A model generated the notes under the pieces. It was not told the origin of the DNA, ran no database searches, and was given only the letters and a program-made list of their open reading frames with translations. From contig NC_068982.1 of assembly GCF_001194135.2 (NCBI RefSeq), positions 128,650,906-128,714,905 on the forward strand: a DNA stretch of 64,000 bases. The letters are read 5' to 3'. The DNA is from Octopus bimaculoides. Its lineage: Eukaryota. Of the stretch, positions 1 through 64,000 are shown one piece after another. Positions within the stretch are counted from its first letter, which is position 1; the number at the start of each line of letters is the position of its first letter. The position numbers were made by a program, and so were the translations under genes.

Positions 1-23
1 ATATATATATGTATATATATATA

Positions 24-68
<45 letters not shown>
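1..68. repeat. (TA)n/(TG)n microsatellite
   Basis: Direct dinucleotide runs. Confidence 0.95.
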
Positions 69-70
<2 letters not shown>

Positions 71-774
71 GCAGTAAGTTATTTAAGATTAGCTTCATAA
101 ATATATTTACAATTTTTCATTCTATATATACTGATGTCAGAGAAGAAAAAATAATATCAGAAGTTTGAACACTTGTTTATGGAATTGAATTATTATAATG
201 TTTCAAAGAACTATTGTTGAGTAGTTAAAGAATTGTTGAAGGGTTCTGTGAAAAATAAATGTAGATATTTTTGTAAGGAAGGAAAAAGAAAACAAAATTG
301 AAAGAAAAATCAATCCACAGCAATCTGATATCACATCAATCTGTGATTATTATCAAAACATTATCCAATTTAAGAGGGAAATTTGTTAAAGAATATTTTT
401 AATTGAACTCTAAAATATCTATAATACTAAATATTAAGAGAGTGTGATATGTAAAGATATTTCTGACAACCATCTAAATATTCTTTGAGTAATAAGCTAT
501 TTATTAAAAATGTAAAATAAGAACATAATTATCGTTAAGAATATGTCAATTTCTCATTTATAAACTTTGAAGATTTTAAACATGTAATTTTGCTGAGTGA
601 ACTTCACTAATTTAGTAGAGAAATATTGCATTTGCTTAACAAAATATAATAGAAACAAGAATTTTTTAAAAACTGTCTGAATGAAATTAATAAGTATAGC
701 CATCCATCATTTGCGAGTGAATATGGATTGGTAACATGCACCATGTTTTTACTAATTGTTTTAGATGTAGATAC

Positions 775-975
775 AGGCACCCAGTTGAACTCCCTCACAG
801 TTGACCTTGCAGAGAATTCAGGTTGTGAGAGAGCTGCATTAGCACCCAGTGGAATAGACTAGAGCAGCATGAAATAAAGTCCCTTGCCCAAGGACACAAC
901 GTCGTATCTAGTCTAGGAACTGAACCCACAAACTTATGATCACAAACGAAAAATATTAACTAGTAGGCCATGTGC
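775..975 (-). mobile_element. Degenerate tRNA-derived SINE (Octopus-type)
   Basis: cttgcccaaggacacaac...gaactgaaccc...actagtaggccatgtgc matches the reverse-complemented head shared with other SINE copies in the window; boundaries approximate. Confidence 0.6.
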
Positions 976-1715
976 TTTATTTATATTGAAAAAGTTATTT
1001 TAGCAAGTATGTTTTTGGTTTGTTTAAAAGATTTTGATAGCTATGAAAGTTTAATTTAAACTTATGTGGAAACTAAAAAATTTTAAATTAATTATAAATA
1101 AAATATTTTTGAACAATTTTCTTGAAGATTTTATACAAAGTATTGAAGTATTAAAATAAGCCTTGTGTATACAAGGACAGAAATAACATTACATTTTCAA
1201 AATATTTTCCTTCTAATATTCTGGAATTTTTGAAATATTAGATTAGATAACAGAACATATTTGTATAAATATTAAATATATATGTTGAAATATAGAAATT
1301 ATTCTTAACAAATCATCTCTTAGATTGGATATTTTTTGAGAATAATACAAGATAGGTAGCACACAGAAAGGATAATAGGATAATAGAGAAACATATTCAA
1401 GGTAGAACACAATAGATATAGAAATTCATAGAAATTCATGCATCTGAAAAGAAAGAGATAAGAGGAGAAAGTTTAGAGAAGTACAGTTTCACATCATGCA
1501 GAATGACTCTGCAATATTCAAAATCACATAATAATGCATTTTTTCAAAACAAATGTTTATGTGCTAAACAAATTGTGTACAATTCGTGGGATTCTCATGC
1601 AAAAGGTTTCAATTCAACACCAATGTAGGTCACACTCAGGGATCATTGGTAAATATGGAATGGATTTAGAAAGGTATCAACCTGGACCATTTTGCAAGCA
1701 GCAGTGAGAGTTATG

Positions 1716-2314
1716 TTACCTGCTTCGGTGGCCCTGACGTTGTTGGGTAAACTGACTAGAGGCATTTACTTGATGTTGCCTCTGTTGCACACGGTGCATG
1801 TCGTAGCTCCGTGATGCTTGGTGGCTTCGGGATTCTTGGTGTTCGACCTCTGACAACTGAGATTCACGGTATGAGGTTGCATAATCAGAATACCTTATTT
1901 GGTATACATCCATGGATGATGATGTGTCAGTTTCCAGATTTGGCATGTAATGATAATTTCGAACTTGTGTTACTGGATAAATATTCTCATAATATGGCTG
2001 ACGAGTGAGACGGAGAGATGTCTCATAATCAGCGAGATAAGATGATTCATGATCAGAGAATATTGTAGAATAATCATAATAATGTAGATTATGGGCATGA
2101 TGCTGACTTATATCCAGCTCATGTTGATGTGTTGTTTCATAAAGCTCTCTATAATATTGGCTGTCATGAGATTGGTCCAACTGTTCTTGAGTTGAGTGGT
2201 AGGGTAATGGTATTATAGGTCTATGTGTTTGCTGTTCTGATCCTTCATATGTGTAGTCCTGAGAAACCGATAACATTTGGTGACCACGGAACAATTGTAA
2301 AGCCATCTGGCTCT
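1716..2314 (-). CDS. Probable terminal exon: ~200-aa Tyr/His/Ser/Gln-rich low-complexity tail, stop TAA at 1716-1718
   Basis: Acceptor ttcttattcttcag|AG at 2315/2314 is in phase 1 and joins FN70 (..KASA-G) in frame: [12 protein letters not shown]...GHRSR*. 199 open codons, GC visibly above intron background. Confidence 0.72.
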
Positions 2315-2795
2315 CTGAAGAATAAGAATAGTCAAAAATGGTGTGAAATTTTAAGGCTCACCGTGGTTGGTCTATGGATTGCCAAAGTGAGTAATCTATA
2401 CAAAAGTTGTTTCTTGTAAAAAATCATTTAAAATTTATGTAGAAATTAAAAATATTTAAACAATGAGATATACAATTTAACATTTAAGATAAGTAAAATT
2501 AACATAGATATGTATACATGCACACACACATATATGAAGGTTGCTGAAAAGTTCCTGGCTTAAAGAGTACTGCAATAGGCCTGGTTGGAGGCCCAGCCTT
2601 CTGATCTCTTTTACAGGGCTTAGAAAAACTGAAGGACCACTGTAATAAGTGTGTAAATCTGAGAGGGGAATATGTTGAATAAAATCATAATTAACTGGTC
2701 CTTCTATATTTTCTTTACCCAAAGCCAGGAACTTTTCAGCACTTTCCTTGTGCGCGTGTGTGTGTGTGTGTATGTATATATNNNNNNNNNNNNNN

Positions 2796-2837
<42 letters not shown>

Positions 2838-5352
2838 TGTGTTGGTATGTGTTCTTTACTTTAGCCCTCAACTCTTGATGTAGTCACAGGGGAACCATCA
2901 TAAAATAGATCACGTCTTAAACATTTTACACTTGACAGAGCCCATCCTTTTCTGGTTTTGACTACAGACAATTTATTCCAGAAGGAAAGTGCATGAAGGA
3001 GGGAGGGAGAGAGAGAGAGGGGAAAGAGGAGGAAGAAAGAGAAGAGGAGGTTCTTTATGGACCCTGAAAGGATGAGTTTTTAAGGCTAATTTTGTGTATT
3101 TCAATAGGTAGATATCCCTGTTGTGTTAAGATGATGCCTGTCTCCTCTCCAAGAAAGATTAGCCATTGAGATTTCTGTGTTAGAAACTCTTCCACCTTTT
3201 GACAGGTTTTGTTTCTAAACCTGCTGGGTGCCCATGCATTCTTCTCACCAAGTAAACAAAGTGGGGATCAGTTTATCACCAGCCATCCAAATATGAGACA
3301 GGTTAAACTGGAAATAAGGTTTGAGAAATAAATTTTCCACACTGTTCAAATGAGAAGTTCAAATGTCATTCAACTGATAATGTAGCATATAGTGAGCATT
3401 ATAATTGCTTCAAACAAATATTATTCAAAGTATAACAGCATGGAAGATCTAATGGCATCATTTCTGCTAGCAGCTTAAAGATAAGGAAGCACTGGTGATG
3501 GTTTATGGTATAATAAACTGAAGTGTTATACTAATAGCAGAATAAGCATTGAAATAGTGGAAAAATAAACGAAAAAAAAATGCAGGTTAAAAAACTGTGA
3601 GGATTACATATATTCCAACAAAATAATGAAATCAAAATAGAACAAATAAAAGTGGTGGCTGAAGATTTGAAGCAATATTTGCTATTTGCAAGCAAGAGGC
3701 ATATCATAACTAAGCAATAAGAAAATGTGTAAATTAAAATAAACATGTGAAGGGCCTACCAAGAAAGAAGCCAACTAAACTGATTTAGAAGATTTAGAAC
3801 AGACAAATAGTGAAAGCTGAGGAAATAGAGGCTAAACCCTAAACAGTGAGTATTTGCATGGAATAATGGAATAAATTTAAATGATGATGAAGAATATTTT
3901 TGAGTTTTTAACAATGCATTGAAGCACCTTATAAAAGTTAGCATACATATTAAAATCTAAAGAAATGGCATGTTCAAAACAAGCAATATTCATTAAATAT
4001 ATATCAATTAATGAATGACAAAAGAGTAGCAGTTTGGCTCTGGGGAAGCTCTAAGATGTTGCATGAATACTCAGTGCTGGGTGCTTGTTTGCTTAAAACA
4101 GAAACAGCTTTAAGCTGATCAAAGTGATTAAATAACTCCTGTTCTTAAGTCATTCATTAATTGATATTATACATTGTACTGATATGACTGTTTACTACTG
4201 TAAAGCATGAGTATATTGAGTTCTAACAACTGCCTAAGCAGAATTATCATATATGTGTATAGATATCATCATCATCATCATTTAATGTCCATTTTCCATG
4301 CTATCATGGGTTGGAAGGTTTGACAGGAGCTGGCTAAGCAGAAGACTGCATCAGGCTTCACTGTCTGTTTTCGCAGGGTGTTTTATGGCTGGATGCCCTT
4401 CCTAGATCTAAAAATGAATATTAAACATGACCAAGTTACATTTTTTAATATTCTAAGTACATGGGAAATGAATGTAATTGCTGAAAAGGTGTAAATAGAA
4501 ATAAAATGCAAGCTTTTAGATTAATGAAATATAAATAAATGATTTACCTGCTGATGCTTTGGGAAGAACAATAATCTCTGTTTCCAATGGAAGACTAAGT
4601 CCAACTTCGTTAAAAGCCATGACTCTAAATTGGTAAGAATCTCCTGGTACAAGGCTTCTGATATAAGCATCAGTAGAATCAGCAGACACACGAGTACATT
4701 TTCGCCAGGCACCATTTCGTCTATCAAACCTTTCAACAATATAACCGAGTATACGAGCTCCACCATCCATAACAGAAGGTGACCATTCAATAGTAACATT
4801 GTCTTCATTAACATCTTTGACAATTATTGGGCCAATAGGAACTGATGGGCAACCTGGAGGGAAAACAAAAACGAAAATGGTATAAGCATCAGTTTCATTT
4901 TTACTCACTTGCAATATATGTTTAGTTTATTTTACTCAAGTATTAGTTTCATTCATTGGACCGTAGCCATTGGGGATGCACTGCTTTCAAGGATATTAAT
5001 CAATTATGTTAAACTCAGTATTTACACTAGCTTGGAATGAATTTATTTTATTGATTTCTTATTTTTAGATTACTAAGTTGCCCCTTGACATATAAGGACA
5101 TAATACCTTATTTGCATAAGTAAACAGAAACACAGCTATGAGTACTGGCAAACATACACACACGTGGCATAGCTGTGTGGTAAGAAACTTGCTTCCCAGC
5201 AACATGGTTCTGAGTTCAATCTGACTGCATGTTACTTTCGGCAAGTACCTTCTACTATAGCCTCAGGCTGACCAAAGCTTTGTGACTGGGTTTAGTAGGT
5301 GGAAATTGGAAGAAGCCTATTGTGTGTGTGTGTGTGTGTGTGTGTGTCTATG

Positions 5353-5439
<87 letters not shown>

Positions 5440-5444
5440 ATATG

Positions 5445-5478
<34 letters not shown>

Positions 5479-7863
5479 TACATGTGTATGTGTCTATGTG
5501 TATGCATGTTTGTGTCTGTCCCCAACCACTGTTTGACAACCAGTATTGTTTTGTTTATGTCCCAGTTACTTAGCAGTTCAACAATAAGTACTACACTTAA
5601 AAAAATAAGTACTGGGGTAAATTTGTTCAATTAAACTCTTCAAGGTGGTATCACAGCATGGCCACAGTCTAATGACAGAAACAAGAAAAAGATACATGAA
5701 CACACATGTGTGCACGCACACACACAAAAGTTTCTGCATGCACAGTCTCTGCATAAGACTTGCCCAAGGTTCAATACTATGGGATCAAACCTAAAGCCAC
5801 ACAGCTTCTTAATCACACAGCTATATCAAAGTTCTGAATATTTCTTTGAATGAAATTTGATAGGCTATCAATTGCAAGAATATTTAATTCTTTTTATTTG
5901 TCATTCATATAATTGCGAATTTAGTTATCATTTGCTTTCATATTTATATAAACCAATATCAAAATTTCAATTTCAATATAAAACTCATATTTATTGGTTC
6001 TTCAAAATCATGTATATCTTCCTCAAGCTTTATGTACTGCAGATTAGTTAACTACTGAAAATATTGAAAAAAATATATATACAATTGAAGAGAAAGATTC
6101 TATGTTAAACAAACCTGGGGCCTTCTTAGGTACAACTGTTTGAGGTAATTCTTTGTAGTCTCCCCAACCAGCAACATTCTTTGCTCTGATTCTGTAATAT
6201 GTTTCAACATTTTCATAGAGGTCTCGGACTGTAAATGAATGTACAGCAGCATCCAGTGTAACAATTTCAGTCCAGTCAGAACCTGCCCAACTCTGTTCAA
6301 TTGCATAGGCAGTAATTGGAGATCCACCATCATTAATTGGTTTTCTCCAGTAAAGGGAAACAGACCATTGAGTAATTTGTCCAATATCAAGATCTTCAGG
6401 TACTCCAGGAAGTTCTATTGACAAAAAGCAAAGTTATTATTAGAAATTTACTTTAATATTTTAATGGCATTTTTATATGAAGGCATTTTATTTAAGACTT
6501 TGAAAATTAGTTGAACATTTTAAATCTTTGAATTCTATTTTACTCAGGTGGTCCTTCCTAACCATTCGATGTTTAAAAAAATTGTATATTTTTATAAATA
6601 AATATTATTAAGAATTGTATACAAAATAATTGTTTCAAATATTTTGTGCATTGTTAAAGTATAACCAATTTATTGCAGATGAATTCTAACAATAAAATCG
6701 TATATGGACCCTCAAGGGTCATATGGACCATGGCTGAGAACTGCTGCTGAGAACTGTGTACTTCTACCAATGCTTATAATTGAAATATTTATAATCATGT
6801 TTCTTATAAAACTTTGTCAAATCTAAAATGTACAGACTGATGAAATATGTTTAATTTATGAATTACAAAATTAATTCTATCAAGGAGTTTAAATCCATTT
6901 AAATATTTTGAAAAAAAGGTTGTAAAATTTATAAATAAAAAAATAAAATCTTACCAATTGGTCTACGTGGCATAACTGGACAGGCAAGCCATACAGCATT
7001 ACCAATGCCTTCAACATTTTCTGCTGCCACTCTGAATCTATATTGACGGCCTTCTTGTAAACCATCAACAATATGCATTGTTTGTGTGGTTCTACCAATT
7101 GCTCTCCAATTTGTTGAACTACCATCACATCTTTCAATCACATAGCCATACAAGTCTGTACCACCAAAATCAAGAGGTCGTGTCCATTCCAGTGTGACAC
7201 TATCTTCAGTTACTTCTGTTACATGTAAGTTCTGTGGTGCTGAAGGTTTATCTGAAAATAGTTTTAAATTATCCAAATTACATATTCATGCATATAAATA
7301 TATTTGTGTGTGTGTGCGTATGGTGTTTAGAAGATATATTAAAACATAAATTTTGATGGAAGGAATTTTAGATCAGTTTAAAACAGGAGGCTTATATCAT
7401 AAATGCTAGAGCAGTTTCAGATAGATTGGTATGAAAAGGGTTAAAGAGCATACTTAAAGCACTGTGGTTTCTCCAAGTAGTCACCAATCTTGACCAAAAT
7501 CAGTGACCAGAGTTTTACAGTCATCACAAAAGCACCTGTGCCAGTGATGCATAAACAGCAACCACTACACTCTTACAGTGGTTGGCATTAGGAAGTGCAT
7601 CCAGCCATAGAAACCAAGCCAAAATCAGACTGAAACCTGGTGCAGCTCTGTGGTATACACACACAAACACATGTGAACATTGAACTGTGTTAAATAAATG
7701 AGCAATTAGTGCTTAATATATAAGAGAGTATATGGGTTTTATTGAAACTCAGTGTTTATCTGTCACCTCCATTTTCATGCCATTACAATCTTCAGATGGT
7801 TTTTACTCAAAGGTCACAGTGGCATGGAACTTGTTTCAATGAACTACATATATACATACATGT

Positions 7864-7907
<44 letters not shown>

Positions 7908-10900
7908 GTAATGTGGAGGAAGCTTGTTATGTAGAAATAACGATGTGACTTGCTCTTTTTAGCTATTAGTAAATAAATTTTTATTCATATATTAAAAAAT
8001 GGAAATAAACTAGAAATTTATAAAGTCAGATTTGTGAATGGATAAGTATATGAGGTATTGATGTCGATAAATAATATAAAAGAATAACTTACTATATGGG
8101 CTCTTTATTTTCACAGGGGACCTCAATTCCAAAGGCTCACTGTATCCAATTTCATTATGAGCATAAACTCTGAAATTGTAGCTATGGTTTTCAGCTAAAT
8201 CATGCAGAGTGCAATTTGTATCTTCTGCAGGAACATATGCAGCTCTAACCCAAAAGCCCCATATGAGATCTAATTTTTCTATCAGATATCCAACAATTGG
8301 ACAACCACCATCATCACTGGGACGTTTCCAGGATAGTGTCAAGGAATTACGAGTTATATCAGAAACATTAAGTGGTCCAAGTGGAATCGAAGGAGTTTCT
8401 GAAAATAGAAAATTTAATGAGATTTTAAAGAACAGTTTTTTTTTTATTTTAAAGAATAGTTTTAAAGAATAGATTTTAAAGAATAGGTGAAATACATAAT
8501 TGAAATATCTGATTTATTTTGACTGGGTAAATATTTTAATTTTTACTAAATTGCTGATTGTTTTATATCTTTTACAATTATTGTTTTTGATTTTACAAAT
8601 TCATCATGACCATAGGTCTGCACTTCAAAACTGAATTAAAATTAAGAAAAAAGTTAATTACATTTGTTAAAATTAGTTATGAATCTTTTATTATACCTGA
8701 TTGTCTGGTTGGAATTACTGGTTTTTCTGTAGGCAGCGGTCTGCTAGCACCAATGGCATTAACAGCACTCACTCTGAAATCATATTCCATTCCTTCAAAA
8801 AGACCACGTATGAGGCATGATGTATCTAGTGTTCTAGTAACCTCTAACCACTTATCTGAATCAGATTCTTTGATTTCCAGGATATAATACAATAATCTTG
8901 AACCACCATCATAATATGGAGGCAACCAGTCCATTGTAACAGAAGATTCTGTTACATGACAAGGCTGAAGAGAACCTGAAGGAATATCTGGTTTTTCTGA
9001 AAAGAGAAAAGAAAATCATATTTTCATTCGATGGAAACCAGAAATTTAAACAAACAATGAAAAACAATATCAAAATATTTAAATTAATCCTTCATTAGAA
9101 TTAATGTTTTTATCCAAAACATTCATATATTGCATGGAATTTCAAAAGAATTCTAAAAGAAAATTGTTATGAAACTTTACTATGATTAGCATAATATTTG
9201 TTGAGTGTTATACATACCAGGAGGCTTTTCACAGCTGATAATATCAGACTGTGCAAAAGGTCCTTCTCCTTCCTCATTCGTTGCTGAGATTCTGAATTGA
9301 TAATTTCGTCCTTCCAAAAGTTTCTTGAGAGTGTAATCTCTTAATCCTGGTTTCACATCAGTAACATGGACCCATATCATACGAGTCATATCTCGTTTCT
9401 CAATAGAATAGGCATTTATAGCTTTTCCTCCATCACTCTTTGGTGCAGACCATTTCAGAGTAACAAAGTCAGCACCGACTTCACTTACATCCAGATCTCG
9501 AGGAGCAGATGGTTTACCTGTAAGACAAGATGTCAAAGAATGTGCAATGTAAGCAACATAAAAGACTATAACAAAATAATGATATGAATACTATATACAT
9601 ATATTAATTCAAAAGCATATTATCAATGCAAAAAGATACTCTTTTGTTTCAGGCATTTGACGGTGGCCATGCTGGAGCACCACCTTTATTCGAACAAATT
9701 GACCCCCAGGACTTGTTCTTTGTAAGCCTAGTACTTATTCTATCGGTATCTTTTGTCAAACCACTAAGTTACAGGTACATAAACACACCAACATTGGTTG
9801 TCAAGCGAATGGTTAGGGGACAAACACAGACACACAAATATATACATACGATGGGCTTCTTTCAGTTTCCGTCTACCAAATCCACTCACAAGGCTTTGGT
9901 TGGCCTGAACCTATAGTAGAAGACACTTGCCCAAGGTGCCACACAGTGGGACTGAACCCAGAACCATGTGGTTGGTAAGCAAGCTACTTACCACACAGCC
10001 ACTCTTATGTATTTATAATAAATTATATTTATAGCTTTCCTTAAGCAAAATTACATCATCATTATCATCATTATTTTATGTCCACCTTTTGAAGCTGGCA
10101 TGGGCTGATTCAAACTGTTTATCAGCAAGAACTTACCGTAAGGACTTCTGACCAAGAATGGTTCGGTAGTCATCAATGGTTCAGACAGCCCAGCACTGTT
10201 TTCAGCAAACACTCGTGCATGATATTCACAGTCTTCAGAGAGGAAAGTTAATTCACACGATGTAGTATTTGCAGGAACTCTTTCACCCATTGCCCATGAA
10301 GACTTCCAAGTCTCTTTCTTTTCAGTGATATAACTTATGATTGGTGATCCACCATCATTTTCACTAAGCTTCCATGATATCACAGCCGATGATTTTGTTA
10401 TGTTATTTACAGATAATGGTCCAACAGGTCTTGATGGAGCATCTGAAAATACATGTACATAAATTTAAATACTTGCAAAAGTGTATTATAAAATATGAAG
10501 TATCATTTCAAATTAACATTACCAAAAATAAATCTAAGTTTTTAAAATTTAATTTAACTTAAAAAGATGCAGGAAGGTTGAGACTGATCTGCATTGATCA
10601 TTCCCAACCCCAGGACAAAAGTATCTGTTTTTGCTATACAAGGCTTATTTGCAGTTAAAGAAAGGTCTGGAACAAGCAAACTCAAAGACTATTTTGGTAA
10701 CACAATAGTGCAGTGCTAACAATGATAATTTTCAGAAATCTCCAAAAACCAAAACCTTAAAAATCTTAATCCTCCATAGGAGGATCATCTTTCTATGATT
10801 AAATTGAATTTTCTACTGCAAACGTCATTAGATATATAAAATCTAAATTATATGGCTCCCTTCAAAATTGTGAACTAACAAACTTATTATGTCTCCTATA

Positions 10901-11632
10901 TTATTATAGAATTTAACATGACATAATCAGAATTGGAAACTTATATTTTAAATACTGAAAATTTCTACAGAATATAACTTAAAATATAAGTACTTAACTT
11001 TAAATGAATAACAAAAAATAAAATAAATAAAATAAAAATGAATGTAGGAAATACAAAAGTAAGCTTACATATTTTCTTCTCAGGAGTAATAGCGTTTGGA
11101 ACAGGTACAATTTTACTTGAACCAACTTCGTTTTCAGCTGCAACTCCAAACAAGTAAAGTTTGTCACTGCGTAATTTTTTGGCAGTATACATATTGACAA
11201 AGGAGTCCACTGAGTCTATTTTTGCCCAGTTGCCATCTTGGCAGAGGTAAATGTTATAACATTTTATGCTGTCACCACCGTCAAATCTAGGTTCTCTCCA
11301 TTCAATAGTGCAATTATCGCATCCAACAGACACGATTTTAACACCTACTGGAGATGAAGGCAATTCTGGAAGAAGAAAAAGAAAGCAAGATACTCAGAAA
11401 TAATAATATACATATTCAAAACAAAATAGAAAACATTTCATTTGTTTATTATGCTTTTAATACATATTAGTTCTTAAGGACTCAGGAGAAGAAATGAAAT
11501 AAGAAAATGTTCTGTTTTATTTTCAACAGCTTTTGGAAATAAAAGATTCTACATTGATGATTCTATGGTTTTTAAGCTATTCCTTTAAGTGTATGATTAA
11601 AATATGTATGAATGTGTGTGTGTGTGTGTGCT

Positions 11633-11665
<33 letters not shown>

Positions 11666-14600
11666 NNNNNNNNNNCTCTCAATACTCAAGATATCAGCTG
11701 TTCTCAGGACCTGTGTGTCTGGAGTTTTTAAGGTCCAGCCAACATTCAGAATGTGTCTGAGACATTTCTGATGAAAGTGTTCAAGGACCCTTACATGATG
11801 TTTGTAAAGGGTCCGTGTCTCACATGAGTAAAGGAGCGATGTCAGTACACATGCATGGTACACAACAATTTTTATTTGCTATGTGATGCCATCCTGGAGA
11901 AGGACATGAGACTGAAGAGACTTGAAGGAATCAGTTGCTCTCTGCAGCCTGAAAGATATTTCATCATCCAGGGAGCAAGTGTGTTGCCCAGGTAGACAAA
12001 CTTGTCTACCACTTTCAGAATTGTTCCTTCAACCGAGATAGCTGGTTCCACATATGGATTTCCTGGTGCAGGCTGAAGCATTACAGCAGTCTTGTCCAGG
12101 GCTAATGCTGAATCCAAATGCCTTGCAAGAAGCAGAAATATGATTCATAAGTATTTGCATGTCATCTTCTGTATGAGTGACTAAGTTACAGTCATCTACA
12201 TAAAGGAGGTCATGAATAAGAGACTGGAAAACTTTTGAATTGGCAGAAAATCAGCGCAGATTAAAGAGGCAGCCAGAAGATCAATACCTGACATATATTC
12301 CCAGAGAGCTAACTTTAGTAAAAGCATGAGTAAAAGCAGCAGCAAAGTACAAAGAAAAGAGAGTTGGGGAAAGGATGTCACCCTGCTTGACACCATTCTT
12401 TACAGAAATGAGTCCCGCCATGTCACCAACATTGACCCAAGCTTCCATCCCATCATGAAATGATTTAATTATAGTTACAAATTGATCCAGACATCCAGGT
12501 TTGCCAAGTATATATATAGTTAGAGATATATGTATTAAAAACACATTATAATATATTCTTTAAAAACAAAATCTGGAATTAGATAACTTTAAAATTAGTT
12601 TCAAATTCTATTTTATCATTTTGATGAAAATAAAATGTTAAAAAAAATATTTTCTTACCAAGTTTCATCTTTGGACAAGCACTGTCGTATCCTTCAAGAG
12701 CAGGTCCTTCTCCTTCTTTGTTGATGGCTCTAACTCTGAAGAAGTATTCATAGTTCACAACAAGGTTTCTAGCAGTGAATCTGGTAGTGTATGCATCCAC
12801 TGTTCCTGCTCTGCCCCAGAGTTTACGTCTAAGCTCTCGAATTTCAATGGCGTACATTGTAATAGGAGTTCCACCATCATATCTCGGTGGAGCCCATTCT
12901 AAATCAGCAGAGTTCTCAGTGATATGAGATATTTTCAGAGGACCAGTTGGAGCTGATGGAAGTTCTGTAAAAGAAATTATTCTATATTAGTACATAATTC
13001 AAAGTATTCATACAGACATGAAGAATTATATCTGCTCACTAAGTTTAACGTTTTAAAAAAGGTATAGTGGATATGAATTATCACGGTGTGTTATAATTCT
13101 AGCTGTATTTCAATTTCAGACCATGATACTTGGAATTAAGAATTGTTATGCACCACATTTGTTGCACTTTCAATTGCACAGATCTAGTCTTTTATTCAAA
13201 TGAATAATACAAATATAACAAAAAATACACAATGTCTAATCAAAAGGGAATAAGTTATACTAAAATATAATTTACAAGGAGAAAACTACTTAAATGAGAT
13301 AATCCAATATGATGTTGAATTTATAAAAATAACCTACCAAATGGACTCTTGATAATAACAGGCACATCCATGTCTAATGGCGCACTGCATCCAACTCTGT
13401 TCAATGCAAGCACACGGAAGAAGAAAGCATCACCTTCAGAAAGGTTTTTGATGGTAGCAAAAGTATCATCATAGACTCTTTCTGAAAACTGCCACATCAT
13501 CCTGTTTGCTTCACGTTTTTCAATAACATATTCTGTAACAGCACATCCACCATCATCTGTTGGAGGCTTCCATTCAAGAGTGACAGCCTCGTTGGTAATT
13601 TCAACAATGCTGATAGGACCAGATGGAGGATTAGGTTGACCTAATAAATAAAATTGGTTTGTTTATAATTCAAGGTTTAAAAGTAAATACAAATGAGAAA
13701 ATTAATTATATAAGATATATTAAAGTATGAACTTATTGATTTATAGATATAATTTAATATTAAGCTAAATACTTAAGACTAGATAGATTTTAATTCCATA
13801 AACTAAAAAATGAGATCATATAATATTCCAAAATTCTTAAGTTCTGTAGATGCCCAAAATATGTGACTGGATAAATCTAAACCCTTCTGATAGCAACTCA
13901 CCTGGGATAGCTTTTGATTCTATGATACAAAACTTGCTTTTAACTCAGGTATCTGAGTTAAAATCATACATCAAAGTTTCATGTTAATTTATGTTCCAAT
14001 CACTGATTTAATAATGACAGTTATTTTACTAAATTCTCCATTATTTCTTTAAAATTAATTGAAACAAAGGCAGTGTACTTCAATAAAAATGTAGAAACAA
14101 TATTTCTTGATTGAGTGATAGTTAATTATCTGTAGAAAATTAGAAATAAAGAAGATAAAAATAAACTTACACAGGGGCTTTTTAGGAATGAAAATGTCCG
14201 ATTCCAAGTATTTGCTCTGTCCAACTGCATTTATTGCTGTAATACGGAAGTAATATGGCTGATCAGTTTGAAGATCAGGTACTCTGATATACTCAACATC
14301 ACTTATGTCAACTGTTTTCCAGTCAGCAGTATCAGTAGCATATTCAATACGATAATGTTTGATAGAAGCGCCACCATTGTTCTTAGGAGGTAGCCACTCC
14401 AGTGTCACAGACGTTGCTGTAATTGATTTGAAAATAACTGGTCCACCAGGAGCTGAAGGAACAGCTACAAAAAAAAAAAGATAAATGAATAAATAATATG
14501 CAAATAGTAGTAACTAATAGATATGAGATACATTTAATTCTAAAATACTTCTTAAAATTTTTAAACTTTGAGTAATGGAAAACATTCAAATAAAAAAACC

Positions 14601-16269
14601 CAGGGTAACTAGTTTTACTTACTAGCAACTTTCAATGGTACAATAGGCTCCTTTATTTCATTTGGTTTGCTGCGGCCTTCACTGTTGACAGCAAAGACTC
14701 GGAACTGATATTCTTTTCCTTCAACCAATTTTTCTGCAATGAATCTTGTATGCAATGTACCAGTTTCTCCAACTTGAAGCCATGAAAGGTGAGAAAGGTC
14801 TCGCCGTTCAATAACATAACCAGTAATAGGTTTACCTCCATCAAACTGTGGAGTATCCCATTCTAAGGTTACTGATTTACTAGTTATATCTTCAATACGA
14901 AGATGTGCTGGAGGATCAGGTGGAGCTAAAATTAGAAATAGATTCATCAATTAAATAAAATATCTAATGAAAGAATCAATTTTTATGTTATTTTAAAACA
15001 ATCTTTTTGGTGGTATATGAATAAATTAAAATCATGTAAAAATAACTATGGCCACAGTCTAATGACTAAAACAAGTGAAAGATAAAATATGATTGTAAGT
15101 ATTTTATATTAGAGTAATAACTTAGTTATAAGTAGAGTTATGAGCCTAATCTAAATATATAATGCAATACATCATGAATAATTCAGTCCATCATTTATGG
15201 GTTGTAAATTTAATAACTTGATACTCTCACATTGCTTAGCAAACTAATATTTCATATTTTTGTGTCATGGCCCAAATATTCTACCTCTTTTATGTTCAAA
15301 CTGGCCAGATCCACTCTGTCACACATATCCTACATCGTCATTCTAAAAGTAAACAATCACATAATTGATATCTCAAAGCTAGAAATTATGCACCATTAAT
15401 TTATAACTATGTCAATATATGAGCATTACATTTGACAGAGTAATATGAATGATAAAGGGTTAAGATGGCAGAAAATAAATTATGTAAATAGTATAAAAAA
15501 TAGTTATTTTATATAAAAATAAAAATAACGGCTTGGAATTTTTTCTAGTTAGATTTTTGACAATGAATACTTACCAAATGGACTTAGGATCTTGATAAGT
15601 TTCTTGGCTTCTAATGGAGATGATACGCCAACACTGTTTTCAGCAATAATTCGGAATGTATACTCTTGACTTTCTTGAAGTTTTCTAATAACATACTCAA
15701 AGGTCTTTGGTGAGACACAATCAACATATTGCCAACTTGTTCTCCATGATTCTCTTTGTTCAATAATGTATGACAAAATTGGAGAACCACCATCATCTTT
15801 ACTAGCTTTCCATTTAAGCCCAACAGAATTACGCTTGACATTTTCAATCACAAGCGGTCCTTCAGGTGCTGTAGGTACCTCTGCAATAAAATATATTGAT
15901 TATGAAATACATTTTCAAGCAATTAAATTTAGTTTTTAATTTGTCTACATTTTAGTAATTTATCAACTAAATCTTTAATGTTGAAGCTATAAATAAACGT
16001 AATAGATATCATATAGTTTATAACTATCAAGAACATTTTTCATATTCATTGTGTAATACCTTGAAAAATGCCCACACATATATGACAAAAAAGAAAAATT
16101 ACTATTTTATCGTAAAATCAATACTGACCACAACCAATTAGAAATTATTGATAAACATTGAAATGTTTACTACTTTGGGTTACAACTGAAATTTATCATT
16201 AGATTATACTATTCAAAACTAAAATGTAATGATATTCTGTAAAACAGCTTTGGCACAATTAAAGTCATC

Positions 16270-16311
<42 letters not shown>

Positions 16312-19300
16312 TACAATGCAAATTGCATAATACATGCATACATAAATCACTTTTATTTCAGATAAAACATTATAATTACCAATTGGTTTCACTGTCTTAA
16401 TTGGTCCTTGTGTCTCTAGCCTGCTGCTTTGACCAATTTCATTTTCAGCAGAAATGCCGAAATAATATAATTTTTCAGTTTCCAAGTCAGTAACAACATA
16501 ATAGTTTACGAAAGCACCAACTTTAGCAGCCTTAGTCCACTTATCTTTTCCTTCTGGGCAGTATTCAACGATGTAACTTGTGATATCTGATCCACCATCG
16601 TCTAATGGTTTTCCCCATTCCATAGTAACAAGGTCTTTTCCAATACTCTTGATACCTAAGAATTCTGGTGGTTTGGGAACAGCTATAATGAGGAGAAAAT
16701 AGTTTTTATGTACAACAGTTATATATCATATCAATTTGAATTATGATAATAGATAGACCAATTTAAGCAAAATTTGATATTTGACATTAATAAGAAATTC
16801 AAAGAATTTAAAATGAAATATTAGATTTCTAGTGTCTAGATAATTTTTAATATACGGATTTGTTTTCAAAAAGATAAAATTATATCTTATGATACCATCA
16901 TTGTCTTGTATCAATTAACCAATTTCAGAGGATTGAAACTCTTTACATCAATTTGGATCTTTTAAACTTATCTAAGAATTTAGTAGCATACTATATATTT
17001 TCAATATCAAAATACTTACTTGCTGCTTTGACAGGTCTAGCTGGTTGGTCTGATGTGAGAGGAGGTCCTTGCCCTTCATCATTCTTAGCTGAAATTCTGA
17101 AGAAGTACTGCATTCCAGGTACAAATCCAGTTACAGTGTAATTTGTGGAACTTGATCTTATTTCACACATAAAGCTCCATGTTTGTCTATTAATTTCTCG
17201 TACTTCAATAACATAGTGTGTAATTGGTAAGCCACCATCATCAGTAGGAGGTTTCCATTTAAGATCTACTGATTCTTCAGTCAAATTGCTTTGAACCAAA
17301 GGACCTTCTGGAGCTGATGGTTTTTCTATTGGAAAAATAAAGAAGCCATATGAGTACAGAAAAATGATTTATATATCTATTGAAGTTATAAGTCTTTTCA
17401 ATTCAACAGATTTGATATAAAAACTAATATAATAAGAAGTAATGTAAATGTAACATGTAAATAATACAATCCATAATCATATATATTCATGCTTCTTTTT
17501 TTATGTTAGCATAGGTTGGATGGTATTTATTTGAGGCAGTATTTTTACAGCTGGGTGCTCTTTCCATTGCTAACCCTTTTCAGCGGGGCTTATTCACTAT
17601 TTCAAGAGGACAGATCACTGGAATTTGATGTTCTCTAAGAATGTAACCATAACAACACTGTTTATTTTGTTCTGACAATCTCATCTAAGAAGCAGTTATG
17701 ATAACTTACACACACACACACACACACATGAAATACAATTGGTTTCTATACAGTGCTTGCCAACTAATTTCACTTACAAGGCATTTGTCAGCTAAAGAAA
17801 AACAGTTTCTCAAAGTACCAGATTATAGCAATGAATCTAAGACTGTGAAGCAAATCTCTTAATCACACAGCCATGCGTATATATATGCATAGCTGTGTGG
17901 TGTATATATATGTGTATGGATGTGTGCATGTGTGATATATATTATATTTAATTAACATATATAATTATATTTAATTAACAAAAATGTAAATAACTCACTG
18001 TAAGGGCTCTTAATCAAAACGGGGTCTTCCATTTCAAGAGGTTTACCAGGACCAACTTCATTTTCAGCAATAACTCTGAAGAAATATTCATTTCCTTCTA
18101 TCAGATTTGTTATAGAGAATTTAGTTATGCTTTCATCAACTGATTGTACTTTACTGTAGAAAGATCTTGTCTTTTCTTTACGCTCAATTATGTAAGCAGT
18201 GAGAGGATGACCTTGAACAGGTGGTTTCCATTCAATAACTGCTGAACTTCTCTGGACATTACTTACAACGATAGGACCAACTGGCTCCGATGGTACAACT
18301 GGAAAGGACAGAGAGATTCTCAATAATACTCTAAATAATACATTCATTGTATATAAAGATAAACAGTGTTAAAGAAAGATTTCATTATATATGCAATTAT
18401 AACTAATGCTGAATTCTTTTTTTAGTTCATCAAGTAATTCAGGTTCAACATAAATACTTTTAATATTAAATGCAATGATACCATAGATTTCTGTAACAAT
18501 GTTAACATTGAATATCTACTATAGGAATTGGAATTTAAAAGATGAGAATTTGCTTTAAGAAAACCAAGTGATAATTTTAAGGTATGAAACAGTATTTAAA
18601 CTCTTGAAGATTTAAATTCCTTTTTGACCATTTTATAATTATAAATCCCAGTCTTTTGTTAATTAATGAGAAGTCCTACATATGAAGGCATGTGACCTAG
18701 TAGCTAGGGTGTTGGACTCATGGTCAATTGTTCATTATTTTCAAAATTAATAAAACGAAAGCAATGTATTTTCACATAAATATATCAACAAATCTTTTAT
18801 ATATATAGGAGCTTGAATATAAAAACAGTTGATCAAGAAAGTGCCAGATGATGCAAAGATGGAAAAATATGATAACAAGAATATATCTTTGTATAATACC
18901 TTTCTCTTTCTTAGGAGCATACATATCAGAATCAAGCGGAGTACTTTCTCCTAAAGCATTGACAGCTGTTATCCTGAAAAAGTATTTGCCACCTTCTTTG
19001 ATGTGGTCTTGAACCTTGTATTTAAATGTATTTCCATCAACAGTTTTAATACATTTCCATTTGTCATCCACATAGAGGTATATTTTATAGCCAGTGATAG
19101 CTGATCTGCCATCATCTCTTGGTGTACGCCATCCCAAAGTAACCGATGAGATTGTTGCATCAATGAATTTCACAGGTCCAACTGGAGATGATGGGGGTTC
19201 TGGAAATTTGAAAAAAAGTTTTTGGAATTTATTACAAAGTTAAACCTTTGATGGTAAAATACCTATTTCCATTAATAGATGGAATAATTTAATAATGACC

Positions 19301-22300
19301 AATAATTTCCACTAAAATCAATAACTGCACCATGATTTAATAACAATAATTACCTGGTTCTTTTCTTGGAACAACTGGATCAATAGTTGCCAATGGTGGA
19401 CTGATACCTTGAGTGTTTTCAGCAGAAACTCGGAAATAGTATTGCTTTCCTTCATTGAGGTTTTTAACATTGTATTTGTTTTCCTCATGGTCAGCTTTAC
19501 CTGCCTTCATCCAGCTTCCCCAGATATCAACCTTATATTCAATGATATAGTGAATAATTGGTAATCCACCATCTGAAATAGGTGGTCTCCATTTTATGGT
19601 TGCTGATGAATCTGTGACATCAGATACAGTCAAAGGTCCTTCAGGAGCAGAAGGAGCACCTGTGGGTTAAAAAGAATATTTGTCGATTGATTACACAAAA
19701 ATGTTTTATATTTTCATGTTTAAATGTTCTTTTGGCTATTTTACTAAGGTAACTTGTTTGGAAAATTAAGATTACTTATTTTTTAGTTAATACCATTGTT
19801 GTTTTGAATTATATAAAAATATACACAATAAGTTTACGTTTATAGGCTCTTGAATCTGAAAATGATTTTACTTACTGTGTGGACTCTTAGGAATAACACC
19901 TTGGTCAGTTTCAATGGCTGTTGAATATCCAATAATATTTTCTGCATATACTCTAAAGAAGTATTCTTGTCCTTCTCTAAGCTGTTTTACACAGGTTGTA
20001 GTGGTATCTGCTTTAACACGAGAATAGAATCCCCACGAAGATTTCCAGCTTTCCCGTTTGTCAATTATATAATTGTCAACAGGTTTGTGGGCTTCATATG
20101 GACTAGATTTCCAAGAAAGTGTAACTTGGTTACTCTGAACATTAGTCACTTTCAAAGGACCTTCCGGAGGAGCAGGAAGTTCTGAAAAATGGAGAGAAAT
20201 CATTTTTATCAAAGTTTCTATTTAACATGTTTTATTTACTGTATTGTTATACTCCAAAGTATTAATAATATAATGTAAAATACAAAACAAATAGGTGAAC
20301 AAATTAATTTTAAACATCGTAAGATAATAAATAAGAACTGTAGTTAAATTCTTAAATACTTGGTATTTATTACAACTATCAATTTTTATTCTTTTTTCAA
20401 TGGAATATAACTTTGATTAATTTTAATTCTAGATTTTATGTCGTAAAGTAAACTGGGTAATAAACCAGCAATTTATTTTAACTTACCAAGCTGTTTCTTT
20501 GGCCTAATTGCCTCTTCAGTTTTACGCATTTGCCCAACTCCTATGTCATTTTCTGCTGCAATACCAAAAAAGTACTCCACACCTTCTTCTAAATCAGTGA
20601 ATGTATATTCACTAACGAAAGACTTCACAGTAGTAACCTTATCCCAAGACGTTCGGGAACATTTACTCAAGGAGATGTGGTACCTAGTTATCATGGAACC
20701 ACCATCGTTGCGTGGTGCACCCCATTGGATTGTAACATCATTTTTACCAACATTGGTAACTGTTACATGAGATGGAGGACCTGGCTTTTCTGAAAACAAA
20801 AATAAGAAAGTAGAAATTACAAAATTTTATTCAAAATTTTTAATTATAGGAAATGTTAGTTTAAAAGCTTTAGTGTTCTGTCAACTACATATATAAATTT
20901 GCATGATTTAATGAGACATAGTTATCAATTCTAATCCAGTTAAACTGAGTCTTTTGTGAAATACATCTCTACTTTGAATTTCCCCATATATGATTTGAAT
21001 AACTTTCATGATCCATTTATCCTTATCAAGTTGCCTCAATACTCACTATAGTATGTAATCAAACCTTTTCCTCTTATTATCTGGTAATTATTTGCAAAAA
21101 TTGTCTATAAATCTATAACTTAATGTTAAAACCAATGTATCGTATTGTGTATTTGTAAATTTACCAACAAATCAAAAAATTAAAAAAAATTTAAATAATT
21201 TTTTACCCGGTTGTTCTCTTGGTTTCACTGTTTCTGCTGAAATTAATGGAGAACTATAACCTTCACTGTTGACAGCAAAAACTTGGAATTGGTATTCTTT
21301 TCCTACTACCAAATTAGTGGCAGTATACCGAAAAGTAGTTGAACTGACTTCTGCAAGCTTGGTCCAAGAGGTACGCCATACACCTCGGTATTCAATGATG
21401 TATGCAGTAATTGGTTTCCCACCATCACTTTCAGGAGGATTCCATTCCAGATCAGCAGTGCTGTCTGTAACACCACTTAGCTTCAATGGTCCAACAGGAC
21501 TTGATGGAGGACCTAGTGTTTAAATAAAATTAAAACATATTAACAGATAATAAAAAATTTCAAAATTCTGCTTACATCACTAAATAAACTTTTGCTTTCC
21601 AATGGTATGTGTTTCAGTTGTTTATTGTGAAGAGTATGTGCAATGAGTTATTTTGTTAAATGGTGTTAATGATTGTGTGTGAGTTGTTGGTGTGCTAAAC
21701 ATTGTGTGTGAGTTGTTGGTGTCATAGTTTCCTACTGTTGATTATATGCTGTGCATTATTTTACTGGTTGGAGATTTTGTAAAGTAACTGTTGTGTGAGT
21801 TGTGTTATTTAATTAGGCAATGATTGTATAGGATATATGTTGTGTTATTTTATTGGATAGTGATTGTATAAGATATGTGTCGTGTTATTTCATTGGATAG
21901 TGATTGTATTGAGTATATGTGCTGTATGTGGTGTGTAGAGAGTGAGTGTTGGAGTCATGCTATTGGATTGAAAATACCTTGTTTAGAATATAGGTTTTGT
22001 TTAATATTATTATCATTAATCTATTTGCTTATAATTAACACAGTGAATGTGATAAAAGAAAACAAGATATATCCAAATGTAATTTTTCAGAATTAAAATT
22101 TGTGGGAATCACTTAATCAATCTAAACTTCGTGAGAATTACTTAATCTACAAAATTAACAATTAAAAACATTTAAAGTAACTGTGAAAGAAATATAAGTC
22201 ACATACTTATATGACTTACCATAAGCATCTTTAGCTGTGAAAAGTTTGGATTCCAAAGGCAAACTGATACCAGCTTTGTTTTTAGCAAAGACTCTGAAGA

Positions 22301-25300
22301 AATAGTCATTATTCTTAGTTAACTTTTTGATCTTAAATATTGTCTTATCGGCTCCAATTTCATCAGCAAGATCCCAGCCAACTCGTTTGGCATTTCTGAA
22401 TTCAATAATATATGCTGTCAGTGGAGAACCACCATCATGTTTAGGAGGTTCCCATTGAATTGTAATTGACTGGCTTTGAACTTCAACTGCCTTTAGTGGA
22501 CCTGTTGGTGCATCTGGAGTTGCTGTAAATATCCAAGTAAAATCCATAGTATAGTGATTGTTAAAGAAAAGTAAACTACCTAGCTTTCATACTAAATATC
22601 AAACTTACTCTATAGCATAAAACAGGATTTATTTTTATTTTTATACTTAACAGTTGTTTAGACTTTATTAAAACTTAAACAATGATTTCTTTTGTTTACA
22701 GAGACTGCCAGATAAATATATTTAAAATATGTATAACATGTCTTTTGCAGTTTACGAAAAGTTAAAGCATTTTTACAGATATGAAGTAAGATATATAAAA
22801 AAATGTCTTATCAATAAAATTATCATAATTTGCAGAAACATTTAAAGTATTGTAATTTGTATGATTATCATAGATTTTATATAAGAGATGAAAACGAAAT
22901 AAATATATTTGTATTTTAGGTATTGAACACTTTAGAGGCATGTTTATTCTATTAAATTAAATTTTCTAAGAATATACATACCAATTGATCCTTTAACTAA
23001 AACAGAATCCGATTGAACAGGATGACCAGAACCAATTTCATTAACAGCAGATATACGGAATATATATTTGCTATTTTCTTCAAGGTTCTTAACCTTATAT
23101 TTGGTGTGGTGACCTTCAACAGATGTTACTTTATGCCAGTCATCGCTTCCTTCAAGTTTGGATTCAATAATGTAGTTACTGACAGCACTACCACCATCTT
23201 TTGATGGTCGGGTCCAGTGAAGAATTAATGAATCAGCTGTCATATCAGAGTATTCCAAATAGTCGACAACTCCTGGAGCCTCTGGAATAAAAAATTTAAA
23301 GCAATAATTTAGCCATGAGTTTGTCTAGAGTCTATCTGATTGCTAAGCTCATTTAACTTTAGTCTCCTAAATCACTAAGTTCATTACTGAAATAATTTGA
23401 CATATCCATCAATGATGTAATGAAGTTAAGCTCCATATTTATCAAAAACCCAAAATATTGTAAACTAATATAGCAGAAAAATATTTCATTTTAAACAGAC
23501 ATAATGTTTCATAATTTTCTTTGCAGTTTTCAAGTAGCACACTAAACCATAACTTCAAATGGAAATATTCCTTAAAAACTTAAGATCTTTAATTGATGAC
23601 TAATATATGTAACTATAAATCTATGTGAATAGGCTAACAGAGTTCTTGTAATCCAAAAACATATAGATCAAGTTAACGTTCTTTTATCAATAATACATTT
23701 AAGTAAGCATTTAATTAACTGTATTAAAATTAAAAATTTTCTGTAATCTTATCTAATACTTAAGGAAATATATTCAGAAATTATTCCCAAATTAGAACTC
23801 TTAATATTTGGAAGCAATTCCTTAATAAAGCTCCACTAATAGTAGTTAAGAATAAAGAAGATAAGAAAAGCCAACTATTTATTGTTATACAGAAGTACAA
23901 AAATGTTATAAACACATATATTATACATATATTTTATAAACTATAGGAACGATATCTTGGTACTTATGTATAATTGATTTAATTGTTAGATTATAAAAAT
24001 AATAAACAAATAGAAAGCAACCACTTGCTTTTAAATTATTTATACTTTTAAATTTTTAAAATATTTACCTTTTGGACGTTTTGTCCTGATGGAGTCAGAA
24101 GATTTTAAAGCAGGACTGAAACCCTCAGGATTTTCTGCAATTACTCTGAAGATGTAATCACATCCTTCAAGAAGATTCTGCACACAGTAAGCTGTAAGTT
24201 TTGGTCCAATTCTACCTGCAGTAAGCCATGTTGATCTACTCTTATCAAGGCGTTCAACAACATATCCTGTAAGTGCTAGACCACCAGTGTCCGTTGGAGG
24301 TTTCCAAGATATCACAGCTGAATCAGCAGTGACATCAGAAACAATCAGAGGACCTTCAGGAGTTGAAGGTACACCTGTTAAATGATAAACAGAAATTATT
24401 GTAATATTCCCAAACTTGGAACATAATATTCATAAAGACTTCTAAAAATTTTATAAAAATTGCTTTCTATTCCCATTACTGTATTTATTTACTAATCACA
24501 CTCTCTCCACATAAGTTTTTATTTTTACATCTGCTTCCTTAACAAAATATCTCTCTATTATAAAAGTGCTTAATGAATAAAGCACACTGGTAGAGTGTCA
24601 GCTCATAATCAATGATCATATCAGAAAGAAAAGATGGAGTAATATTACCATTTTTAACTTTATATCTTTAGTAATATTTTTACAACTTCAGTAATTTAAA
24701 ACTTTTTCTATAGCAAAAACTTTATTAAAAATTTCTTTGATATTATCATACACAGTTTTAATTGATGAAAGAAAAATAAAAGAACAACGATGTGAAAACC
24801 GATAGCACTCAGTGAAGAACTAAAAGGAAAAGCAGTTCCTGTGTTAAATTAGAGATTTTTTAAATGGCATCTTCCATTGCTTCACAAATTTATACATTAT
24901 AATAATAACCATTAAACACACTGGATAATATAAAGTATAAGGACAAGAATTCCATATTTTGAGGCAACTACAGATTATATGTATAATGTATTCTTCAGAA
25001 ATATGACATAATCAGCATCTTGAGAGGCTTAAGGGTTACACTGTTTCATTCTATGCTTTATTTTGCTCTTGGATTGCAAAAGTTTAATCCCTGAAATACA
25101 GTGTAATATAGTAGTCACAAGCTCAAAAGATACAATACAATATTGTGGACTTATAAATGTAATTTCTATGCATCAGTGTCCCATCTCCTGGTTGTTGAAT
25201 ACTTCAAGTAGAATCTATTTTTGACTCATAATATAGTAATCTCTTCACTAAATGTGACTGATTTTTGTTATTGTTTTTAAGCAGGTGCTACCTGATACAT

Positions 25301-27950
25301 ACAACACAACGTTTAAAAGCTGTTATAATTCTTCTTAGAACTATTCCCCATCTATCCATTTTAGTAGGAAGTATTTTAAAAGAAAACTATCAGATATTAC
25401 AAAACTTACTGAATGGACTCTTTGGAATAACAGCATCTGATATCAAAGGATCAGATTTTCCAACAGAATTTACTGTAGAGATTCTGAAGAAATATTCTTG
25501 ATTTTCCTTCAATGATTGTGCACAATAACTTGTGGTAGTTGATGGTACTTTAGCAATTGTAGTCCAAGAGGATTTCCAGCTTTCCCTTTTATCTATGATA
25601 TATGAAATAATAGGAGAACCACCATCGTGTTCACTGGGTTTCCATGAAAGAGTCAAATATGTTCTTTGAATATCACTGAAAACAACTGGTCCAATTGGTG
25701 GGGATGGTTTTTCTGAAAAAGATAAATTAATTAATCAAGTTCCAATTATACAGATTCACAGCAATAACTGACAACATCTGTTGATTTGATTTATTTCTAT
25801 TGGTTCATGGCATTCAAAATAATTTCACTAATTAATATTAAATTGCTTCTAAGAAAAAAAATAACAAAATTTTAAGCAATTTGAAATAAGTACAAATCTG
25901 AACAAATTTCCTGGAAAAAGTTTTAATAAAATTCAATCTTCACTTCTTTTAATATTTGTATTTATATTAGGATTATATAATAATACAAAGAAAGTAACTG
26001 AACAATTGAATATTACATACCAGCTTCCTTTTGAGGTACAATAGCAGATGTAATTTCTGCACGTTCTCCGGTACCAACTTTATTCTGGGCTGAGACAGCG
26101 AAAAAGTAAGGAACACCAGTTTTTAAGAAATCAGCTTTGTAATATTCTTCACCAAATTTGGTTGTTGCAATCTTGTTCCATTTTGTAGATCCTTCTTCAC
26201 GCATTTCTATAATATAATTTGTAATTTTGGATCTTCCATCCTCTTTTGGTGGTTTCCAGTCCATGACAACATAATCTAATCCCACTCTTGTTGTTCTTAA
26301 GTCAACAGGACTTCCAGGTACAACTATTAAATTAAACAAAATAAAAATAATGAAATAACAAAAAGACTTAAATTGTTATTTATGAAATAATAAACCAGAA
26401 TATTAAAAATATATATTTCTTTTATTGAAACAATAAAGTAACATTTTAGAAATAAGCTAATTTTTAATTATAATAATTTACTTTCAAAATTAAGAATAGA
26501 AATGAATATATACCTATATTTTTGTGAGGTTGTACAGGTTCTGCTGACTCTAATGGCTGACTTACTCCTTCTTCATTAAATGCAGAAATTCTGAAATAAT
26601 ATTCGGTGTCATCTCTAAGGTCAAAAACAGTTAATTTGGTTGTTTTACCATCAGTTTCACCAACTTTGACCCATGTAGGTCGAGTTTTAGCTCTCATTTC
26701 AATGACATAGCCAAGCAATGGAGACCCTCCATCTGATCTTGGTGGATTCCAAACAACATCACAGAACCTATCTGATACATTATCATATACCACTGGTCCC
26801 AGTGGAGATGTTGGTTTACCTAAAATATCAAGAAAAATTATTTTTAAAAATTATAAAAAAAATAATGAGAAAATTGATAGAAATAAATGTACAAAATTGA
26901 ACATTATAGAATATTTCAAATAGTGAAAACCTACCAAATGGACTTTTGATCTTAGTTGTTAAATCAGTAACAAGAGGATCACTGTTACCAACTCTATTGA
27001 CAGCAGTTACTCGGAAATCATATTCAGTGTCTTCAGTCAAGTCTTTCATATTATAAGATGTTATATTTGCAGATACGCGATCAATTTGACTCCAGAATGA
27101 TCGAATAGACTCTTTCTTTTCAAGTATATAACCTGTAAGAGGTGAGCCACCATCATCTTCAGGAGCGTTCCAGCTTATACTGGCAGAGTTTCTGAGGACA
27201 TCAAATACTTTGATAGGACCTCTTGGTATGGATGGAATAGCTGAATAAATAAATATGAGAAAGAAACCATAAATATTAATATAAAGTTAAAAAATATATA
27301 TAAACAAGAACAGAAAGATGGAAAAACTATTTTGTACTATACTACATTTCTGATATTATTTTGCTTAAAAACATATATCTACATGAAAAACATACTTTAA
27401 TGAATTTTAAGCTTATAAAATTATGAACTACTTAATATATGCAATTTTAATTATGTTCTTGAAATTAAATAAGAAAAAAATATACCTAAAGGTCGTTTTG
27501 GTGTAACTGCATGATCAGCATCACATGGTTTGCTCAAGCCTACTGAATTTTCAGCACAGACAGAGAAATAGTAATTAACATTTTCTCGCAGAGCTTTTAC
27601 AGTGTATGTATGTTCGTATGCACTGACTGAAGTTATTTTCTCTCGGTCTTCATATATGTCAAAACGTTTATAAATTATGTAGTTGGTAATCTTAGATCCA
27701 CCATCTGAAATAGGTGGTCTCCATTCTAAAACTGCAAAATCTGGTCCTATTTTGGTAGCTCTTAAGTGAATAGGAGGCTCTGGGATATCTGAAATTGAAA
27801 AGAAGTAATAGTGAATTAACAAGAAAAATATACATTTATTTATGTCTAATAAACTCTTTGTCTATTTCTTTCTTTCTCTCTCTCCATATGCCCACACATA
27901 TATACATATATTTATGAACATACATTTTATACAAGCACATATATTCATAC

Positions 27951-27985
<35 letters not shown>

Positions 27986-27995
27986 NNNNNNNNNN

Positions 27996-28030
<35 letters not shown>

Positions 28031-31000
28031 CACAGATATAGCCCTTTGACTTGTCAGAGCTTATCAAACTTGTTAAACTATCCAAGCCATGTCAGTATGG
28101 AAGCCAGATACTAAATGATGATGATCATCATCATCATTATCATTATTTAACGTCCGCTTTCCATGCTGGCATGGCTTGGATGGTTTGACTGAGGGCTGGC
28201 AAGCTGGGAGGCTGCACCAGGCTCCGATCTGATCTAGCAAGGTTTCTACAGCTGGATGCCCTTCCTAATGCCAACCACTCTGAGAGTGTAGTGGGTGCTT
28301 TTTACGTTCCACCAGCATGTGAATCAGTCAGGTGGCACTGGAATCGACCATGCTCAAATGGTGTCTTTTATGTGCCACTGGCATGGGTGCCAGTCAGGCG
28401 ACACTGGAATTGGTCATGCTCAAATGGAGCTTTTTTACATGTTACCAGCACAGGTGCCAGTCAGACAGCACTGGCATCAGCCATGCTCGAATGGTGCTTT
28501 TTACATGCCACTGGCACAGAAGCCAGTCAGGTGACACTGGTATTGGCCATGCTCAGATGGTACTCTGTACGTGTCACCGGGACGGGTGCCAGTCAGGCAG
28601 CACCAGCATTGATGATGATAATTTTTTTAGATGAATTATTTTGATAGAATCTAATTAAAAACTTACAGATATTTTTAGTAGTTTTTGTTGTATCATATGT
28701 TTCCAGTGGTTGACTTTTCCCTTCAGAATTGAGAGCAGTGACTCTGAAGAAATATTCGGTATCTTCATTTAGGTCATGAACAGTGAAAGAAGTGGATTTG
28801 GAATCGACTGAACCAGCTTTCGACCAGGAAGAACGAGTTGAAGCTTTGTATTCAATAAGATAAGATGTGATAGGTTTTCCTCCATCTTTTTCAGATGGCT
28901 TCCATGAAAGATCAATGGATTTGTATGTGACATTTTGTGTCGTTAATGGTCCAACTGGTCGAGATGGTACATCTGAAAATGAAAACAAATATCAGAATGA
29001 GAAAATGAATTTTAAAAATTTATGTGAATTTGGAAATAAAATGCTTAGAAAATAATTATTTTATTAATAAATAAATATATTAAACTTTATTCTTGGTTAA
29101 TGTTTACAATTTGATTTCATTTATTCAAAGTAAATATATTGGTATTAACACATATACATATACTTATGTTCATATACATATTTATATGCATGCACACACA
29201 AATAATAGAGTAACTTTATTAACTTTATATGAACTGAAAAGTCATAAAAATGAAATCAATAAAACAAAGGTGAACTAAAATATTATCAGAAATCAAATAG
29301 TACAAGTATTCCTTTTGTTATGAAAGCATTGCATTCCTGAAAAGTTTGGTGCAACATATAATTTTCTAACATGTAATCCATTTTTTCATTGGCTTCCATA
29401 TTATACAGCATGGGAAAATAGGTTTCATGTCTGTGCTGATGCCACATTAAAAGCACTTGTGCCAGCACCATCTACAAAACACTCAGTATACTCTGTAAAG
29501 TGGTTGGTGTCAGGCAACCCATCCAGATATAGAAACCATACCAAAACATGACGACTGGAGCCTGGTGCAGCCTTCCAGCTAGCCAGCTTCTGTCAAGCTG
29601 CCCAACCCATGCCAGCATAGAAAACAGATGTTTGATGATGATGATGATAATGGTATGATGATGATGATGATGATGATGATGATAATGATTATAATGCTGG
29701 CAGAATCGTTAGCACACCGGGCGAAATGCTTAGTGGTATTTCGTCTGCTGTTACACTCTGAGTTCAAATTCTGCCGAGGTCAACTTTGCCGTTCATCCTT
29801 TCGGGGTTGATTAAATAAGTACCAGTTATGCACTGGGGTCGATGTAATCGACTTAACCCCTTTGTCTGTCTTTGTTTGTCCCCTCTATGTTTAGCCCCTT
29901 GTGGGTAATAAAGAAATTGATAATGATTATGATAATGATGCTATGGAATTCCACATCATGGCAATATTTTCAAGAATGCAATGATTCTGTAATGCAGGAG
30001 TCACTTGTATTTGATTTATTAAAAAAAGTAACAATAAAATAATTTAGATTTCAGCATGGGGCTATAAAAAGCTTTCAGTCACTCTAATATTTTAGATTTT
30101 TATACTTACCAAATGGACTCTTAACAAGAGTTGCTTCTTTAGTGTCCAAAGGTTCACTGCTTCCTATTTTGTTTTCAGCATAAACTCTAAAGTAATATTC
30201 TGTTTTCTCATGGAGATTTTTTATTTGATACTCATTTGTTCCTTCTCTCACTTTTTCAACTTTAGACCAGTATTTGTTGGAAGAAGCTCGTTTTTCAATA
30301 ACATAACCTGTTATAGGAGAGCCACCATCATCACTAGATGGTTTCCACTTGATGCAGACTGAATCTTGTTGAATGTTGGTAACAAGAAGAGGACCAGTTG
30401 GTTTTGATGGTACAACTGTATAACAAAATTATAGATAGTATTGAGCAACTATTTTAACAATGAACTCATCTTTAATTCAAACATTTTATGATTGACAGAC
30501 AAAATTTATATGGAAATATAAGGAAATACAGGATAAAAATCAATTTTGTTTTATCAAAATGAATAATTGTTTTTAATTATTTAATTATCATGATTTAATT
30601 TTCAATTTATACGAAATTGCTACGAAACCAATTTTTGAAATGAATATAAGCAAAAACTTAAAATCTCAACAAATGTATTTTTGAAACATTAAAGGAAATA
30701 TTAGAATTGAGAATATAATACTAACGGAGTCCTTTCTTTGTTGTCACAGAGATTTCGGTGTCAGCTTTGTTACTAGCACCAATCTTATTCAATGCACAAA
30801 TATTGAAGTAATAGTCCATGTTTTCATCAAGTTTTGTTATACGGCAGCTTGTATCATAAGAGTCAAGTGATGTGACTGTGGTCCAGTTGCCTGGTTTCTG
30901 TGGTGACATTTGCACAACATATCCTGTAATGGGTGTTCCACCATCAACTGCTGGTGCAGACCATTCCAATTCAACAAAGTTTTCTCCAACTCTTGATGCT

Positions 31001-31709
31001 CTGAAATTGGCAGGCTTTTCTGGAGGAGCTTTTAAAAAGAGAAAAGAAATGTAATGAATATTTGTCATACATCAAATGAAAATGTTTAAGAAAGAGGATT
31101 TTTGGCTTCAAGGATATTTTTAGTCAATCAAATTTATAACCTTAATAGGAAAAGTCATGCATGTCAATGAAAAGTTTTTTTTTGAAAAGACAAAGGAGGG
31201 AACTCTGAAATTTAAATGAACTAAAAATTAAATGATGGTATGCAGTGCAGACAAAATCTGATATTTGGTAAACATGATGATGATTCTAGACATGTTTCAG
31301 TCATATACCTCCTCAGCAAACCATAATCTAACACAAACCACAGAATCATTTCAACTGATTACCATTTCTTCTGACTTGCAATATTAAGTATATAAGACAA
31401 GACTTAACTCTATATTTTTCATCCAGAAGGCTCCTTTCAGAAACTTTCCAATGATACTTTAAATAAACTGAACATTAATATTATGAAAATAACTAAATAC
31501 TAATTTGTTGAAATCCAGCCTCTCCCAGTGTAGCAAAAATAAACAGAGGTAAGATGATAATGCTAATGATGATATTTCTCTGGCAAGCACTCAGCATACA
31601 CTGTAAAGTGGTTGGCATTAAGAAGAGCATCCAGCCATAGAAATCAAGCCAAATCAGACTGGAACCTGGTGGATATCAGCATGGAAAACAAACGTTGAAG
31701 ATAATGATG

Positions 31710-31749
<40 letters not shown>

Positions 31750-34700
31750 CAAGTATATTGTTCAAGTGTTTTCAGCTATAATTTTTTCTGTTACATTTTA
31801 AAGGGATATATTTAAGGGTCAGTTTAATTGGTGGTATTGTATTGTATTGCTCTCCAACCCATACCGACATAGGAGAAGAAGATATGACTCAAATGCTGCT
31901 GCTGCCAATGATAATGGTATATAAATCCTTTCATAAAAATTAGTGTCATCTAATCTAAAAAATATTTTACTTTAGGTGTGTCTATTAGAAGATTCTGTGA
32001 AATTCTGATAATTTTCTATTCTTGTTCTCTTTAAGGTAATTTACATATATGGTATTATATAGTAATGGCTTGGAAAATAAATAAGAATGATAAGAGAGTA
32101 TTTACTTAGTTCCCTCATTGGTTTGACAACATCAGTTGAAACAAGAGGCAAACTTCGTCCTTCAGCATTGACAGCAACCACACGGAAGAAATATTCCAGT
32201 GATTCAATCAAATCTGTGGCTTTGAATGAAGTTGTCTTAGGTGGCACCCTGCCAGCAGTTGACCATGTTGTTCTTGTAGCAGTCCTGTATTCAACAATAT
32301 ATTCTTTGAGTTCACATCCACCATCACTGAGAGGTGGCTTCCATTCTAATTCAGCTGAATCTTTAGTAATGTTGCTTATAATCAATGGACCCTCAGGAAC
32401 AGATGGAACATCTAAAAAGAAATTAAATATAAATACAGTGTTAATATTTCAAATAGATTCAGTAAGAATATTTTTAATCATCTCTTTTAATATCAGCCCA
32501 CCCGTGTCCTATGATAGAAACTTTTGGTTTTAAAGTGATCTAAAATAAAACCTTCCTTTAAAATTTCATGTTAATTTATCTTCCAGACACCAGATTTCAA
32601 AATTAATTGCAACTAAAGTCAATGTATTTCAACAAGAAATATGGTAACAAAAAAAGGGTTAATAAATAAGTGTAGTTTCTAACTTGATATTTTATCACAC
32701 TTTTATTTATGATTAAATTAATTAAAAATTAAAATAAAGAGAAAAATACAAAAACCTTTATCAAGAATTCTGATAATAATACTCACTGAATGGGCTCTTT
32801 GCTGTAGTAGCTGCTTCCGTTTCTAATGGTTGACTCTGTCCAAGCATATTCTCAGCAATGACTCTGAATAGATATTCATTTTTCTCATATAGATTAGTGC
32901 AGCACACTTCTAATGTACTTGCTTCAACTTTTTCAACTCTCGACCAAATTAATGATTTAGGAGTTTTCTTTTCAACTTGGTAGAACATAACTGGAGAACC
33001 ACCATCATCCTGAGGTGGTTTCCATCTTAGACTGATTGAAGTGCGCTGTACGTCAACAATTTCAATGGGTCCAGTAGGCATTGAAGGAACAGCTGAAAGA
33101 TAAGAGTAGTCTATTTTCAAACAAGTCAATAATAAAGATATCGTAATTATTATTGCAAAGATGTTTTTTTTATAGATATAAAAAATGATTATTTTATTTC
33201 TTCAGTGAGTGTAGAAGCCTGCTCCACTTTTGTTTTTAGAGTGGTCAATACATCACACTGTTTGGCTGAACATTGCCTCTGAGCCATGAATGAATTTAGC
33301 AAATGTAAGAATGTAGACTAAGTTTCTGATGGAACGTCATCGTGATCTGACTGCATGCCTGCATTCTCTACACTTCTCTAAATGCTAAAAACAGTAATAA
33401 AAAAAAAAACTAATCCTGCTGAATACTCTTCCTTCTACTTCTCTAACATTCATAGACTCCAATCTAACCTAAATCTCATTACAAACATTGAAATTTAGTT
33501 CTAAACCAAAATTTGACACACATATATATATATCTTTGCTTTGTCTCCATATATCTTAAGGAGCTTATCATGTTTTTGTTTTCACTTCCATGAAACTTTA
33601 TGTAACACGAGGAGCTAAGGCAACCTGTTAATATATATATATATATATCAATGATTTTAATGCTACTATATTTAAAAAGCTGACTTAAGTTGATCTATGA
33701 AGGATTCAATTCTCAATAAAATACTTACTTGCTTCACGTTGAGTGATAACAGAACCAACGGTTTCACATGGTTTTCCCATACCAGCTTTATTTTCAGCTG
33801 AGACAGAGAAGTAATAACCAACATTCTTTTCCAGATTAGTTACTTTGAATGATGTATCTAAACCTTCAACAACCATCAGACGTTCCCATTCATCCTTCTT
33901 GTCTTTTCGCTTTTTAACAGTATATTTCAGAATCTTAGAACCACCATCACTCTTTGGTGGTCTCCATTCAAGGCAGACATAATTTTCACCAATTTGGCTA
34001 GCTCTTACATTAACTGGTGGTCCAGGTACATCTATAAGGCAAAATGAAAATAATTTTTATTTATTTGTAAATCAATAAAAATATAAATATTAAGAACTTT
34101 CTATAAACCATTTTGCATTCAATTTAATTTCAGAAACAATTACGTCATAATTTTATCATATTAGCAATTAATTGCTCATGAATTTTCAGGTAATATTTCA
34201 ATTATGTAGACATCCATCGTAAATTTAGAAATATATCATATTTACTCATGTATAAATCATACAATTTTATATTTGATTTTAACTGAAAAAACTAGGGTGC
34301 AATCTATGCAGAGAGCAAAGTTATAAGTTTAAGGGAAAAATTTTGTACCAAGATTTATTACTAAATTAGGGGTATGACTCATAAGTAAATACAGTGAATG
34401 TGGTATTCTATTTTTGAACAATTTTAGTTAAAAGTCAACAAATAAAGACAGACAAGAAAGAATTTTCAATCCTTAAACTATAACTTACGTATTTCTCGAG
34501 AAGGTATTGTTGCTTCAGTTGTCTCTAAAGGTGGACTCTGTCCTTCTTCATTGACAGCAATGACACGGAAGTAATATTCAGTTCCTTCAGCTAATCCAAG
34601 AACTCTATAAACATTAACATTAGCTTCAACTTCTGCAGCATTTAACCAACTAGGTCGGGTTGCAGATTTGTATTCAATAATATATTTGGTAATTGGACTG

Positions 34701-37700
34701 CCACCATCAGAATCAGGTGCTTTCCATTCAAGATCAACATAGTCATAAGATATTTTAACGACTTCAAGGGGACCCTTAGGACGTCCTGGAGGACCTGTAA
34801 GTAAAATTTTTTTAAATAAGTAGTAAGAAAATCTCTATAGTGGTTCAACTAGAACTGTATATGAATCTATTTTATTTCATGGAGTCTTCTGTTCAATACT
34901 AAAACATCTAAAATTATAATAATTTAGAGTCTCATCAAAATACTTAAAGATAAAATGTAATTATAACTTCATGCTCAATAGATTTATAGTTAACATGGAA
35001 ATAAAAGTATATGCTGAGTTCCTTTTGACTAAATTGATGGACTTGGTCAAGAGACTAATCCTAGATGATTTAGATAATATTAATTTAATAATTATCTTTA
35101 TCTAGCTGAGAAATCGCAAGCATTTCAATTTTAGAAATAAATTTCTAACATTATGATGAACAGTCAACCATAAAATATAATCAGACTCACTTAAGCTATT
35201 TCTAGATGGAAAAACATATCCATATACACAAAATATTTCTAAAAAAGGAATATATATATTCATAAAAATTTATATTCATGAAAGCTTTTTAAATTCTTAC
35301 AGAAATCTATAGGGTTAAAAAAAGACTTTCTAGTAGTGTCTTCCTAAACAATAAGTAATGAATTTAAGGGTAATTTGGCAACTAATAAATTAATATAATG
35401 CAGCTGATATAAATTTCAGTTTATATTTGAACAAGATAAGTTTAATAGCAAAATAATAACCATATAAAATTGATGTAAGAGTTTTAATATACTCACCGAA
35501 TGGACTCTTGGCCATTGTTGATGCATCTGAAATCAGTGGTTCACTGTAGCCTATTTTATTTACAGCAGAAATTCTGTAATCATATTCAGTGTTTGCTCTT
35601 AAATTCTGGATATTAAAGGATGTAACAGTGGCAGGCAGTTGCTGAACCTTATTCCAGTACTGACGCTTACTTTCTTTTTGTTCGATGAGATAACCTGTCA
35701 GAGGAGATCCTCCATCATCTTCTGGGTGTTTCCATGAAATATTCATTGAAGTTTTCATGATATCAGTTACTTTGATAGGTCCTCTTGGACTTGATGGTTT
35801 TTCTAGAGAAATAAATATTAAAACAAATTTCTTATGGTAATAAAATATTATGTGATTACTTATTTAAAAAATATTTAACAAAATGACTGAATAATTAAAT
35901 ATATAGTCACAGGCATGGCTGAGTAGTTAAGATATTCACTTTGAAACCACATGGTTTCAGGTTCAATACCACTTAATGGCATCTTGGGCAAGTGTTTTCC
36001 TCTCTAGTTTTGAGATTACTAATGCCTTATGAATGAAATTTGGTAAACAAAAACAATACAAAGGCCTGTTTTACATGTGTATGTATGTTGGATTCCATGT
36101 GATTTTGCATTGACATTGCTTGGGCAATGTTTAAGCTTTGATAGTTTGACATGAATTAAAATACCCTTAAAAAAATAAAGGCAGGTGTCAGGAAGAGTGT
36201 ACAGTCATAGAAAACTATCTCAAGAAGTCCCATTCAACCCATGCCAGTATGGACTTAAAAATAGACTCAAAAACGAATGTCATGATTATGATTACAATGA
36301 TGACGATGAGATATATAATATATAAATCACTTACGTGGCTGTCTCATTGGGCATACAGCATGATCTGCATCAGCTGGTTTGCTAAGACCAACTTTATTCT
36401 CAGCACATATAGAGAAGTAGTAATTAACATTTTGTCTGAGATTTTTCAATGTGCAAGATAATTCATGAGAAGTGACTGATGTCATTTTTGTGCGCTCATC
36501 ATCCAATGATTCTCGTTTCAGTATCACATAACCAGTAATCCTAGAACCTCCATCATCAATTGGTGGCTTCCATTCCATAACAGCAAAGTCAGCACCAATT
36601 TTCGTAGCACGGAAGTAAATAGGTTGACCAGGAAGATCTGCAAGACAATTTATTTGTAATTATTTAGTCTATGTAGTTGTAGTAAAGTCATAATGGAAAG
36701 AAAAGAAAATTGAAATAAAGAAATTGAATGATAAAAAGAAATTTTTATTTTTTTCCAAACTTACTAATTTTCTTGATAGGTTTTGTTGATTCATCAGATT
36801 CCAAAGGTGGACTCTGACCTTCATCATTGACAGCTGTTACTCTAAACATGTAATCTGTGTCTTCCATCAAGTTGTTTGCAGTAAATGTAGTTGTCTTTCC
36901 ATCTACTGTACCAGCTTTAGACCAGAAAGTTCTAGAAAGTACTCTGTATTCAATGATATAACTTGTAACAGGCTTTCCACCATCTTTCTGTGGTGGTTTC
37001 CAGGCCATGTCAACTGAGTTGTGGGTGACATCTTTAATTTCCAAAGGTCCAGTTGGACGAGATGGCACATCTAGAAAACATAAGAGAATATGATTATTTC
37101 ATGTATGAAATAATTTGGTGAGTTTTATATTAAAAAAACAAAATGCTAGACATGAAACTATAAAAAAAAAACGTATGTTATTAATTAATATAATCATAGG
37201 AAATTTCAGTGTTCTCTCATAATTATGTCTGGATCATCAGTTATTGGAAAATTGGAAGTGTGTCAGTAAATGTAGAAGCATACTCACTGAATGGACTTTT
37301 AGCCATAGTGGAATCTTGTGTTTCAAGAGGTTCACTCTGTCCGACTTTGTTCTCAGCAATTACTCTGAAATGGTACTCAGCATGGTCATGGAGATTTCGA
37401 ACATATAGTTCTGTTGTGTCAGCATCTACTTTGGTTACCTTTGACCAAAATTTGCTTGATGTTGGACGTTTCTCAACAATATAACAAAGAATTGGTGATC
37501 CACCATCATCTTTTGGTGGTTTCCATTTGATTGCAATAGAATCTCGTTGAACATCAGTTACAACAAGACTAGTTGGACGAGCAGGTACAACTAAAGAAGG
37601 TAAGAAAAACAGAATTTTGAAGAAATATGAACATAGTTTAGTCCAAAATTGAAAGTAATTCAGAAGTATTTTTTATCAAAATTATGTAATGAAAATTTAT

Positions 37701-40700
37701 CTCAATATAAGAGTAAAATAATACAATGAACATAACTAATTTGATTTCTATTATTGCAGATTATTATGACTTTTGTAGAAAATTAAATGCAAGTATAACA
37801 TCACTAAATCAAAATCTTTCTCTTACACAATAAATATTCAACTGTTGATCCCTATCAAATAATTGTTCAGTCACATGGTCATGATAGTTGCTACAACCAA
37901 TTTTCTGTTTTAAACTCATATTGATATAGCCTTTCCAATGTTGTCAGTATGGTGACTCAGTTTGTGGCACAAAAATGTTATTGCTTTACAAACATTTATG
38001 CAAACTTTGATTATTTTCTTTCTTTTCTCAAAATATGTAAGTTCTTTTTACTTTGTTATCATTCACTGATATCACACTAGATATTCTAATTTTTCACCTG
38101 CATTAATCAAAGGTTTTGCAAACTTTTATCTCATTTATCGATATAGTTTTCCTAAAGGTATAACAAGCCACTGAGTAATAATAATTCTTCTATTATTTGT
38201 AGCACATACAAATGCAAATTATATTCTTTGAGGTTATCTTCTACAAAAGAATCAACAAGTTTATTTGTTTTTCTGCTTCATTACATTTCAGTAATTATTC
38301 ATTATTTTGTAAATAACACATAATATTTATTTCTAAACTGGCACAAAAATTTTAAAATAAAAAGAAAACTACTTACGCAATCCTTTCATGGTTGTTACTG
38401 GTTTACTTGTTTCAACTGGTTCACTGACACCAATTTTGTTTTCAGCACATACACCAAAGTAATAATTCATATCTTCCAGAAGATCAGTAATGCATAAGTT
38501 TGTATCATATGCACTGAGTAAGGCTACACGTTTCCAATCATCAGGGCTATGTTGAGACAAATAGACTACATAGCATTCTATAGCACTTCCACCATCAGAC
38601 TTTGGTGGATCCCATTTTATTTCAACAAAATCTTCTCCAATTCTTGTGGCTCTTAAATCAACTGGAGGTAGTGGGCAGCCTAGGAAAAATCGAAGTACTT
38701 ATGAATATTTATTTCATCAAGTTTAATAAGGATATGAAAAAGTATTAATTGTTCTTTATTAAATATAATGTTATAAATTTATAGAAAACAACTTTGGACA
38801 TTTTGACTTCTTTAGTTCTTAAAAATACATTAAAACAATAATCTTAAATAGATACATACTCATTTCTTTCATTGGTTTTACGAAATCAGATCCAGTTAAG
38901 GGCTGACTCTGTCCTTCTGAATTAACTGCAATGACACGGAAGAAATATTCACTGCCTTCACATAGATTAGAAGCAGTGTAATTTGTAGTTTTAGCATCCA
39001 TGAAGCTTGCTTTTGACCATGTTGTTCTTGCAGATGTTCTATACTCAATAAGATAACCAGTAATTGGGGACCCACCATCTTTCTTAGATGGTTTCCATTC
39101 AAGGTCAGCAGAATTCATTGTCACATTTGAAATTACCAATGGACCAACAGGAGGAGATGGTACACCTGTTAAAGACAAGTAGTAATTTTTTTTAAATGAG
39201 GTATAACTTTGAAAACCAAATTTGTTAATTTTCTTAGTTATTAAACATTTTACTAAATTAATTGTTATTCGTCTTATATAATTTAATATCAATTGAAATT
39301 TTCCTTTTAATTGGATAACACTTGAATATACTGAAAAACACTTACTGTATGGAGATTTTGCAGTGACTGCACTATCACAGACCAATGGTTCACTTGTTCC
39401 TACACTGTTCACAGCCAAAACTCTAAACAAGTAGTCAGTGTTCTCATAAAGGTTTGTTATTGTGTAGTCAAATAAGGATGACTCCACTGTGTCAACTTTG
39501 GTCCAAAGAAGTCCTTTAGTTGTTTTTCTTTCAATTATATAATCAGTTACTGGAGAACCACCATCTGTTAGAGGAGCTTTCCATCTAATGCTTACTGAAG
39601 TACGACTGAAATCAGTAATTTCAAGAGGTCCTTGTGGTTTGGAAGGAACAGCTGAAAATATTAAAAGAAATATATTTAGAGTTTGAATATTTTCATTATG
39701 ATGCACTGCAAAAATAAAATTTGGTGGATCATTTAAAAAAATACAAAAAAACAATGTAGTCATGCAACAAAAAAGAATGCCATACTAAGTAAACCCATGT
39801 GTTTGAAAGGAGATATATCTGTGAGTGTGCTTTCAGCAAGAATAGAGGAAATTTTAAAATGCATGACTAATTTATGAGAAAGAAAGCAAAATAAGTATAA
39901 GGGATTAATAAAATTCTAAGGTAGTATTGGAAAGTTCTTGAACCAGAAAGAGTAGAAAAAGTGTACACCATTACTCCATAATGTGTATCACATATTTATT
40001 TTCATATATCATCCTCTTTAAAATAGTTCTCTTGGGAGTGTAGACAGCTATACCTCCATGTTTACTATGCTGAAAAATCATCACAGAAATCTTTCAATAC
40101 TTTTTGCAATTCTCTTTCATAATCACCTACCATTTTGATGATTCTAAGGTTCAAAAGTAGGTCATTGTTAACCTTTTCATGAGGTTCAAAATACAAACCA
40201 AGATACTGCTGCTTCTGATCAAATGGCAAAAGCCAGGGGACATACTTCATGTCAAGATGAAGTATGTTCATGTTTTCCATAAGAATTTCCTACAAACTCT
40301 ATAACTGATCTCATTCAAGAGAAGAGGATGATGGTTTGTTTGGCAACAGTTCTCCTGTGTGAGGTCACACACATTGGTTTTAATAGTCCAATCAGAACGC
40401 ATGCACCCTGGAAACTTTTAAAAATACCATAGAATTACATAATTATGGATACAGTTTAAAATATATTATCAACTTACTTAATTCTTTAACAGGTATAACA
40501 CCATTTGGCATTTCTGCTGCTGGACCACTTCCTGCTTTATTCTCAGCAGAAACTGAGAAATAATACTTTGTGCCTTCAGTAAGATTATCTATCTTCACTC
40601 TTCTGTCTGAGCCATCAGTAGTAGCTACCCGTACCCAGTCAGTCTTCTTATCATCTTTCTTCTTAATGATGTATTTTGTGATTCTTGAACCACCATCTTC

Positions 40701-43700
40701 TTTGGGATGTTTCCATTCCAGTGCAACAAAGTCTCTGCCAATTTTACTTGTATGCAAATCAGTGGGTTTGCCAGGAGGTGCTGAGAAGGAAAAAGAAATT
40801 GTATGTGAATACTAATCTTAAAATTTAAACAAAAGGATCTGATATTTAGAAATATTTGGAAAATCAATAACAATTGTTTCTAATATAGGCATGACACTAG
40901 AAATTAGGACAAACAACTTAGTTTTAGTCACTTAAATTATACCCTAATACTAACTGGTATTTTATTTTATTGACATCTCAACCAGGATGAAAGGTAAAGT
41001 TAACCTTGATATGATTTTAATTCAGAATGTTAAGACCAATAACAAAATACCACATGGAATTTTGTCTGATGCTCTAACAAATCTGTTAGCTATCATCATC
41101 ATCATCATCATCATTATTATTACTATTATTGAGTGAGAGAGCAGCACATGCCATCAAAGTGACACTGGGGTACAAATGAAGCCCAGCATACCCAACATGA
41201 TTACCCATCTGATAAGGGTACACCAAGCACCTGCATCACAACCATATGTTTGCAACATGGTGATCTTATCAAGATATTCAGTGCATGACCTTGCAGGTGG
41301 GGCCCAGTTATAAATTTTTCAGATTGAGTAGCCCATCTCACTCAAAAGATCCCTGAATAAGGTTTGTTTAAGGATGATTAACAAAACACTCATGTTTTCA
41401 GAGGTGAATTATTCAAACCCCAAAGAATTCCTCTCAACACAGAAGTAGTAGGGGAGCATCATAGCTATGTATTGAGAGGAATTCTTTGAGGTTTGAATAA
41501 TTCACCTCTAGAAACATGGGTGTTTAAACAAATCTTATTCGAGGACCTTTTGAGTGGGATGGGCTACTCATAATAACATTAATAATTGTTTCTAACATAG
41601 ATACAAGGCCACAAATATGGAAGAAGTAAGCAAGTTGCTTATATTAAACCTGTACTCAACTGGCATTTTACCATATCAACCTCTGACAAATGAAATGTTA
41701 AATTGACTTCAGCAGGATTTAAAGGAAAATAGTTCAGAATTATCCAAGATACAAATATTTTTGTTCCAAAATTGCCAACAAACCAACATTCTGGAATCTT
41801 TTAGCCCTCTATGACCTTTATGACCAACAATCAAATTGTCTTAGATCATCCAATTTAATTGTGAGTTCAAAATATTACTTACAGAGTTGAGATAATGAAA
41901 TAATTGATGAACTAGTATATTAATTCTTCATAGTATTCAAGGTAGAAATTTAAAATAAATAATTTTTTATGCCAATACTGATTTCTTATTGCTATATATA
42001 TATATAGNNNNNNNNNNNNNNNNNNNNNNNNNNNNNNNNNNNNNNNNNNNNNNNNNNNNNNNNNNATATATATTATTTTCCTGTACCTAAAATTTGCAAC
42101 TATGATTTATTATATTACTTACATATTAAAAACGAAATTAACCCTTTAGCATTCAGATTTATTTGTCAAAAGTATTTCTTATTTATTCACATTGTTTTGA
42201 ATCAATCACACATTATCTTGTAGCTTCAAGATTTCAAAGGTGCATTTATGTTCTTTTAGAATAATATTATAGAGTAGGTGTGACAGGTTGAATCTGGTCA
42301 GTTTTAACATAAAACAAGAAGAATATTTGGGCTAGATATGGCTGGATTAAATACTAAAGGGTTAAAGTAAAAATTTCTTACTTATTTCTCTTGTTGGTGT
42401 GGTTGATTCAGTTGTCTCCAGTGGAGGACTTTCACCTTCCTCATTAACTGCAATCACACGGAAGTAGTATTCGGTTCCTTCCACTAAGCCCATAATTCTT
42501 GCAATTGTTATATTAGGAGGAACTTCTTCAGCTTTCAGCCAAGATAACCGTGAGGCTGATTTTACTTCAATTATATATTTGGTGATAGGGGTACCTCCAT
42601 CACTTTCAGGAGCTTTCCATTCAAGGTCAACATAGTCATAAGAGACTTTGATAACATCAAGTGGTCCCTTTGGACGAGATGGTACACCTGCAGAATATAT
42701 GGAATGTATTTTTTTAACTGAAAAATTTGTAAAAACAATCTTTTTCATAATATATTCTTCTCAAATGAAACATTTACATCATGAGATTCTAAAAGCAAAT
42801 AATTGAAATTTAAAGAATCTGTTTTGCCAGTGGCTACTTTATCTTTCATTTTCTTTTTTCTGGTAACTTATTTAATCAAAATAAGAAAGATGAAAAAAAT
42901 AGCAGATAATATTGGTCTATGAAAAATTTATTAGAGGTTGAAAGTTGTGTTGTTGGCACTCCGTCGCTTACAACGTTGAGGGTTCCAGTTGATCCTATCA
43001 ACGGAACAGCCTGCTCATAAAATTAACGTGCAAGTGGCTGAGCACTCTACAGACACGTGTACTCTTAATGTAGTTCTCGGGGATATTCAGCGTGACACAG
43101 TGTGACAAAGCTGACCCTTTGAATTACAGGCACAACAGAAACAGGAAGTAAGAGTGAGAGAAAGTTGTGGTGAAAGAGTACAGCAGGGTTCGCCACCATC
43201 CCCTGCCGGAGCCTCATGGAGCATTAAGTGTTTTCGCTCAATAAACACTCACAACGCCAGGATTGGGAATTGAAACCGCAATCCTATGACCGCGAGTTCG
43301 CTGCCCTAACCACTGGGCCATTGCGCCTCCACAGAGGTTGAAAGTAAGCTGTCAATAAAATATTTTTAAGTTAATCTATATCTGGAATCACCTATGAACT
43401 TATAAGAAAGAAAATATGACAAAATAAAACATATCTGCTTTGTTAAATAGAAGTATAGAAAGTAGAAAAAAATTACCATATGGGCTCTTTGCTAAGGTTG
43501 TTCCCTCTGAAATTAGAGGCTCACTGTAACCAACTTTATTGAAGGCACTGACTTGGAATTCATATTCAGTACCTTGTCTCAAGTTATCAACAACAGCACT
43601 AGTTACAGTTGCAGGAACCTGTTCTACTTTACTCCAATACTGTCTGTTAGCTTCTCGTTTTTCCAAGAAGTAACCAGTTAAAGGAGATCCACCATCATCT

Positions 43701-46700
43701 TCTGGAGATTTCCATGTGACTCTCATAGAAGTTTTCTGAACATCAGAAACTTTAATTGGACCTCGTGGTCTTGTTGGTTTATCTGAAAATAGAATAGTAA
43801 TGATAGCAATAATAATAATAATAATAATAATGGTTTCAAATTTTGCCTCAAGAGCAGCCATTTTAGGAGAGGGGATGAGTCAATTACATCGGCCCCAGTA
43901 TTCAACTGATACTTATTTTATTGACCCTGAAAGGATGAATTTGAACTCAGATCGGAGCGACAGGCGAAATACCACTAAGCATTTCATGTAGCATGCTAAT
44001 GATTCTGCCAGCATGCCACCTTAGTAGTAGTAGTAATACTACTACTAATAATAATAATAATTCTATCTTCAAAGGTCTGAAAGACCCACCTCTTAAGCAG
44101 TATTATATTTGATCGGGGTTTGGAAAGTCTTAGTTAAACACCAGCACTAGAGATACTCTTATAAATGTGTGTGTGCATGTGTGGGGAGGTGTCTGTGTGT
44201 GTGTATAGATACAAGTGAGAGAATTGAAAAAGTGTGGACTTTGTATATATGTTTTTTAACATCTTTAAAATATAAATATTTAATAAAAATTATATCTGAC
44301 TTCTTACCAAGTGGTTTCATTGGGCATACAGCATGATCTGCATGGCAAAGTTTACTAAGACCAGCTTTGTTTTCAGCGCATATGGAGAAGTAATAAGTAA
44401 TTGTTTGTCTGAGACCTTTAATTTCACAAGACAGCTCATGACCTGAAATTGTTTTTAATTTCTGAGGTTCATCATCTTCAGATTCTCGTTTCAATATATG
44501 ATAGTTTGTAATCTTGGCACCACCATTTTCCAGAGGGGGTTTCCATTCTAACAGAGTAAAGTCAGCTCCCACTTTTGTTGATCGGAAATATATTGGTGGA
44601 CTTGGGGGATCTGAAAGATAGATTTAAAATGTATAAATATATATATATATATTATTAATTTTTACATTGCCTAATAACATGATGCCTAAATACAAACAAC
44701 ACACACACACATTTATATAGATGCATAGACATATATGTACATATATACATATATATACATGCATATACATACACACACACACACTATATATATATATACA
44801 TACACTAGTAAAAAAAAGTGAAAAGCAAAGGAAATTTACAATTTTGTTGAGATGATAACAGTATCTTTTCCAGTCCCATTAAATTCTTAGATATCTAGAA
44901 AGGACATCATTTAATGTCTGTTGTCCATGATGGCATGGGTTGGATGGTGTGGCCAGATCTGACAAGCTGGGGACTGCACCAGACTCCAGCCTGTTTTAGC
45001 ATTATTTCTACAGCTAGATACCTTTCCTAATGACAACCACCTTATAGAGTGTGCTGGGTGCTTTTATGTGACACTGCAAATGGTGCTTTTAAGTGGTGTC
45101 ACATAGGGGCTTTTGTGTGACATATATCTTTTAAAAAAAAGAGAAATTATTTGAAGATTAACTTACTTATTTTCTTGACTGGTTTTGTAACCTCAACAGT
45201 TTCCAAGTATGGACTTTGACCTTCAGCGTTAACTGCAGCAACTCGGAAATCAAATTCTGTTTCTTCAATGAGGTTTTGCACAGTGAACTTTGTAACATCT
45301 GCTCCAACTGTAGCAACATTAGTCCAGAAGTTCCTTGATGCCATTTTATATTCCAAAATGTAATTTGTTATTGGGGACCCACCATCATTTTCAGGTTTCT
45401 TCCAGCTAAGATCCGCAGAACAATTGGTTACATTATCAACATTCAATGGACCTACAGGACGTGATGGAGGATCTGTAAAAGAGAAATAATATCATGTTAT
45501 TGAAAATAAAATACTTAAAAATAAAGAGAGGGATATATTTGTATTCTCTGGCTAGATGAAGTGAAATGAAACATGCAAAAGATAATAGCTGCAAAGTTAA
45601 AGAGTCTGTTTCATAACCCAGTGGCTTCAGGTTCAATCCTACTGTGTATGTACACTCCACCATGACTTCAAATTAACCAATGCCTTGTGAGTAGAATTTG
45701 GTAGAGAGAAACTATGCAGAAGTCCATCATATTATATACATGTTTCTGTGAGTATATATTTCGCAAATGTATATTGCCAAAAGATATAATAAGGAAGTAA
45801 ACCAATAGCTAGGGATTTCAAAATAAAGATACCCTGTGTGGTATTTGTTTAACCCAACACAGACAGTCCCTTGTTGCTTTCACTCTCATAGATGAAATGA
45901 ACTAACTATCAGCTAATTAGAAATCTGTTACCAATGATATCGTAGTTCACCAAATCCAATATAAAATAAATAAATGAAATAATGTAGGATTACCTAGACT
46001 ACAAGTAAGGAGTTTTCAGAAGCAGGTAGCAAATCAAACTACTGATAACTAATATTTGATACACTCTGCCATATCCTAAACATTTACTTCAACTCTAACT
46101 TCTGCCCACCATGATTAACATGTATTGCTTTTCAATTTTTCCTATATTGATCATACTTCTATTCACAGTGCACATTGACTTAAATCTATACTCCCTTGAA
46201 TTTCCATAGTAATGGTATAGCCCCTGCTAATTCTCCAATAGACTGTGGAGATTTCACAGGGTAATTCTAAATACTAATAGCTACAAGTAATTAAAATGAG
46301 GACAATAATCTAGTGGAGTTTTAGAACCGAGAATTACCTACACTTGTAAGTAACTCTTTAGGTTAGTGAAGTCCTCTTATATTGGTTTCAAATTTTGGTA
46401 CAAGGCCACTAATTTCATGGACAGGAGCAAGTTGATTACATTAAAGTTCTTTTATATATTAGAAATATAAAGATTAAAAGTTTCTGATTAAAAAAAAATA
46501 TGTATAATATATAAAGATTTTACTCTAAACATAGACAGCTTTTAAAACGTCAGTGGTGAAGATAAACAGCAAAAATAACTAATGCTGGCATACATCATTT
46601 CCACTAATATTTAACATATTTCTGTTATATTACTTACCAAATGGACTTCTAGCAAGTGTTGCTTCCTTTGATTCCAATGGTTCACTTTCCCCAACTTGAT

Positions 46701-48389
46701 TCACTGCAATGACTCGGAAATGGTATGAAGTTTTCTCTTGGAGATTCTTTACAATGCATGTTGTAACATCACCACTGACTCTTTCTCCCTTTGACCAGAA
46801 GCGAGCAGATTCATGACGTTTTTCTATGATGTAGCTAGTAATAGGAGCACCTCCATCATCAGTTGGTGCTTTCCATTTAATGCCAATAGAATTACGTTTT
46901 ACATCAGTCACTGTCAAAGGACCAATTGGTTTGGCTGGAACCACTGTATATGATAAAAAAGGTAACATATTAAAAAGATTTTAACAGAAAATTATTTCAG
47001 TTTACTTTTTTAGCATTGATAGTAAAGAAAAGGAGAAAATACTTTGTCAACATAATATATATAATTTAAAGACTTGTGAACTTTTATATTATTTTAAAAA
47101 CATATGTTCACACACACACACACCCTCACGAACAATACACATAAGAATATCATCCTCATCAATTTAGCATTGTTTTCCATGTTGGTATAGATGGTATGGT
47201 ATGACAAAATCCAAGAAGTTGAGGACCATATATACACAAATAAATGTATACACAAATAAATGTATATTCACAAATAAATGTATAAAATTCAATTATATAC
47301 TATATAGTAGAAACTAGAATACTTACGTAATCCTCGCTTGGTTTTGACTGGTTTTGTCATTTCACAAAATTCACCTTTACCAAGACTATTTTCAGCACAG
47401 ACAGCAAAGTAATAATCCATGTCCTCTTCAAGACGAACAGCTCGGCAATATGTATCATAAGCAGAAACTTTAGCAAGTTTTTGCCAGTCTCCAGGCTTAA
47501 ATGCAGATATTTGCAAATGATAGTTAATTATTGCAGAACCGCCATCAGATTTAGGTGCATCCCATTCCATTTCAACAAAATCTTCACCGACTCTGCTGGC
47601 TCTCAGATCTACTGGAACTCCAGGCAAAGCTGAAGAAGATAAACACAAACAGATATCAATTTTGAACTTGATAACCAAATAAATGAACGTTTTAAACAAC
47701 TAAATTTTATAAACTATGAGTAACAAAAACAAAAGATAAATTATGAAAATGCATTTTACCTAATGTTCTCATTGGTTTAACAATTTCTGTTGAAACTAAG
47801 GGCCGGCTTGGTCCTTCATCATTGACAGCAATAACACGGAAGAAATATTCATTACCCTCCAACAGGTTTGGAACAGTGTATTTTGTAGATTTTGCATCAA
47901 CCATTCCAGCTTTGGACCATGTCGATCTTGTACTAGTCCTGTACTCAATGACATAACCAGTAAGTGGAGTACCACCATCTTTTTCTGGAGATTCCCATTC
48001 CAAGTCAGCAGAATCTATGGTAACATTGCTTACTTTCAGTGGGCCAACAGGAGCAGATGGAACATCTACATTAAATATAAAATTGTATAAATCAATAAGA
48101 GATGTTTACATTAAAAGCAGAATTGGCACATGTGTGAAAAAGTTTGAGATGAATGAAATCCTGTCAATGAAGAATTTATTGTAGAACAAAATATTTTAAT
48201 ATTTTATACCTTTTATCATTTTATAATTCCATCTCAAAATAAGACAAAAGGGAATGGCATGGCTGTATATTTAAGAAGGTTGCTTCCCAACGATGTGGTC
48301 TTGGGTTCAGCTTTGCTGTATGACACCTTGGGCAAGTGTCATTTACAATAGCACCAGGTTGACTAGAGTCTTGTGCGTGGATATGGTAA

Positions 48390-48451
<62 letters not shown>

Positions 48452-51400
48452 CACCCCACCCCTTGACAATCAACATTGGTTTATGTCCCTGTAACTTAGT
48501 GGTTTGTCAAAAGAGAGTGTTAGAATAAATATCAGACTTAAAACTAGGGTTGATTTATTTGGCTAAAACCCTTCATGGTGGTGCCCCAGCATGGCCACGA
48601 TCCAATGACTAAAACAAATAAAAGATAAAGGATAATGGAAATATATGTGTGTTTTAAATGGTTGTCCTGACTCTTCTCTGATGCAGTTGTTTCAGTATCA
48701 CAACAGGATCTCAAATGAAATCACTTGCCAAACAACTATAACTCTGAAATACTGTGCCAATTTTTTCTCATTAATTGTACTACTATTGGACTGGTAATCA
48801 TACTAACTGCATGTGTGTGTGTGTGCAGCTTTTCAGAATGGATCATGCTTTACCAATTTAAACATGTCATTTGATAATAAAATAAATTAATTTTCTATGG
48901 ATAAAGTATTATATTATATATTTTAGATTGCAGAGATTAAAAAGGAAAGGATAAAATATAATATAAAAGAATAAATTTCAAAATATTTACCGAATGGACT
49001 TCTTGCCAAAGTTACTCCATCACTCTCCAAGTAAGGGCCATGTCCAATGACATTTAGAGCTGTTACTCGGAACAAGTACTCGTGTTTTTCATAGAGATTT
49101 TCACAGCACATTTCCAGTGTGTGAGCATCAACTTTATCAATCCTTGTCCATAGCAATGCACGTGGTACTTTTCTTTCTACAATGTAGTCAGTAACTGGAG
49201 ATCCACCATCATCTTGAGGAGGTTTCCATTGGATACTAATGGCAGTGCGCTGCACTTTCGTAATTTCCAGAGGTCCAGCAGGTGCTGAGGGAAAAGCTAA
49301 AATATTGGAAAATGACAATATTAAAAAGTATTCCACTGAATACTGCTTCTATAAATGAATATGTCTTACACATATGCACACGCATGTATGTTTCCAAATT
49401 ATTATCAAAAACCTTAATAATTCCAAGATCAATCTTTTTCAAGCTATAGGATCTAATATGGTGTGTCTATATGTTATGTGTAATATGATGATATAATTAT
49501 CAACATATCTCTTTGTAAAGGCATATTTAACATTGATACATATTAATATGTTTAAAATGTATTTAGGCTTGCTATGAACTAATAATATTGAGATAACTGT
49601 GCACATATTTTAACAAGTTGCTTTGAAACTTGTAGCAATGTTCTTATTTTACCAAGCATTTTTGGTTATTGCTGTACAAGTAATCTTTATATATACTTTA
49701 AGAATGAGAAATGCTTAACGACAAAGTTGTGTGGTGATCCATAATGGAAACAAGTCCAAAACATGGAACTAAATTTCCATCCCTTAGCTTAGCAAAATAT
49801 TTTTGCTATTATAAGATCAAGACTATTTGTTTGCAACATGATTAAATAGATATAAGATTATATACCGTTATAATCTTTTAGTGCATTAATCAAATCTTTA
49901 TAGATGAAGCTATTTTCAATATTTACATTTATACTGTGTTTCAATCTAGTTGATTTCTGATTATCATTATTAGGTCCTACATCAGTAGGAAAATTAGTCA
50001 GAATATTAGGATCTTTAGTATTGAAATAAAAGTTTCTAGTTCAGATCCACCCTGGTACGATATGCTGAACACAGAATAAGATAATGATGGCCAATGATCA
50101 AATTGAATTTTAAAAAAACTTCACCTTTAAAAATGTGGTTAACAGTTTGGAAAATTATAATCGTCTTAATAAGACATTTTAGTCATTTATACCTTTGATA
50201 CTAAAATGATTTATAAACATAAAATTGCTTCTATATACAGGAACATATTCTAATCAAAAGATATTTTTTATACATGAATAGATATTTATGAAATATCAAT
50301 AAAAATAAATTTAGCTTACTTGGCTCCTTTTTGGGAATAACAGGTCCAGGCATTTCTGCCAGTTTACCACTGCCCTTCTTATTTTCAGCACATACAGCAA
50401 AGTAATATTCTTGGCCTTCTTCCAGATCTGTCACCTTACAATTTCTTTCATTTCCATCAACAGTCATGAGTTTTCCCCAATCAGATTTCTTATCTTTCTT
50501 CATTTTGATGGAATACTTGAGGATTTTAGAGCCACCATCATCATGTGGTGTTCTCCATTCTAAGGTAACATGTGATTTTCCTAATTTACTATATTTAAAG
50601 TCATAAGGCACACCAGGCACATCTGAAATAAACAGAAGGCAAATCAAAATCCAAGCTAAATACAGATTTTTAAAAATATTATGCTAAATTATGAGATAAA
50701 CTATTTGTAAAGACATACAAAAAACATAAAATATAATTAAAATTAATTTTTTTTACATTCAGTGGTAAACAATAAGATATGTATTGACTAATTAATAACA
50801 AAATTACTTCAGAAGAAACAGTATGACTTACTTATGTCTCTGGTTGGTGTTGCAGACTCTGTTGTCTCCAAAGGTTGACTTTCTCCCTCTTCATTAACGG
50901 CAATCACACGGAAGTAATATTCAGTTCCCTCGACTAAACCTGTAACTCTGGCAACAGTACATTTGGGATCAACTTCTTCTGCTTTGAGCCAAGACACACG
51001 TGCAGCAGATCTTACTTCAACAATATATTTAGTGAGAGGAGTGCCTCCATCACTGTCAGGAGCTTTCCATTCAAGATCAACATAGTCATAAGAGACTTTG
51101 GTAATATCGAGTGGCCCTTTAGGACGAGATGGTACACCTAGAGAACACAAAGAAACAATAAAATGTACCACTGCATTCATTTATTGCAAACGTATAAACA
51201 TAAAACTGTTGCTTTCCTAGAATTTCAAATACAAAACAAGTTCAAATAAGGAAGATAAAATATTTAACTTCTTCTCACAAACAAGTGAAATTTATTAAGC
51301 AAGCTTATAAACATTACAAGGTAATCACAAAAACTTTTATGAAGAAAAACGTTACATAATTAGTAACTAAATACTACATCAAAAAATTTTTAAGATAATG

Positions 51401-54400
51401 ATTGTATCAGACAATTCAAATTTATAACTTACTGAATGAGCTCTTTGCCATTGTTGAAGCATCGGTCTCTAATGGATCGCTAAGACCAATTTTATTGATT
51501 GCAGTAACTCTGAAGTCATATTCACAGTTCTGTCTCAGATCTTCAACACGGTAGTTGGTCACTGAGGGTGCTACCTTAGCCACATTGTTCCAGTATTGTC
51601 TATTAGCCTCTTTCTTTTCAATAATGTAACCAGTGAGAGGACTACCTCCATCATCTTCTGGAGCTTTCCAGGAAATGGAAATAGATGTTTTCTCAATATC
51701 ATAGGTTTTCAGAGGACCAATTGGTTTCGATGGTTTTTCTAAAAATACAAAACAGTACACAATGATAGAATAATGTCTCTCAAGTTTTACTCACATCAAA
51801 TACCAAGAAAGTTTAAGATCTATAAACAAAAATTACATAGAGATATAAAATATCTTACCAAGNNNNNNNNNNNNNNNNNNNNNNNNNNNNNNNNNNNNNN
51901 NNNNNNNNNNNNNNNNNNNNNNNNNNNNNNNNNNNNNNNNNNNNNNNNNNNNACAAAATTCTCTGATAATCTTTAATATCCTACTGAATGAAACATAAAT
52001 ACAAAGATTCTGAAAATCTGAACACAAAATTCTAATGAGAAATAGATTATTACTCACCAATCTTCCTCACTGGTTTTGTGACATCAGTAGATTCAAGTGG
52101 TTTACTTTGTCCTTCAGCGTTAACAGCAAAGACACGGAAATGGTAACTTGTGTCTTCTGTAAGATTTGGTACTGTAAATGTGGTAGTTTTCTCATTAACA
52201 GTGCCTGCTTTAGTCCAGAAGGTTCTGGAATCTACTCTGTGTTCAATAATGTATCCAGTTATTGGTGTACCACCATCATTGGCAGATGGTTTCCAGCTCA
52301 AGTCAGCAGAATTATTGGTGACATTTGTGATCTCCAATGGACCAACTGGTGCAGATGGCACATCTGATAATTAATTAAAAATCATTGATGAATGTATTAA
52401 TTCATTATTAAATCTTTCAAGCTATTATGGTTGTTAGATTCTTTGATACATTTCATGCAGCTTCTTAAAATACTTAAGCTAAATGGCCATAGATATTGCA
52501 CTTGTACATCCAATTTTTATTTCTTTGTTTATTTTATTTTAGCACTTATTGTACATACATTTTTGTCACACGTAAGTCGTACATAGATTTGCTTATAAAG
52601 ATTAAGATACTCCCTTGTGAAATAAACAAGAGTATATTGATATATTTATTGAAGTCCTTTCTCTTTTTGTCTGATGTGGAATGGGAAGATTTTATGACAG
52701 AATTACAGAATCCTGAAATAATCACAGTACAAAAAGTATTCTAGAAACTAGGTGCTTTATGAAATTTCTTATTTTTATGCTGCTATATCTATAGTTTATG
52801 TTGAAAGCTTGAAAATTAATTGACCCAAGTATAAATTGAATTAGAATGTGGAAACACAAAACTGAATAGAATATTTCAAGGCATTTTGTTCAACTATCAA
52901 CTGACTCTACCTTTCACCACCCTCTGTAACGTGAATAATAATGATTGCTAACCTTTTTGAGAGTGTTACAGTCAAGTAAATTAATATTAATATTTTGCTA
53001 GTACTCACTCCATTAATCCCAATTGGACTAAATAATAATGACTAATAAATACAATTTGTAAAATTAACAAAGTAAAGGATCTTAGTTTGCACATTTTATG
53101 TTGCCATTTTTTATATGGTATTTAAATTGTCTTAGTTACCATTAAAAGGAAATTTTCAATGATACATTCACTTTGAAATAACTGAACTTACCAAATGGAC
53201 TTCTGGCCATTGTTGCTTCTTTTGTTTCTAAAGGTTCACTCTCTCCAATTTTGTTTTCAGCAATCACTCTAAAGTGATACATGGTTCTTTCTTGGAGATC
53301 CCTAACACAACACTCTGTGGTGTCAGCACGGACTTTAGTAACCTTTGACCAGAATCGAGCAGACTCGTGGCGTTTTTCTATGATGTATCCAGTAATTGGA
53401 GAACCGCCATCATCAGATGGTGCTTTCCATTTGATGCTGATAGCAGTACGCTGGACATCGGTAACAGTAAGAGGACCAATTGGTTTGGATGGAACCACTG
53501 AAAATATGATTTATATTTTATATAAGATTAAATAGGAAATAATTTAGCAATGAATCAATCTAAGAAAGTAAAAGCATAATTATTTTTCCATAATTCTAGA
53601 ATATCTATTTAATATATGCAGTTGTAAAATTCTTTTAAGTAGGACAATTATACTTCCACTTTCATTGAAGGTTATATGTTAGAGATACATTTTATCATTT
53701 CACAATAAACAAAATTAAAGTTTTCATTTGTTTCATGATATCTAAAACAAATGAAAGTTTGCAACATATTGGCTTGAGTTTTAAGGTAATGATCATTAAG
53801 CTTTTGGTTCTCAGAAAGGGAACATTGTGTTTCTGAGCAAGACACTTCATTTCATGCTATTTTATTTCACTCAACTGAAAATGAATACCAATAACATTTC
53901 AGGGTGTTTAATGTGTGACAGACAATCAGCTAGGTGACCTGAAGGGAAGGACTGAATATGCAGCTGGAGCATTCTGAACCTTCCCTGAGAAAATGTCTAT
54001 CAGTGAAACAGCCTCCACACAGCAACTACTGCCCTATCAACAATGATGAAATGCTTTTGCAGGCCTATGTAATATACCACACAGCATATAATAAAAGTGG
54101 TAGATTTTACATTCTGCACCTTTGTGCTAAAGAATAGATTCATATGAATGCTATCTCTGTTACAAAACACCTGGAAAGATGTTGCAAGTAAAACATTGCA
54201 ATCACCATCAAATCCACAGATCAGCATATTAGAAATCTGAGAAATAAAGAGGTCATTCATATTGAAAAGCTGAATACCACCATCAACAACAGACAAGAAT
54301 TGCATGATACTAATTGACAGATCTAACATTACAAATCTGCACATAACATAATACAACTGCTTTTGCTCTCTACATGTGTAGGCTGATCAGAGCCAAGCTC

Positions 54401-57400
54401 AGTTGGTATGTTCTCTTGATAAAGGTTTTTTAAAGCTGAAATACCATGATATTAGGGATAAGTGTAAACCTTCATTTTTACTTTCATTGTTTTATTTCAA
54501 ACTTGTATTGTTGCAATTTTTAAAAATTTTGTTGAATATATATCAGAATGCTTCATATAAACCATTCAACTTAAATACTTGTTACTTTTATTAAGAGAAA
54601 TTCTGATATAAATATATTGAATTAACTTGGCATATTTAAGATATTCAATTAAAATATTTAATACTTTAATTTCATCTCCCTATACTTTCTGTACAATTAA
54701 CTGTATAGAGAAATTTATCAGTTAAACAGGCATGAAAGCGATTAGTCAGTAAATAAACTTACATAGTCCTTTCTTAGTTGTTACACCCTCAGAAATCTCA
54801 GTAGTTTCACCTTTTCCAATCTTGTTTTCAGCAGTTACTGAGAAGTAGTATGTCATATCTTCATCAAGATTAATAGCTTTACAATACAAATCATAAGAAT
54901 CAACTGCATCTAATTTGGTCCAATTTCCTGGTTTAAATGGAGATATTGCAATATGGTATTTAGTGATTGGTGTGCCACCATCAGATTTTGGTTCCTTCCA
55001 TTCAAGTTCAACAAAGTTCTCACCAACACGAGTTGCATGAAGATTGACGGGAGCTCCAGGGACAACTATAAAATAGATTGGAATAAATTTGTCATTAGTA
55101 CAAGTATGAAAAACAAATCTTTAAAAAAATTTATGATAATAACCAATACATAAATTCAGTAATAATAAATATAATATATTCTTTATTTTACATCTTACAT
55201 AGTATGTTCATTAATAAAATTTCTAACACACTGAAATAACCATATTTTTATGAACATACCCAAATGTCTCATTGGTTTGACAACATCCGATTCCAGAGGA
55301 TGGCTCTGGCCTTCAGCATTCACAGCGATAACTCTGAAGAAATATTCTGTGCCTTCCATCAAATTACTGCATGTATATGTTGTTTGTCTTGGGTCTACTA
55401 CTGCTGCCTTTGACCATGTCGTCCTGGAAGCAGTTCTATATTCTATCAAATATCCTGTTATAGGTGTTCCACCATCCTTTTCAGATTGTTTCCATTCAAG
55501 ATCAGCTGAATTGTAGGTGACATTTGACACAGCAAGTGGCCCAACTGGGGCAGATGGTAAATCTGAAATATTAAAAGAATATATCAAGTATAAATATTAT
55601 TTGAAAAACAAATTAATATCTTATTATACATATATATTTATATGCAATATGTATCCACATGTACAGGTGTGTGTGTGTGTGTGTGTTAAGGTTGTGATAA
55701 ACTATAAGTTGCCCTACAGACACTCAGTTCTGGGTGACCAGTTCCACACAGTCAAAACAACTGCAAACTAGTGAAGGTAATTGTTCTTTTCTCATTCATT
55801 TGTATAAAGTTAATATTTATAAAAATAATTAGTAAAACAATAGCTTAGTTGTGTAACTTAGATAAAGGTGATTTAATATTTCATAATATATTGTTTTCAA
55901 CTTTAGTTAGTAAAGAAATGACAGCAATTTTTAAAGCTGGAAGTTGAATAGAATATCTTAATTTTTACTGAATGAATGATTACTATACTGGGATAACGTC
56001 AATTAACTTTCTTCATATATATCAATATATATATATGTTGCTTTCTTTTTCTCACATAAGAACTATGATAAGAATTAGGTTTGTCCTAATATCAATGTGA
56101 TATTAGGACAAGATGATAAAAATTAGGTTTGTCCCAATATCAATGTTTTTTACAGCTAGTTTAGATTCTGAAATACATTTGTTTCTTCATAGTAATGGTA
56201 GTGCAAAAGAAAAGCTGAGTTTTAAGAGAGAATAAGCAAAAATATCAATGTAAAGACAACTATGTGGGACAGCTAAAGAGTTTAACATTTTCAGGATATG
56301 ATTAAAATATTAATCACCAGCACAATTCATAAAGACTGAAGATTCATTGAAATATGTCATAATACAGTTGTCACTCTCAGAAATATAGAGACATGGAGAT
56401 TGCTAGCTCAGAGTATGCTAAAAGATAAACTATTCTTTTGAAGATAAGCAAATTAAACTATGGAATATAATATAAAAAAAAGGAAAAAGAAACTTACCAA
56501 ATGGACTACGAGCTAAAGTAGCTCCATCAGTCTCAAGAGGTGAACTCTGTCCAATCTTGTTGACTGCAATAACTCTGAAGAGATATTCATTCTTCTCATA
56601 AAGGCCTTTGACACACATTTCATATGTTGAAGCATCCACTTGATCTACCCTACTCCATATATGGGCTTTAGTATGCTTCTTCTCAACATTGTAAGCAATA
56701 ATTGGTGAACCACCATCATCCTTTGGTGCCTTCCATTTAATACTGATGCTAGTACGTTGGACATCAGTAATGTCAAGAGGACCAGTAGGACATGAAGGTA
56801 CAGCTAAAAAGAACAAGGTAAAAACAATATTTTTAAATTGTTAAAAAATTAGAATTATGAAAATATTTAATTCTTTAAATTCTTATATATCTTCAGTTAT
56901 TTTCATAAATATTTTTATCTATTTCAAATCAATATTTTATGGAATATATCTGTAAATAGGTGTCATTTGAGATACTTACTTGCTTCTCTTGCTGGAACAA
57001 CAGCTTCAGGAAGTTCAGCAGACTTTCCAGGTCCAACTTTGTTTTCTGCATTAACTGAGAAGTAATATTCAGTACCCTCAGTTAAGTCAGGTACACGGTA
57101 AGCTGTTTCCCTACCATCTATTGTCATCAGTTTGACCCAATCAGATTTCGTATCTTTCCTCGTTTTAATAATATATTTGAGAATAGCTGAACCACCGTCA
57201 TCTTTAGGATGTCTCCATTGAAGATTGACATAGTCCCTGCCAATTCTTGAAGCCATAAAAGCAATAGGAATTCCAGGAGGCACTATGAAGGAAAAAATGG
57301 AAGACATCAAAATTTAGCTTATCCAGAACATGTAAGGCATGAAAACCACTCATAATATTTGAAAACATAATCCACAATATGCAAAAATACAGAGATATTT

Positions 57401-60400
57401 CACTTACTTTTCTCTCTGGAAGGTATCGTAGATTCTGATGTCTCCAAGGGTGGACTTTCTCCTTCCTCATTGACAGCAATCACACGGAAGTAATATTCTG
57501 TACCCTCGACTAAACCTGTAACTCTGGCAACAGTAGATTTGGCATCAACTTCTTCTGCTTTGTTCCAAGACATGCGTGCAGCAGATCTTACTTCAACAAT
57601 ATATTTAGTGATTGGAGTGCCTCCATCACTGTCAGGAGCTCTCCATTCAAGATCAACATAGTCATAAGAGACCTTGGTAACTTCAAGGGGCCCTTTAGGA
57701 CGAGATGGTACACCTAAAAACAAATAAAGAAAGATATTAAGAGTTGTTTTGAAATTTTATTCAAAAATATGAATCTGCAATACAACAACATTCATTTTTC
57801 CAATATTACAAATATTGAGGTGTTCAATAAAAAAAAAAATCATTTTAACAGCCCGTCTCAGTCTTTTACCCTATGCATGTATCATTTGGTAAATTATATT
57901 AAATAATCAGTAAAAATTAATATTTTTATCAATAAAAAGAAACTGATTTATAGTCATAATTTCTTCTGATTATATACTCATTTCTAAACAAGAACCATAC
58001 AATAACAGGAAGCTAACAAAGAAAACAAAACTAAAGAATATATAAAAAATGATTATCAATGAGAAGCAAAATATATGACTTACTGAATGAGCTCTTAGCC
58101 ATTGTTGAAGCATCAGTCTGTAAGGGATCACTGTGACCAATTTTATTGATTGCTGTAACTCTGAAGTCATATTCACAGTTCTGTCTCAGATCTTCAACAC
58201 GGTAGTTGGTCACTGAGGGTGCTACCTTAGCCACATTGTTCCAGTATTGTCTATTAGCTTCTTTCTTCTCAATAATGTAACCAGTGAGAGGACTACCTCC
58301 ATCATCTTCTGGAGCTTTCCAGGAAATGGAAATAGATGTTTTCTCAATATCATAGGTTTTCAGAGGACCAATTGGTTTCGATGGTTTTTCTAAAAATACA
58401 AAACAGTACACAATGATAGAATAATGTCTCTCAAGTTTTACTCACATCAAATACCAAGAAAGTTTAAGATCTATAGACAAAAATTACAGAGATATCAAAT
58501 ATCTTACCAAGAGATNNNNNNNNNNNNNNNNNNNNNNNNNNNNNNNNNNNNNNNNNNNNNNNNNNNNNNNNNNNNNNNNNNNNNNNNNNNNNNNNNNNNN
58601 NNNNNNNNNNNNNNNNNNNNNNNNNNNNNNNNNNNNNNNNNNNNNNNNNNNNNNNNNNNNNNNNNNNNNNNNNNNNNNNNNNNNNNNNNNNNNNNNNNNN
58701 NNNNNNNNNNNNNNNNNNNNNNNNNNNNNNNNNNNNNNNNNNNNNNNNNNNNNNNNNNNNNNNNNNNNNNNNNNNNNNNNNNNNNNNNNNNNNNNNNNNN
58801 NNNNNNNNNNNNNNNNNNNNNNNNNNNNNNNNNNNNNNNNNNNNNNNNNNNNNNNNNNNNNNNNNNNNNNNNNNNNNNNNNNNNNNNNNNNNNNNNNNNN
58901 NNNNNNNNNNNNNNNNNNNNNNNNNNNNNNNNNNNNNNNNNNNNNNNNNNNNNNNNNNNNNNNNNNNNNNNNNNNNNNNNNNNNNNNNNNNNNNNNNNNN
59001 NNNNNNNNNNNNNNNNNNNNNNNNNNNNNNNNNNNNNNNNNNNNNNNNNNNNNNNNNNNNNNNNNNNNNNTGAAAATCTGAACACAAAATTCTAATGAGA
59101 AATAGATTATTACTCACCAATCTTCCTCACTGGTTTTGTGACATCAGTAGATTCAAGTGGTTTACTTTGTCCTTCAGCATTAACAGCAAAGACACGGAAA
59201 TGGTAACTTGTGTCTTCTGTAAGATTTGGTACTGTAAATGTGGTAGTTTTCTCATTAACAGTGCCTGCTTTAGTCCAGAAGGTTCTGGAATCTACTCTGT
59301 GTTCAATAATGTATCCAGTTATTGGTGTACCACCATCATTGGCAGATGGTTTCCAGCTCAAGTCAGCAGAATTATTGGTGACATTTGTGATCTCCAATGG
59401 ACCAACTGGTGCAGATGGCACATCTAAGAAATAAATAGAAAATATATATAATATAACACTCAGTATATTGCTGTTATTGATAAATATCAATCAAAATTCA
59501 GTTGGCTCATTATTTTGCCTTTTCAATGAAAATACTTTTGTTATTTCAATTATTTTAATGTAACATTTTGTTTTACTATTAAAAGAAAATTTCAAGAAAT
59601 ACATTCAATATACAATAACTAAACTTACCAAATGGACTTCTGGCCATTGTAGCATCCCTAGTTTCCAAAGGTTCACTCTCTCCAATTTTGTTTTCAGCAA
59701 TCACTCTGAAGTGATACATGGTTCTTTCTTGGAGATCCCTAACACAATAATCTGTGATGTCAGCACGAACTTTCTCAACCTTTGACCAATATCGAGCAGA
59801 CTCGGGACGTTTTTCTATGATGTATCCAATAATTGGAGAACCACCATCATCAGATGGTGCTTTCCATTTGATGCTGATAGATTTACGCTGGACATCGGTA
59901 ACAGTAAGAGGACCAATTGGTTTGGATGGAATCACTGAAAATAAATTTATAATTTATATAAACATCTTTCTTTTAACACTTCTGTCTACTTTTAACCAGA
60001 GTATAATTTCAAATATACATGATATTCTAATTTCAAGTATAAGTTTATTTTTCTGCAAATATTCAAGTGAAAATACTTACAAAGTCCCTTCTTTGTAGTG
60101 ACTGGTTTCGATGTTTCAGTAGCTTCACCTTTTCCAAGTTTGTTTTCAGCACATACAGAGAAATAGTAGTCCATATCTTCTTCAAGTCTAGTGGCTTTAC
60201 AGAATGTATCATAAGCTCCGACAGTTGCCAGTTTAGTCCAGTTTCCTAATGTTTGTGGAGATATTTCAACATGGTATTTAGTAATTGGTGTTCCTCCATC
60301 TGATTTTGGTTGATTCCACTCAAGTTCAACAAAGTCTTCACCAACTCTGCTAGCTCGGACATTGACAGGTGGTCCTGGTAGAGCTAGAAATGAAATAATA

Positions 60401-63400
60401 CATATAAGTTCCATGCAAGCAAAAGAATAAAAATGATATTGTAGAAACATTTTTTGTTGTGGTATTAAAAATGTGTTTCATACTTTTTACTCTGTACATT
60501 TATGTATGACGAAGTAGATGCAAACTGCCACCATGAAGAGTCTTTGTTCATCTCCGTAATCAATGAGAATATTACAAACTGACAGGTTTTTTTGCAACTT
60601 GCTATGCTGATTTCAAATTCTATTGAAAACAAGGATTCCTTCATCTGTTGATAGATGTAATTAATAATCTGTTCTACTAAAGGCACAAGGCCTGAAATTT
60701 TGGAGGAGGGGACTAGTCAATTACATCAACTTCAGTATTTCACTGGTACTTAGTTCATTGACCCCAAAGGGGTGAAAGGCAAAATAAACCTTGACAGAAT
60801 TTTAACCCAGAACATAAAGACAAACAAAATGCTGTGCTGCATCTTGCCTGGCATGCTAACAATTTTGTCAGCTTGCTGCCTCAGATATTATTAATAATGT
60901 TAAGCAATTGCTACAATAGAGAGAAGTAAATTATCAATAGAAGAAAATACTTTCAAATTTTATGAAGAATACATTGCTTGATAATGAATATATTTAAATA
61001 TTTCATCATTGTTTTAACATTCACATTTTGATGCTTGCATAAGACAGAATTAGTTGAGATATATTTTCTATGGCTAGATGTTCTGCCTTTTGCCAACTCT
61101 CACTTATTTCAAACATAATATTTCCCCATCATTGGATGAGGAGTGTTCAGTTCAAGAATATAACCTCTTTAGTTTAAAGTTGAGATAAATACAAACCATT
61201 TTTAGTAACTTATCCTGATTTGACAGTGTCATGATTGCGTGTATGTTCTTGTGGAGATAAAATGAACTATTGTCACATACAGGACAGGAGGCTCCTGACT
61301 GAGATACCACACAGTGGTACTCGATCTCCAGAAGTAAACTTCTTAACTGCATAGCCATACCAGTAACTATTCTATGAAATCTATATTATTTAAATACAAT
61401 TTAGTATATGTGTGTGTGGGGGGGTGTATGTACTTAAAATAAAATCATGAGAAAAATAGTGAATATTTTAAAGTTATTCTGAATCACTAATACAAATCGT
61501 GTATAACTTTTATCGTGTATATTATCAATATTTAAATATTGTTTCCATGATAGCAATATAAAACAAAGTGTATACACAACATTGTGAAATTTTACAAAAG
61601 AAGATATGTTACTGATTAAAAACACTAAAATCCTTATCAAATAAAACTTACTGAGATCTCATCTCACATTCGTTTTGTAATAAGTACAATTTTAATGAAT
61701 GAATCATCAACTATGTATAATTTAAATCCTTACCCAAATCCCTCATTGGTTTTGTAACATCAGTTGATTCCAGAGGATGGCTGTATCCTTCAGCATTGAC
61801 AGCAATAATTCTGAAGTAATATTCTGTTCCTTCCATCAAATTGCTGCATGTATATGTTGTCTGTTTTGGGTCCACTGTTGCTGCCTTTGACCATGTGGTT
61901 CTGGTAGCTGTTCTGTATTCTACCAAATATCCTGTAATGGAAGTTCCACCATCATTTTCAGATGGTTTCCATTCAAGATCAGCTGAGTTGTAGGTGACAT
62001 TTGAGATAACCAGTGGGCCAACAGGTGGAGATGGCACATCTGAAAATAGACAAATGAAAATAGGAGAAATAAAATATATGAAAAGTGATAAGCGTTACTT
62101 TAGATTAAAATGGAGAATAAGCTGAATAGTATACAATTATGTGAAATGTCAATTCATTGGTTTATTTTGTTTTTGCTTACTAAATTTTTTTAACATACCT
62201 ATACAGTATGATGAAAGTTATAAATAGAGTGAAGAACCTATTACTTTCAAAGTTTTTATAAGTTCATTGTAATGAGGCAAAAGAGAAGATGAAAATTGAA
62301 AAAGATCACTTATATTGGCCATATTTAGAACAATATTCTTATTGTCAAAGCAGATTTAATAGAATTTAAGGTAAATGTTATTTTAATCAGCAAAATGTGT
62401 TTTGGGGAAAAAAATGTATAATTCATTATAATGAAATGCAAGTGGAATATAATTTGTTTGAAATAAATTTATATTTGCTGTTCACTACTCTAAAATACTC
62501 TTATACTTTTTTTTTAAAGCTGTCATGTTTCAATTACTCCTATTTTACCATGCTTTAAAATAGCTTAGCCTCAATTTGAACTTCATATTTAAGCAATACC
62601 TTTTCCTTCTTTCTCATGAAAAAGGAAAATGAAACTAAAAGTAATGCCAAAACTGATCTATCCTTTAATATATCAATTTAATAAAATTGATATATTAAAG
62701 GAGAGAGAGGAATGTTCAGTCCAAGAATATAATCTCTTTAGTTCAAAGTTTGTGTAAATATAAATCATCTTCAGTAACTTATCCTAATTTGATAGTGCCA
62801 TATTTGTATGTATGTTCTTGTGGAGATAAAATGAGCTATCTTGAGATAATGTGATCAGATGTCCCTTGGTATTTCTGCTCAATTTCTGTTAACTACATCT
62901 TACATAGTCTGATAAGATTTCAGGTAGTCTCTTATGGTTAAATTATTTTAATCTATACTTGACTTCAATTCACATTTAATTCAACATTGCTGAAATTTTA
63001 CCAGAGTGTTTAATCCACCAAACATATTTATCTTATTTTCAAGTTTTTTATGCTGTGTATTTTCAATGCTTTTTTGGTTGTGTGCTCTTCTTATCCTCCA
63101 CTGTTCAATATTTTCAATTTATCCATTGTATTTAATTGCTTTCTTATCTGTTCTCTTTTGGTAACATCAGAGCCTATTTTCTATGTTAAGGGTGCTTTCC
63201 TACATTAATTCTATCTACATCAGATTTTCAGTAACATATTCTGAATCCTCTCATAAGTTCCTTATTTTCATGTTCCTCTTTCTTATTTATAATTCAATAC
63301 AATGATACAGTAGCAAATTTATGGGACAACTAGCATGGTTACATTAATTATTTTGCATGCCCTATTTCAATTTCTGAGTATTGCTGAATAGTGGAAGCTA

Positions 63401-64000
63401 TAGTCACATAGAGAACCGAACAATATCTACTGACTCTATTTTTCCTTTGGCTTGTAATTTCTGGCAATCTTCTTCCATCTGGATGATATGATGGACTCTA
63501 AGATAGATCGGAGGGCCTAAAGATAGATATTTTATTCCAGGGTTAAACCACTGTCAAGTTGGAGAGGAAGGTAAGGGGGGAAAGAGAGGTGTCACAATCC
63601 AGTAAATTTACTGAATAGTAAGTGACAGTAATCTTCACTACACAATATTTTGTAAGCACAAAAGATTTTATTTTATTTATATATCAACAGTAAAATATCA
63701 ACACCATACTCACAACAAAAATAGAACTAAAATATTTAAAAAGAAACTTACCAAATGGACTACGAGCTAAAGTAGCTGCGTCTGTCTCAAGAGGTGGACT
63801 CTGTCCAATCTTGTTGACTGCAATAACTCTGAAGAGATATTCATTCTTCTCATAAAGGCCTTTAACACACATTTCATATGTTGAAGCATCCACTTGATCT
63901 ACCCTACTCCATATATGGGCTTTAGTATGCTTCTTCTCAACATTGTAAGCAATAATTGGTGAACCACCATCATCCTTTGGTGCCTTCCATTTAATACTGA
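1716..64000 (-). CDS. Giant FN3-only titin/twitchin-family protein gene (3' part; 70 FN3 exons + terminal exon; 5' end lies beyond the window)
   Basis: 68 complete or partial exons translate in one phase-1 frame to sarcomeric-type FN3 domains (PxxP-GPL...W.pP..DGGspI..Y.iE...W...L.e...Y.FRV.A.N..G.s.pl). GT-AG sites were read at each boundary. No Ig, kinase, signal peptide or TM segment is seen. Orthology cannot be assigned from sequence alone. Confidence 0.93.
2535..2750 (+). mobile_element. Mariner-derived MITE
   Basis: TIRs gctgaaaagttcctggctt / aagccaggaacttttcagc, TA context. The internal remnant translates [17 protein letters not shown], like the mariner transposase C-terminus. Confidence 0.8.
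2797..2833. repeat. (GA)n microsatellite next to N-gap 2782-2795
   Basis: Direct. Confidence 0.9.
4262..4405 (-). mobile_element. (GAT)n-tailed retroposon 3' fragment
   Basis: (cat)n-ttaatgtccattttccatgct...ggctggatgcccttcct; same family recurs at 7533, 28126, 29455, 31585, 44905. Confidence 0.7.
4548..4853 (-). CDS. FN70 exon (last FN3)
   Basis: 306 nt; [22 protein letters not shown]. Confidence 0.95.
5163..5693 (+). mobile_element. tRNA-derived SINE with internal (TG)n/(TA)n expansion
   Basis: Head ggcatagctgtgtggtaagaaacttgcttccc...gagttcaatc (A/B-box-like), tail cagcatggccacagtctaatgacagaaacaag; microsatellite 5321-5480. Confidence 0.75.
6115..6414 (-). CDS. FN69 exon (SR6 position 6)
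   Basis: 300 nt; [23 protein letters not shown]. Confidence 0.95.
6955..7251 (-). CDS. FN68 exon (SR6-5)
   Basis: 297 nt; [22 protein letters not shown]. Confidence 0.95.
7533..7650 (+). mobile_element. (GAT)n-tailed retroposon family fragment
   Basis: cagtggttggcattaggaagtgcatccagccatagaaacc...cctggtgcagc; opposite orientation to the 4262 copy. Confidence 0.65.
8093..8398 (-). CDS. FN67 exon (SR6-4)
   Basis: 306 nt; [22 protein letters not shown]. Confidence 0.95.
8697..8996 (-). CDS. FN66 exon (SR6-3)
   Basis: 300 nt; [20 protein letters not shown]. Confidence 0.95.
9218..9517 (-). CDS. FN65 exon (SR6-2)
   Basis: 300 nt; [22 protein letters not shown]. Confidence 0.95.
9640..10003 (-). 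mobile_element. Near-complete tRNA-derived SINE
   Basis: Reverse complement of the 5163/48255 family from head (ttaccacacagccactc) to tail (ggccatgctggagcaccacc, tttgtttca). Confidence 0.85.
10137..10442 (-). CDS. FN64 exon (SR6-1)
   Basis: 306 nt; [23 protein letters not shown]. Confidence 0.95.
11069..11365 (-). CDS. FN63 exon (SR6-6)
   Basis: 297 nt; [25 protein letters not shown]. Confidence 0.95.
11676..12510 (-). mobile_element. Degraded RTE-clade LINE reverse-transcriptase fragment
   Basis: Frameshifted pieces [24 protein letters not shown] (YxDD), [40 protein letters not shown]. Confidence 0.88.
12659..12964 (-). CDS. FN62 exon (SR6-5)
   Basis: 306 nt; [21 protein letters not shown]. 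Confidence 0.95.
13338..13640 (-). CDS. FN61 exon (SR6-4; absent from ORF track)
   Basis: 303 nt, hand-translated open: [31 protein letters not shown]. Confidence 0.95.
14171..14464 (-). CDS. FN60 exon (SR6-3)
   Basis: 294 nt; [20 protein letters not shown]. Confidence 0.95.
14623..14925 (-). CDS. FN59 exon (SR6-2)
   Basis: 303 nt; [22 protein letters not shown]. Confidence 0.95.
15268..15463 (-). mobile_element. Partial piggyBac-like (TTAA) MITE
   Basis: Reverse-complement homologue of 42138-42365, ending aaagggttaa. Confidence 0.7.
15575..15880 (-). CDS. FN58 exon (SR6-1)
   Basis: 306 nt; [23 protein letters not shown]. Confidence 0.95.
16380..16682 (-). CDS. FN57 exon (SR6-6)
   Basis: 303 nt; [25 protein letters not shown]. 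Confidence 0.95.
17020..17325 (-). CDS. FN56 exon (SR6-5)
   Basis: 306 nt; [21 protein letters not shown]. Confidence 0.95.
17999..18298 (-). CDS. FN55 exon (SR6-4)
   Basis: 300 nt; [23 protein letters not shown]. Confidence 0.95.
18900..19199 (-). CDS. FN54 exon (SR6-3)
   Basis: 300 nt; [20 protein letters not shown]. Confidence 0.95.
19354..19659 (-). CDS. FN53 exon (SR6-2)
   Basis: 306 nt; [21 protein letters not shown]. Confidence 0.95.
19876..20181 (-). CDS. FN52 exon (SR6-1)
   Basis: 306 nt; [23 protein letters not shown]. Confidence 0.95.
20487..20789 (-). CDS. FN51 exon (SR6-6)
   Basis: 303 nt; [25 protein letters not shown]. Confidence 0.95.
21207..21512 (-). CDS. FN50 exon (SR6-5)
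   Basis: 306 nt; [21 protein letters not shown]. Confidence 0.95.
21801..21910. repeat. 40-bp minisatellite, ~2.7 copies, in a G/T-skewed tract (~21605-21960)
   Basis: Units start 21801, 21841, 21881: (t/c)gtgttattt.att(a/g)g....tgattgtat. Confidence 0.8.
22220..22522 (-). CDS. FN49 exon (SR6-4)
   Basis: 303 nt; [21 protein letters not shown]. Confidence 0.95.
22982..23281 (-). CDS. FN48 exon (SR6-3)
   Basis: 300 nt; [21 protein letters not shown]. Confidence 0.95.
24069..24374 (-). CDS. FN47 exon (SR6-2)
   Basis: 306 nt; [21 protein letters not shown]. Confidence 0.95.
25410..25712 (-). CDS. FN46 exon (SR6-1; first of the 6-mer zone)
   Basis: 303 nt; [23 protein letters not shown]. Confidence 0.95.
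26021..26323 (-). CDS. FN45 exon (SR9-6-like)
   Basis: 303 nt; [26 protein letters not shown]. Confidence 0.95.
26514..26819 (-). CDS. FN44 exon (SR9-5-like, diverged)
   Basis: 306 nt; [21 protein letters not shown]. Confidence 0.95.
26935..27240 (-). CDS. FN43 exon (SR9-4)
   Basis: 306 nt; [23 protein letters not shown]. Confidence 0.95.
27486..27788 (-). CDS. FN42 exon (SR9-3)
   Basis: 303 nt; [33 protein letters not shown]. Confidence 0.95.
28126..28615 (-). mobile_element. (GAT)n-tailed retroposon carrying a 66-bp tandem array
   Basis: (cat)n tail at 28126, family core to ~28290, then ~5 units of 66 bp (atg anchors at 28358, 28424, 28491, 28557). Confidence 0.75.
28667..28972 (-). CDS. 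FN41 exon (SR9-2)
   Basis: 306 nt; [21 protein letters not shown]. Confidence 0.95.
29455..29690 (+). mobile_element. (GAT)n-tailed retroposon fragment
   Basis: ctctgtaaagtggttggtgtcaggcaacccatccag...ccatgccagcatagaaaac followed by (gat)n. Confidence 0.7.
29696..29917 (+). mobile_element. Complete tRNA-derived SINE
   Basis: A-box-like tggcagaatcgttagc, B-box-like gagttcaaatt, core cactggggtcgatgtaatcgactt, tail gggtaataaagaaat; CpGs retained. Confidence 0.85.
30110..30415 (-). CDS. FN40 exon (SR9-1; absent from ORF track)
   Basis: 306 nt, hand-translated open: [23 protein letters not shown]. Confidence 0.95.
30726..31028 (-). CDS. FN39 exon (SR9-9)
   Basis: 303 nt; [26 protein letters not shown]; AAG acceptor, gttagt donor. 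Confidence 0.93.
31585..31710 (+). mobile_element. (GAT)n-tailed retroposon fragment
   Basis: cactgtaaagtggttggcattaagaagagcatccagccatagaaatc. Confidence 0.65.
32106..32411 (-). CDS. FN38 exon (SR9-8)
   Basis: 306 nt; [21 protein letters not shown]. Confidence 0.95.
32787..33092 (-). CDS. FN37 exon (SR9-7)
   Basis: 306 nt; [23 protein letters not shown]. Confidence 0.95.
33729..34031 (-). CDS. FN36 exon (SR9-6; absent from ORF track)
   Basis: 303 nt, open: [36 protein letters not shown]. Confidence 0.95.
34489..34794 (-). CDS. FN35 exon (SR9-5; absent from ORF track)
   Basis: 306 nt, open: [22 protein letters not shown]. Confidence 0.95.
35497..35802 (-). CDS. FN34 exon (SR9-4)
   Basis: 306 nt; [23 protein letters not shown]. 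Confidence 0.95.
35908..36305 (+). mobile_element. Degenerate SINE
   Basis: ggcatggctgagtagttaag...caggttcaatacc...ttgggcaagtgt head; ccatgccagtatggac tail; boundaries approximate. Confidence 0.55.
36335..36637 (-). CDS. FN33 exon (SR9-3)
   Basis: 303 nt; [33 protein letters not shown]. Confidence 0.95.
36765..37070 (-). CDS. FN32 exon (SR9-2)
   Basis: 306 nt; [21 protein letters not shown]. Confidence 0.95.
37288..37590 (-). CDS. FN31 exon (SR9-1; absent from ORF track)
   Basis: 303 nt; [24 protein letters not shown]. Confidence 0.95.
38377..38679 (-). CDS. FN30 exon (SR9-9)
   Basis: 303 nt; [26 protein letters not shown]. Confidence 0.95.
38860..39165 (-). CDS. FN29 exon (SR9-8)
   Basis: 306 nt; [21 protein letters not shown]. 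Confidence 0.95.
39346..39651 (-). CDS. FN28 exon (SR9-7)
   Basis: 306 nt; [23 protein letters not shown]. Confidence 0.95.
40050..40410 (-). mobile_element. Degraded Tc1/mariner (mariner-type) transposase fragment
   Basis: [36 protein letters not shown]...[14 protein letters not shown] resembles the mariner ISYG.C..IL...L.M....AK.VPRLLT.EQK...NDP.F..RIIT segment (by eye). Confidence 0.65.
40478..40780 (-). CDS. FN27 exon (SR9-6)
   Basis: 303 nt; [36 protein letters not shown]. Confidence 0.95.
41127..41570. repeat. Interspersed repeat ending in a fold-back inverted repeat (arms 41325-41441 / 41468-41570)
   Basis: Core agaggtgaattattcaaaccccaaagaattcctctcaa matches its inverted copy at 37/38; arms end tgagtagcccat / atgggctactca; 26-nt loop. 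Confidence 0.85.
42138..42365 (+). mobile_element. Complete piggyBac-like MITE
   Basis: TTAA|CCCTTTAGCATT ... AATACTAAAGGG|TTAA: TTAA target duplication and TIRs; ends 16 bp from the FN26 donor. Confidence 0.85.
42382..42687 (-). CDS. FN26 exon (SR9-5)
   Basis: 306 nt; [22 protein letters not shown]. Confidence 0.95.
42946..43332 (-). mobile_element. Young full-length tRNA-derived SINE with 13-bp TSD
   Basis: TSD agaggttgaaagt at 42933-42945 and 43333-43345; head (rc) tgtggaggcgcaatggcccagtggttagggc...ggtttcaattccc; CpG-rich; (CAA)-type tail. Confidence 0.9.
43477..43782 (-). CDS. FN25 exon (SR9-4)
   Basis: 306 nt; [23 protein letters not shown]. Confidence 0.95.
43811..44022 (-). mobile_element. 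SINE (29696 family) with (TAT)n tail just upstream of the FN25 acceptor
   Basis: tgattctgccagcatgcc head (rc), ccccagtattcaactgatacttattttattgaccctgaaagg core. Confidence 0.75.
44308..44610 (-). CDS. FN24 exon (SR9-3)
   Basis: 303 nt; [33 protein letters not shown]. Confidence 0.95.
44905..45120 (-). mobile_element. (GAT)n-tailed retroposon fragment
   Basis: catcatttaatgtctgttgtccatgatggcatgggttggatgg...tagatacctttcctaatgacaaccac. Confidence 0.65.
45167..45472 (-). CDS. FN23 exon (SR9-2)
   Basis: 306 nt; [21 protein letters not shown]. Confidence 0.95.
46638..46943 (-). CDS. FN22 exon (SR9-1)
   Basis: 306 nt; [23 protein letters not shown]. Confidence 0.95.
47327..47629 (-). CDS. FN21 exon (SR9-9)
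   Basis: 303 nt; [26 protein letters not shown]. Confidence 0.95.
47760..48065 (-). CDS. FN20 exon (SR9-8)
   Basis: 306 nt; [21 protein letters not shown]. Confidence 0.95.
48255..48630 (+). mobile_element. tRNA-derived SINE with internal (GT)n
   Basis: ggcatggctgtatatttaagaaggttgcttccc...gggttcag...caccttgggcaagtgtc head; ggtggtgccccagcatggccac tail. Confidence 0.75.
48991..49296 (-). CDS. FN19 exon (SR9-7)
   Basis: 306 nt; [23 protein letters not shown]. Confidence 0.95.
50320..50622 (-). CDS. FN18 exon (SR9-6)
   Basis: 303 nt; [36 protein letters not shown]. Confidence 0.95.
50832..51137 (-). CDS. FN17 exon (SR9-5)
   Basis: 306 nt; [22 protein letters not shown]. Confidence 0.95.
51433..51738 (-). 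CDS. FN16 exon (SR9-4)
   Basis: 306 nt; [23 protein letters not shown]. Confidence 0.95.
51859..51952 (-). CDS. FN15 exon (SR9-3), mostly hidden in N-gap 51863-51952
   Basis: Only the 3' stub CTT G|gtaagat is visible; position predicted by the 9-mer register; the gap is too short for a 303-nt exon. Confidence 0.7.
52058..52363 (-). CDS. FN14 exon (SR9-2)
   Basis: 306 nt; [21 protein letters not shown]; 305/306 identical to FN5. Confidence 0.95.
53192..53497 (-). CDS. FN13 exon (SR9-1)
   Basis: 306 nt; [23 protein letters not shown]. Confidence 0.95.
53997..54320 (+). mobile_element. Possible degraded Penelope-like GIY-YIG endonuclease relic
   Basis: One frame with 2 stops: [17 protein letters not shown]...E*IH...SVTKHL...[21 protein letters not shown], resembling VIY..C..C...YIG...R..EH...KEA.HI.K..P..N; by eye only. 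Confidence 0.42.
54763..55065 (-). CDS. FN12 exon (SR9-9; absent from ORF track)
   Basis: 303 nt; [26 protein letters not shown]. Confidence 0.95.
55260..55562 (-). CDS. FN11 exon (SR9-8)
   Basis: 303 nt; [21 protein letters not shown]. Confidence 0.95.
56065..56146. repeat. Direct-inverted-direct micro-duplication with 14-bp perfect hairpin
   Basis: ttgtcctaatatca-atg-tgatattaggacaa (56081-56111) between 34-bp direct copies at 56065 and 56113. Confidence 0.85.
56498..56803 (-). CDS. FN10 exon (SR9-7)
   Basis: 306 nt; [23 protein letters not shown]. Confidence 0.95.
56980..57282 (-). CDS. FN9 exon (SR9-6)
   Basis: 303 nt; [36 protein letters not shown]. Confidence 0.95.
57408..57713 (-). 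CDS. FN8 exon (SR9-5)
   Basis: 306 nt; [22 protein letters not shown]. Confidence 0.95.
58084..58389 (-). CDS. FN7 exon (SR9-4)
   Basis: 306 nt; [23 protein letters not shown]. Confidence 0.95.
58508..58810 (-). CDS. FN6 exon (SR9-3), mostly hidden in N-gap 58516-59070 (upper end estimated)
   Basis: Visible stub A TCT CTT G|gtaagat (..SL-G), like the ..PL-G ends of FN24/FN42; register prediction. Confidence 0.72.
59118..59423 (-). CDS. FN5 exon (SR9-2)
   Basis: 306 nt; [21 protein letters not shown]. Confidence 0.95.
59629..59934 (-). CDS. FN4 exon (SR9-1)
   Basis: 306 nt; [23 protein letters not shown]. Confidence 0.95.
60081..60383 (-). CDS. FN3 exon (SR9-9)
   Basis: 303 nt; [26 protein letters not shown]. 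Confidence 0.95.
60670..60881 (-). mobile_element. Degenerate SINE (29696 family)
   Basis: ggcacaaggcctgaaattttggaggagggg...cactggtactta...attgaccccaaagg...catgctaacaattttgtcagc. Confidence 0.7.
61734..62039 (-). CDS. FN2 exon (SR9-8)
   Basis: 306 nt; [21 protein letters not shown]. Confidence 0.95.
63752..64000 (-). CDS. FN1 exon (SR9-7), truncated by window end
   Basis: ..[31 protein letters not shown]; donor gtaagt at 63751. Confidence 0.95.

Follow-up and report, generated by a model that had tools for sequence, protein, structure and literature searches.

Sixty-eight consecutive fibronectin type III exons in Octopus bimaculoides, the probable C-terminal part of a kinase-less giant protein of the titin family

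The stretch of DNA analyzed here, referred to as the window, comprises 64 kb from Octopus bimaculoides, is AT-rich eukaryotic DNA with a G+C content of about 32% and six runs of N, and covers the final 62 kb, at the 3' end, of one gene that is encoded on the minus strand. An HMM for fibronectin type III (FN3) domains that had been trained on twelve domains from the window itself was run against the whole window and detected exactly 68 FN3 domains, all on the minus strand; the plus strand gave no hit. All 68 were also found above threshold with the Pfam model fn3 (PF00041), the best E-value being 4e-19. The domains share the consensus W..P..DGGSPIT.YIIE...W...Y.FRV.A.N..G.S.P, and each of them is encoded by a single exon, 294-306 nt long and bounded by AG/GT splice sites, a polypyrimidine-AG acceptor lying upstream and a GT(A/G)AG-type donor downstream. 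Every one of these exons has the symmetric phase 1-1. Splicing of the 68 exons yielded 6,873 codons (20.6 kb) without any stop codon, and together with a terminal exon encoding a tail of 199 aa the model amounts to 7,072 aa. The preliminary description of this sequence had reported 68 FN3 exons, plus two in gaps, in a row, no Ig exon among them and a low-complexity tail behind them, and the FN3 HMM, Pfam and the stop-free splice confirm this picture. The 5' end of the gene lies beyond the window, whose edge at position 64000 cuts inside the first domain, d1, and the number of 68-70 FN3 domains is therefore a lower bound.

All coordinates given in the following refer to the minus strand, and the domains are numbered in the direction of transcription. 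The 5' edge of the window is occupied by a partial super-repeat (60081..63998) consisting of d1 (63998-63752, type A3, cut by the window end), d2 (62039-61734, B3) and d3 (60383-60081, C3). Super-repeat 1 (54763..59934) comprises d4 (59934-59629, A1) and d5 (59423-59118, B1), lacks a visible C1 domain, and continues with d6 (58389-58084, A2), d7 (57713-57408, B2), d8 (57282-56980, C2), d9 (56803-56498, A3), d10 (55562-55260, B3) and d11 (55065-54763, C3). Super-repeat 2 (47327..53497) is built in the same way, with d12 (53497-53192, A1) and d13 (52363-52058, B1), again no visible C1, and then, from A2 to C3, d14 (51738-51433), d15 (51137-50832), d16 (50622-50320), d17 (49296-48991), d18 (48065-47760) and d19 (47629-47327). 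Super-repeat 3 (38377..46943) is complete and runs from A1 to C3 in the order A1 B1 C1 A2 B2 C2 A3 B3 C3 with d20 (46943-46638), d21 (45472-45167), d22 (44610-44308), d23 (43782-43477), d24 (42687-42382), d25 (40780-40478), d26 (39651-39346), d27 (39165-38860) and d28 (38679-38377). Likewise complete is super-repeat 4 (30726..37590), which is made up of d29 (37590-37288), d30 (37070-36765), d31 (36637-36335), d32 (35802-35497), d33 (34794-34489), d34 (34031-33729), d35 (33092-32787), d36 (32411-32106) and d37 (31028-30726). Super-repeat 5 (22982..30415) is more diverged and contains d38 (30415-30110), d39 (28972-28667), d40 (27788-27486), d41 (27240-26935), d42 (26819-26514), d43 (26323-26021), d44 (25712-25410), d45 (24374-24069) and d46 (23281-22982).

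The five super-repeats are followed by a zone (4548..22522) with 22 unique FN3 exons that keep the A-B-C period of three and do not take part in the nine-domain repeat: d47 (22522-22220), d48 (21512-21207), d49 (20789-20487), d50 (20181-19876), d51 (19659-19354), d52 (19199-18900), d53 (18298-17999), d54 (17325-17020), d55 (16682-16380), d56 (15880-15575), d57 (14925-14623), d58 (14464-14171), d59 (13640-13338), d60 (12964-12659), d61 (11365-11069), d62 (10442-10137), d63 (9517-9218), d64 (8996-8697), d65 (8398-8093), d66 (7251-6955), d67 (6414-6115) and d68 (4853-4548). The gene closes with the terminal coding exon (1716..2314), which encodes the 199-aa tail and has its stop codon, TAA, ending at position 1716.

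The array is thus organized in A-B-C triplets throughout, and in d1-d46 three triplets are combined into a nine-domain super-repeat, A1B1C1-A2B2C2-A3B3C3, with every domain of this part fitting one of the nine classes in order. When identities between domains were calculated for d2-d45, with one placeholder inserted at each gap at which C1 is skipped, the mean background was about 34%, and identity rose to 46% at lags of 3, 6 and 12, to 63% at lag 9 and to 58% at lag 18. From d46 to d68 only a weak period of three is left. A long-range domain super-repeat, as it is characteristic of the titin family, is therefore present, although it consists of nine FN3 domains as opposed to the seven- and eleven-domain Ig/FN3 repeats of titin. 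According to the preliminary description, every third domain starts with PxGPL and ends with ..kSPF. This is true for the conjunction of both features, which is confined to the A type, where the P..GP[LIV] start occurs in 22 of 23 domains and the SP[F/Y/H] end in 21 of 23; domains of the B type share the start (20 of 23) and never have this end, and those of the C type have neither.

All six assembly gaps are intronic. Since every exon is of phase 1-1, a missing exon could not be recognized by the reading frame, and the completeness of the array at the gaps was judged from domain order and orthologs. The nine-class order is intact across the gaps at 27986-27995 (d39/d40 intron) and 42008-42065 (d24/d25 intron). 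For the gap at 11666-11675 in the d60/d61 intron, the limpet Lottia gigantea has exactly one exon between the equivalents of d60 and d62, just as the window does, and for that at 2782-2795 in the intron between d68 and the tail, an identical arrangement of the d68-to-tail junction is found in the ortholog P0001 described below. The two remaining gaps, 51863-51952 between d13 (B1) and d14 (A2) and 58516-59070 between d5 (B1) and d6 (A2), sit at the very points at which C1 is skipped. Here the assembled introns measure 319 nt and 728 nt, respectively. In the older copies, B1 and A2 are 963-1,427 nt apart, with the C1 exon lying in between. The flanking sequences of one gap share 94-98% identity with those of the other. 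It is quite likely that each of the two gaps hides an FN3 exon of the C1 type, which would be about 303 nt long, of phase 1-1 and similar to d22, d31 and d40 ('P.PPI.FR.TK.G.DF..LEW.PP...GG..IT.Y.I.KR'). The earlier statement that two further domains are located in gaps has good support in that both gaps coincide with the skipped C1 positions; the exons themselves are not visible.

Among super-repeat copies (lag 9), dN/dS is 0.06-0.5 for most pairs and dS is mostly >1. The repeat copies are old, and each of them is under purifying selection. A different history applies to the block d1-d7, which has a nucleotide identity of 74-99.7% with d9-d15, including values of 98% for d1/d9 and 99.7% for d5/d13; this block is young or gene-converted, and super-repeat 1 is the youngest copy. 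The near-identity of these two exon pairs, together with the position of the two C1 gaps at homologous points with similar flanks, could also indicate that the domain count is inflated by an assembly error and that 51.4-57.8 kb and 58.0-64.0 kb represent a false duplication or haplotig. However, identity drops to 61-92% in further exon pairs of the two blocks, and the introns cannot be aligned over most of their length. Such divergence is too high and too uneven for haplotigs, and real duplication with local gene conversion fits instead, so that we regard an assembly error as very improbable.

In a search among 5.8 billion proteins (entries up to ~1,100 aa), no protein from the same species was retrieved and P0001 was the only close ortholog. 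This spliced ortholog fragment of 786 aa is 55% identical and collinear with d63-d68, with 58-73% identity per domain, and in addition contains the tail. In the Octopus gene the tail is separated from d68 by an intron of 2.2 kb and joins this domain in phase. It is rich in Q, S, Y and H (S 13.6%, Q 13.1%, Y 10.6%, H 8.5%), had no match in Pfam over its 199 aa, and is described here as short and disordered. The tails of the two proteins are 30% identical and have the motif YDY..SYL(A/S)DYE.SL in common, and the junction between d68 and the tail is also kept ('...LPKNPIE|SQSALQ' vs '...LPKASAE|SQMALQ'). No extra terminal exon that could encode a counterpart of the final 17 residues of P0001 was found downstream of position 1716.

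Ig domains and kinases were sought by several routes. None of the 68 domains matched I-set, Ig_3, V-set or Pkinase in Pfam. The remaining open stretches on the minus strand, i.e., 118 pooled ORFs of at least 45 aa outside the FN3 exons, equivalent to 7.1 kb of protein, contained neither Ig nor kinase according to Pfam, their sole match being a partial RVT_1 within the intron between d60 and d61, which represents the remnant of a LINE. Furthermore, an Ig HMM, for which 80 Ig domains had been taken from titin- and twitchin-like proteins and which readily detects the Ig exons of Lottia, found no Ig domain at E<=1 on either strand of the window. Ig or kinase exons within the interval, which would have contradicted the preliminary description, were accordingly found neither with Pfam nor with the Ig HMM. 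The interleaved Ig/FN3 pattern of the titin family is absent from the visible C-terminal 7,072 aa. The same is true for an MLCK-like kinase near the C-terminus, and the true C-terminus, with the stop at 1716, is inside the window. To our knowledge, every kinase of the titin family sits near the C-terminus of the protein. The gene product therefore has no C-terminal kinase and is devoid of Ig domains for at least 7,000 aa.

Judged by sequence, the FN3 domains are of the intracellular sarcomeric type, with titin, twitchin-like proteins and MyBP-C as nearest relatives. The best matches in the PDB are titin chains from two structures of the cardiac thick filament (8g4l and 8q6t), two tandems of titin FN3 domains (8bnq and 3lpw), and MyBP-C; these matches and those in Pfam establish the fold. 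Among 1.84 billion representative proteins the top positions are taken by pieces of the vertebrate titin A-band and by twitchin/projectin-like proteins. Domains of types A and B are 44-51% identical to the post-Ig FN3 domain of the twitchin-like protein P0004, and those of type C are without clear affinity. The identity with P0004 and the titin matches in the PDB support the earlier assignment of the uninterrupted run to the titin/twitchin type. FN3 arrays are, on the other hand, common in extracellular proteins, chains of contactin, NCAM2 and RPTPs also matched, and a signal peptide is possible as the N-terminus is located beyond the window. An extracellular or cell-surface protein of the adhesion, matrix or receptor type is nevertheless highly improbable: the matches to NCAM2, contactins and RPTPs scored clearly lower in the PDB comparison, the C-terminus is free of EGF, LamG, transmembrane and phosphatase parts, N-x-S/T sites number 33 in 6,873 aa, which by rough estimate is not above chance, and the Ig domains upstream of the orthologous Lottia array are of the obscurin/titin type. 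Many FN3-only runs of 20-37 domains among the representatives were considered as precedents and dismissed, since the proteins in question are located on the surface of bacteria and have a signal peptide, a cell-wall anchor or Ala/Thr-rich sequence.

The search for FN3-only arrays in other molluscs that had been proposed in the preliminary description revealed that the array is conserved, both in P0001 and in Lottia gigantea. On scaffold KB200919.1 of the latter (~182-240 kb) at least 42 consecutive FN3 exons are present on one strand with one domain each. Exons 17-28 correspond in order to d55-d66, with identities of 43-64%, and the three domain classes are recognized, the identity to Octopus domains being up to 62% for A, 54-55% for B and 41% for C. 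A KSPF/KSPY end recurs at every third exon across most of the Lottia array. The two molluscs are thus connected by collinear FN3-only arrays composed of phase 1-1 exons in A-B-C triplets. The period of three is present in Lottia and the peak at lag 9 is absent, and the nine-domain super-repeat is therefore specific to the lineage of the window; it is not a conserved requirement.

The nearest FN3-only runs in Metazoa, among the 1.84 billion representatives, are those of the Lottia model LOTGIDRAFT_141638 with 10 FN3 domains, a 'twitchin-like' protein of Lingula (XP_013419362.1) with 14 FN3 domains and then an Ig, and a 'titin-like' protein of Saccoglossus with 18 FN3 domains and then Ig-Fn-Fn units. 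The Lottia locus itself is divided among at least five 'hypothetical' models in the public annotation. The doubt expressed in the preliminary description, whether automatic annotation does more than call such a protein titin-like, was justified, as the relatives carry labels such as 'hypothetical protein', 'titin-like', 'twitchin-like' and 'M-protein-like'.

The phase of the exons and the state of the annotation lead to the question whether a protein with at least 68 FN3 domains exists at all. Because all exons are of phase 1-1, any subset of them could be skipped, as happens with alternative splicing in the I-band of titin, and the product of 7,072 aa is a maximal model. The array might then be a reservoir of cassette exons or consist of several shorter genes, and the division of its orthologs into many models would agree with this. 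We consider this unlikely. Every copy is under purifying selection and conservation is position-specific, spliced P0001 has six consecutive domains plus tail without any skip, the array showed no features of an internal start, stop or terminal exon, and the splitting of models is typical of giant repetitive genes. We infer that all exons are included in one transcript.

A further question is what precedes the visible part. In the preliminary description, the complete protein had been taken for an Ig-free and kinase-free giant. Upstream of the FN3-only array of Lottia, on the same strand and with equal exon spacing, there are an FN3 exon after two Ig exons, two Fn-Fn-Fn blocks with Ig exons between them and, in addition, no fewer than 12 other Ig exons. 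The FN3-only array itself opens with an internal exon, which lacks a start codon and has its acceptor in phase 1, and the last FN3 exon upstream of the array ends at a donor of the same phase. Both zones, the Ig-containing and the FN3-only one, are bridged by the public model LOTGIDRAFT_141663. The 3' end of the Lottia locus falls into an assembly gap. In Pinctada imbricata, a model of 5,613 aa with Ig and FN3 domains comes after models with runs of Ig, all of them on one strand, the likeness here being one of domain order alone. As the collinear Lottia locus carries Ig upstream and the two zones are joined, the complete Octopus protein, by analogy, probably has Ig domains N-terminal of the visible part.

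It follows that only one half of the earlier claim can be upheld: kinase and Ig domains are indeed lacking in the last 7,072 aa, whereas the extension to the whole protein is not supported, given the Ig exons upstream in Lottia and the truncation of the Octopus gene. In favor of a distinct giant filament protein that consists of FN3 domains and the tail only, one can cite the lack of Ig and kinase across 62 kb and 68 exons as well as a 3.2-kb exon-less stretch between the Ig zone and the FN3-only array of Lottia, which could hide an alternative promoter. Yet the Octopus gene is cut at position 64000, the exon phases on the two sides of that stretch in Lottia match and a start codon is lacking, the public model connects both zones, and the order in Pinctada is alike. 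We hold such an entirely Ig-free protein to be quite unlikely. The notion that the array was 'derived by Ig loss' is not borne out either. The A-B-C triplet was considered as an Ig-Fn-Fn-Fn unit minus its Ig, a view that gained no support, as the FN3 domains from the Ig-containing zone of Lottia do not sort into the classes A, B and C.

Taken as a whole, the window is best explained, and in our view with fair probability, by a kinase-less giant of the titin family with an FN3-only rod, a tandem-amplified super-repeat and Ig domains upstream. The visible part is most likely the C-terminal, A-band-like region of a second, Sallimus-type and kinase-less molluscan titin. It would form a rod exclusively composed of sarcomeric-type FN3 domains and ending in the Q/S/Y/H-rich tail. 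Tandem duplication of exon blocks has probably amplified the A-B-C triplets to at least five copies of the nine-domain super-repeat in this lineage. By analogy with Lottia, units of Ig-Fn-Fn-Fn and a run of tandem Ig domains are most likely encoded in the unseen 5' part, in which case the protein as a whole would be a molluscan Sallimus-type titin with an unusually long A-band-like region. Such a gene fits as a candidate for the 'Sallimus/Titin' column in Table S1 of PMC12063666, in which homologs from C. gigas (XP_034304301.1) and M. yessoensis (XP_021365920.1) are listed. In proteomes of scallop adductor muscle, several unigenes annotated as 'titin' occur besides twitchin and have not been linked to the Octopus gene (PMC5963113).

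As each of the nine positions is separately constrained over saturated synonymous divergence, the rod is likely to be aligned along a periodic partner, and its sequence affinities make the thick filament, most likely that of myosin/paramyosin, the best candidate. This line of reasoning is also the one applied to the C-zone of titin. The rod may serve as a scaffold or ruler like the 11-domain C-zone repeat of titin, and we would expect it to be expressed in muscle and to bind filaments. An FN3 domain measures, as a rough estimate, about 4 nm. Nine domains of this size add up to ~36 nm, which does not match the 43-nm myosin repeat. The same length equals half of the 72.5-nm paramyosin repeat, an agreement that is numerology and not evidence.

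Literature searches returned no description of an FN3-only giant from molluscs nor, as far as they reach, of a 3x3 super-repeat made of FN3 domains alone or of an array of this size. The fragmentation of the gene into 'hypothetical' and 'titin-like' models makes its size and architecture invisible in databases. The super-repeat of the titin A-band is the textbook case of a protein ruler that is matched to the lattice of the thick filament, and the thick filaments of invertebrates are much longer and have a paramyosin core. A conserved FN3-only region of the thick-filament type would represent an independent natural experiment on the requirements for a filament ruler, and the Octopus sequence suggests that a region of this kind can do without Ig domains and a kinase. 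A bolder and so far doubtful proposal is that a second molluscan titin unites an Ig-rich spring and a kinase-less, FN3-only, A-band-like ruler in one polypeptide and that its 3x3 repeat is convergent with the eleven-domain repeat of vertebrates. If this were true, a kinase-less FN3-only ruler with its own 3x3 repeat would be a convergent way of measuring a periodic filament. In any case, the array gives immuno-EM, cryo-ET and knock-down experiments a concrete object.

Among known systems, the A-band of vertebrate titin resembles the Octopus array in the sarcomeric type of its FN3 domains and in a long-range super-repeat in which each position has its own identity. In the C-zone of titin, however, Ig domains occupy fixed positions (Ig-Fn-Fn-Ig-Fn-Fn-Fn-Ig-Fn-Fn-Fn), whereas the Octopus unit consists of nine FN3 domains without Ig, and where titin, close to the C-terminus, contains a kinase as well as Ig domains, the Octopus gene has the 199-aa tail alone. 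Proteins of the twitchin/projectin type (UNC-22, bent, molluscan twitchin) share the periodicity of three domains, the P..GPL start and the K(S/N)PF end. In these proteins every third domain is an Ig, while the Octopus gene has a divergent FN3 domain, the C type, at this place, and the C-terminal kinase of twitchin and the Ig domains following it are both lacking. Titin-type FN3-only runs link the array to a number of uncharacterized models from molluscs and brachiopods, namely LOTGIDRAFT_141663, _141610 and _141638 from Lottia, a 'M-protein, striated muscle-like' protein and V1264_012463 from Littorina, a 'titin-like' protein from Haliotis and the Lingula protein, all of which are fragments under automatic names, unlike the array of 68 domains in Octopus. 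Drosophila Sallimus, finally, has no C-terminal kinase, a tandem Ig run at its N-terminus and FN3 domains towards its C-terminus, and an Ig run followed by FN3 domains, as found in the Sallimus/TTN-1 type, is also the order at the Lottia locus. The FN3 domains of Sallimus are few, in contrast to the Octopus gene with its at least 68 FN3 domains and a 3x3 super-repeat.

We compared the two neighbouring super-repeats that each contain an assembly gap at the place where a C1-type FN3 exon is expected, and found that similarity between them is distributed very unevenly. The B1 and A2 exons together with the adjacent intron (51381-52381 versus 58033-59441) are 94-99.7% identical, whereas identity in the remainder of the two blocks reaches only 61-92%. 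This pattern points to gene conversion acting locally around the two gaps, or else to a partial duplication of very recent date with the same centre.

Other repeated sequences are dispersed through the introns of the window. An element of about 160 nt with higher G+C content, probably a SINE or a satellite, occurs in tandem copies at 28115-28650, where the array produces a spurious plus-strand open reading frame of 151 aa, and related copies are scattered over other introns (4265-4404, 29473-29668 and 44905-45065). Long microsatellites of the (CT)n, (TA)n and (CA)n types are located at 2796-2860, 5295-5630, 27839-28060 and 48224-48469; several of the window's long microsatellites directly adjoin assembly gaps and were probably the cause of these gaps. 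The intron between the FN3 exons d60 and d61 carries a remnant of a LINE-type reverse transcriptase on the minus strand (11600-12559), with a partial match to Pfam RVT_1 and broken open stretches, and a gap within it (11666-11675) lies beside a (TA)n run.

Public annotation of the molluscan loci is fragmentary in places. In Lottia gigantea (KB200919.1:182007-240050), one apparent giant gene is split among at least five 'hypothetical protein' models. It comprises 12 or more Ig exons, units of the form Ig-Fn-Fn-Fn and at least 42 FN3 exons, and its 3' end lies in a stretch of Ns longer than 7 kb. At a locus of Pinctada imbricata (VSWD01000014.1:33451513-33484328), two models, one consisting of an Ig run and the other of 5,613 aa with both Ig and FN3 domains, enclose a gene for a rhodopsin-type GPCR on the opposite strand, which is probably nested within an intron of a single giant gene. 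The FN3-only gene fragment of Littorina saxatilis (JBAMIC010001020.1:53191-76676), with nine FN3 exons seen across 9 kb, is annotated as 'M-protein, striated muscle-like' and adjoins a retrotransposon (integrase/RT) model.

FN3 arrays were also retrieved from metagenome contigs (P0058, P0061 and P0131/P0192). These are intron-free and comprise 11-23 FN3 domains, most of which show the motif W..P..DGG..I..Y. One array stems from a Proteobacteria MAG, and one cluster member bears the JGI label 'titin'. Two of the proteins, P0058 and P0061, appear to be surface proteins of bacteria.

Follow-up and report, generated by a model that had tools for sequence, protein, structure and literature searches.

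The window, a stretch of 64,000 nucleotides from Octopus bimaculoides (contig NC_068982.1), carries a single giant gene, encoded on the minus strand, with 68 FN3 matches that all lie on that strand. Each FN3 exon (294-306 nt) encodes a single domain and is bordered by phase-1 introns with canonical AG/GT splice sites. In the gene model, for which exon ends were fixed by splice sites, alignment position and manual inspection, the domains abut directly without linkers, and the spliced frame of all 68 runs for 6873 amino acids without a stop. We number the domains D01 to D68; an earlier note on this DNA used FN numbers, and its FNn is our D(n-2), because two domains of the upstream (N) zone are absent at assembly gaps (58516-59070 and 51863-51952). 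The array considered here, FN46-69 in the older numbering, is D44-D67 and runs on the minus strand from 25712, the first base of exon D44, to 6115, the last base of exon D67. All 25 domains of the downstream (C) zone score above the curated cut-off for Pfam fn3 (PF00041), with a best E-value of 5e-18; D44 scores 53.7 bits, the cut-off being 25. The FN3 exons follow one another 68 times with no Ig domain found among them, and the stretches between them contain no further long conserved ORF. The region is the distal portion of a single giant titin/connectin-family gene.

The 24 domains of the array fall into four successive six-domain units (6-mers), each defined from the exon table and the Pfam fn3 matches, all on the minus strand and all collinear with numbered domains of Lottia gigantea (T) and, for the first and last, of Haliotis rubra (H). 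6-mer I comprises exons D44-D49 (FN46-51; 20487..25712), whose positions we call a-b-c-d-e-f, and is collinear with T25-T30 and H01-H06; 6-mer II comprises D50-D55 (FN52-57; 16380..20181; T31-T36), 6-mer III D56-D61 (FN58-63; 11069..15880; T37-T42), and 6-mer IV D62-D67 (FN64-69; 6115..10442; T43-T48 and H21-H27). Three position classes carry markers that the earlier note had picked out, and both our regex searches and the exon lengths agree with its assignments. At position a, the motif E[ST]W[KR][ST]SW occurs among the 68 domains only in D44 (ESWKSSW; 25410..25712), D50 (19876-20181), D56 (15575-15880) and D62 (10137-10442), and an aromatic-Lys version of it is retained in T25, T31, T37 and T43 and in H01, H07, H14 and H21. 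Position c is occupied by short domains with the motif FR[IV][ST]A[VI]N, namely D46 (FRISAVN; 22982..23281), D52 (18900-19199), D58 (14171-14464) and D64 (8697-8996), with exons of 300, 300, 294 and 300 nt; within the C zone the motif is found in these four only, and it also occurs in four N-zone domains. Position f is held by D49 (VG...FGIAAEN; 20487..20789), D55 (16380-16682), D61 (11069-11365) and D67 (6115-6414); FG[IV].AEN is present in the first three and, among all 68 domains, in D28 as well, and has been lost in D67.

The array is interrupted by one assembly gap (11666..11675, unstranded), which lies inside the 1293-nt intron between D60 and D61, between the 3' end of a decayed LINE and a (TA)n run. 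Because the flanking exons are phase-compatible (both phase 1) and their orthologues stand side by side in Lottia (T41-T42) as well as in Haliotis, we conclude that no conserved exon is hidden there. The LINE itself is a minus-strand reverse-transcriptase fragment (11597..12560) with a weak Pfam RVT_1 match; in the database its relatives are limited to four Octopus vulgaris proteins (69-79% identity). Past the four 6-mers, the exon table and Pfam fn3 give a single further FN3 domain, D68 (FN70; 4548..4853, minus strand), which has 38-39% identity with each of Lottia T49 and T50, leaving its orthology ambiguous, and no FN3 domain follows it in the window. What does follow is a terminal exon of about 199 codons (1716..2314, minus strand), rich in Q, H, Y, S and E, with a stop at 1716-1718 and a strong acceptor able to join the D68 donor in phase 1. 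This exon has no Pfam match, and comparison with Lottia and Haliotis DNA detected no homologue. Its counterpart in a relative (Logan SRR11869394) has 91.6% nucleotide identity, an identical acceptor and a dN/dS of 0.32; the coding sequence contains 0 indels, whereas the two flanks have 33 and 31 gap positions. We take the exon to be conserved and probably disordered. The name "C-terminal zone" used in the earlier note fits this conserved end, but in Haliotis the annotated models extend past the array into Ig domains, FN3 domains and a protein kinase, and Pkinase is found there in a 3937-aa model whose start lies within the array; the window has a terminal exon with a stop after D68. Hence "C-terminal" may fit only one isoform.

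The assignment to the titin family follows from the closest structures and from the genomic neighborhood of the array. Among PDB entries, titin chains of the cardiac thick filament match best (8g4l, E=2e-129; 8q6t, 3e-121), followed by the titin FN3 triplet A84-A86 (8bnq, E=1.5e-53), and the named database matches are titin, twitchin and myomesin. An array made of FN3 throughout is typical of extracellular proteins, and the weaker PDB matches do include receptor phosphatases, contactins and fibronectin, which would suit a cell-surface protein of adhesion or matrix type outside the sarcomere. We nevertheless consider such an origin very unlikely, given that the best receptor phosphatase reaches only about 4e-17, that the alignment of the domains displays W..P..DGGSPI.GY.IE, a motif typical of muscle FN3 domains, and that the gastropod arrays are flanked by I-set Ig exons upstream in Lottia and, in Haliotis, by Ig-rich models and a kinase-bearing one named titin-like.

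Periodicity within the octopus array was assessed from the mean identity of domains at each spacing. In the C zone, it rises from 35.5% at lag 3 to 38.8% at lag 6 and stands at 37.6% for both lag 9 and lag 12, compared with 32-34% at lags that are not multiples of 3. Both the six- and the nine-domain period overlie a base period of 3 (9 = 3x3). The earlier note makes no mention of this base period. When domains were shuffled inside mod-3 classes and pairs of the same and of other mod-6 class were compared, same-class pairs in the window were more similar by 1.8% (p=0.025-0.03 by identity, 0.01 by BLOSUM). The expectation that FN46-69 would be more alike at lag 6 than at lag 3 or lag 9 held against lag 3 (p=0.002-0.005) but not significantly against lag 9, where the difference in the window is 1.2 points (p=0.07-0.19). 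The signal comes chiefly from positions a, c and f, and positions b and e are barely separable. The 6-mer is nonetheless not simply two 3-mers, because the c and f classes, at 32.6% identity, are no closer to each other than background. A neighbor-joining tree with bootstrap, the second check proposed for the position classes, recovered orthologue clades at 9 of 24 positions and gave the classes themselves support of at most 10%. Since the method resolves single domains of ~100 residues weakly, we relied on lag and nearest-neighbor statistics instead. In the window sequence alone, then, the six-domain period is real but weak, and the small excess over lag 9 and the inseparable b and e positions are what one would expect if only the three-domain period were real and the 6-mer a coincidence suggested by a few motifs.

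That possibility could be weighed against orthologous arrays. In an initial protein search, no close orthologue exceeded 60% identity and no match was longer than about 1060 aa, and the orthologues that we used are automatic, unnamed or fragmentary gastropod predictions: LOTGIDRAFT_141638, LOTGIDRAFT_141610 and LOTGIDRAFT_141663 in Lottia gigantea, and "titin-like" gene models in Haliotis rubra. The 24-domain array is collinear in both, with 44-46% identity at matching positions. Against Lottia, identity is 45.8% at shift 0, about 41% at shifts of +-6 and about 34% in the background, and the expected partner ranked first for 14 of the 24 octopus domains. Haliotis H01-H30 are in turn collinear with Lottia T25-T50 at 56% identity, and in a fourth mollusc one contig carries domains Q02-Q12 collinear with T23-T33. 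The six-domain period stands out more clearly in Lottia, where lags 6, 12 and 18 give 42.2, 42.3 and 42.4% and lags 3, 9 and 15 give 37.8, 36.9 and 38.8% (p<1e-4); Haliotis has the same lag profile. The best cross-species match lies in the same mod-6 class for 22 of 24 domains and, with the orthologues themselves excluded, the best Lottia match does so for 17 of 24 (chance 0.13, p=1e-10). Even when the mod-3 group is given, 17 of 19 best cross-species matches share the mod-6 class (p=3e-5). The within-mod-3 permutation, significant in the window (p=0.025) and in Lottia, gives p=0.011 across species for non-orthologous pairs. Together with the repeated profile in Haliotis and the lack of relationship between c and f beyond background, these results make a chance 6-mer extremely improbable. 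Because the array is common to Lottia, Haliotis and the fourth mollusc in the same order, it predates the split of these lineages, and the six-domain block is an ancient and tightly conserved design.

The zone upstream of the array has a different history. D01-D43 (FN1-45; 26021..63998, minus strand) form, by their lag profile, five nine-domain units (9-mers) in the order H A B C A2 B2 E F G; the two domains absent at the assembly gaps would be B2 exons. Lags 9 and 18 give identities of 56.8 and 51.0%, lags 3 and 6 give 43.7 and 44.5%, and identity within classes is 49-67%. A switch from nine to six domains at FN45/46 is borne out, as had been proposed; the junction is not sharp, because the last 9-mer decays already at D42-D43. 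No one-to-one counterpart of the 9-mers was found in Lottia, whose N zone displays period 3 only, and, since 3-mers alone occur there, the 6-mer zone is the older of the two. The identities form a corresponding ladder, from copies of the 6-mer (38.8%) through orthologues between window and Lottia (45.8%) to copies of the 9-mer (56.8%), so that the earlier claim of an older and more diverged 6-mer zone is upheld, and the nine-domain units are a younger, lineage-specific expansion. As a test of 9-mer conservation we also considered Logan contig L004, from a relative ~10% diverged in DNA, and rejected it: its 12 FN3 domains are 60-66% identical to any window domain and do not follow the 9-mer order, and it is therefore another gene part or a paralogue.

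Given that every domain is a phase-1 exon, block duplication would be easy, and the periodicities could simply be a growth record, left by unequal crossing-over of blocks of 3, 6 and 9 exons in a generic spacer or elastic element with no periodic function. The N zone looks much like this: the 9-mers become less alike with distance, as the 3-mers of the Lottia N zone do (63%, 56%, 50%), and the two most N-terminal 9-mer copies are still 85-98% identical in DNA, intron flanks included, as is typical of ongoing tandem duplication. The 6-mer zone behaves otherwise. In Lottia its identity does not decay with distance, lags 6, 12 and 18 all standing at 42%, and exactly 24 domains have kept their order in four species, and position-specific motifs have been kept across species, while the neighboring zone expanded freely. 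As an account of the array, a growth record alone therefore seems to us rather unlikely, and even if the periodicity were duplication history only, so strict a conservation of a 24-domain array would still be unusual.

We consider it fairly probable instead that the locus encodes a titin-family scaffold of the thick filament, with a conserved array of four 6-mers built on a three-domain rhythm and with 9-mers that adjust length. We infer the thick-filament placement from homology and conservation, namely because these FN3 domains are closest to the thick-filament-bound FN3 of titin and because the number, order and position-specific features of the domains have long been fixed. The array D44-D67 would most likely follow a partner with a period of its own, probably the thick filament of myosin and paramyosin, presenting the same predicted binding surface every six domains, roughly 24 nm apart if titin's spacing of about 3.9 nm per domain holds, and the variable 9-mer zone would adjust overall length. 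The two functionally distinct filament zones that the earlier note proposed are putative. Two observations count against this placement: six domains of 3.9 nm make no simple multiple of the 14.5-nm myosin repeat, and Ig domains are missing from the whole run of 68. A more specific proposal is that the all-FN3 array is the molluscan counterpart of the titin C-zone, serving as a template on a paramyosin-cored filament while the 9-mer zone tunes length in cephalopods. In this proposal, units of 6 and 9 domains are taken to be commensurate with the filament lattice, 18 domains of 3.9-4.0 nm giving about 70-72 nm, near the 72.5-nm paramyosin period; we regard it as distinctly doubtful.

The super-repeats of titin are the textbook protein ruler, and to our knowledge only chordate examples have been described in detail. 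The thick filaments of invertebrates differ greatly in length, and we know of no titin-like ruler described for them, so that, if the template proposal were true, they would gain a ruler long thought missing. An all-FN3 gene of the titin family with at least 68 units, in which a zone with domain number and order frozen across molluscan classes stands beside one that is still expanding, is a concrete and testable ruler candidate. The locus also offers a clean natural example of how a super-repeat may originate, from 3 to 6 and 9 domains. In the literature that we searched, there is no description of the repeat architecture of this gene or of its gastropod models, and a review of connectin evolution that covers Octopus and Crassostrea does not discuss repeat architecture.

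Among the closest known systems, the Lottia and Haliotis genes differ from the octopus gene in having two FN3 domains after the array, where octopus has one, and simple 3-mers upstream (seen in Lottia) in place of 9-mers. Twitchin and projectin, invertebrate muscle giants of the same family, share the three-domain base period; their triplet is FN3-FN3-Ig, whereas the third member in octopus is FN3, and no kinase lies inside the octopus window. We know of no description of a higher-order level of six or nine domains in these proteins, and every characterized thick-filament segment of titin or twitchin known to us includes Ig domains.

Titin units are built as Ig-(Fn)2-Ig-(Fn)3... and are 7 and 11 domains long, in contrast to the Ig-free units described here, which are 6 and 9 domains long with a three-domain base and in which each domain, unlike those of titin, has its own exon. 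Beyond the array, titin has a kinase and the octopus window a terminal exon that is probably disordered. When the three octopus domain classes are compared with the A84-A86 structure, classes 1 and 3 both match its first domain best and class 2 its middle one, so that they have no clear assignment to titin types A, B and C. The earlier note's comparison with a titin of two zones, 7-mers and then 11-mers, is correct: six 7-domain units in the D-zone are followed, N to C, by eleven 11-domain units of about 43 nm in the C-zone (PMC10665226). The order of long and short units is therefore reversed in octopus, where the long-unit zone comes first. The likenesses to the titin A-band lie in FN3 domains of the same (muscle) sequence type, in two successive zones that differ in unit length, in a greater similarity between equal positions across units than between neighbors, and in growth by duplication of whole units, and in both proteins the shorter-unit zone is the more diversified and, in titin, presumably the older (PMC10665226).

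A search of the window with a profile built from its recurring open reading frames found 68 FN3 domains, every one on the minus strand, numbered D01-D68 from the N to the C terminus (D01 is incomplete, truncated by the window end). The DNA, AT-rich at ∼32% GC, contains microsatellites and short open frames. Each domain occupies a single exon (294-306 nt) that is in phase 1 at both ends and bounded by an AG acceptor and a GT donor, and the spliced FN3 exons comprise 6873 codons without a stop. Two domains of the upstream, N-terminal zone are absent, exactly where assembly gaps lie at 58516-59070 and 51863-51952. The C-terminal zone, D44-D67 (FN46-69 in the earlier numbering), has its outer bases at 25712 and 6115, the limits of the finding in the earlier note, and Pfam fn3 is matched by all 25 domains D44-D68. 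The D39/D40 intron contains a minisatellite (28325-28603, ∼4 copies of a 66-bp, or 133-bp, unit) that yields spurious plus-strand open frames, with local GC up to 38%, and the D67/D68 intron a long (TA)n/(CA)n microsatellite (5292-5634) that yields mirror-image open frames on both strands.

The C-terminal zone had been divided into four 6-mers (their positions are called a to f here) on the strength of three markers, and a regular-expression search of the 68 domains finds each of these where it had been placed. E[ST]W[KR][ST]SW occurs only in the position-a domains D44, D50, D56 and D62, the short FR[IV][ST]A[VI]N domains are D46, D52, D58 and D64 (exons of 300, 300, 294 and 300 nt), and FG[IV].AEN is present in D49, D55 and D61, plus D28. 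D50 (19876-20181) and D53 (17999-18298) no longer carry DGG in the B-C loop, a motif otherwise almost invariant; the former reads SPYEAHKP at this site and the latter VQ--GHP, a two-residue deletion.

Mean pairwise identity in D44-D67 is 35.5, 38.8, 37.6, 37.6 and 36.1% at lags of 3, 6, 9, 12 and 18 domains, compared with 43.7, 44.5, 56.8, 44.9 and 51.0% in D18-D43, the stretch of the upstream zone that has no assembly gap; at lags that are not multiples of 3 it is 32-34% in both. The two zones thus share a base period of 3, made up of a VPSxPxGPL..NVT..SADLEW class, another that is one residue shorter and a third that ends in KSPFG, and a clear 9-mer is superimposed on this period in the N-terminal zone and a weaker 6-mer in the C-terminal zone. 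With domains shuffled within their mod-3 classes, the extra period-6 signal in D44-D67 reaches p = 0.025 when scored as identity and p = 0.01 with BLOSUM. The proposed period of 6 is borne out against lag 3 (p = 0.002-0.005); lag 6 also exceeds lag 9, but in the window alone that difference is thin (p = 0.07-0.19). Within the window the signal is carried by positions a, c and f, with b and e hardly separable, and the similarity of c to f is at background (32.6%), so that the 6-mer is not merely a doubled 3-mer. The 9-mers give way to the 6-mers without a sharp junction: identity to the respective 9-mer class is 54-63% for D40 and D41 but drops to 42% for D42 and 37% for D43.

The closest database relatives of the window protein are unnamed Lottia gigantea gene models on a single scaffold, and the 58 kb of it used here for comparison encode 50 FN3 domains, T01-T50, with I-set Ig exons ahead of them. 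Upstream of this array (Lottia sequence L003, 1-9600), successive I-set Ig domains, each encoded by one exon, share the recurring pattern ELPxEIxKPLxD...FECEVSK...W; an Ig-Fn-Fn-Fn stretch (T01-T07) then leads into the all-FN3 part. Across D44-D67, window domain D(n) corresponds to Lottia T(n-19), with mean identity of 45.8% at zero shift, 41.6% at -6, 39.9% at +6, 36-38% at the remaining multiples of 3 and ∼34% at non-multiples, and the expected partner ranks top for 14 of the 24 domains. The lag profile of Lottia itself is much cleaner than that of the window (42.2, 42.3 and 42.4% at lags 6, 12 and 18 versus 37.8, 36.9 and 38.8% at lags 3, 9 and 15; p < 1e-4). Haliotis rubra domains H01-H30 form the same series as T25-T50 with the same lag pattern (identity at matching positions 56% to Lottia, 44% to the window), and in a fourth mollusc (Logan assembly, 42% GC) domains Q02-Q12 are collinear with T23-T33 and have ESWKSSW at the second position a. 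When the best Lottia match was taken for each window domain with its own orthologue left out, it fell in the same mod-6 class in 17/24 cases (chance 0.13; p = 1e-10), and in 17/19 given the correct mod-3 group (p = 3e-5). The suggested domain tree by position class (neighbor-joining) recovered orthologue clades at only 9 of 24 positions and was otherwise poorly resolved, with low bootstrap; lag and nearest-neighbor statistics were therefore relied on instead, and on these sequence comparisons we take the orthologues to settle the period of 6.

A run of N's at 11666-11675 interrupts the intron of 1293 nt that separates D60 (12659-12964) from D61 (11069-11365), flanked on one side by the 3' end of a decayed LINE reverse transcriptase and on the other by a (TA)n run. 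The LINE fragment has only four database relatives, all of them Octopus vulgaris proteins (69-79% identity), so that this one transposon family points to an octopod as the most likely source of the window. Both exons are phase 1 and splice in frame across this intron, the exon count from one position a (D56) to the next (D62) is exactly six, and the orthologues of the flanking domains adjoin directly in Lottia (T41-T42) and Haliotis (H18/19-H20). The gap conceals nothing conserved.

Copies of the 6-mer (38.8%) are less alike than orthologous positions in the window and Lottia (45.8%), which in turn are less alike than copies of the 9-mer (56.8%). In Lottia the domains before T25 form plain 3-mers (63, 56 and 50% identity at lags 3, 6 and 9), with nothing collinear to the window 9-mers. 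Between D02-D09 and D10-D17, the 9-mers nearest the N terminus, nucleotide identity is 85-98%, intron flanks included. Taken together, these identities argue that the 6-mer zone is ancient and frozen and the 9-mer zone younger and still changing, in agreement with the earlier view of the 6-mers as older and more diverged. Near-identical pairs in the window are 50826-53525 with 57402-59961 and 56484-56746 with 63738-64000; the near-identity ends at the gaps 51863-51952 and 58516-59070, in both units exactly at the absent exon of B2, one position class of the 9-mer. It reflects either very recent duplication or gene conversion, or else partial mis-assembly of the repeat.

A strictly conserved number and order of domains, with position-specific surface motifs every six, would be expected of a chain running along a periodic partner, for which the myosin/paramyosin thick filament would be the obvious candidate given the family (named relatives titin, twitchin and myomesin, ∼30% identity). 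On this reading the array would likely lie along that filament. The main rival is that the periods are a mere record of block duplications. For a filament-bound array at the titin spacing of ∼3.9 nm per domain, the units would measure ∼12, 24 and 35 nm. In the literature searched, neither an all-FN3 titin-like array with super-repeats of 3, 6 and 9 domains nor its conservation across molluscs is described, and the array is likewise absent from a review of connectin evolution whose scope extends to Octopus and Crassostrea.

Beyond the 6-mers lies a single FN3 domain, D68, whose orthology is ambiguous between T49 and T50 (38-39% identity to each), and no further FN3 was found downstream of it in the window. 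A tail exon follows, with a strong acceptor at 2314 that is phase-compatible with D68; its ∼199 codons, in which Q, H, Y, S and E are abundant, end at a stop codon at 1716-1718. It is present in a relative ∼10% diverged in DNA, and the 91.6% nucleotide identity, the identical acceptor, the coding part free of indels (the flanks have 33 and 31 gap positions) and a dN/dS of 0.32 argue that it is a real coding terminal exon. No counterpart was found in the gastropod DNA examined (Lottia and Haliotis). The 736 nt 3' of the stop codon (980-1715) are 94.2% identical to the relative, compared with 91.6% for the coding part and 89.7% for the upstream intron, which suggests a constrained 3' UTR. Among annotated Haliotis models, a 6483-residue Ig-rich model extends into the array, and a 3937-residue model that begins in the last domains of the array goes on to encode Ig and FN3 domains plus a protein kinase. 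The gastropod array is thus probably internal to a titin-like gene; in the window species it may be C-terminal in one isoform only. In a close relative (L004 891-2690, Logan SRR11869394) six FN3 domains occupy one uninterrupted 1.8-kb exon, in contrast to one exon per domain in the window; their identity to any window domain is only 60-66%, pointing to more of the gene, or a paralogue, outside the window.

Among solved structures, the best matches come from titin: its chains in the cardiac thick filament (8g4l, 8q6t) and the FN3 triplet A84-A86. Of the three base-period classes, compared with the A84-A86 structure to relate them to titin FN3 types A, B and C, two fitted its first domain best and one its middle domain. 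The titin A-band has six 7-domain units (D-zone) and then eleven 11-domain units of ∼43 nm (C-zone), and its short-unit zone is considered the older and more diversified (PMC10665226). The octopus array resembles titin in that the zone of shorter units is the older one. It differs in lacking Ig domains, in having periods of 3, 6 and 9 rather than 7 and 11, and in the order of the zones along the chain, which, as had been proposed, is reversed, with 9-mers preceding 6-mers.

Follow-up and report, generated by a model that had tools for sequence, protein, structure and literature searches.

The 64-kb window analysed here (the whole stretch of Octopus bimaculoides DNA above) encodes a chain of ~101-aa fibronectin type III (FN3) domains with no immunoglobulin (Ig) domain, kinase or spacer. 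Nine position-specific domain classes recur along most of this chain as a 3x3 super-repeat of about five units, as the initial annotation of the stretch had proposed. In formal terms, the arrangement is like the A-band super-repeats of titin. The domains are of the titin type; the repeat is built from FN3 domains only and has a period of its own.

The minus strand shows 68 FN3 exons between position 63998, where the window edge truncates the first of them, and position 4548 (Table 1). Each exon encodes one domain, measures 294-306 nt and is bounded by AG/GT splice sites, and all introns of the gene are in phase 1. With such symmetric exons, skipping of any one of them would leave the reading frame intact. 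The spliced product of FN16-FN70 is 5,570 aa long and contains zero stop codons. Counting FN6 and FN15, both unseen, the window encodes 70 domains or more, and a minimum of about 7,100 aa. It carries the 3' portion of a single giant gene, which probably belongs to the titin/twitchin (sarcomeric Ig/FN3) superfamily; the N-terminus and the 5' part of the gene lie outside the window. The domain numbering of the initial annotation was recovered and is used throughout. One intron holds a reverse-transcriptase fragment with 76-79% identity to Octopus vulgaris proteins.

Table 1. Positions of exons, units, assembly gaps and other features in the 64-kb window
Feature	Position	Strand	Remark
Unit 1 (FN1-FN9)	56980..63998	-	FN1 edge-cut; FN6 (class 6) unseen
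FN1	63752-63998	-	
FN2	61734-62039	-	
FN3	60081-60383	-	
FN4	59629-59934	-	
FN5	59118-59423	-	
FN7	58084-58389	-	
FN8	57408-57713	-	
FN9	56980-57282	-	
Unit 2 (FN10-FN18)	50320..56803	-	FN15 (class 6) unseen
FN10	56498-56803	-	
FN11	55260-55562	-	
FN12	54763-55065	-	
FN13	53192-53497	-	
FN14	52058-52363	-	
FN16	51433-51738	-	
FN17	50832-51137	-	
FN18	50320-50622	-	
Unit 3 (FN19-FN27)	40478..49296	-	complete; 914 aa
FN19	48991-49296	-	
FN20	47760-48065	-	
FN21	47327-47629	-	
FN22	46638-46943	-	
FN23	45167-45472	-	
FN24	44308-44610	-	
FN25	43477-43782	-	
FN26	42382-42687	-	
FN27	40478-40780	-	
Unit 4 (FN28-FN36)	33729..39651	-	complete; 913 aa
FN28	39346-39651	-	
FN29	38860-39165	-	
FN30	38377-38679	-	
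FN31	37288-37590	-	
FN32	36765-37070	-	
FN33	36335-36637	-	
FN34	35497-35802	-	
FN35	34489-34794	-	
FN36	33729-34031	-	
Unit 5 (FN37-FN45)	26021..33092	-	positions 8-9 already degenerate
FN37	32787-33092	-	
FN38	32106-32411	-	
FN39	30726-31028	-	
FN40	30110-30415	-	
FN41	28667-28972	-	
FN42	27486-27788	-	
FN43	26935-27240	-	
FN44	26514-26819	-	
FN45	26021-26323	-	
Downstream zone FN46-FN70	4548..25712	-	25 further FN3 exons
Probable last coding exon	1716..2314	-	199-aa tail; TAA stop at 1716-1718
Assembly gap	58516..59070	.	flanked by FN5 (class 5) and FN7 (class 7); expected FN6 site
Assembly gap	51863..51952	.	between FN14 (class 5) and FN16 (class 7); expected FN15 site
Assembly gap	42008-42065		(TA)n tract in FN26/27 intron (classes 8 to 9)
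Assembly gap	27986-27995		(TA)n tract in intron between classes 5 and 6, unit 5

All nine domain classes matched the Pfam fn3 family (PF00041) as single exons with 41-69 bits, at a cut-off of 25 bits, and FN19-21 gave three fn3-matched stretches. An AlphaFold model showed a seven-strand sandwich with a pLDDT of 93.6. When this model was used as a Foldseek query, titin A-band FN3 domains were matched at a TM score of 0.92, and the top 30 matches were all titin or myomesin. A phmmer search against solved structures returned titin (8g4l_bm, E = 8e-121; 8bnq_A, 1e-46), whereas receptor phosphatases and contactins reached no better than about 1e-17. Among PDB entries, the best matches were chains of the titin C-zone in structures of the cardiac thick filament, along with the FnIII tandem A84-A86 of titin; the octopus domain trio aligned colinearly with this tandem (E = 1e-46). 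Type A (FN22) corresponded to A84 and type C (FN27) to A86, and type B (FN23) also matched A84; matches of the trio to A77-A78 were inconsistent. One-to-one homology of the octopus types A, B and C with titin's FnIII types of those names therefore holds only in part. The domains are of the titin A-band type, and by sequence and structure matches alike they belong to the sarcomeric (titin-type) FN3 subfamily. Neither an Ig domain nor a kinase was found in the FN3 exons, the tail, the long introns or the other open minus-strand segments of at least 75 aa that were scanned. With neither in the window, the encoded protein is neither titin nor twitchin.

These matches also bear on whether the product might be secreted or belong to the extracellular matrix, in the manner of tenascin or usherin. 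Extracellular FN3-only architectures are common, N-x-T/S sequons are present in the B-type domains, and a signal peptide would be possible at the N-terminus beyond the window. Nevertheless, a secreted or matrix protein is improbable, as titin, myomesin and MyBP-C lead the matches by both sequence and structure, with FN3 domains of receptors and matrix proteins far weaker. In addition, titin-type motifs (W..P..DGGS.I..Y and Y.FRV.A.N) occur in all parts of the array, most domains carry unpaired, variable cysteines, and the tail has no hydrophobic stretch fit for a transmembrane segment.

The basic module of the array is a trio of FN3 types, A-B-C, with exon lengths of 306, 306 and 303 nt. This pattern runs across the 45-domain zone, where only two exons deviate, each by 3 nt. 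Mean domain identity in FN1-45 was 0.654 at lag 9, 0.595 at lag 18 and 0.592 at lag 27, with a sub-peak of 0.46-0.48 at lags 3, 6, 12, 15 and so on, and a background of 0.33-0.35 at lags that are not multiples of 3. Both the lag-9 peak, which stands against a background of 0.34, and the lag-3 sub-peak had been predicted from the recurrence of domain classes every nine exons. For 41 of the 43 visible domains of FN1-45, the best match lay at a multiple-of-9 lag. Shuffling domains within the A/B/C register gave a lag-9 mean of 0.511 (sd 0.015), and none of 5,000 shuffles reached 0.654. The lag-9 excess also persisted with unit 1 left out. As in the titin super-repeats, domains at equivalent positions are more alike than neighbouring domains.

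A class-by-class matrix resolved the superclasses A (1, 4, 7), B (2, 5, 8) and C (3, 6, 9), with identities of 0.48-0.67 within classes, 0.36-0.57 between sister classes and 0.27-0.45 between other classes. UPGMA cut at nine clusters merged classes 1+4 and 2+5+8, and did not recover all nine classes; the lag and nearest-neighbour analyses are the cleaner evidence for them. The class motifs listed in the initial annotation were all found again where it had placed them: SYDYVDLEW in FN8, 17, 26 and 35; ADHAV in FN24, 33 and 42; a K/D-rich C-C' loop in FN9, 18, 27 and 36; LYEK/LYEN in FN1, 10, 19, 28 and 37; and R[VI]GE[DN]F...KGL in FN3, 12, 21, 30 and 39. Net charge is about -5 in class 8 and about +3 in class 9, and class 8 evolves slowest, classes 9 and 3 fastest. 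The AB, CC' and EF loops account for 17 of 101 positions and contain 7 of the 12 most class-specific columns (Fisher p = 5e-4). In unit 5 the pattern decays at positions 8-9, where FN44 and FN45 share 42% and 37% identity with their lag-9 partners.

Units 2-5 are old duplicates. They differ by 35-48% at the protein level, dS among them is about 0.8 or more and often saturated, dN/dS is mostly 0.15-0.3, and the introns between units cannot be aligned. The unit-to-unit identities form a falling gradient of 0.85, 0.65, 0.62 and 0.55. Units 1 and 2 form a mosaic, with identities from 58% to 100% and dS from 0.01 up to saturation within this one pair. At the DNA level they resemble each other only in tracts of 263-484 nt, whose offsets differ. 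These data strongly imply patchy, exon-sized gene conversion, by which the two most 5' copies would have been partly homogenised. The history strongly implied for the whole zone begins with an A-B-C trio that tripled and whose members diverged into nine classes; tandem duplication of these nine exons as a block, up to about five copies, came next, and purifying selection has maintained the copies.

A repeat of this kind might also be produced by the assembly itself, through duplicated haplotigs or collapsed or expanded repeats. Four gaps fall within the super-repeat zone, and units 1 and 2 share patches of 98-100% identity and have gaps at homologous places. However, an artefact is hardly credible: the similarity of units 1 and 2 is limited to exons and short flanks at offsets of 6,436 to 7,254 nt, their introns are unrelated, and units 2-5 have diverged by 35-48% in protein with saturated dS. 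An assembly duplicate as the source of the likeness of units 1 and 2 was ruled out by the intron comparison.

The gaps at 27986-27995 and 42008-42065 have cost no exon, since consecutive classes stand on either side. Those at the FN6 and FN15 sites lie in non-repetitive sequence, within a block 94-98% identical between units 1 and 2, and one of their edges coincides to within 4 nt. The apparent intron between FN14 and FN16 is 319 nt long, 90 of them N, whereas the same class-5-to-7 span, including the class-6 exon, is 962-1,426 nt in units 3-5. Both gaps look like a repeat-induced assembly break and are no proof that the exons exist. As FN6 and FN15 are unseen, we infer the nine-register of units 1 and 2; because every intron is in phase 1, the frame is kept with or without a hidden exon in the gaps.

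The downstream zone, FN46-FN70, keeps the A-B-C triplet register, with identities of 0.35-0.39 at lags that are multiples of 3 and 0.30-0.34 at other lags; 9-periodicity was absent from it by the same lag-identity analysis. For 17 of its 25 domains, the best match in FN1-45 shared their A/B/C register (binomial p = 4e-4). Exon lengths here are less regular (294-306 nt). The probable last coding exon has a strong phase-1 acceptor (tattcttattcttcag), through which it can be spliced in frame to FN70. It encodes a hydrophilic tail of 199 aa rich in S, Q, Y and H, in which no Pfam family was matched and no kinase, Ig domain or hydrophobic segment was found. The same exon in a close relative is of equal length, with 87% amino acid identity and a pN/pS of 0.35, and by this comparison the C-terminal tail is under constraint.

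Titin A-band super-repeats comprise 7 domains (3+4) in the D-zone and 11 domains (3+4+4) in the C-zone, with Ig and FN3 domains mixed. The octopus gene shares with titin FN3 domains of the same sequence type (up to 41% identity, TM 0.92), one domain per phase-1 exon, sub-blocks nested in a super-repeat, short or absent linkers, and the closer resemblance of a domain to its counterpart one super-repeat away than to its neighbours. Octopus A-type domains also end in ..SPF/Y, which resembles the [N/Y]PF motif of titin inter-FN3 linkers (PMC10665226). The octopus domains are ~101 aa each, with no added linkers to lengthen their spacing. In contrast to titin, there are no Ig domains among the 68 visible domains, the period is 9 (3+3+3) and not 7 or 11, a unit would measure ~36 nm at titin spacing compared with 43 nm, and the FN3 array is followed by the S/Q/Y/H-rich 199-aa tail and not by a kinase or M-band Ig domains. 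The octopus super-repeat thus resembles those of titin on the thick filament and differs from them in make-up and period. It arose independently of titin's. The term 'convergent' used for it in the initial annotation suits the super-repeat organisation and is only half right, because the FN3 domains themselves are homologous to those of titin.

The nearest database matches are named 'twitchin-like'. With twitchin, projectin and UNC-22, giant proteins of invertebrate thick filaments, the octopus gene shares a three-domain basic module and probably an invertebrate muscle origin. Twitchin repeats an Fn-Fn-Ig module and carries an MLCK-like kinase close to its C-terminus, whereas the third member of the octopus trio (classes 3, 6 and 9) is an FN3 domain, the window holds no Ig domain or kinase, and a higher nine-domain period is present. 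Mytilus twitchin has 24 Ig domains, 15 FN3 domains and one kinase (PMC12040844). Spacer-free stretches of 8 to 15 consecutive titin-type FN3 domains, with 35-40% identity to the octopus domains, were found in uncharacterised proteins: a 'twitchin-like' protein of Lingula (P0001) and proteins of Lottia (LOTGIDRAFT_141638, P0023), Diadema (P0002) and Littorina (P0017), but their domains cannot be assigned to the nine octopus classes. The Lingula and Lottia proteins, both of which were tested, gave no clear lag-3 or lag-9 signal.

A closer comparison came from a contig (L001) of Logan run SRR11869394, from a species ~89% identical to that of the window in non-coding DNA. Its 12 FN3 domains are of the A, B and C types and follow one another as in the window; the C-C' loops of its C domains are basic and rich in K. 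It differs in that six domains are fused in one exon and the periodicity is purely threefold (0.585, 0.588 and 0.601 at lags 3, 6 and 9, with no lag-9 excess). The contig is orthologous to no part of the window and so stems from a paralogue or a different zone of the gene; its pure 3-periodicity means that the nine-fold level is not universal to zones or paralogues. A protein search with a spliced unit gave a best match of 40% identity (Lingula), with none above 1,600 aa among the matches listed, and giant orthologues seem to be absent from the protein index searched. When 1.8 billion representatives were searched with a profile, the matches included long titins, twitchins and FN3-run proteins, with lengths up to 7,602 aa; no orthologue was found there, nor any lag-3 or lag-9 signal among the matches tested. 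Exact look-up of ten window ORFs in a protein collection gave no match. In the literature searched, neither a giant muscle protein made of FN3 domains only nor a super-repeat of nine domains is described for molluscs or cephalopods.

The product may be an extended rod in which each domain adds about 4 nm. It would run along a muscle filament, with the myosin/paramyosin thick filament as the likeliest candidate, and act there as a scaffold or template. Such a scaffold role is plausible, with about equal weight for and against, the muscle assignment following from domain similarity only. By standard FN3 topology, the C-terminal linker of a domain forms the junction to the next one. The class-specific residues, which cluster in the AB, CC' and EF loops and in this linker, might fix the geometry of the junction or provide a binding surface, repeated every nine domains, about 36 nm, or about 72 nm for two units.

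The canonical filament periods are 14.5, 38.5 and 43.5 nm. Titin on the thick filament spans 3.98 nm per domain (PMC7427331), at which 3 octopus domains would measure ~11.9 nm, 9 domains 35.8 nm and 18 domains 71.6 nm; on this arithmetic, nine domains would equal none of the three periods. The earlier suggestion of three domains per 14.3-nm crown is not supported, as it requires ~4.8 nm per domain against the 3.98 nm of titin (PMC7427331). Its alternative, a ruler for the actin/tropomyosin thin filament at about 38.5 nm, comes closer, with nine domains of ~4.3 nm only ~7% above titin spacing. A thin-filament ruler is nonetheless very unlikely, as the required spacing exceeds the measured one, the closest relatives are thick-filament-bound regions of titin, and no nebulin-like or other actin-binding motifs are present. 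In molluscs, the paramyosin core repeats every 72.5 nm, with a sub-repeat of 14.5 nm (PMC12040844). A template of FN3 domains only, in paramyosin-cored molluscan muscle, whose nine-domain units are read pairwise against this 72.5-nm (5 x 14.5 nm) period, is conceivable as a long shot; the fit would require two units and amounts so far to numerology.

The nine-domain period would also be expected from plain block duplication of nine exons, and dN/dS below 1 from selection on the FN3 fold alone. That the periodicity is a mere footprint of such duplication, left unread in a generic FN3 rod (a spacer, elastic element or scaffold), is a serious possibility, if one that we do not favour. The identity gradient is typical of serial duplication with concerted evolution, the 25 downstream domains and the related contig show triplets only, and the period is absent from the other FN3-only relatives retrieved. 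Against this, class motifs and charges outlast the saturation of dS, rates of evolution differ consistently by position, class-specific sites gather at one pole of the domain, and domain length is strict in the super-repeat zone and not downstream, although none of these points is decisive.

Titin super-repeats are the textbook case of a domain pattern that mirrors a filament lattice, and repeats of this type have been regarded as a vertebrate (chordate) feature, with twitchin, projectin and Sallimus showing simple Fn-Fn-Ig or Ig patterns. The octopus gene represents a second, independently built, two-level super-repeat, made of FN3 domains only. To our knowledge, no protein that sets the length or pattern of thick filaments is known in molluscs. 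If the pairwise template were true, it would be an independently evolved invertebrate counterpart of the A-band ruler of titin. Should the period be merely a trace of duplication, the locus would still be a clean case of block duplication with exon-sized gene conversion. The gene thus offers a candidate for a periodic template on cephalopod thick filaments, along with probes for it in the form of class-specific epitopes that recur once per nine domains.

With about 32% G+C, the window is rich in AT and has abundant microsatellites, and its coding content lies on the minus strand, where open stretches of about 100 codons occur once per 0.4-2 kb. Sixty-eight FN3 exons, each encoding one domain of about 101 aa, were defined from 63998, where the window edge cuts the exon, to 4548. 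Acceptors are of the form ..YAG with a pyrimidine-rich tract, donors are GTAAG-like, and the introns are all in phase 1. When spliced, FN16-FN70 (numbered 5' to 3' along the gene) give 5,570 aa without a stop. The C-terminal tail of 199 aa, which looks disordered and matched no known family, is rich in Ser (14%), Gln (13%), Tyr (11%) and His (8.5%). In Logan runs SRR11869384-94, the tail exon had a single match, an ORF of equal length and 87% identity, on a contig 89% identical to window positions 2672-980, non-coding flanks included. The tail is a constrained coding exon, since pN/pS against this close relative is 0.35. A sequence in the exon, CAG/GTAACA, is a possible alternative donor that overlaps the stop codon. 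The product encoded here is at least about 7,100 aa long, with an N-terminus located past position 64000.

Coordinates of features in the window and in contig L001 of the close relative
Feature	Position	Strand	Context
C-terminal tail exon	1716-2314	minus	strong phase-1 acceptor at 2314 after FN70; TAA stop 1716-1718
LINE-type reverse-transcriptase fragment	11600-12559	minus (gene's orientation)	FN62/FN63 intron; weak Pfam RVT_1 match
10-N gap	11666-11675		adjoins (TA)n tract ending at 11665
Class-6 domain FN42	27486-27788		still FN3 (class-6 domains, 41-50 bits)
Gap	27986-27995		within (TA)n tract, intron between classes 5 and 6; hides nothing of consequence
Tandem repeat, G+C-richer	28325-28603		FN41/FN42 intron; 66/133-bp unit, about 4 copies, 73-80% identity
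Class-6 domain FN33	36335-36637		still FN3
Gap	42008-42065		within (TA)n tract, intron between classes 8 and 9; hides nothing of consequence
Class-6 domain FN24	44308-44610		still FN3
Gap	51863-51952		between class-5 and class-7 exons, unit 2; expected site of class-6 exon
Gap	58516-59070		between class-5 and class-7 exons, unit 1; expected site of class-6 exon
Six FN3 domains (A/B/C types)	L001 828-2687		single uninterrupted 1.8-kb exon, single-domain exons on either side

The initial annotation had proposed that domain classes recur every nine exons. With one placeholder domain assumed in each of two gaps (FN6 and FN15), its numbering and all five of its motif series were reproduced exactly, and the peak it expected at lag 9, with a sub-peak at lag 3, was seen. 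Mean pairwise identity in FN1-45 is 0.654 at lag 9, 0.595 at lag 18 and 0.592 at lag 27, against 0.46-0.48 at the remaining multiples of 3 and 0.33-0.35 at all other lags. The best match lies at a multiple of nine for 41 of the 43 visible domains, the exceptions being FN41 and FN44. Shuffling within the A/B/C register gave a lag-9 mean of 0.511 +/- 0.015, and none of 5,000 shuffles reached the observed value. The periodicity persists when unit 1 (FN1-9) is left out (0.593 vs 0.491 +/- 0.014 shuffled). The class-by-class identity matrix has two levels, namely nine classes defined by position within the unit (identity within class 0.48-0.67) and three superclasses, A (1, 4, 7), B (2, 5, 8) and C (3, 6, 9). 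Exon lengths cycle as 306/306/303 nt across the 45-domain zone, with two exceptions, each off by 3 nt. Downstream, FN46-FN70 retain the A-B-C register (best match in register for 17 of 25, p = 4e-4), with identity at multiples of 3 of only 0.35-0.39 and variable exon lengths (294-306 nt). No lag-9 excess was found in this zone, the value of 0.376 being unremarkable among multiples of 3.

FN6 and FN15 are unobserved because gaps occupy the expected class-6 sites of units 1 and 2. The surroundings of both gaps are non-repetitive and lie in a block 94-98% identical between the two units, and one edge of each gap matches the other's to within 4 nt. Between FN14 and FN16 the apparent intron has 319 nt, compared with 962-1,426 nt for the equivalent span in units 3-5. 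The picture resembles an assembly break brought about by the repeat, in which sequence was lost, and the two class-6 exons probably exist. As all introns are in phase 1 and every exon length is divisible by 3, the frame is intact with or without them. The four short gaps are ordinary assembly breaks; those at 11666, 27986 and 42008 lie in or adjoin (TA)n, and that at 2782 adjoins (AG)n. Long (TA)n, (TG)n and (AG)n microsatellites are common in the introns (e.g. 2782-2795, 5349-5466 and 48395-48450).

The only foreign element found was the LINE-type fragment, which is decayed, with frameshifts and stops, and is 76-79% identical to Octopus vulgaris hypothetical reverse-transcriptase proteins over one-third of its length, a similarity that suggests an octopod genome. 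The tandem repeat may be a satellite or belong to a SINE-like element, and gives rise to spurious plus-strand ORFs (28291-28644). Introns FN28/FN29 (39166-39345) and FN29/FN30 (38680-38859) are each exactly 180 nt. The former has no in-frame stop, so that FN28, intron and FN29 form a single 321-codon open frame (39784-38822); its retention would add 60 aa in frame, and its openness may be due to chance.

The units arose by block duplication. Units 2-5 are old duplicates on which purifying selection acts: most synonymous sites have reached saturation (dS about 0.8 or more), dN/dS generally lies at 0.15-0.3 and climbs to 0.5-0.7 in the last unit, which is decaying, and no alignment could be obtained between their introns. 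Identity between units declines 5' to 3', from 0.85 (units 1/2) to about 0.65, 0.62 and 0.55 for units 3, 4 and 5. Units 1 and 2 form a mosaic by dS, with 0.01 for FN5/14, 0.06 for FN1/10, 0.13 for FN7/16, 0.16 for FN4/13, 0.24 for FN8/17, 0.45 for FN2/11, 1.06 for FN3/12 and saturation for FN9/18. This mosaic is characteristic of gene conversion in exon-sized stretches. DNA similarity occurs only in tracts of 263-484 nt that surround exons and whose offsets vary from 6,436 to 7,254 nt, and a duplicated haplotig or assembly copy was rejected on these grounds. Several tracts have a dS below 0.18, the divergence between this species and the close relative; thus, some conversions may post-date that split.

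The main rival to a functional reading, and a plausible one, is that the nine-domain period is a mere footprint of duplication. Several properties are kept by position. Net charge is about -5 in class 8, +3 in class 9, -3.6 in class 3 and +2 in class 4; in units 2-4, class 8 evolves slowest and classes 9 and 3 fastest. Class 6 is without the Trp that opens the C' strand and is conserved in the other classes, and has an acidic C-C' loop (..ESEDDE.., ..ESLDDE..) and two to four cysteines. When the best class-separating columns were placed on the secondary structure of the FN19 model, seven of 12 fell within the 17 positions, out of 101, that make up the AB turn and the CC' and EF loops (Fisher p = 5e-4), one further in the C-terminal linker, and just one in the BC, C'E and FG loops together. 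In the standard FN3 topology, the AB, CC' and EF loops lie at the C-terminal pole, adjoining the following domain. On this basis, the SYDY, K-rich loop, LYEK and ADHAV motifs are probably junction features, which would fix the geometry between domains or make up composite sites at certain junctions, every nine domains.

By domain type, the gene is a member of the sarcomeric Ig/FN3 superfamily, as its best matches are to titin- and myomesin-type FN3 domains. All nine classes passed the Pfam fn3 threshold. Searched against PDB sequences, the A-B-C trio matched titin chains of cardiac thick-filament reconstructions (8g4l, E = 8e-121; 8q6t, E = 4e-117) and was colinear with the titin FnIII tandem A84-A86 (8bnq, E = 1e-46), whereas receptor and matrix FN3 proteins scored about 1e-17 or weaker. 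The predicted FN19 model (pLDDT 93.6) superposed on titin A-band FN3 domains with a TM of about 0.9, and its best 30 structural hits were all titin or myomesin. Neither an Ig domain nor a kinase nor any other family was detected in exons, tail or the further open segments scanned. The gene thus differs from titin, defined by Ig/FN3 super-repeats of seven or 11 domains and a kinase, and from twitchin/projectin, defined by Fn-Fn-Ig and a kinase. It follows a titin-like super-repeat logic, arrived at independently with homologous FN3 domains and differing in composition and period. In the literature searched, no FN3-only giant built on a nine-domain super-repeat was found described, whether from molluscs or from other groups, and a 2025 survey of connectin/titin evolution, covering Octopus sinensis, makes no mention of one; automated models for such genes surely exist.

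A second contig from the same run set, L001 (SRR11869394), has 12 FN3 domains running B-C-A-B-C-A and so forth. It is purely 3-periodic, with equal identities for lags 3, 6 and 9 (0.585, 0.588 and 0.601). Not being an orthologue of the window, it is a paralogue or another zone of the gene. Its six-domain exon means that one domain per exon is not universal in the family; loss of introns or retro-copying of a segment could account for it. More distant FN3-run proteins (Lingula, Diadema, Lottia, Littorina and others) share 35-40% identity, and no 3- or 9-periodicity was found in those tested, Lingula and Lottia among them. No true orthologues of the super-repeat zone were recovered.

The FN3 chain has no spacers, and its A-type domains finish in ..SPF/Y, resembling the [N/Y]PF inter-FN3 linker that keeps titin tandems extended (PMC10665226); an extended rod is the natural expectation. 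At the 3.98 nm per domain of titin on the thick filament (PMC7427331), three, nine, 18 and 45 domains would span 11.9, 35.8, 71.6 and 179 nm respectively. The earlier suggestion of a molecular ruler, in which three, six and nine domains equal one, two and three myosin crowns, is not supported, for it needs 4.8 nm per domain, 20% above titin's measured value. The thin-filament mapping offered instead needs about 4.3 nm and has no other support. Molluscan paramyosin cores have an axial period of 72.5 nm with a 14.5-nm sub-repeat (PMC12040844), and its closeness to two units (about 72 nm) is a numerical coincidence of possible interest. The protein would presumably be expressed in muscle and bind filaments, and any ruler function is conjectural. 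It is best read as a putative thick-filament-associated scaffold, which would display class-specific junction surfaces at periodic intervals.
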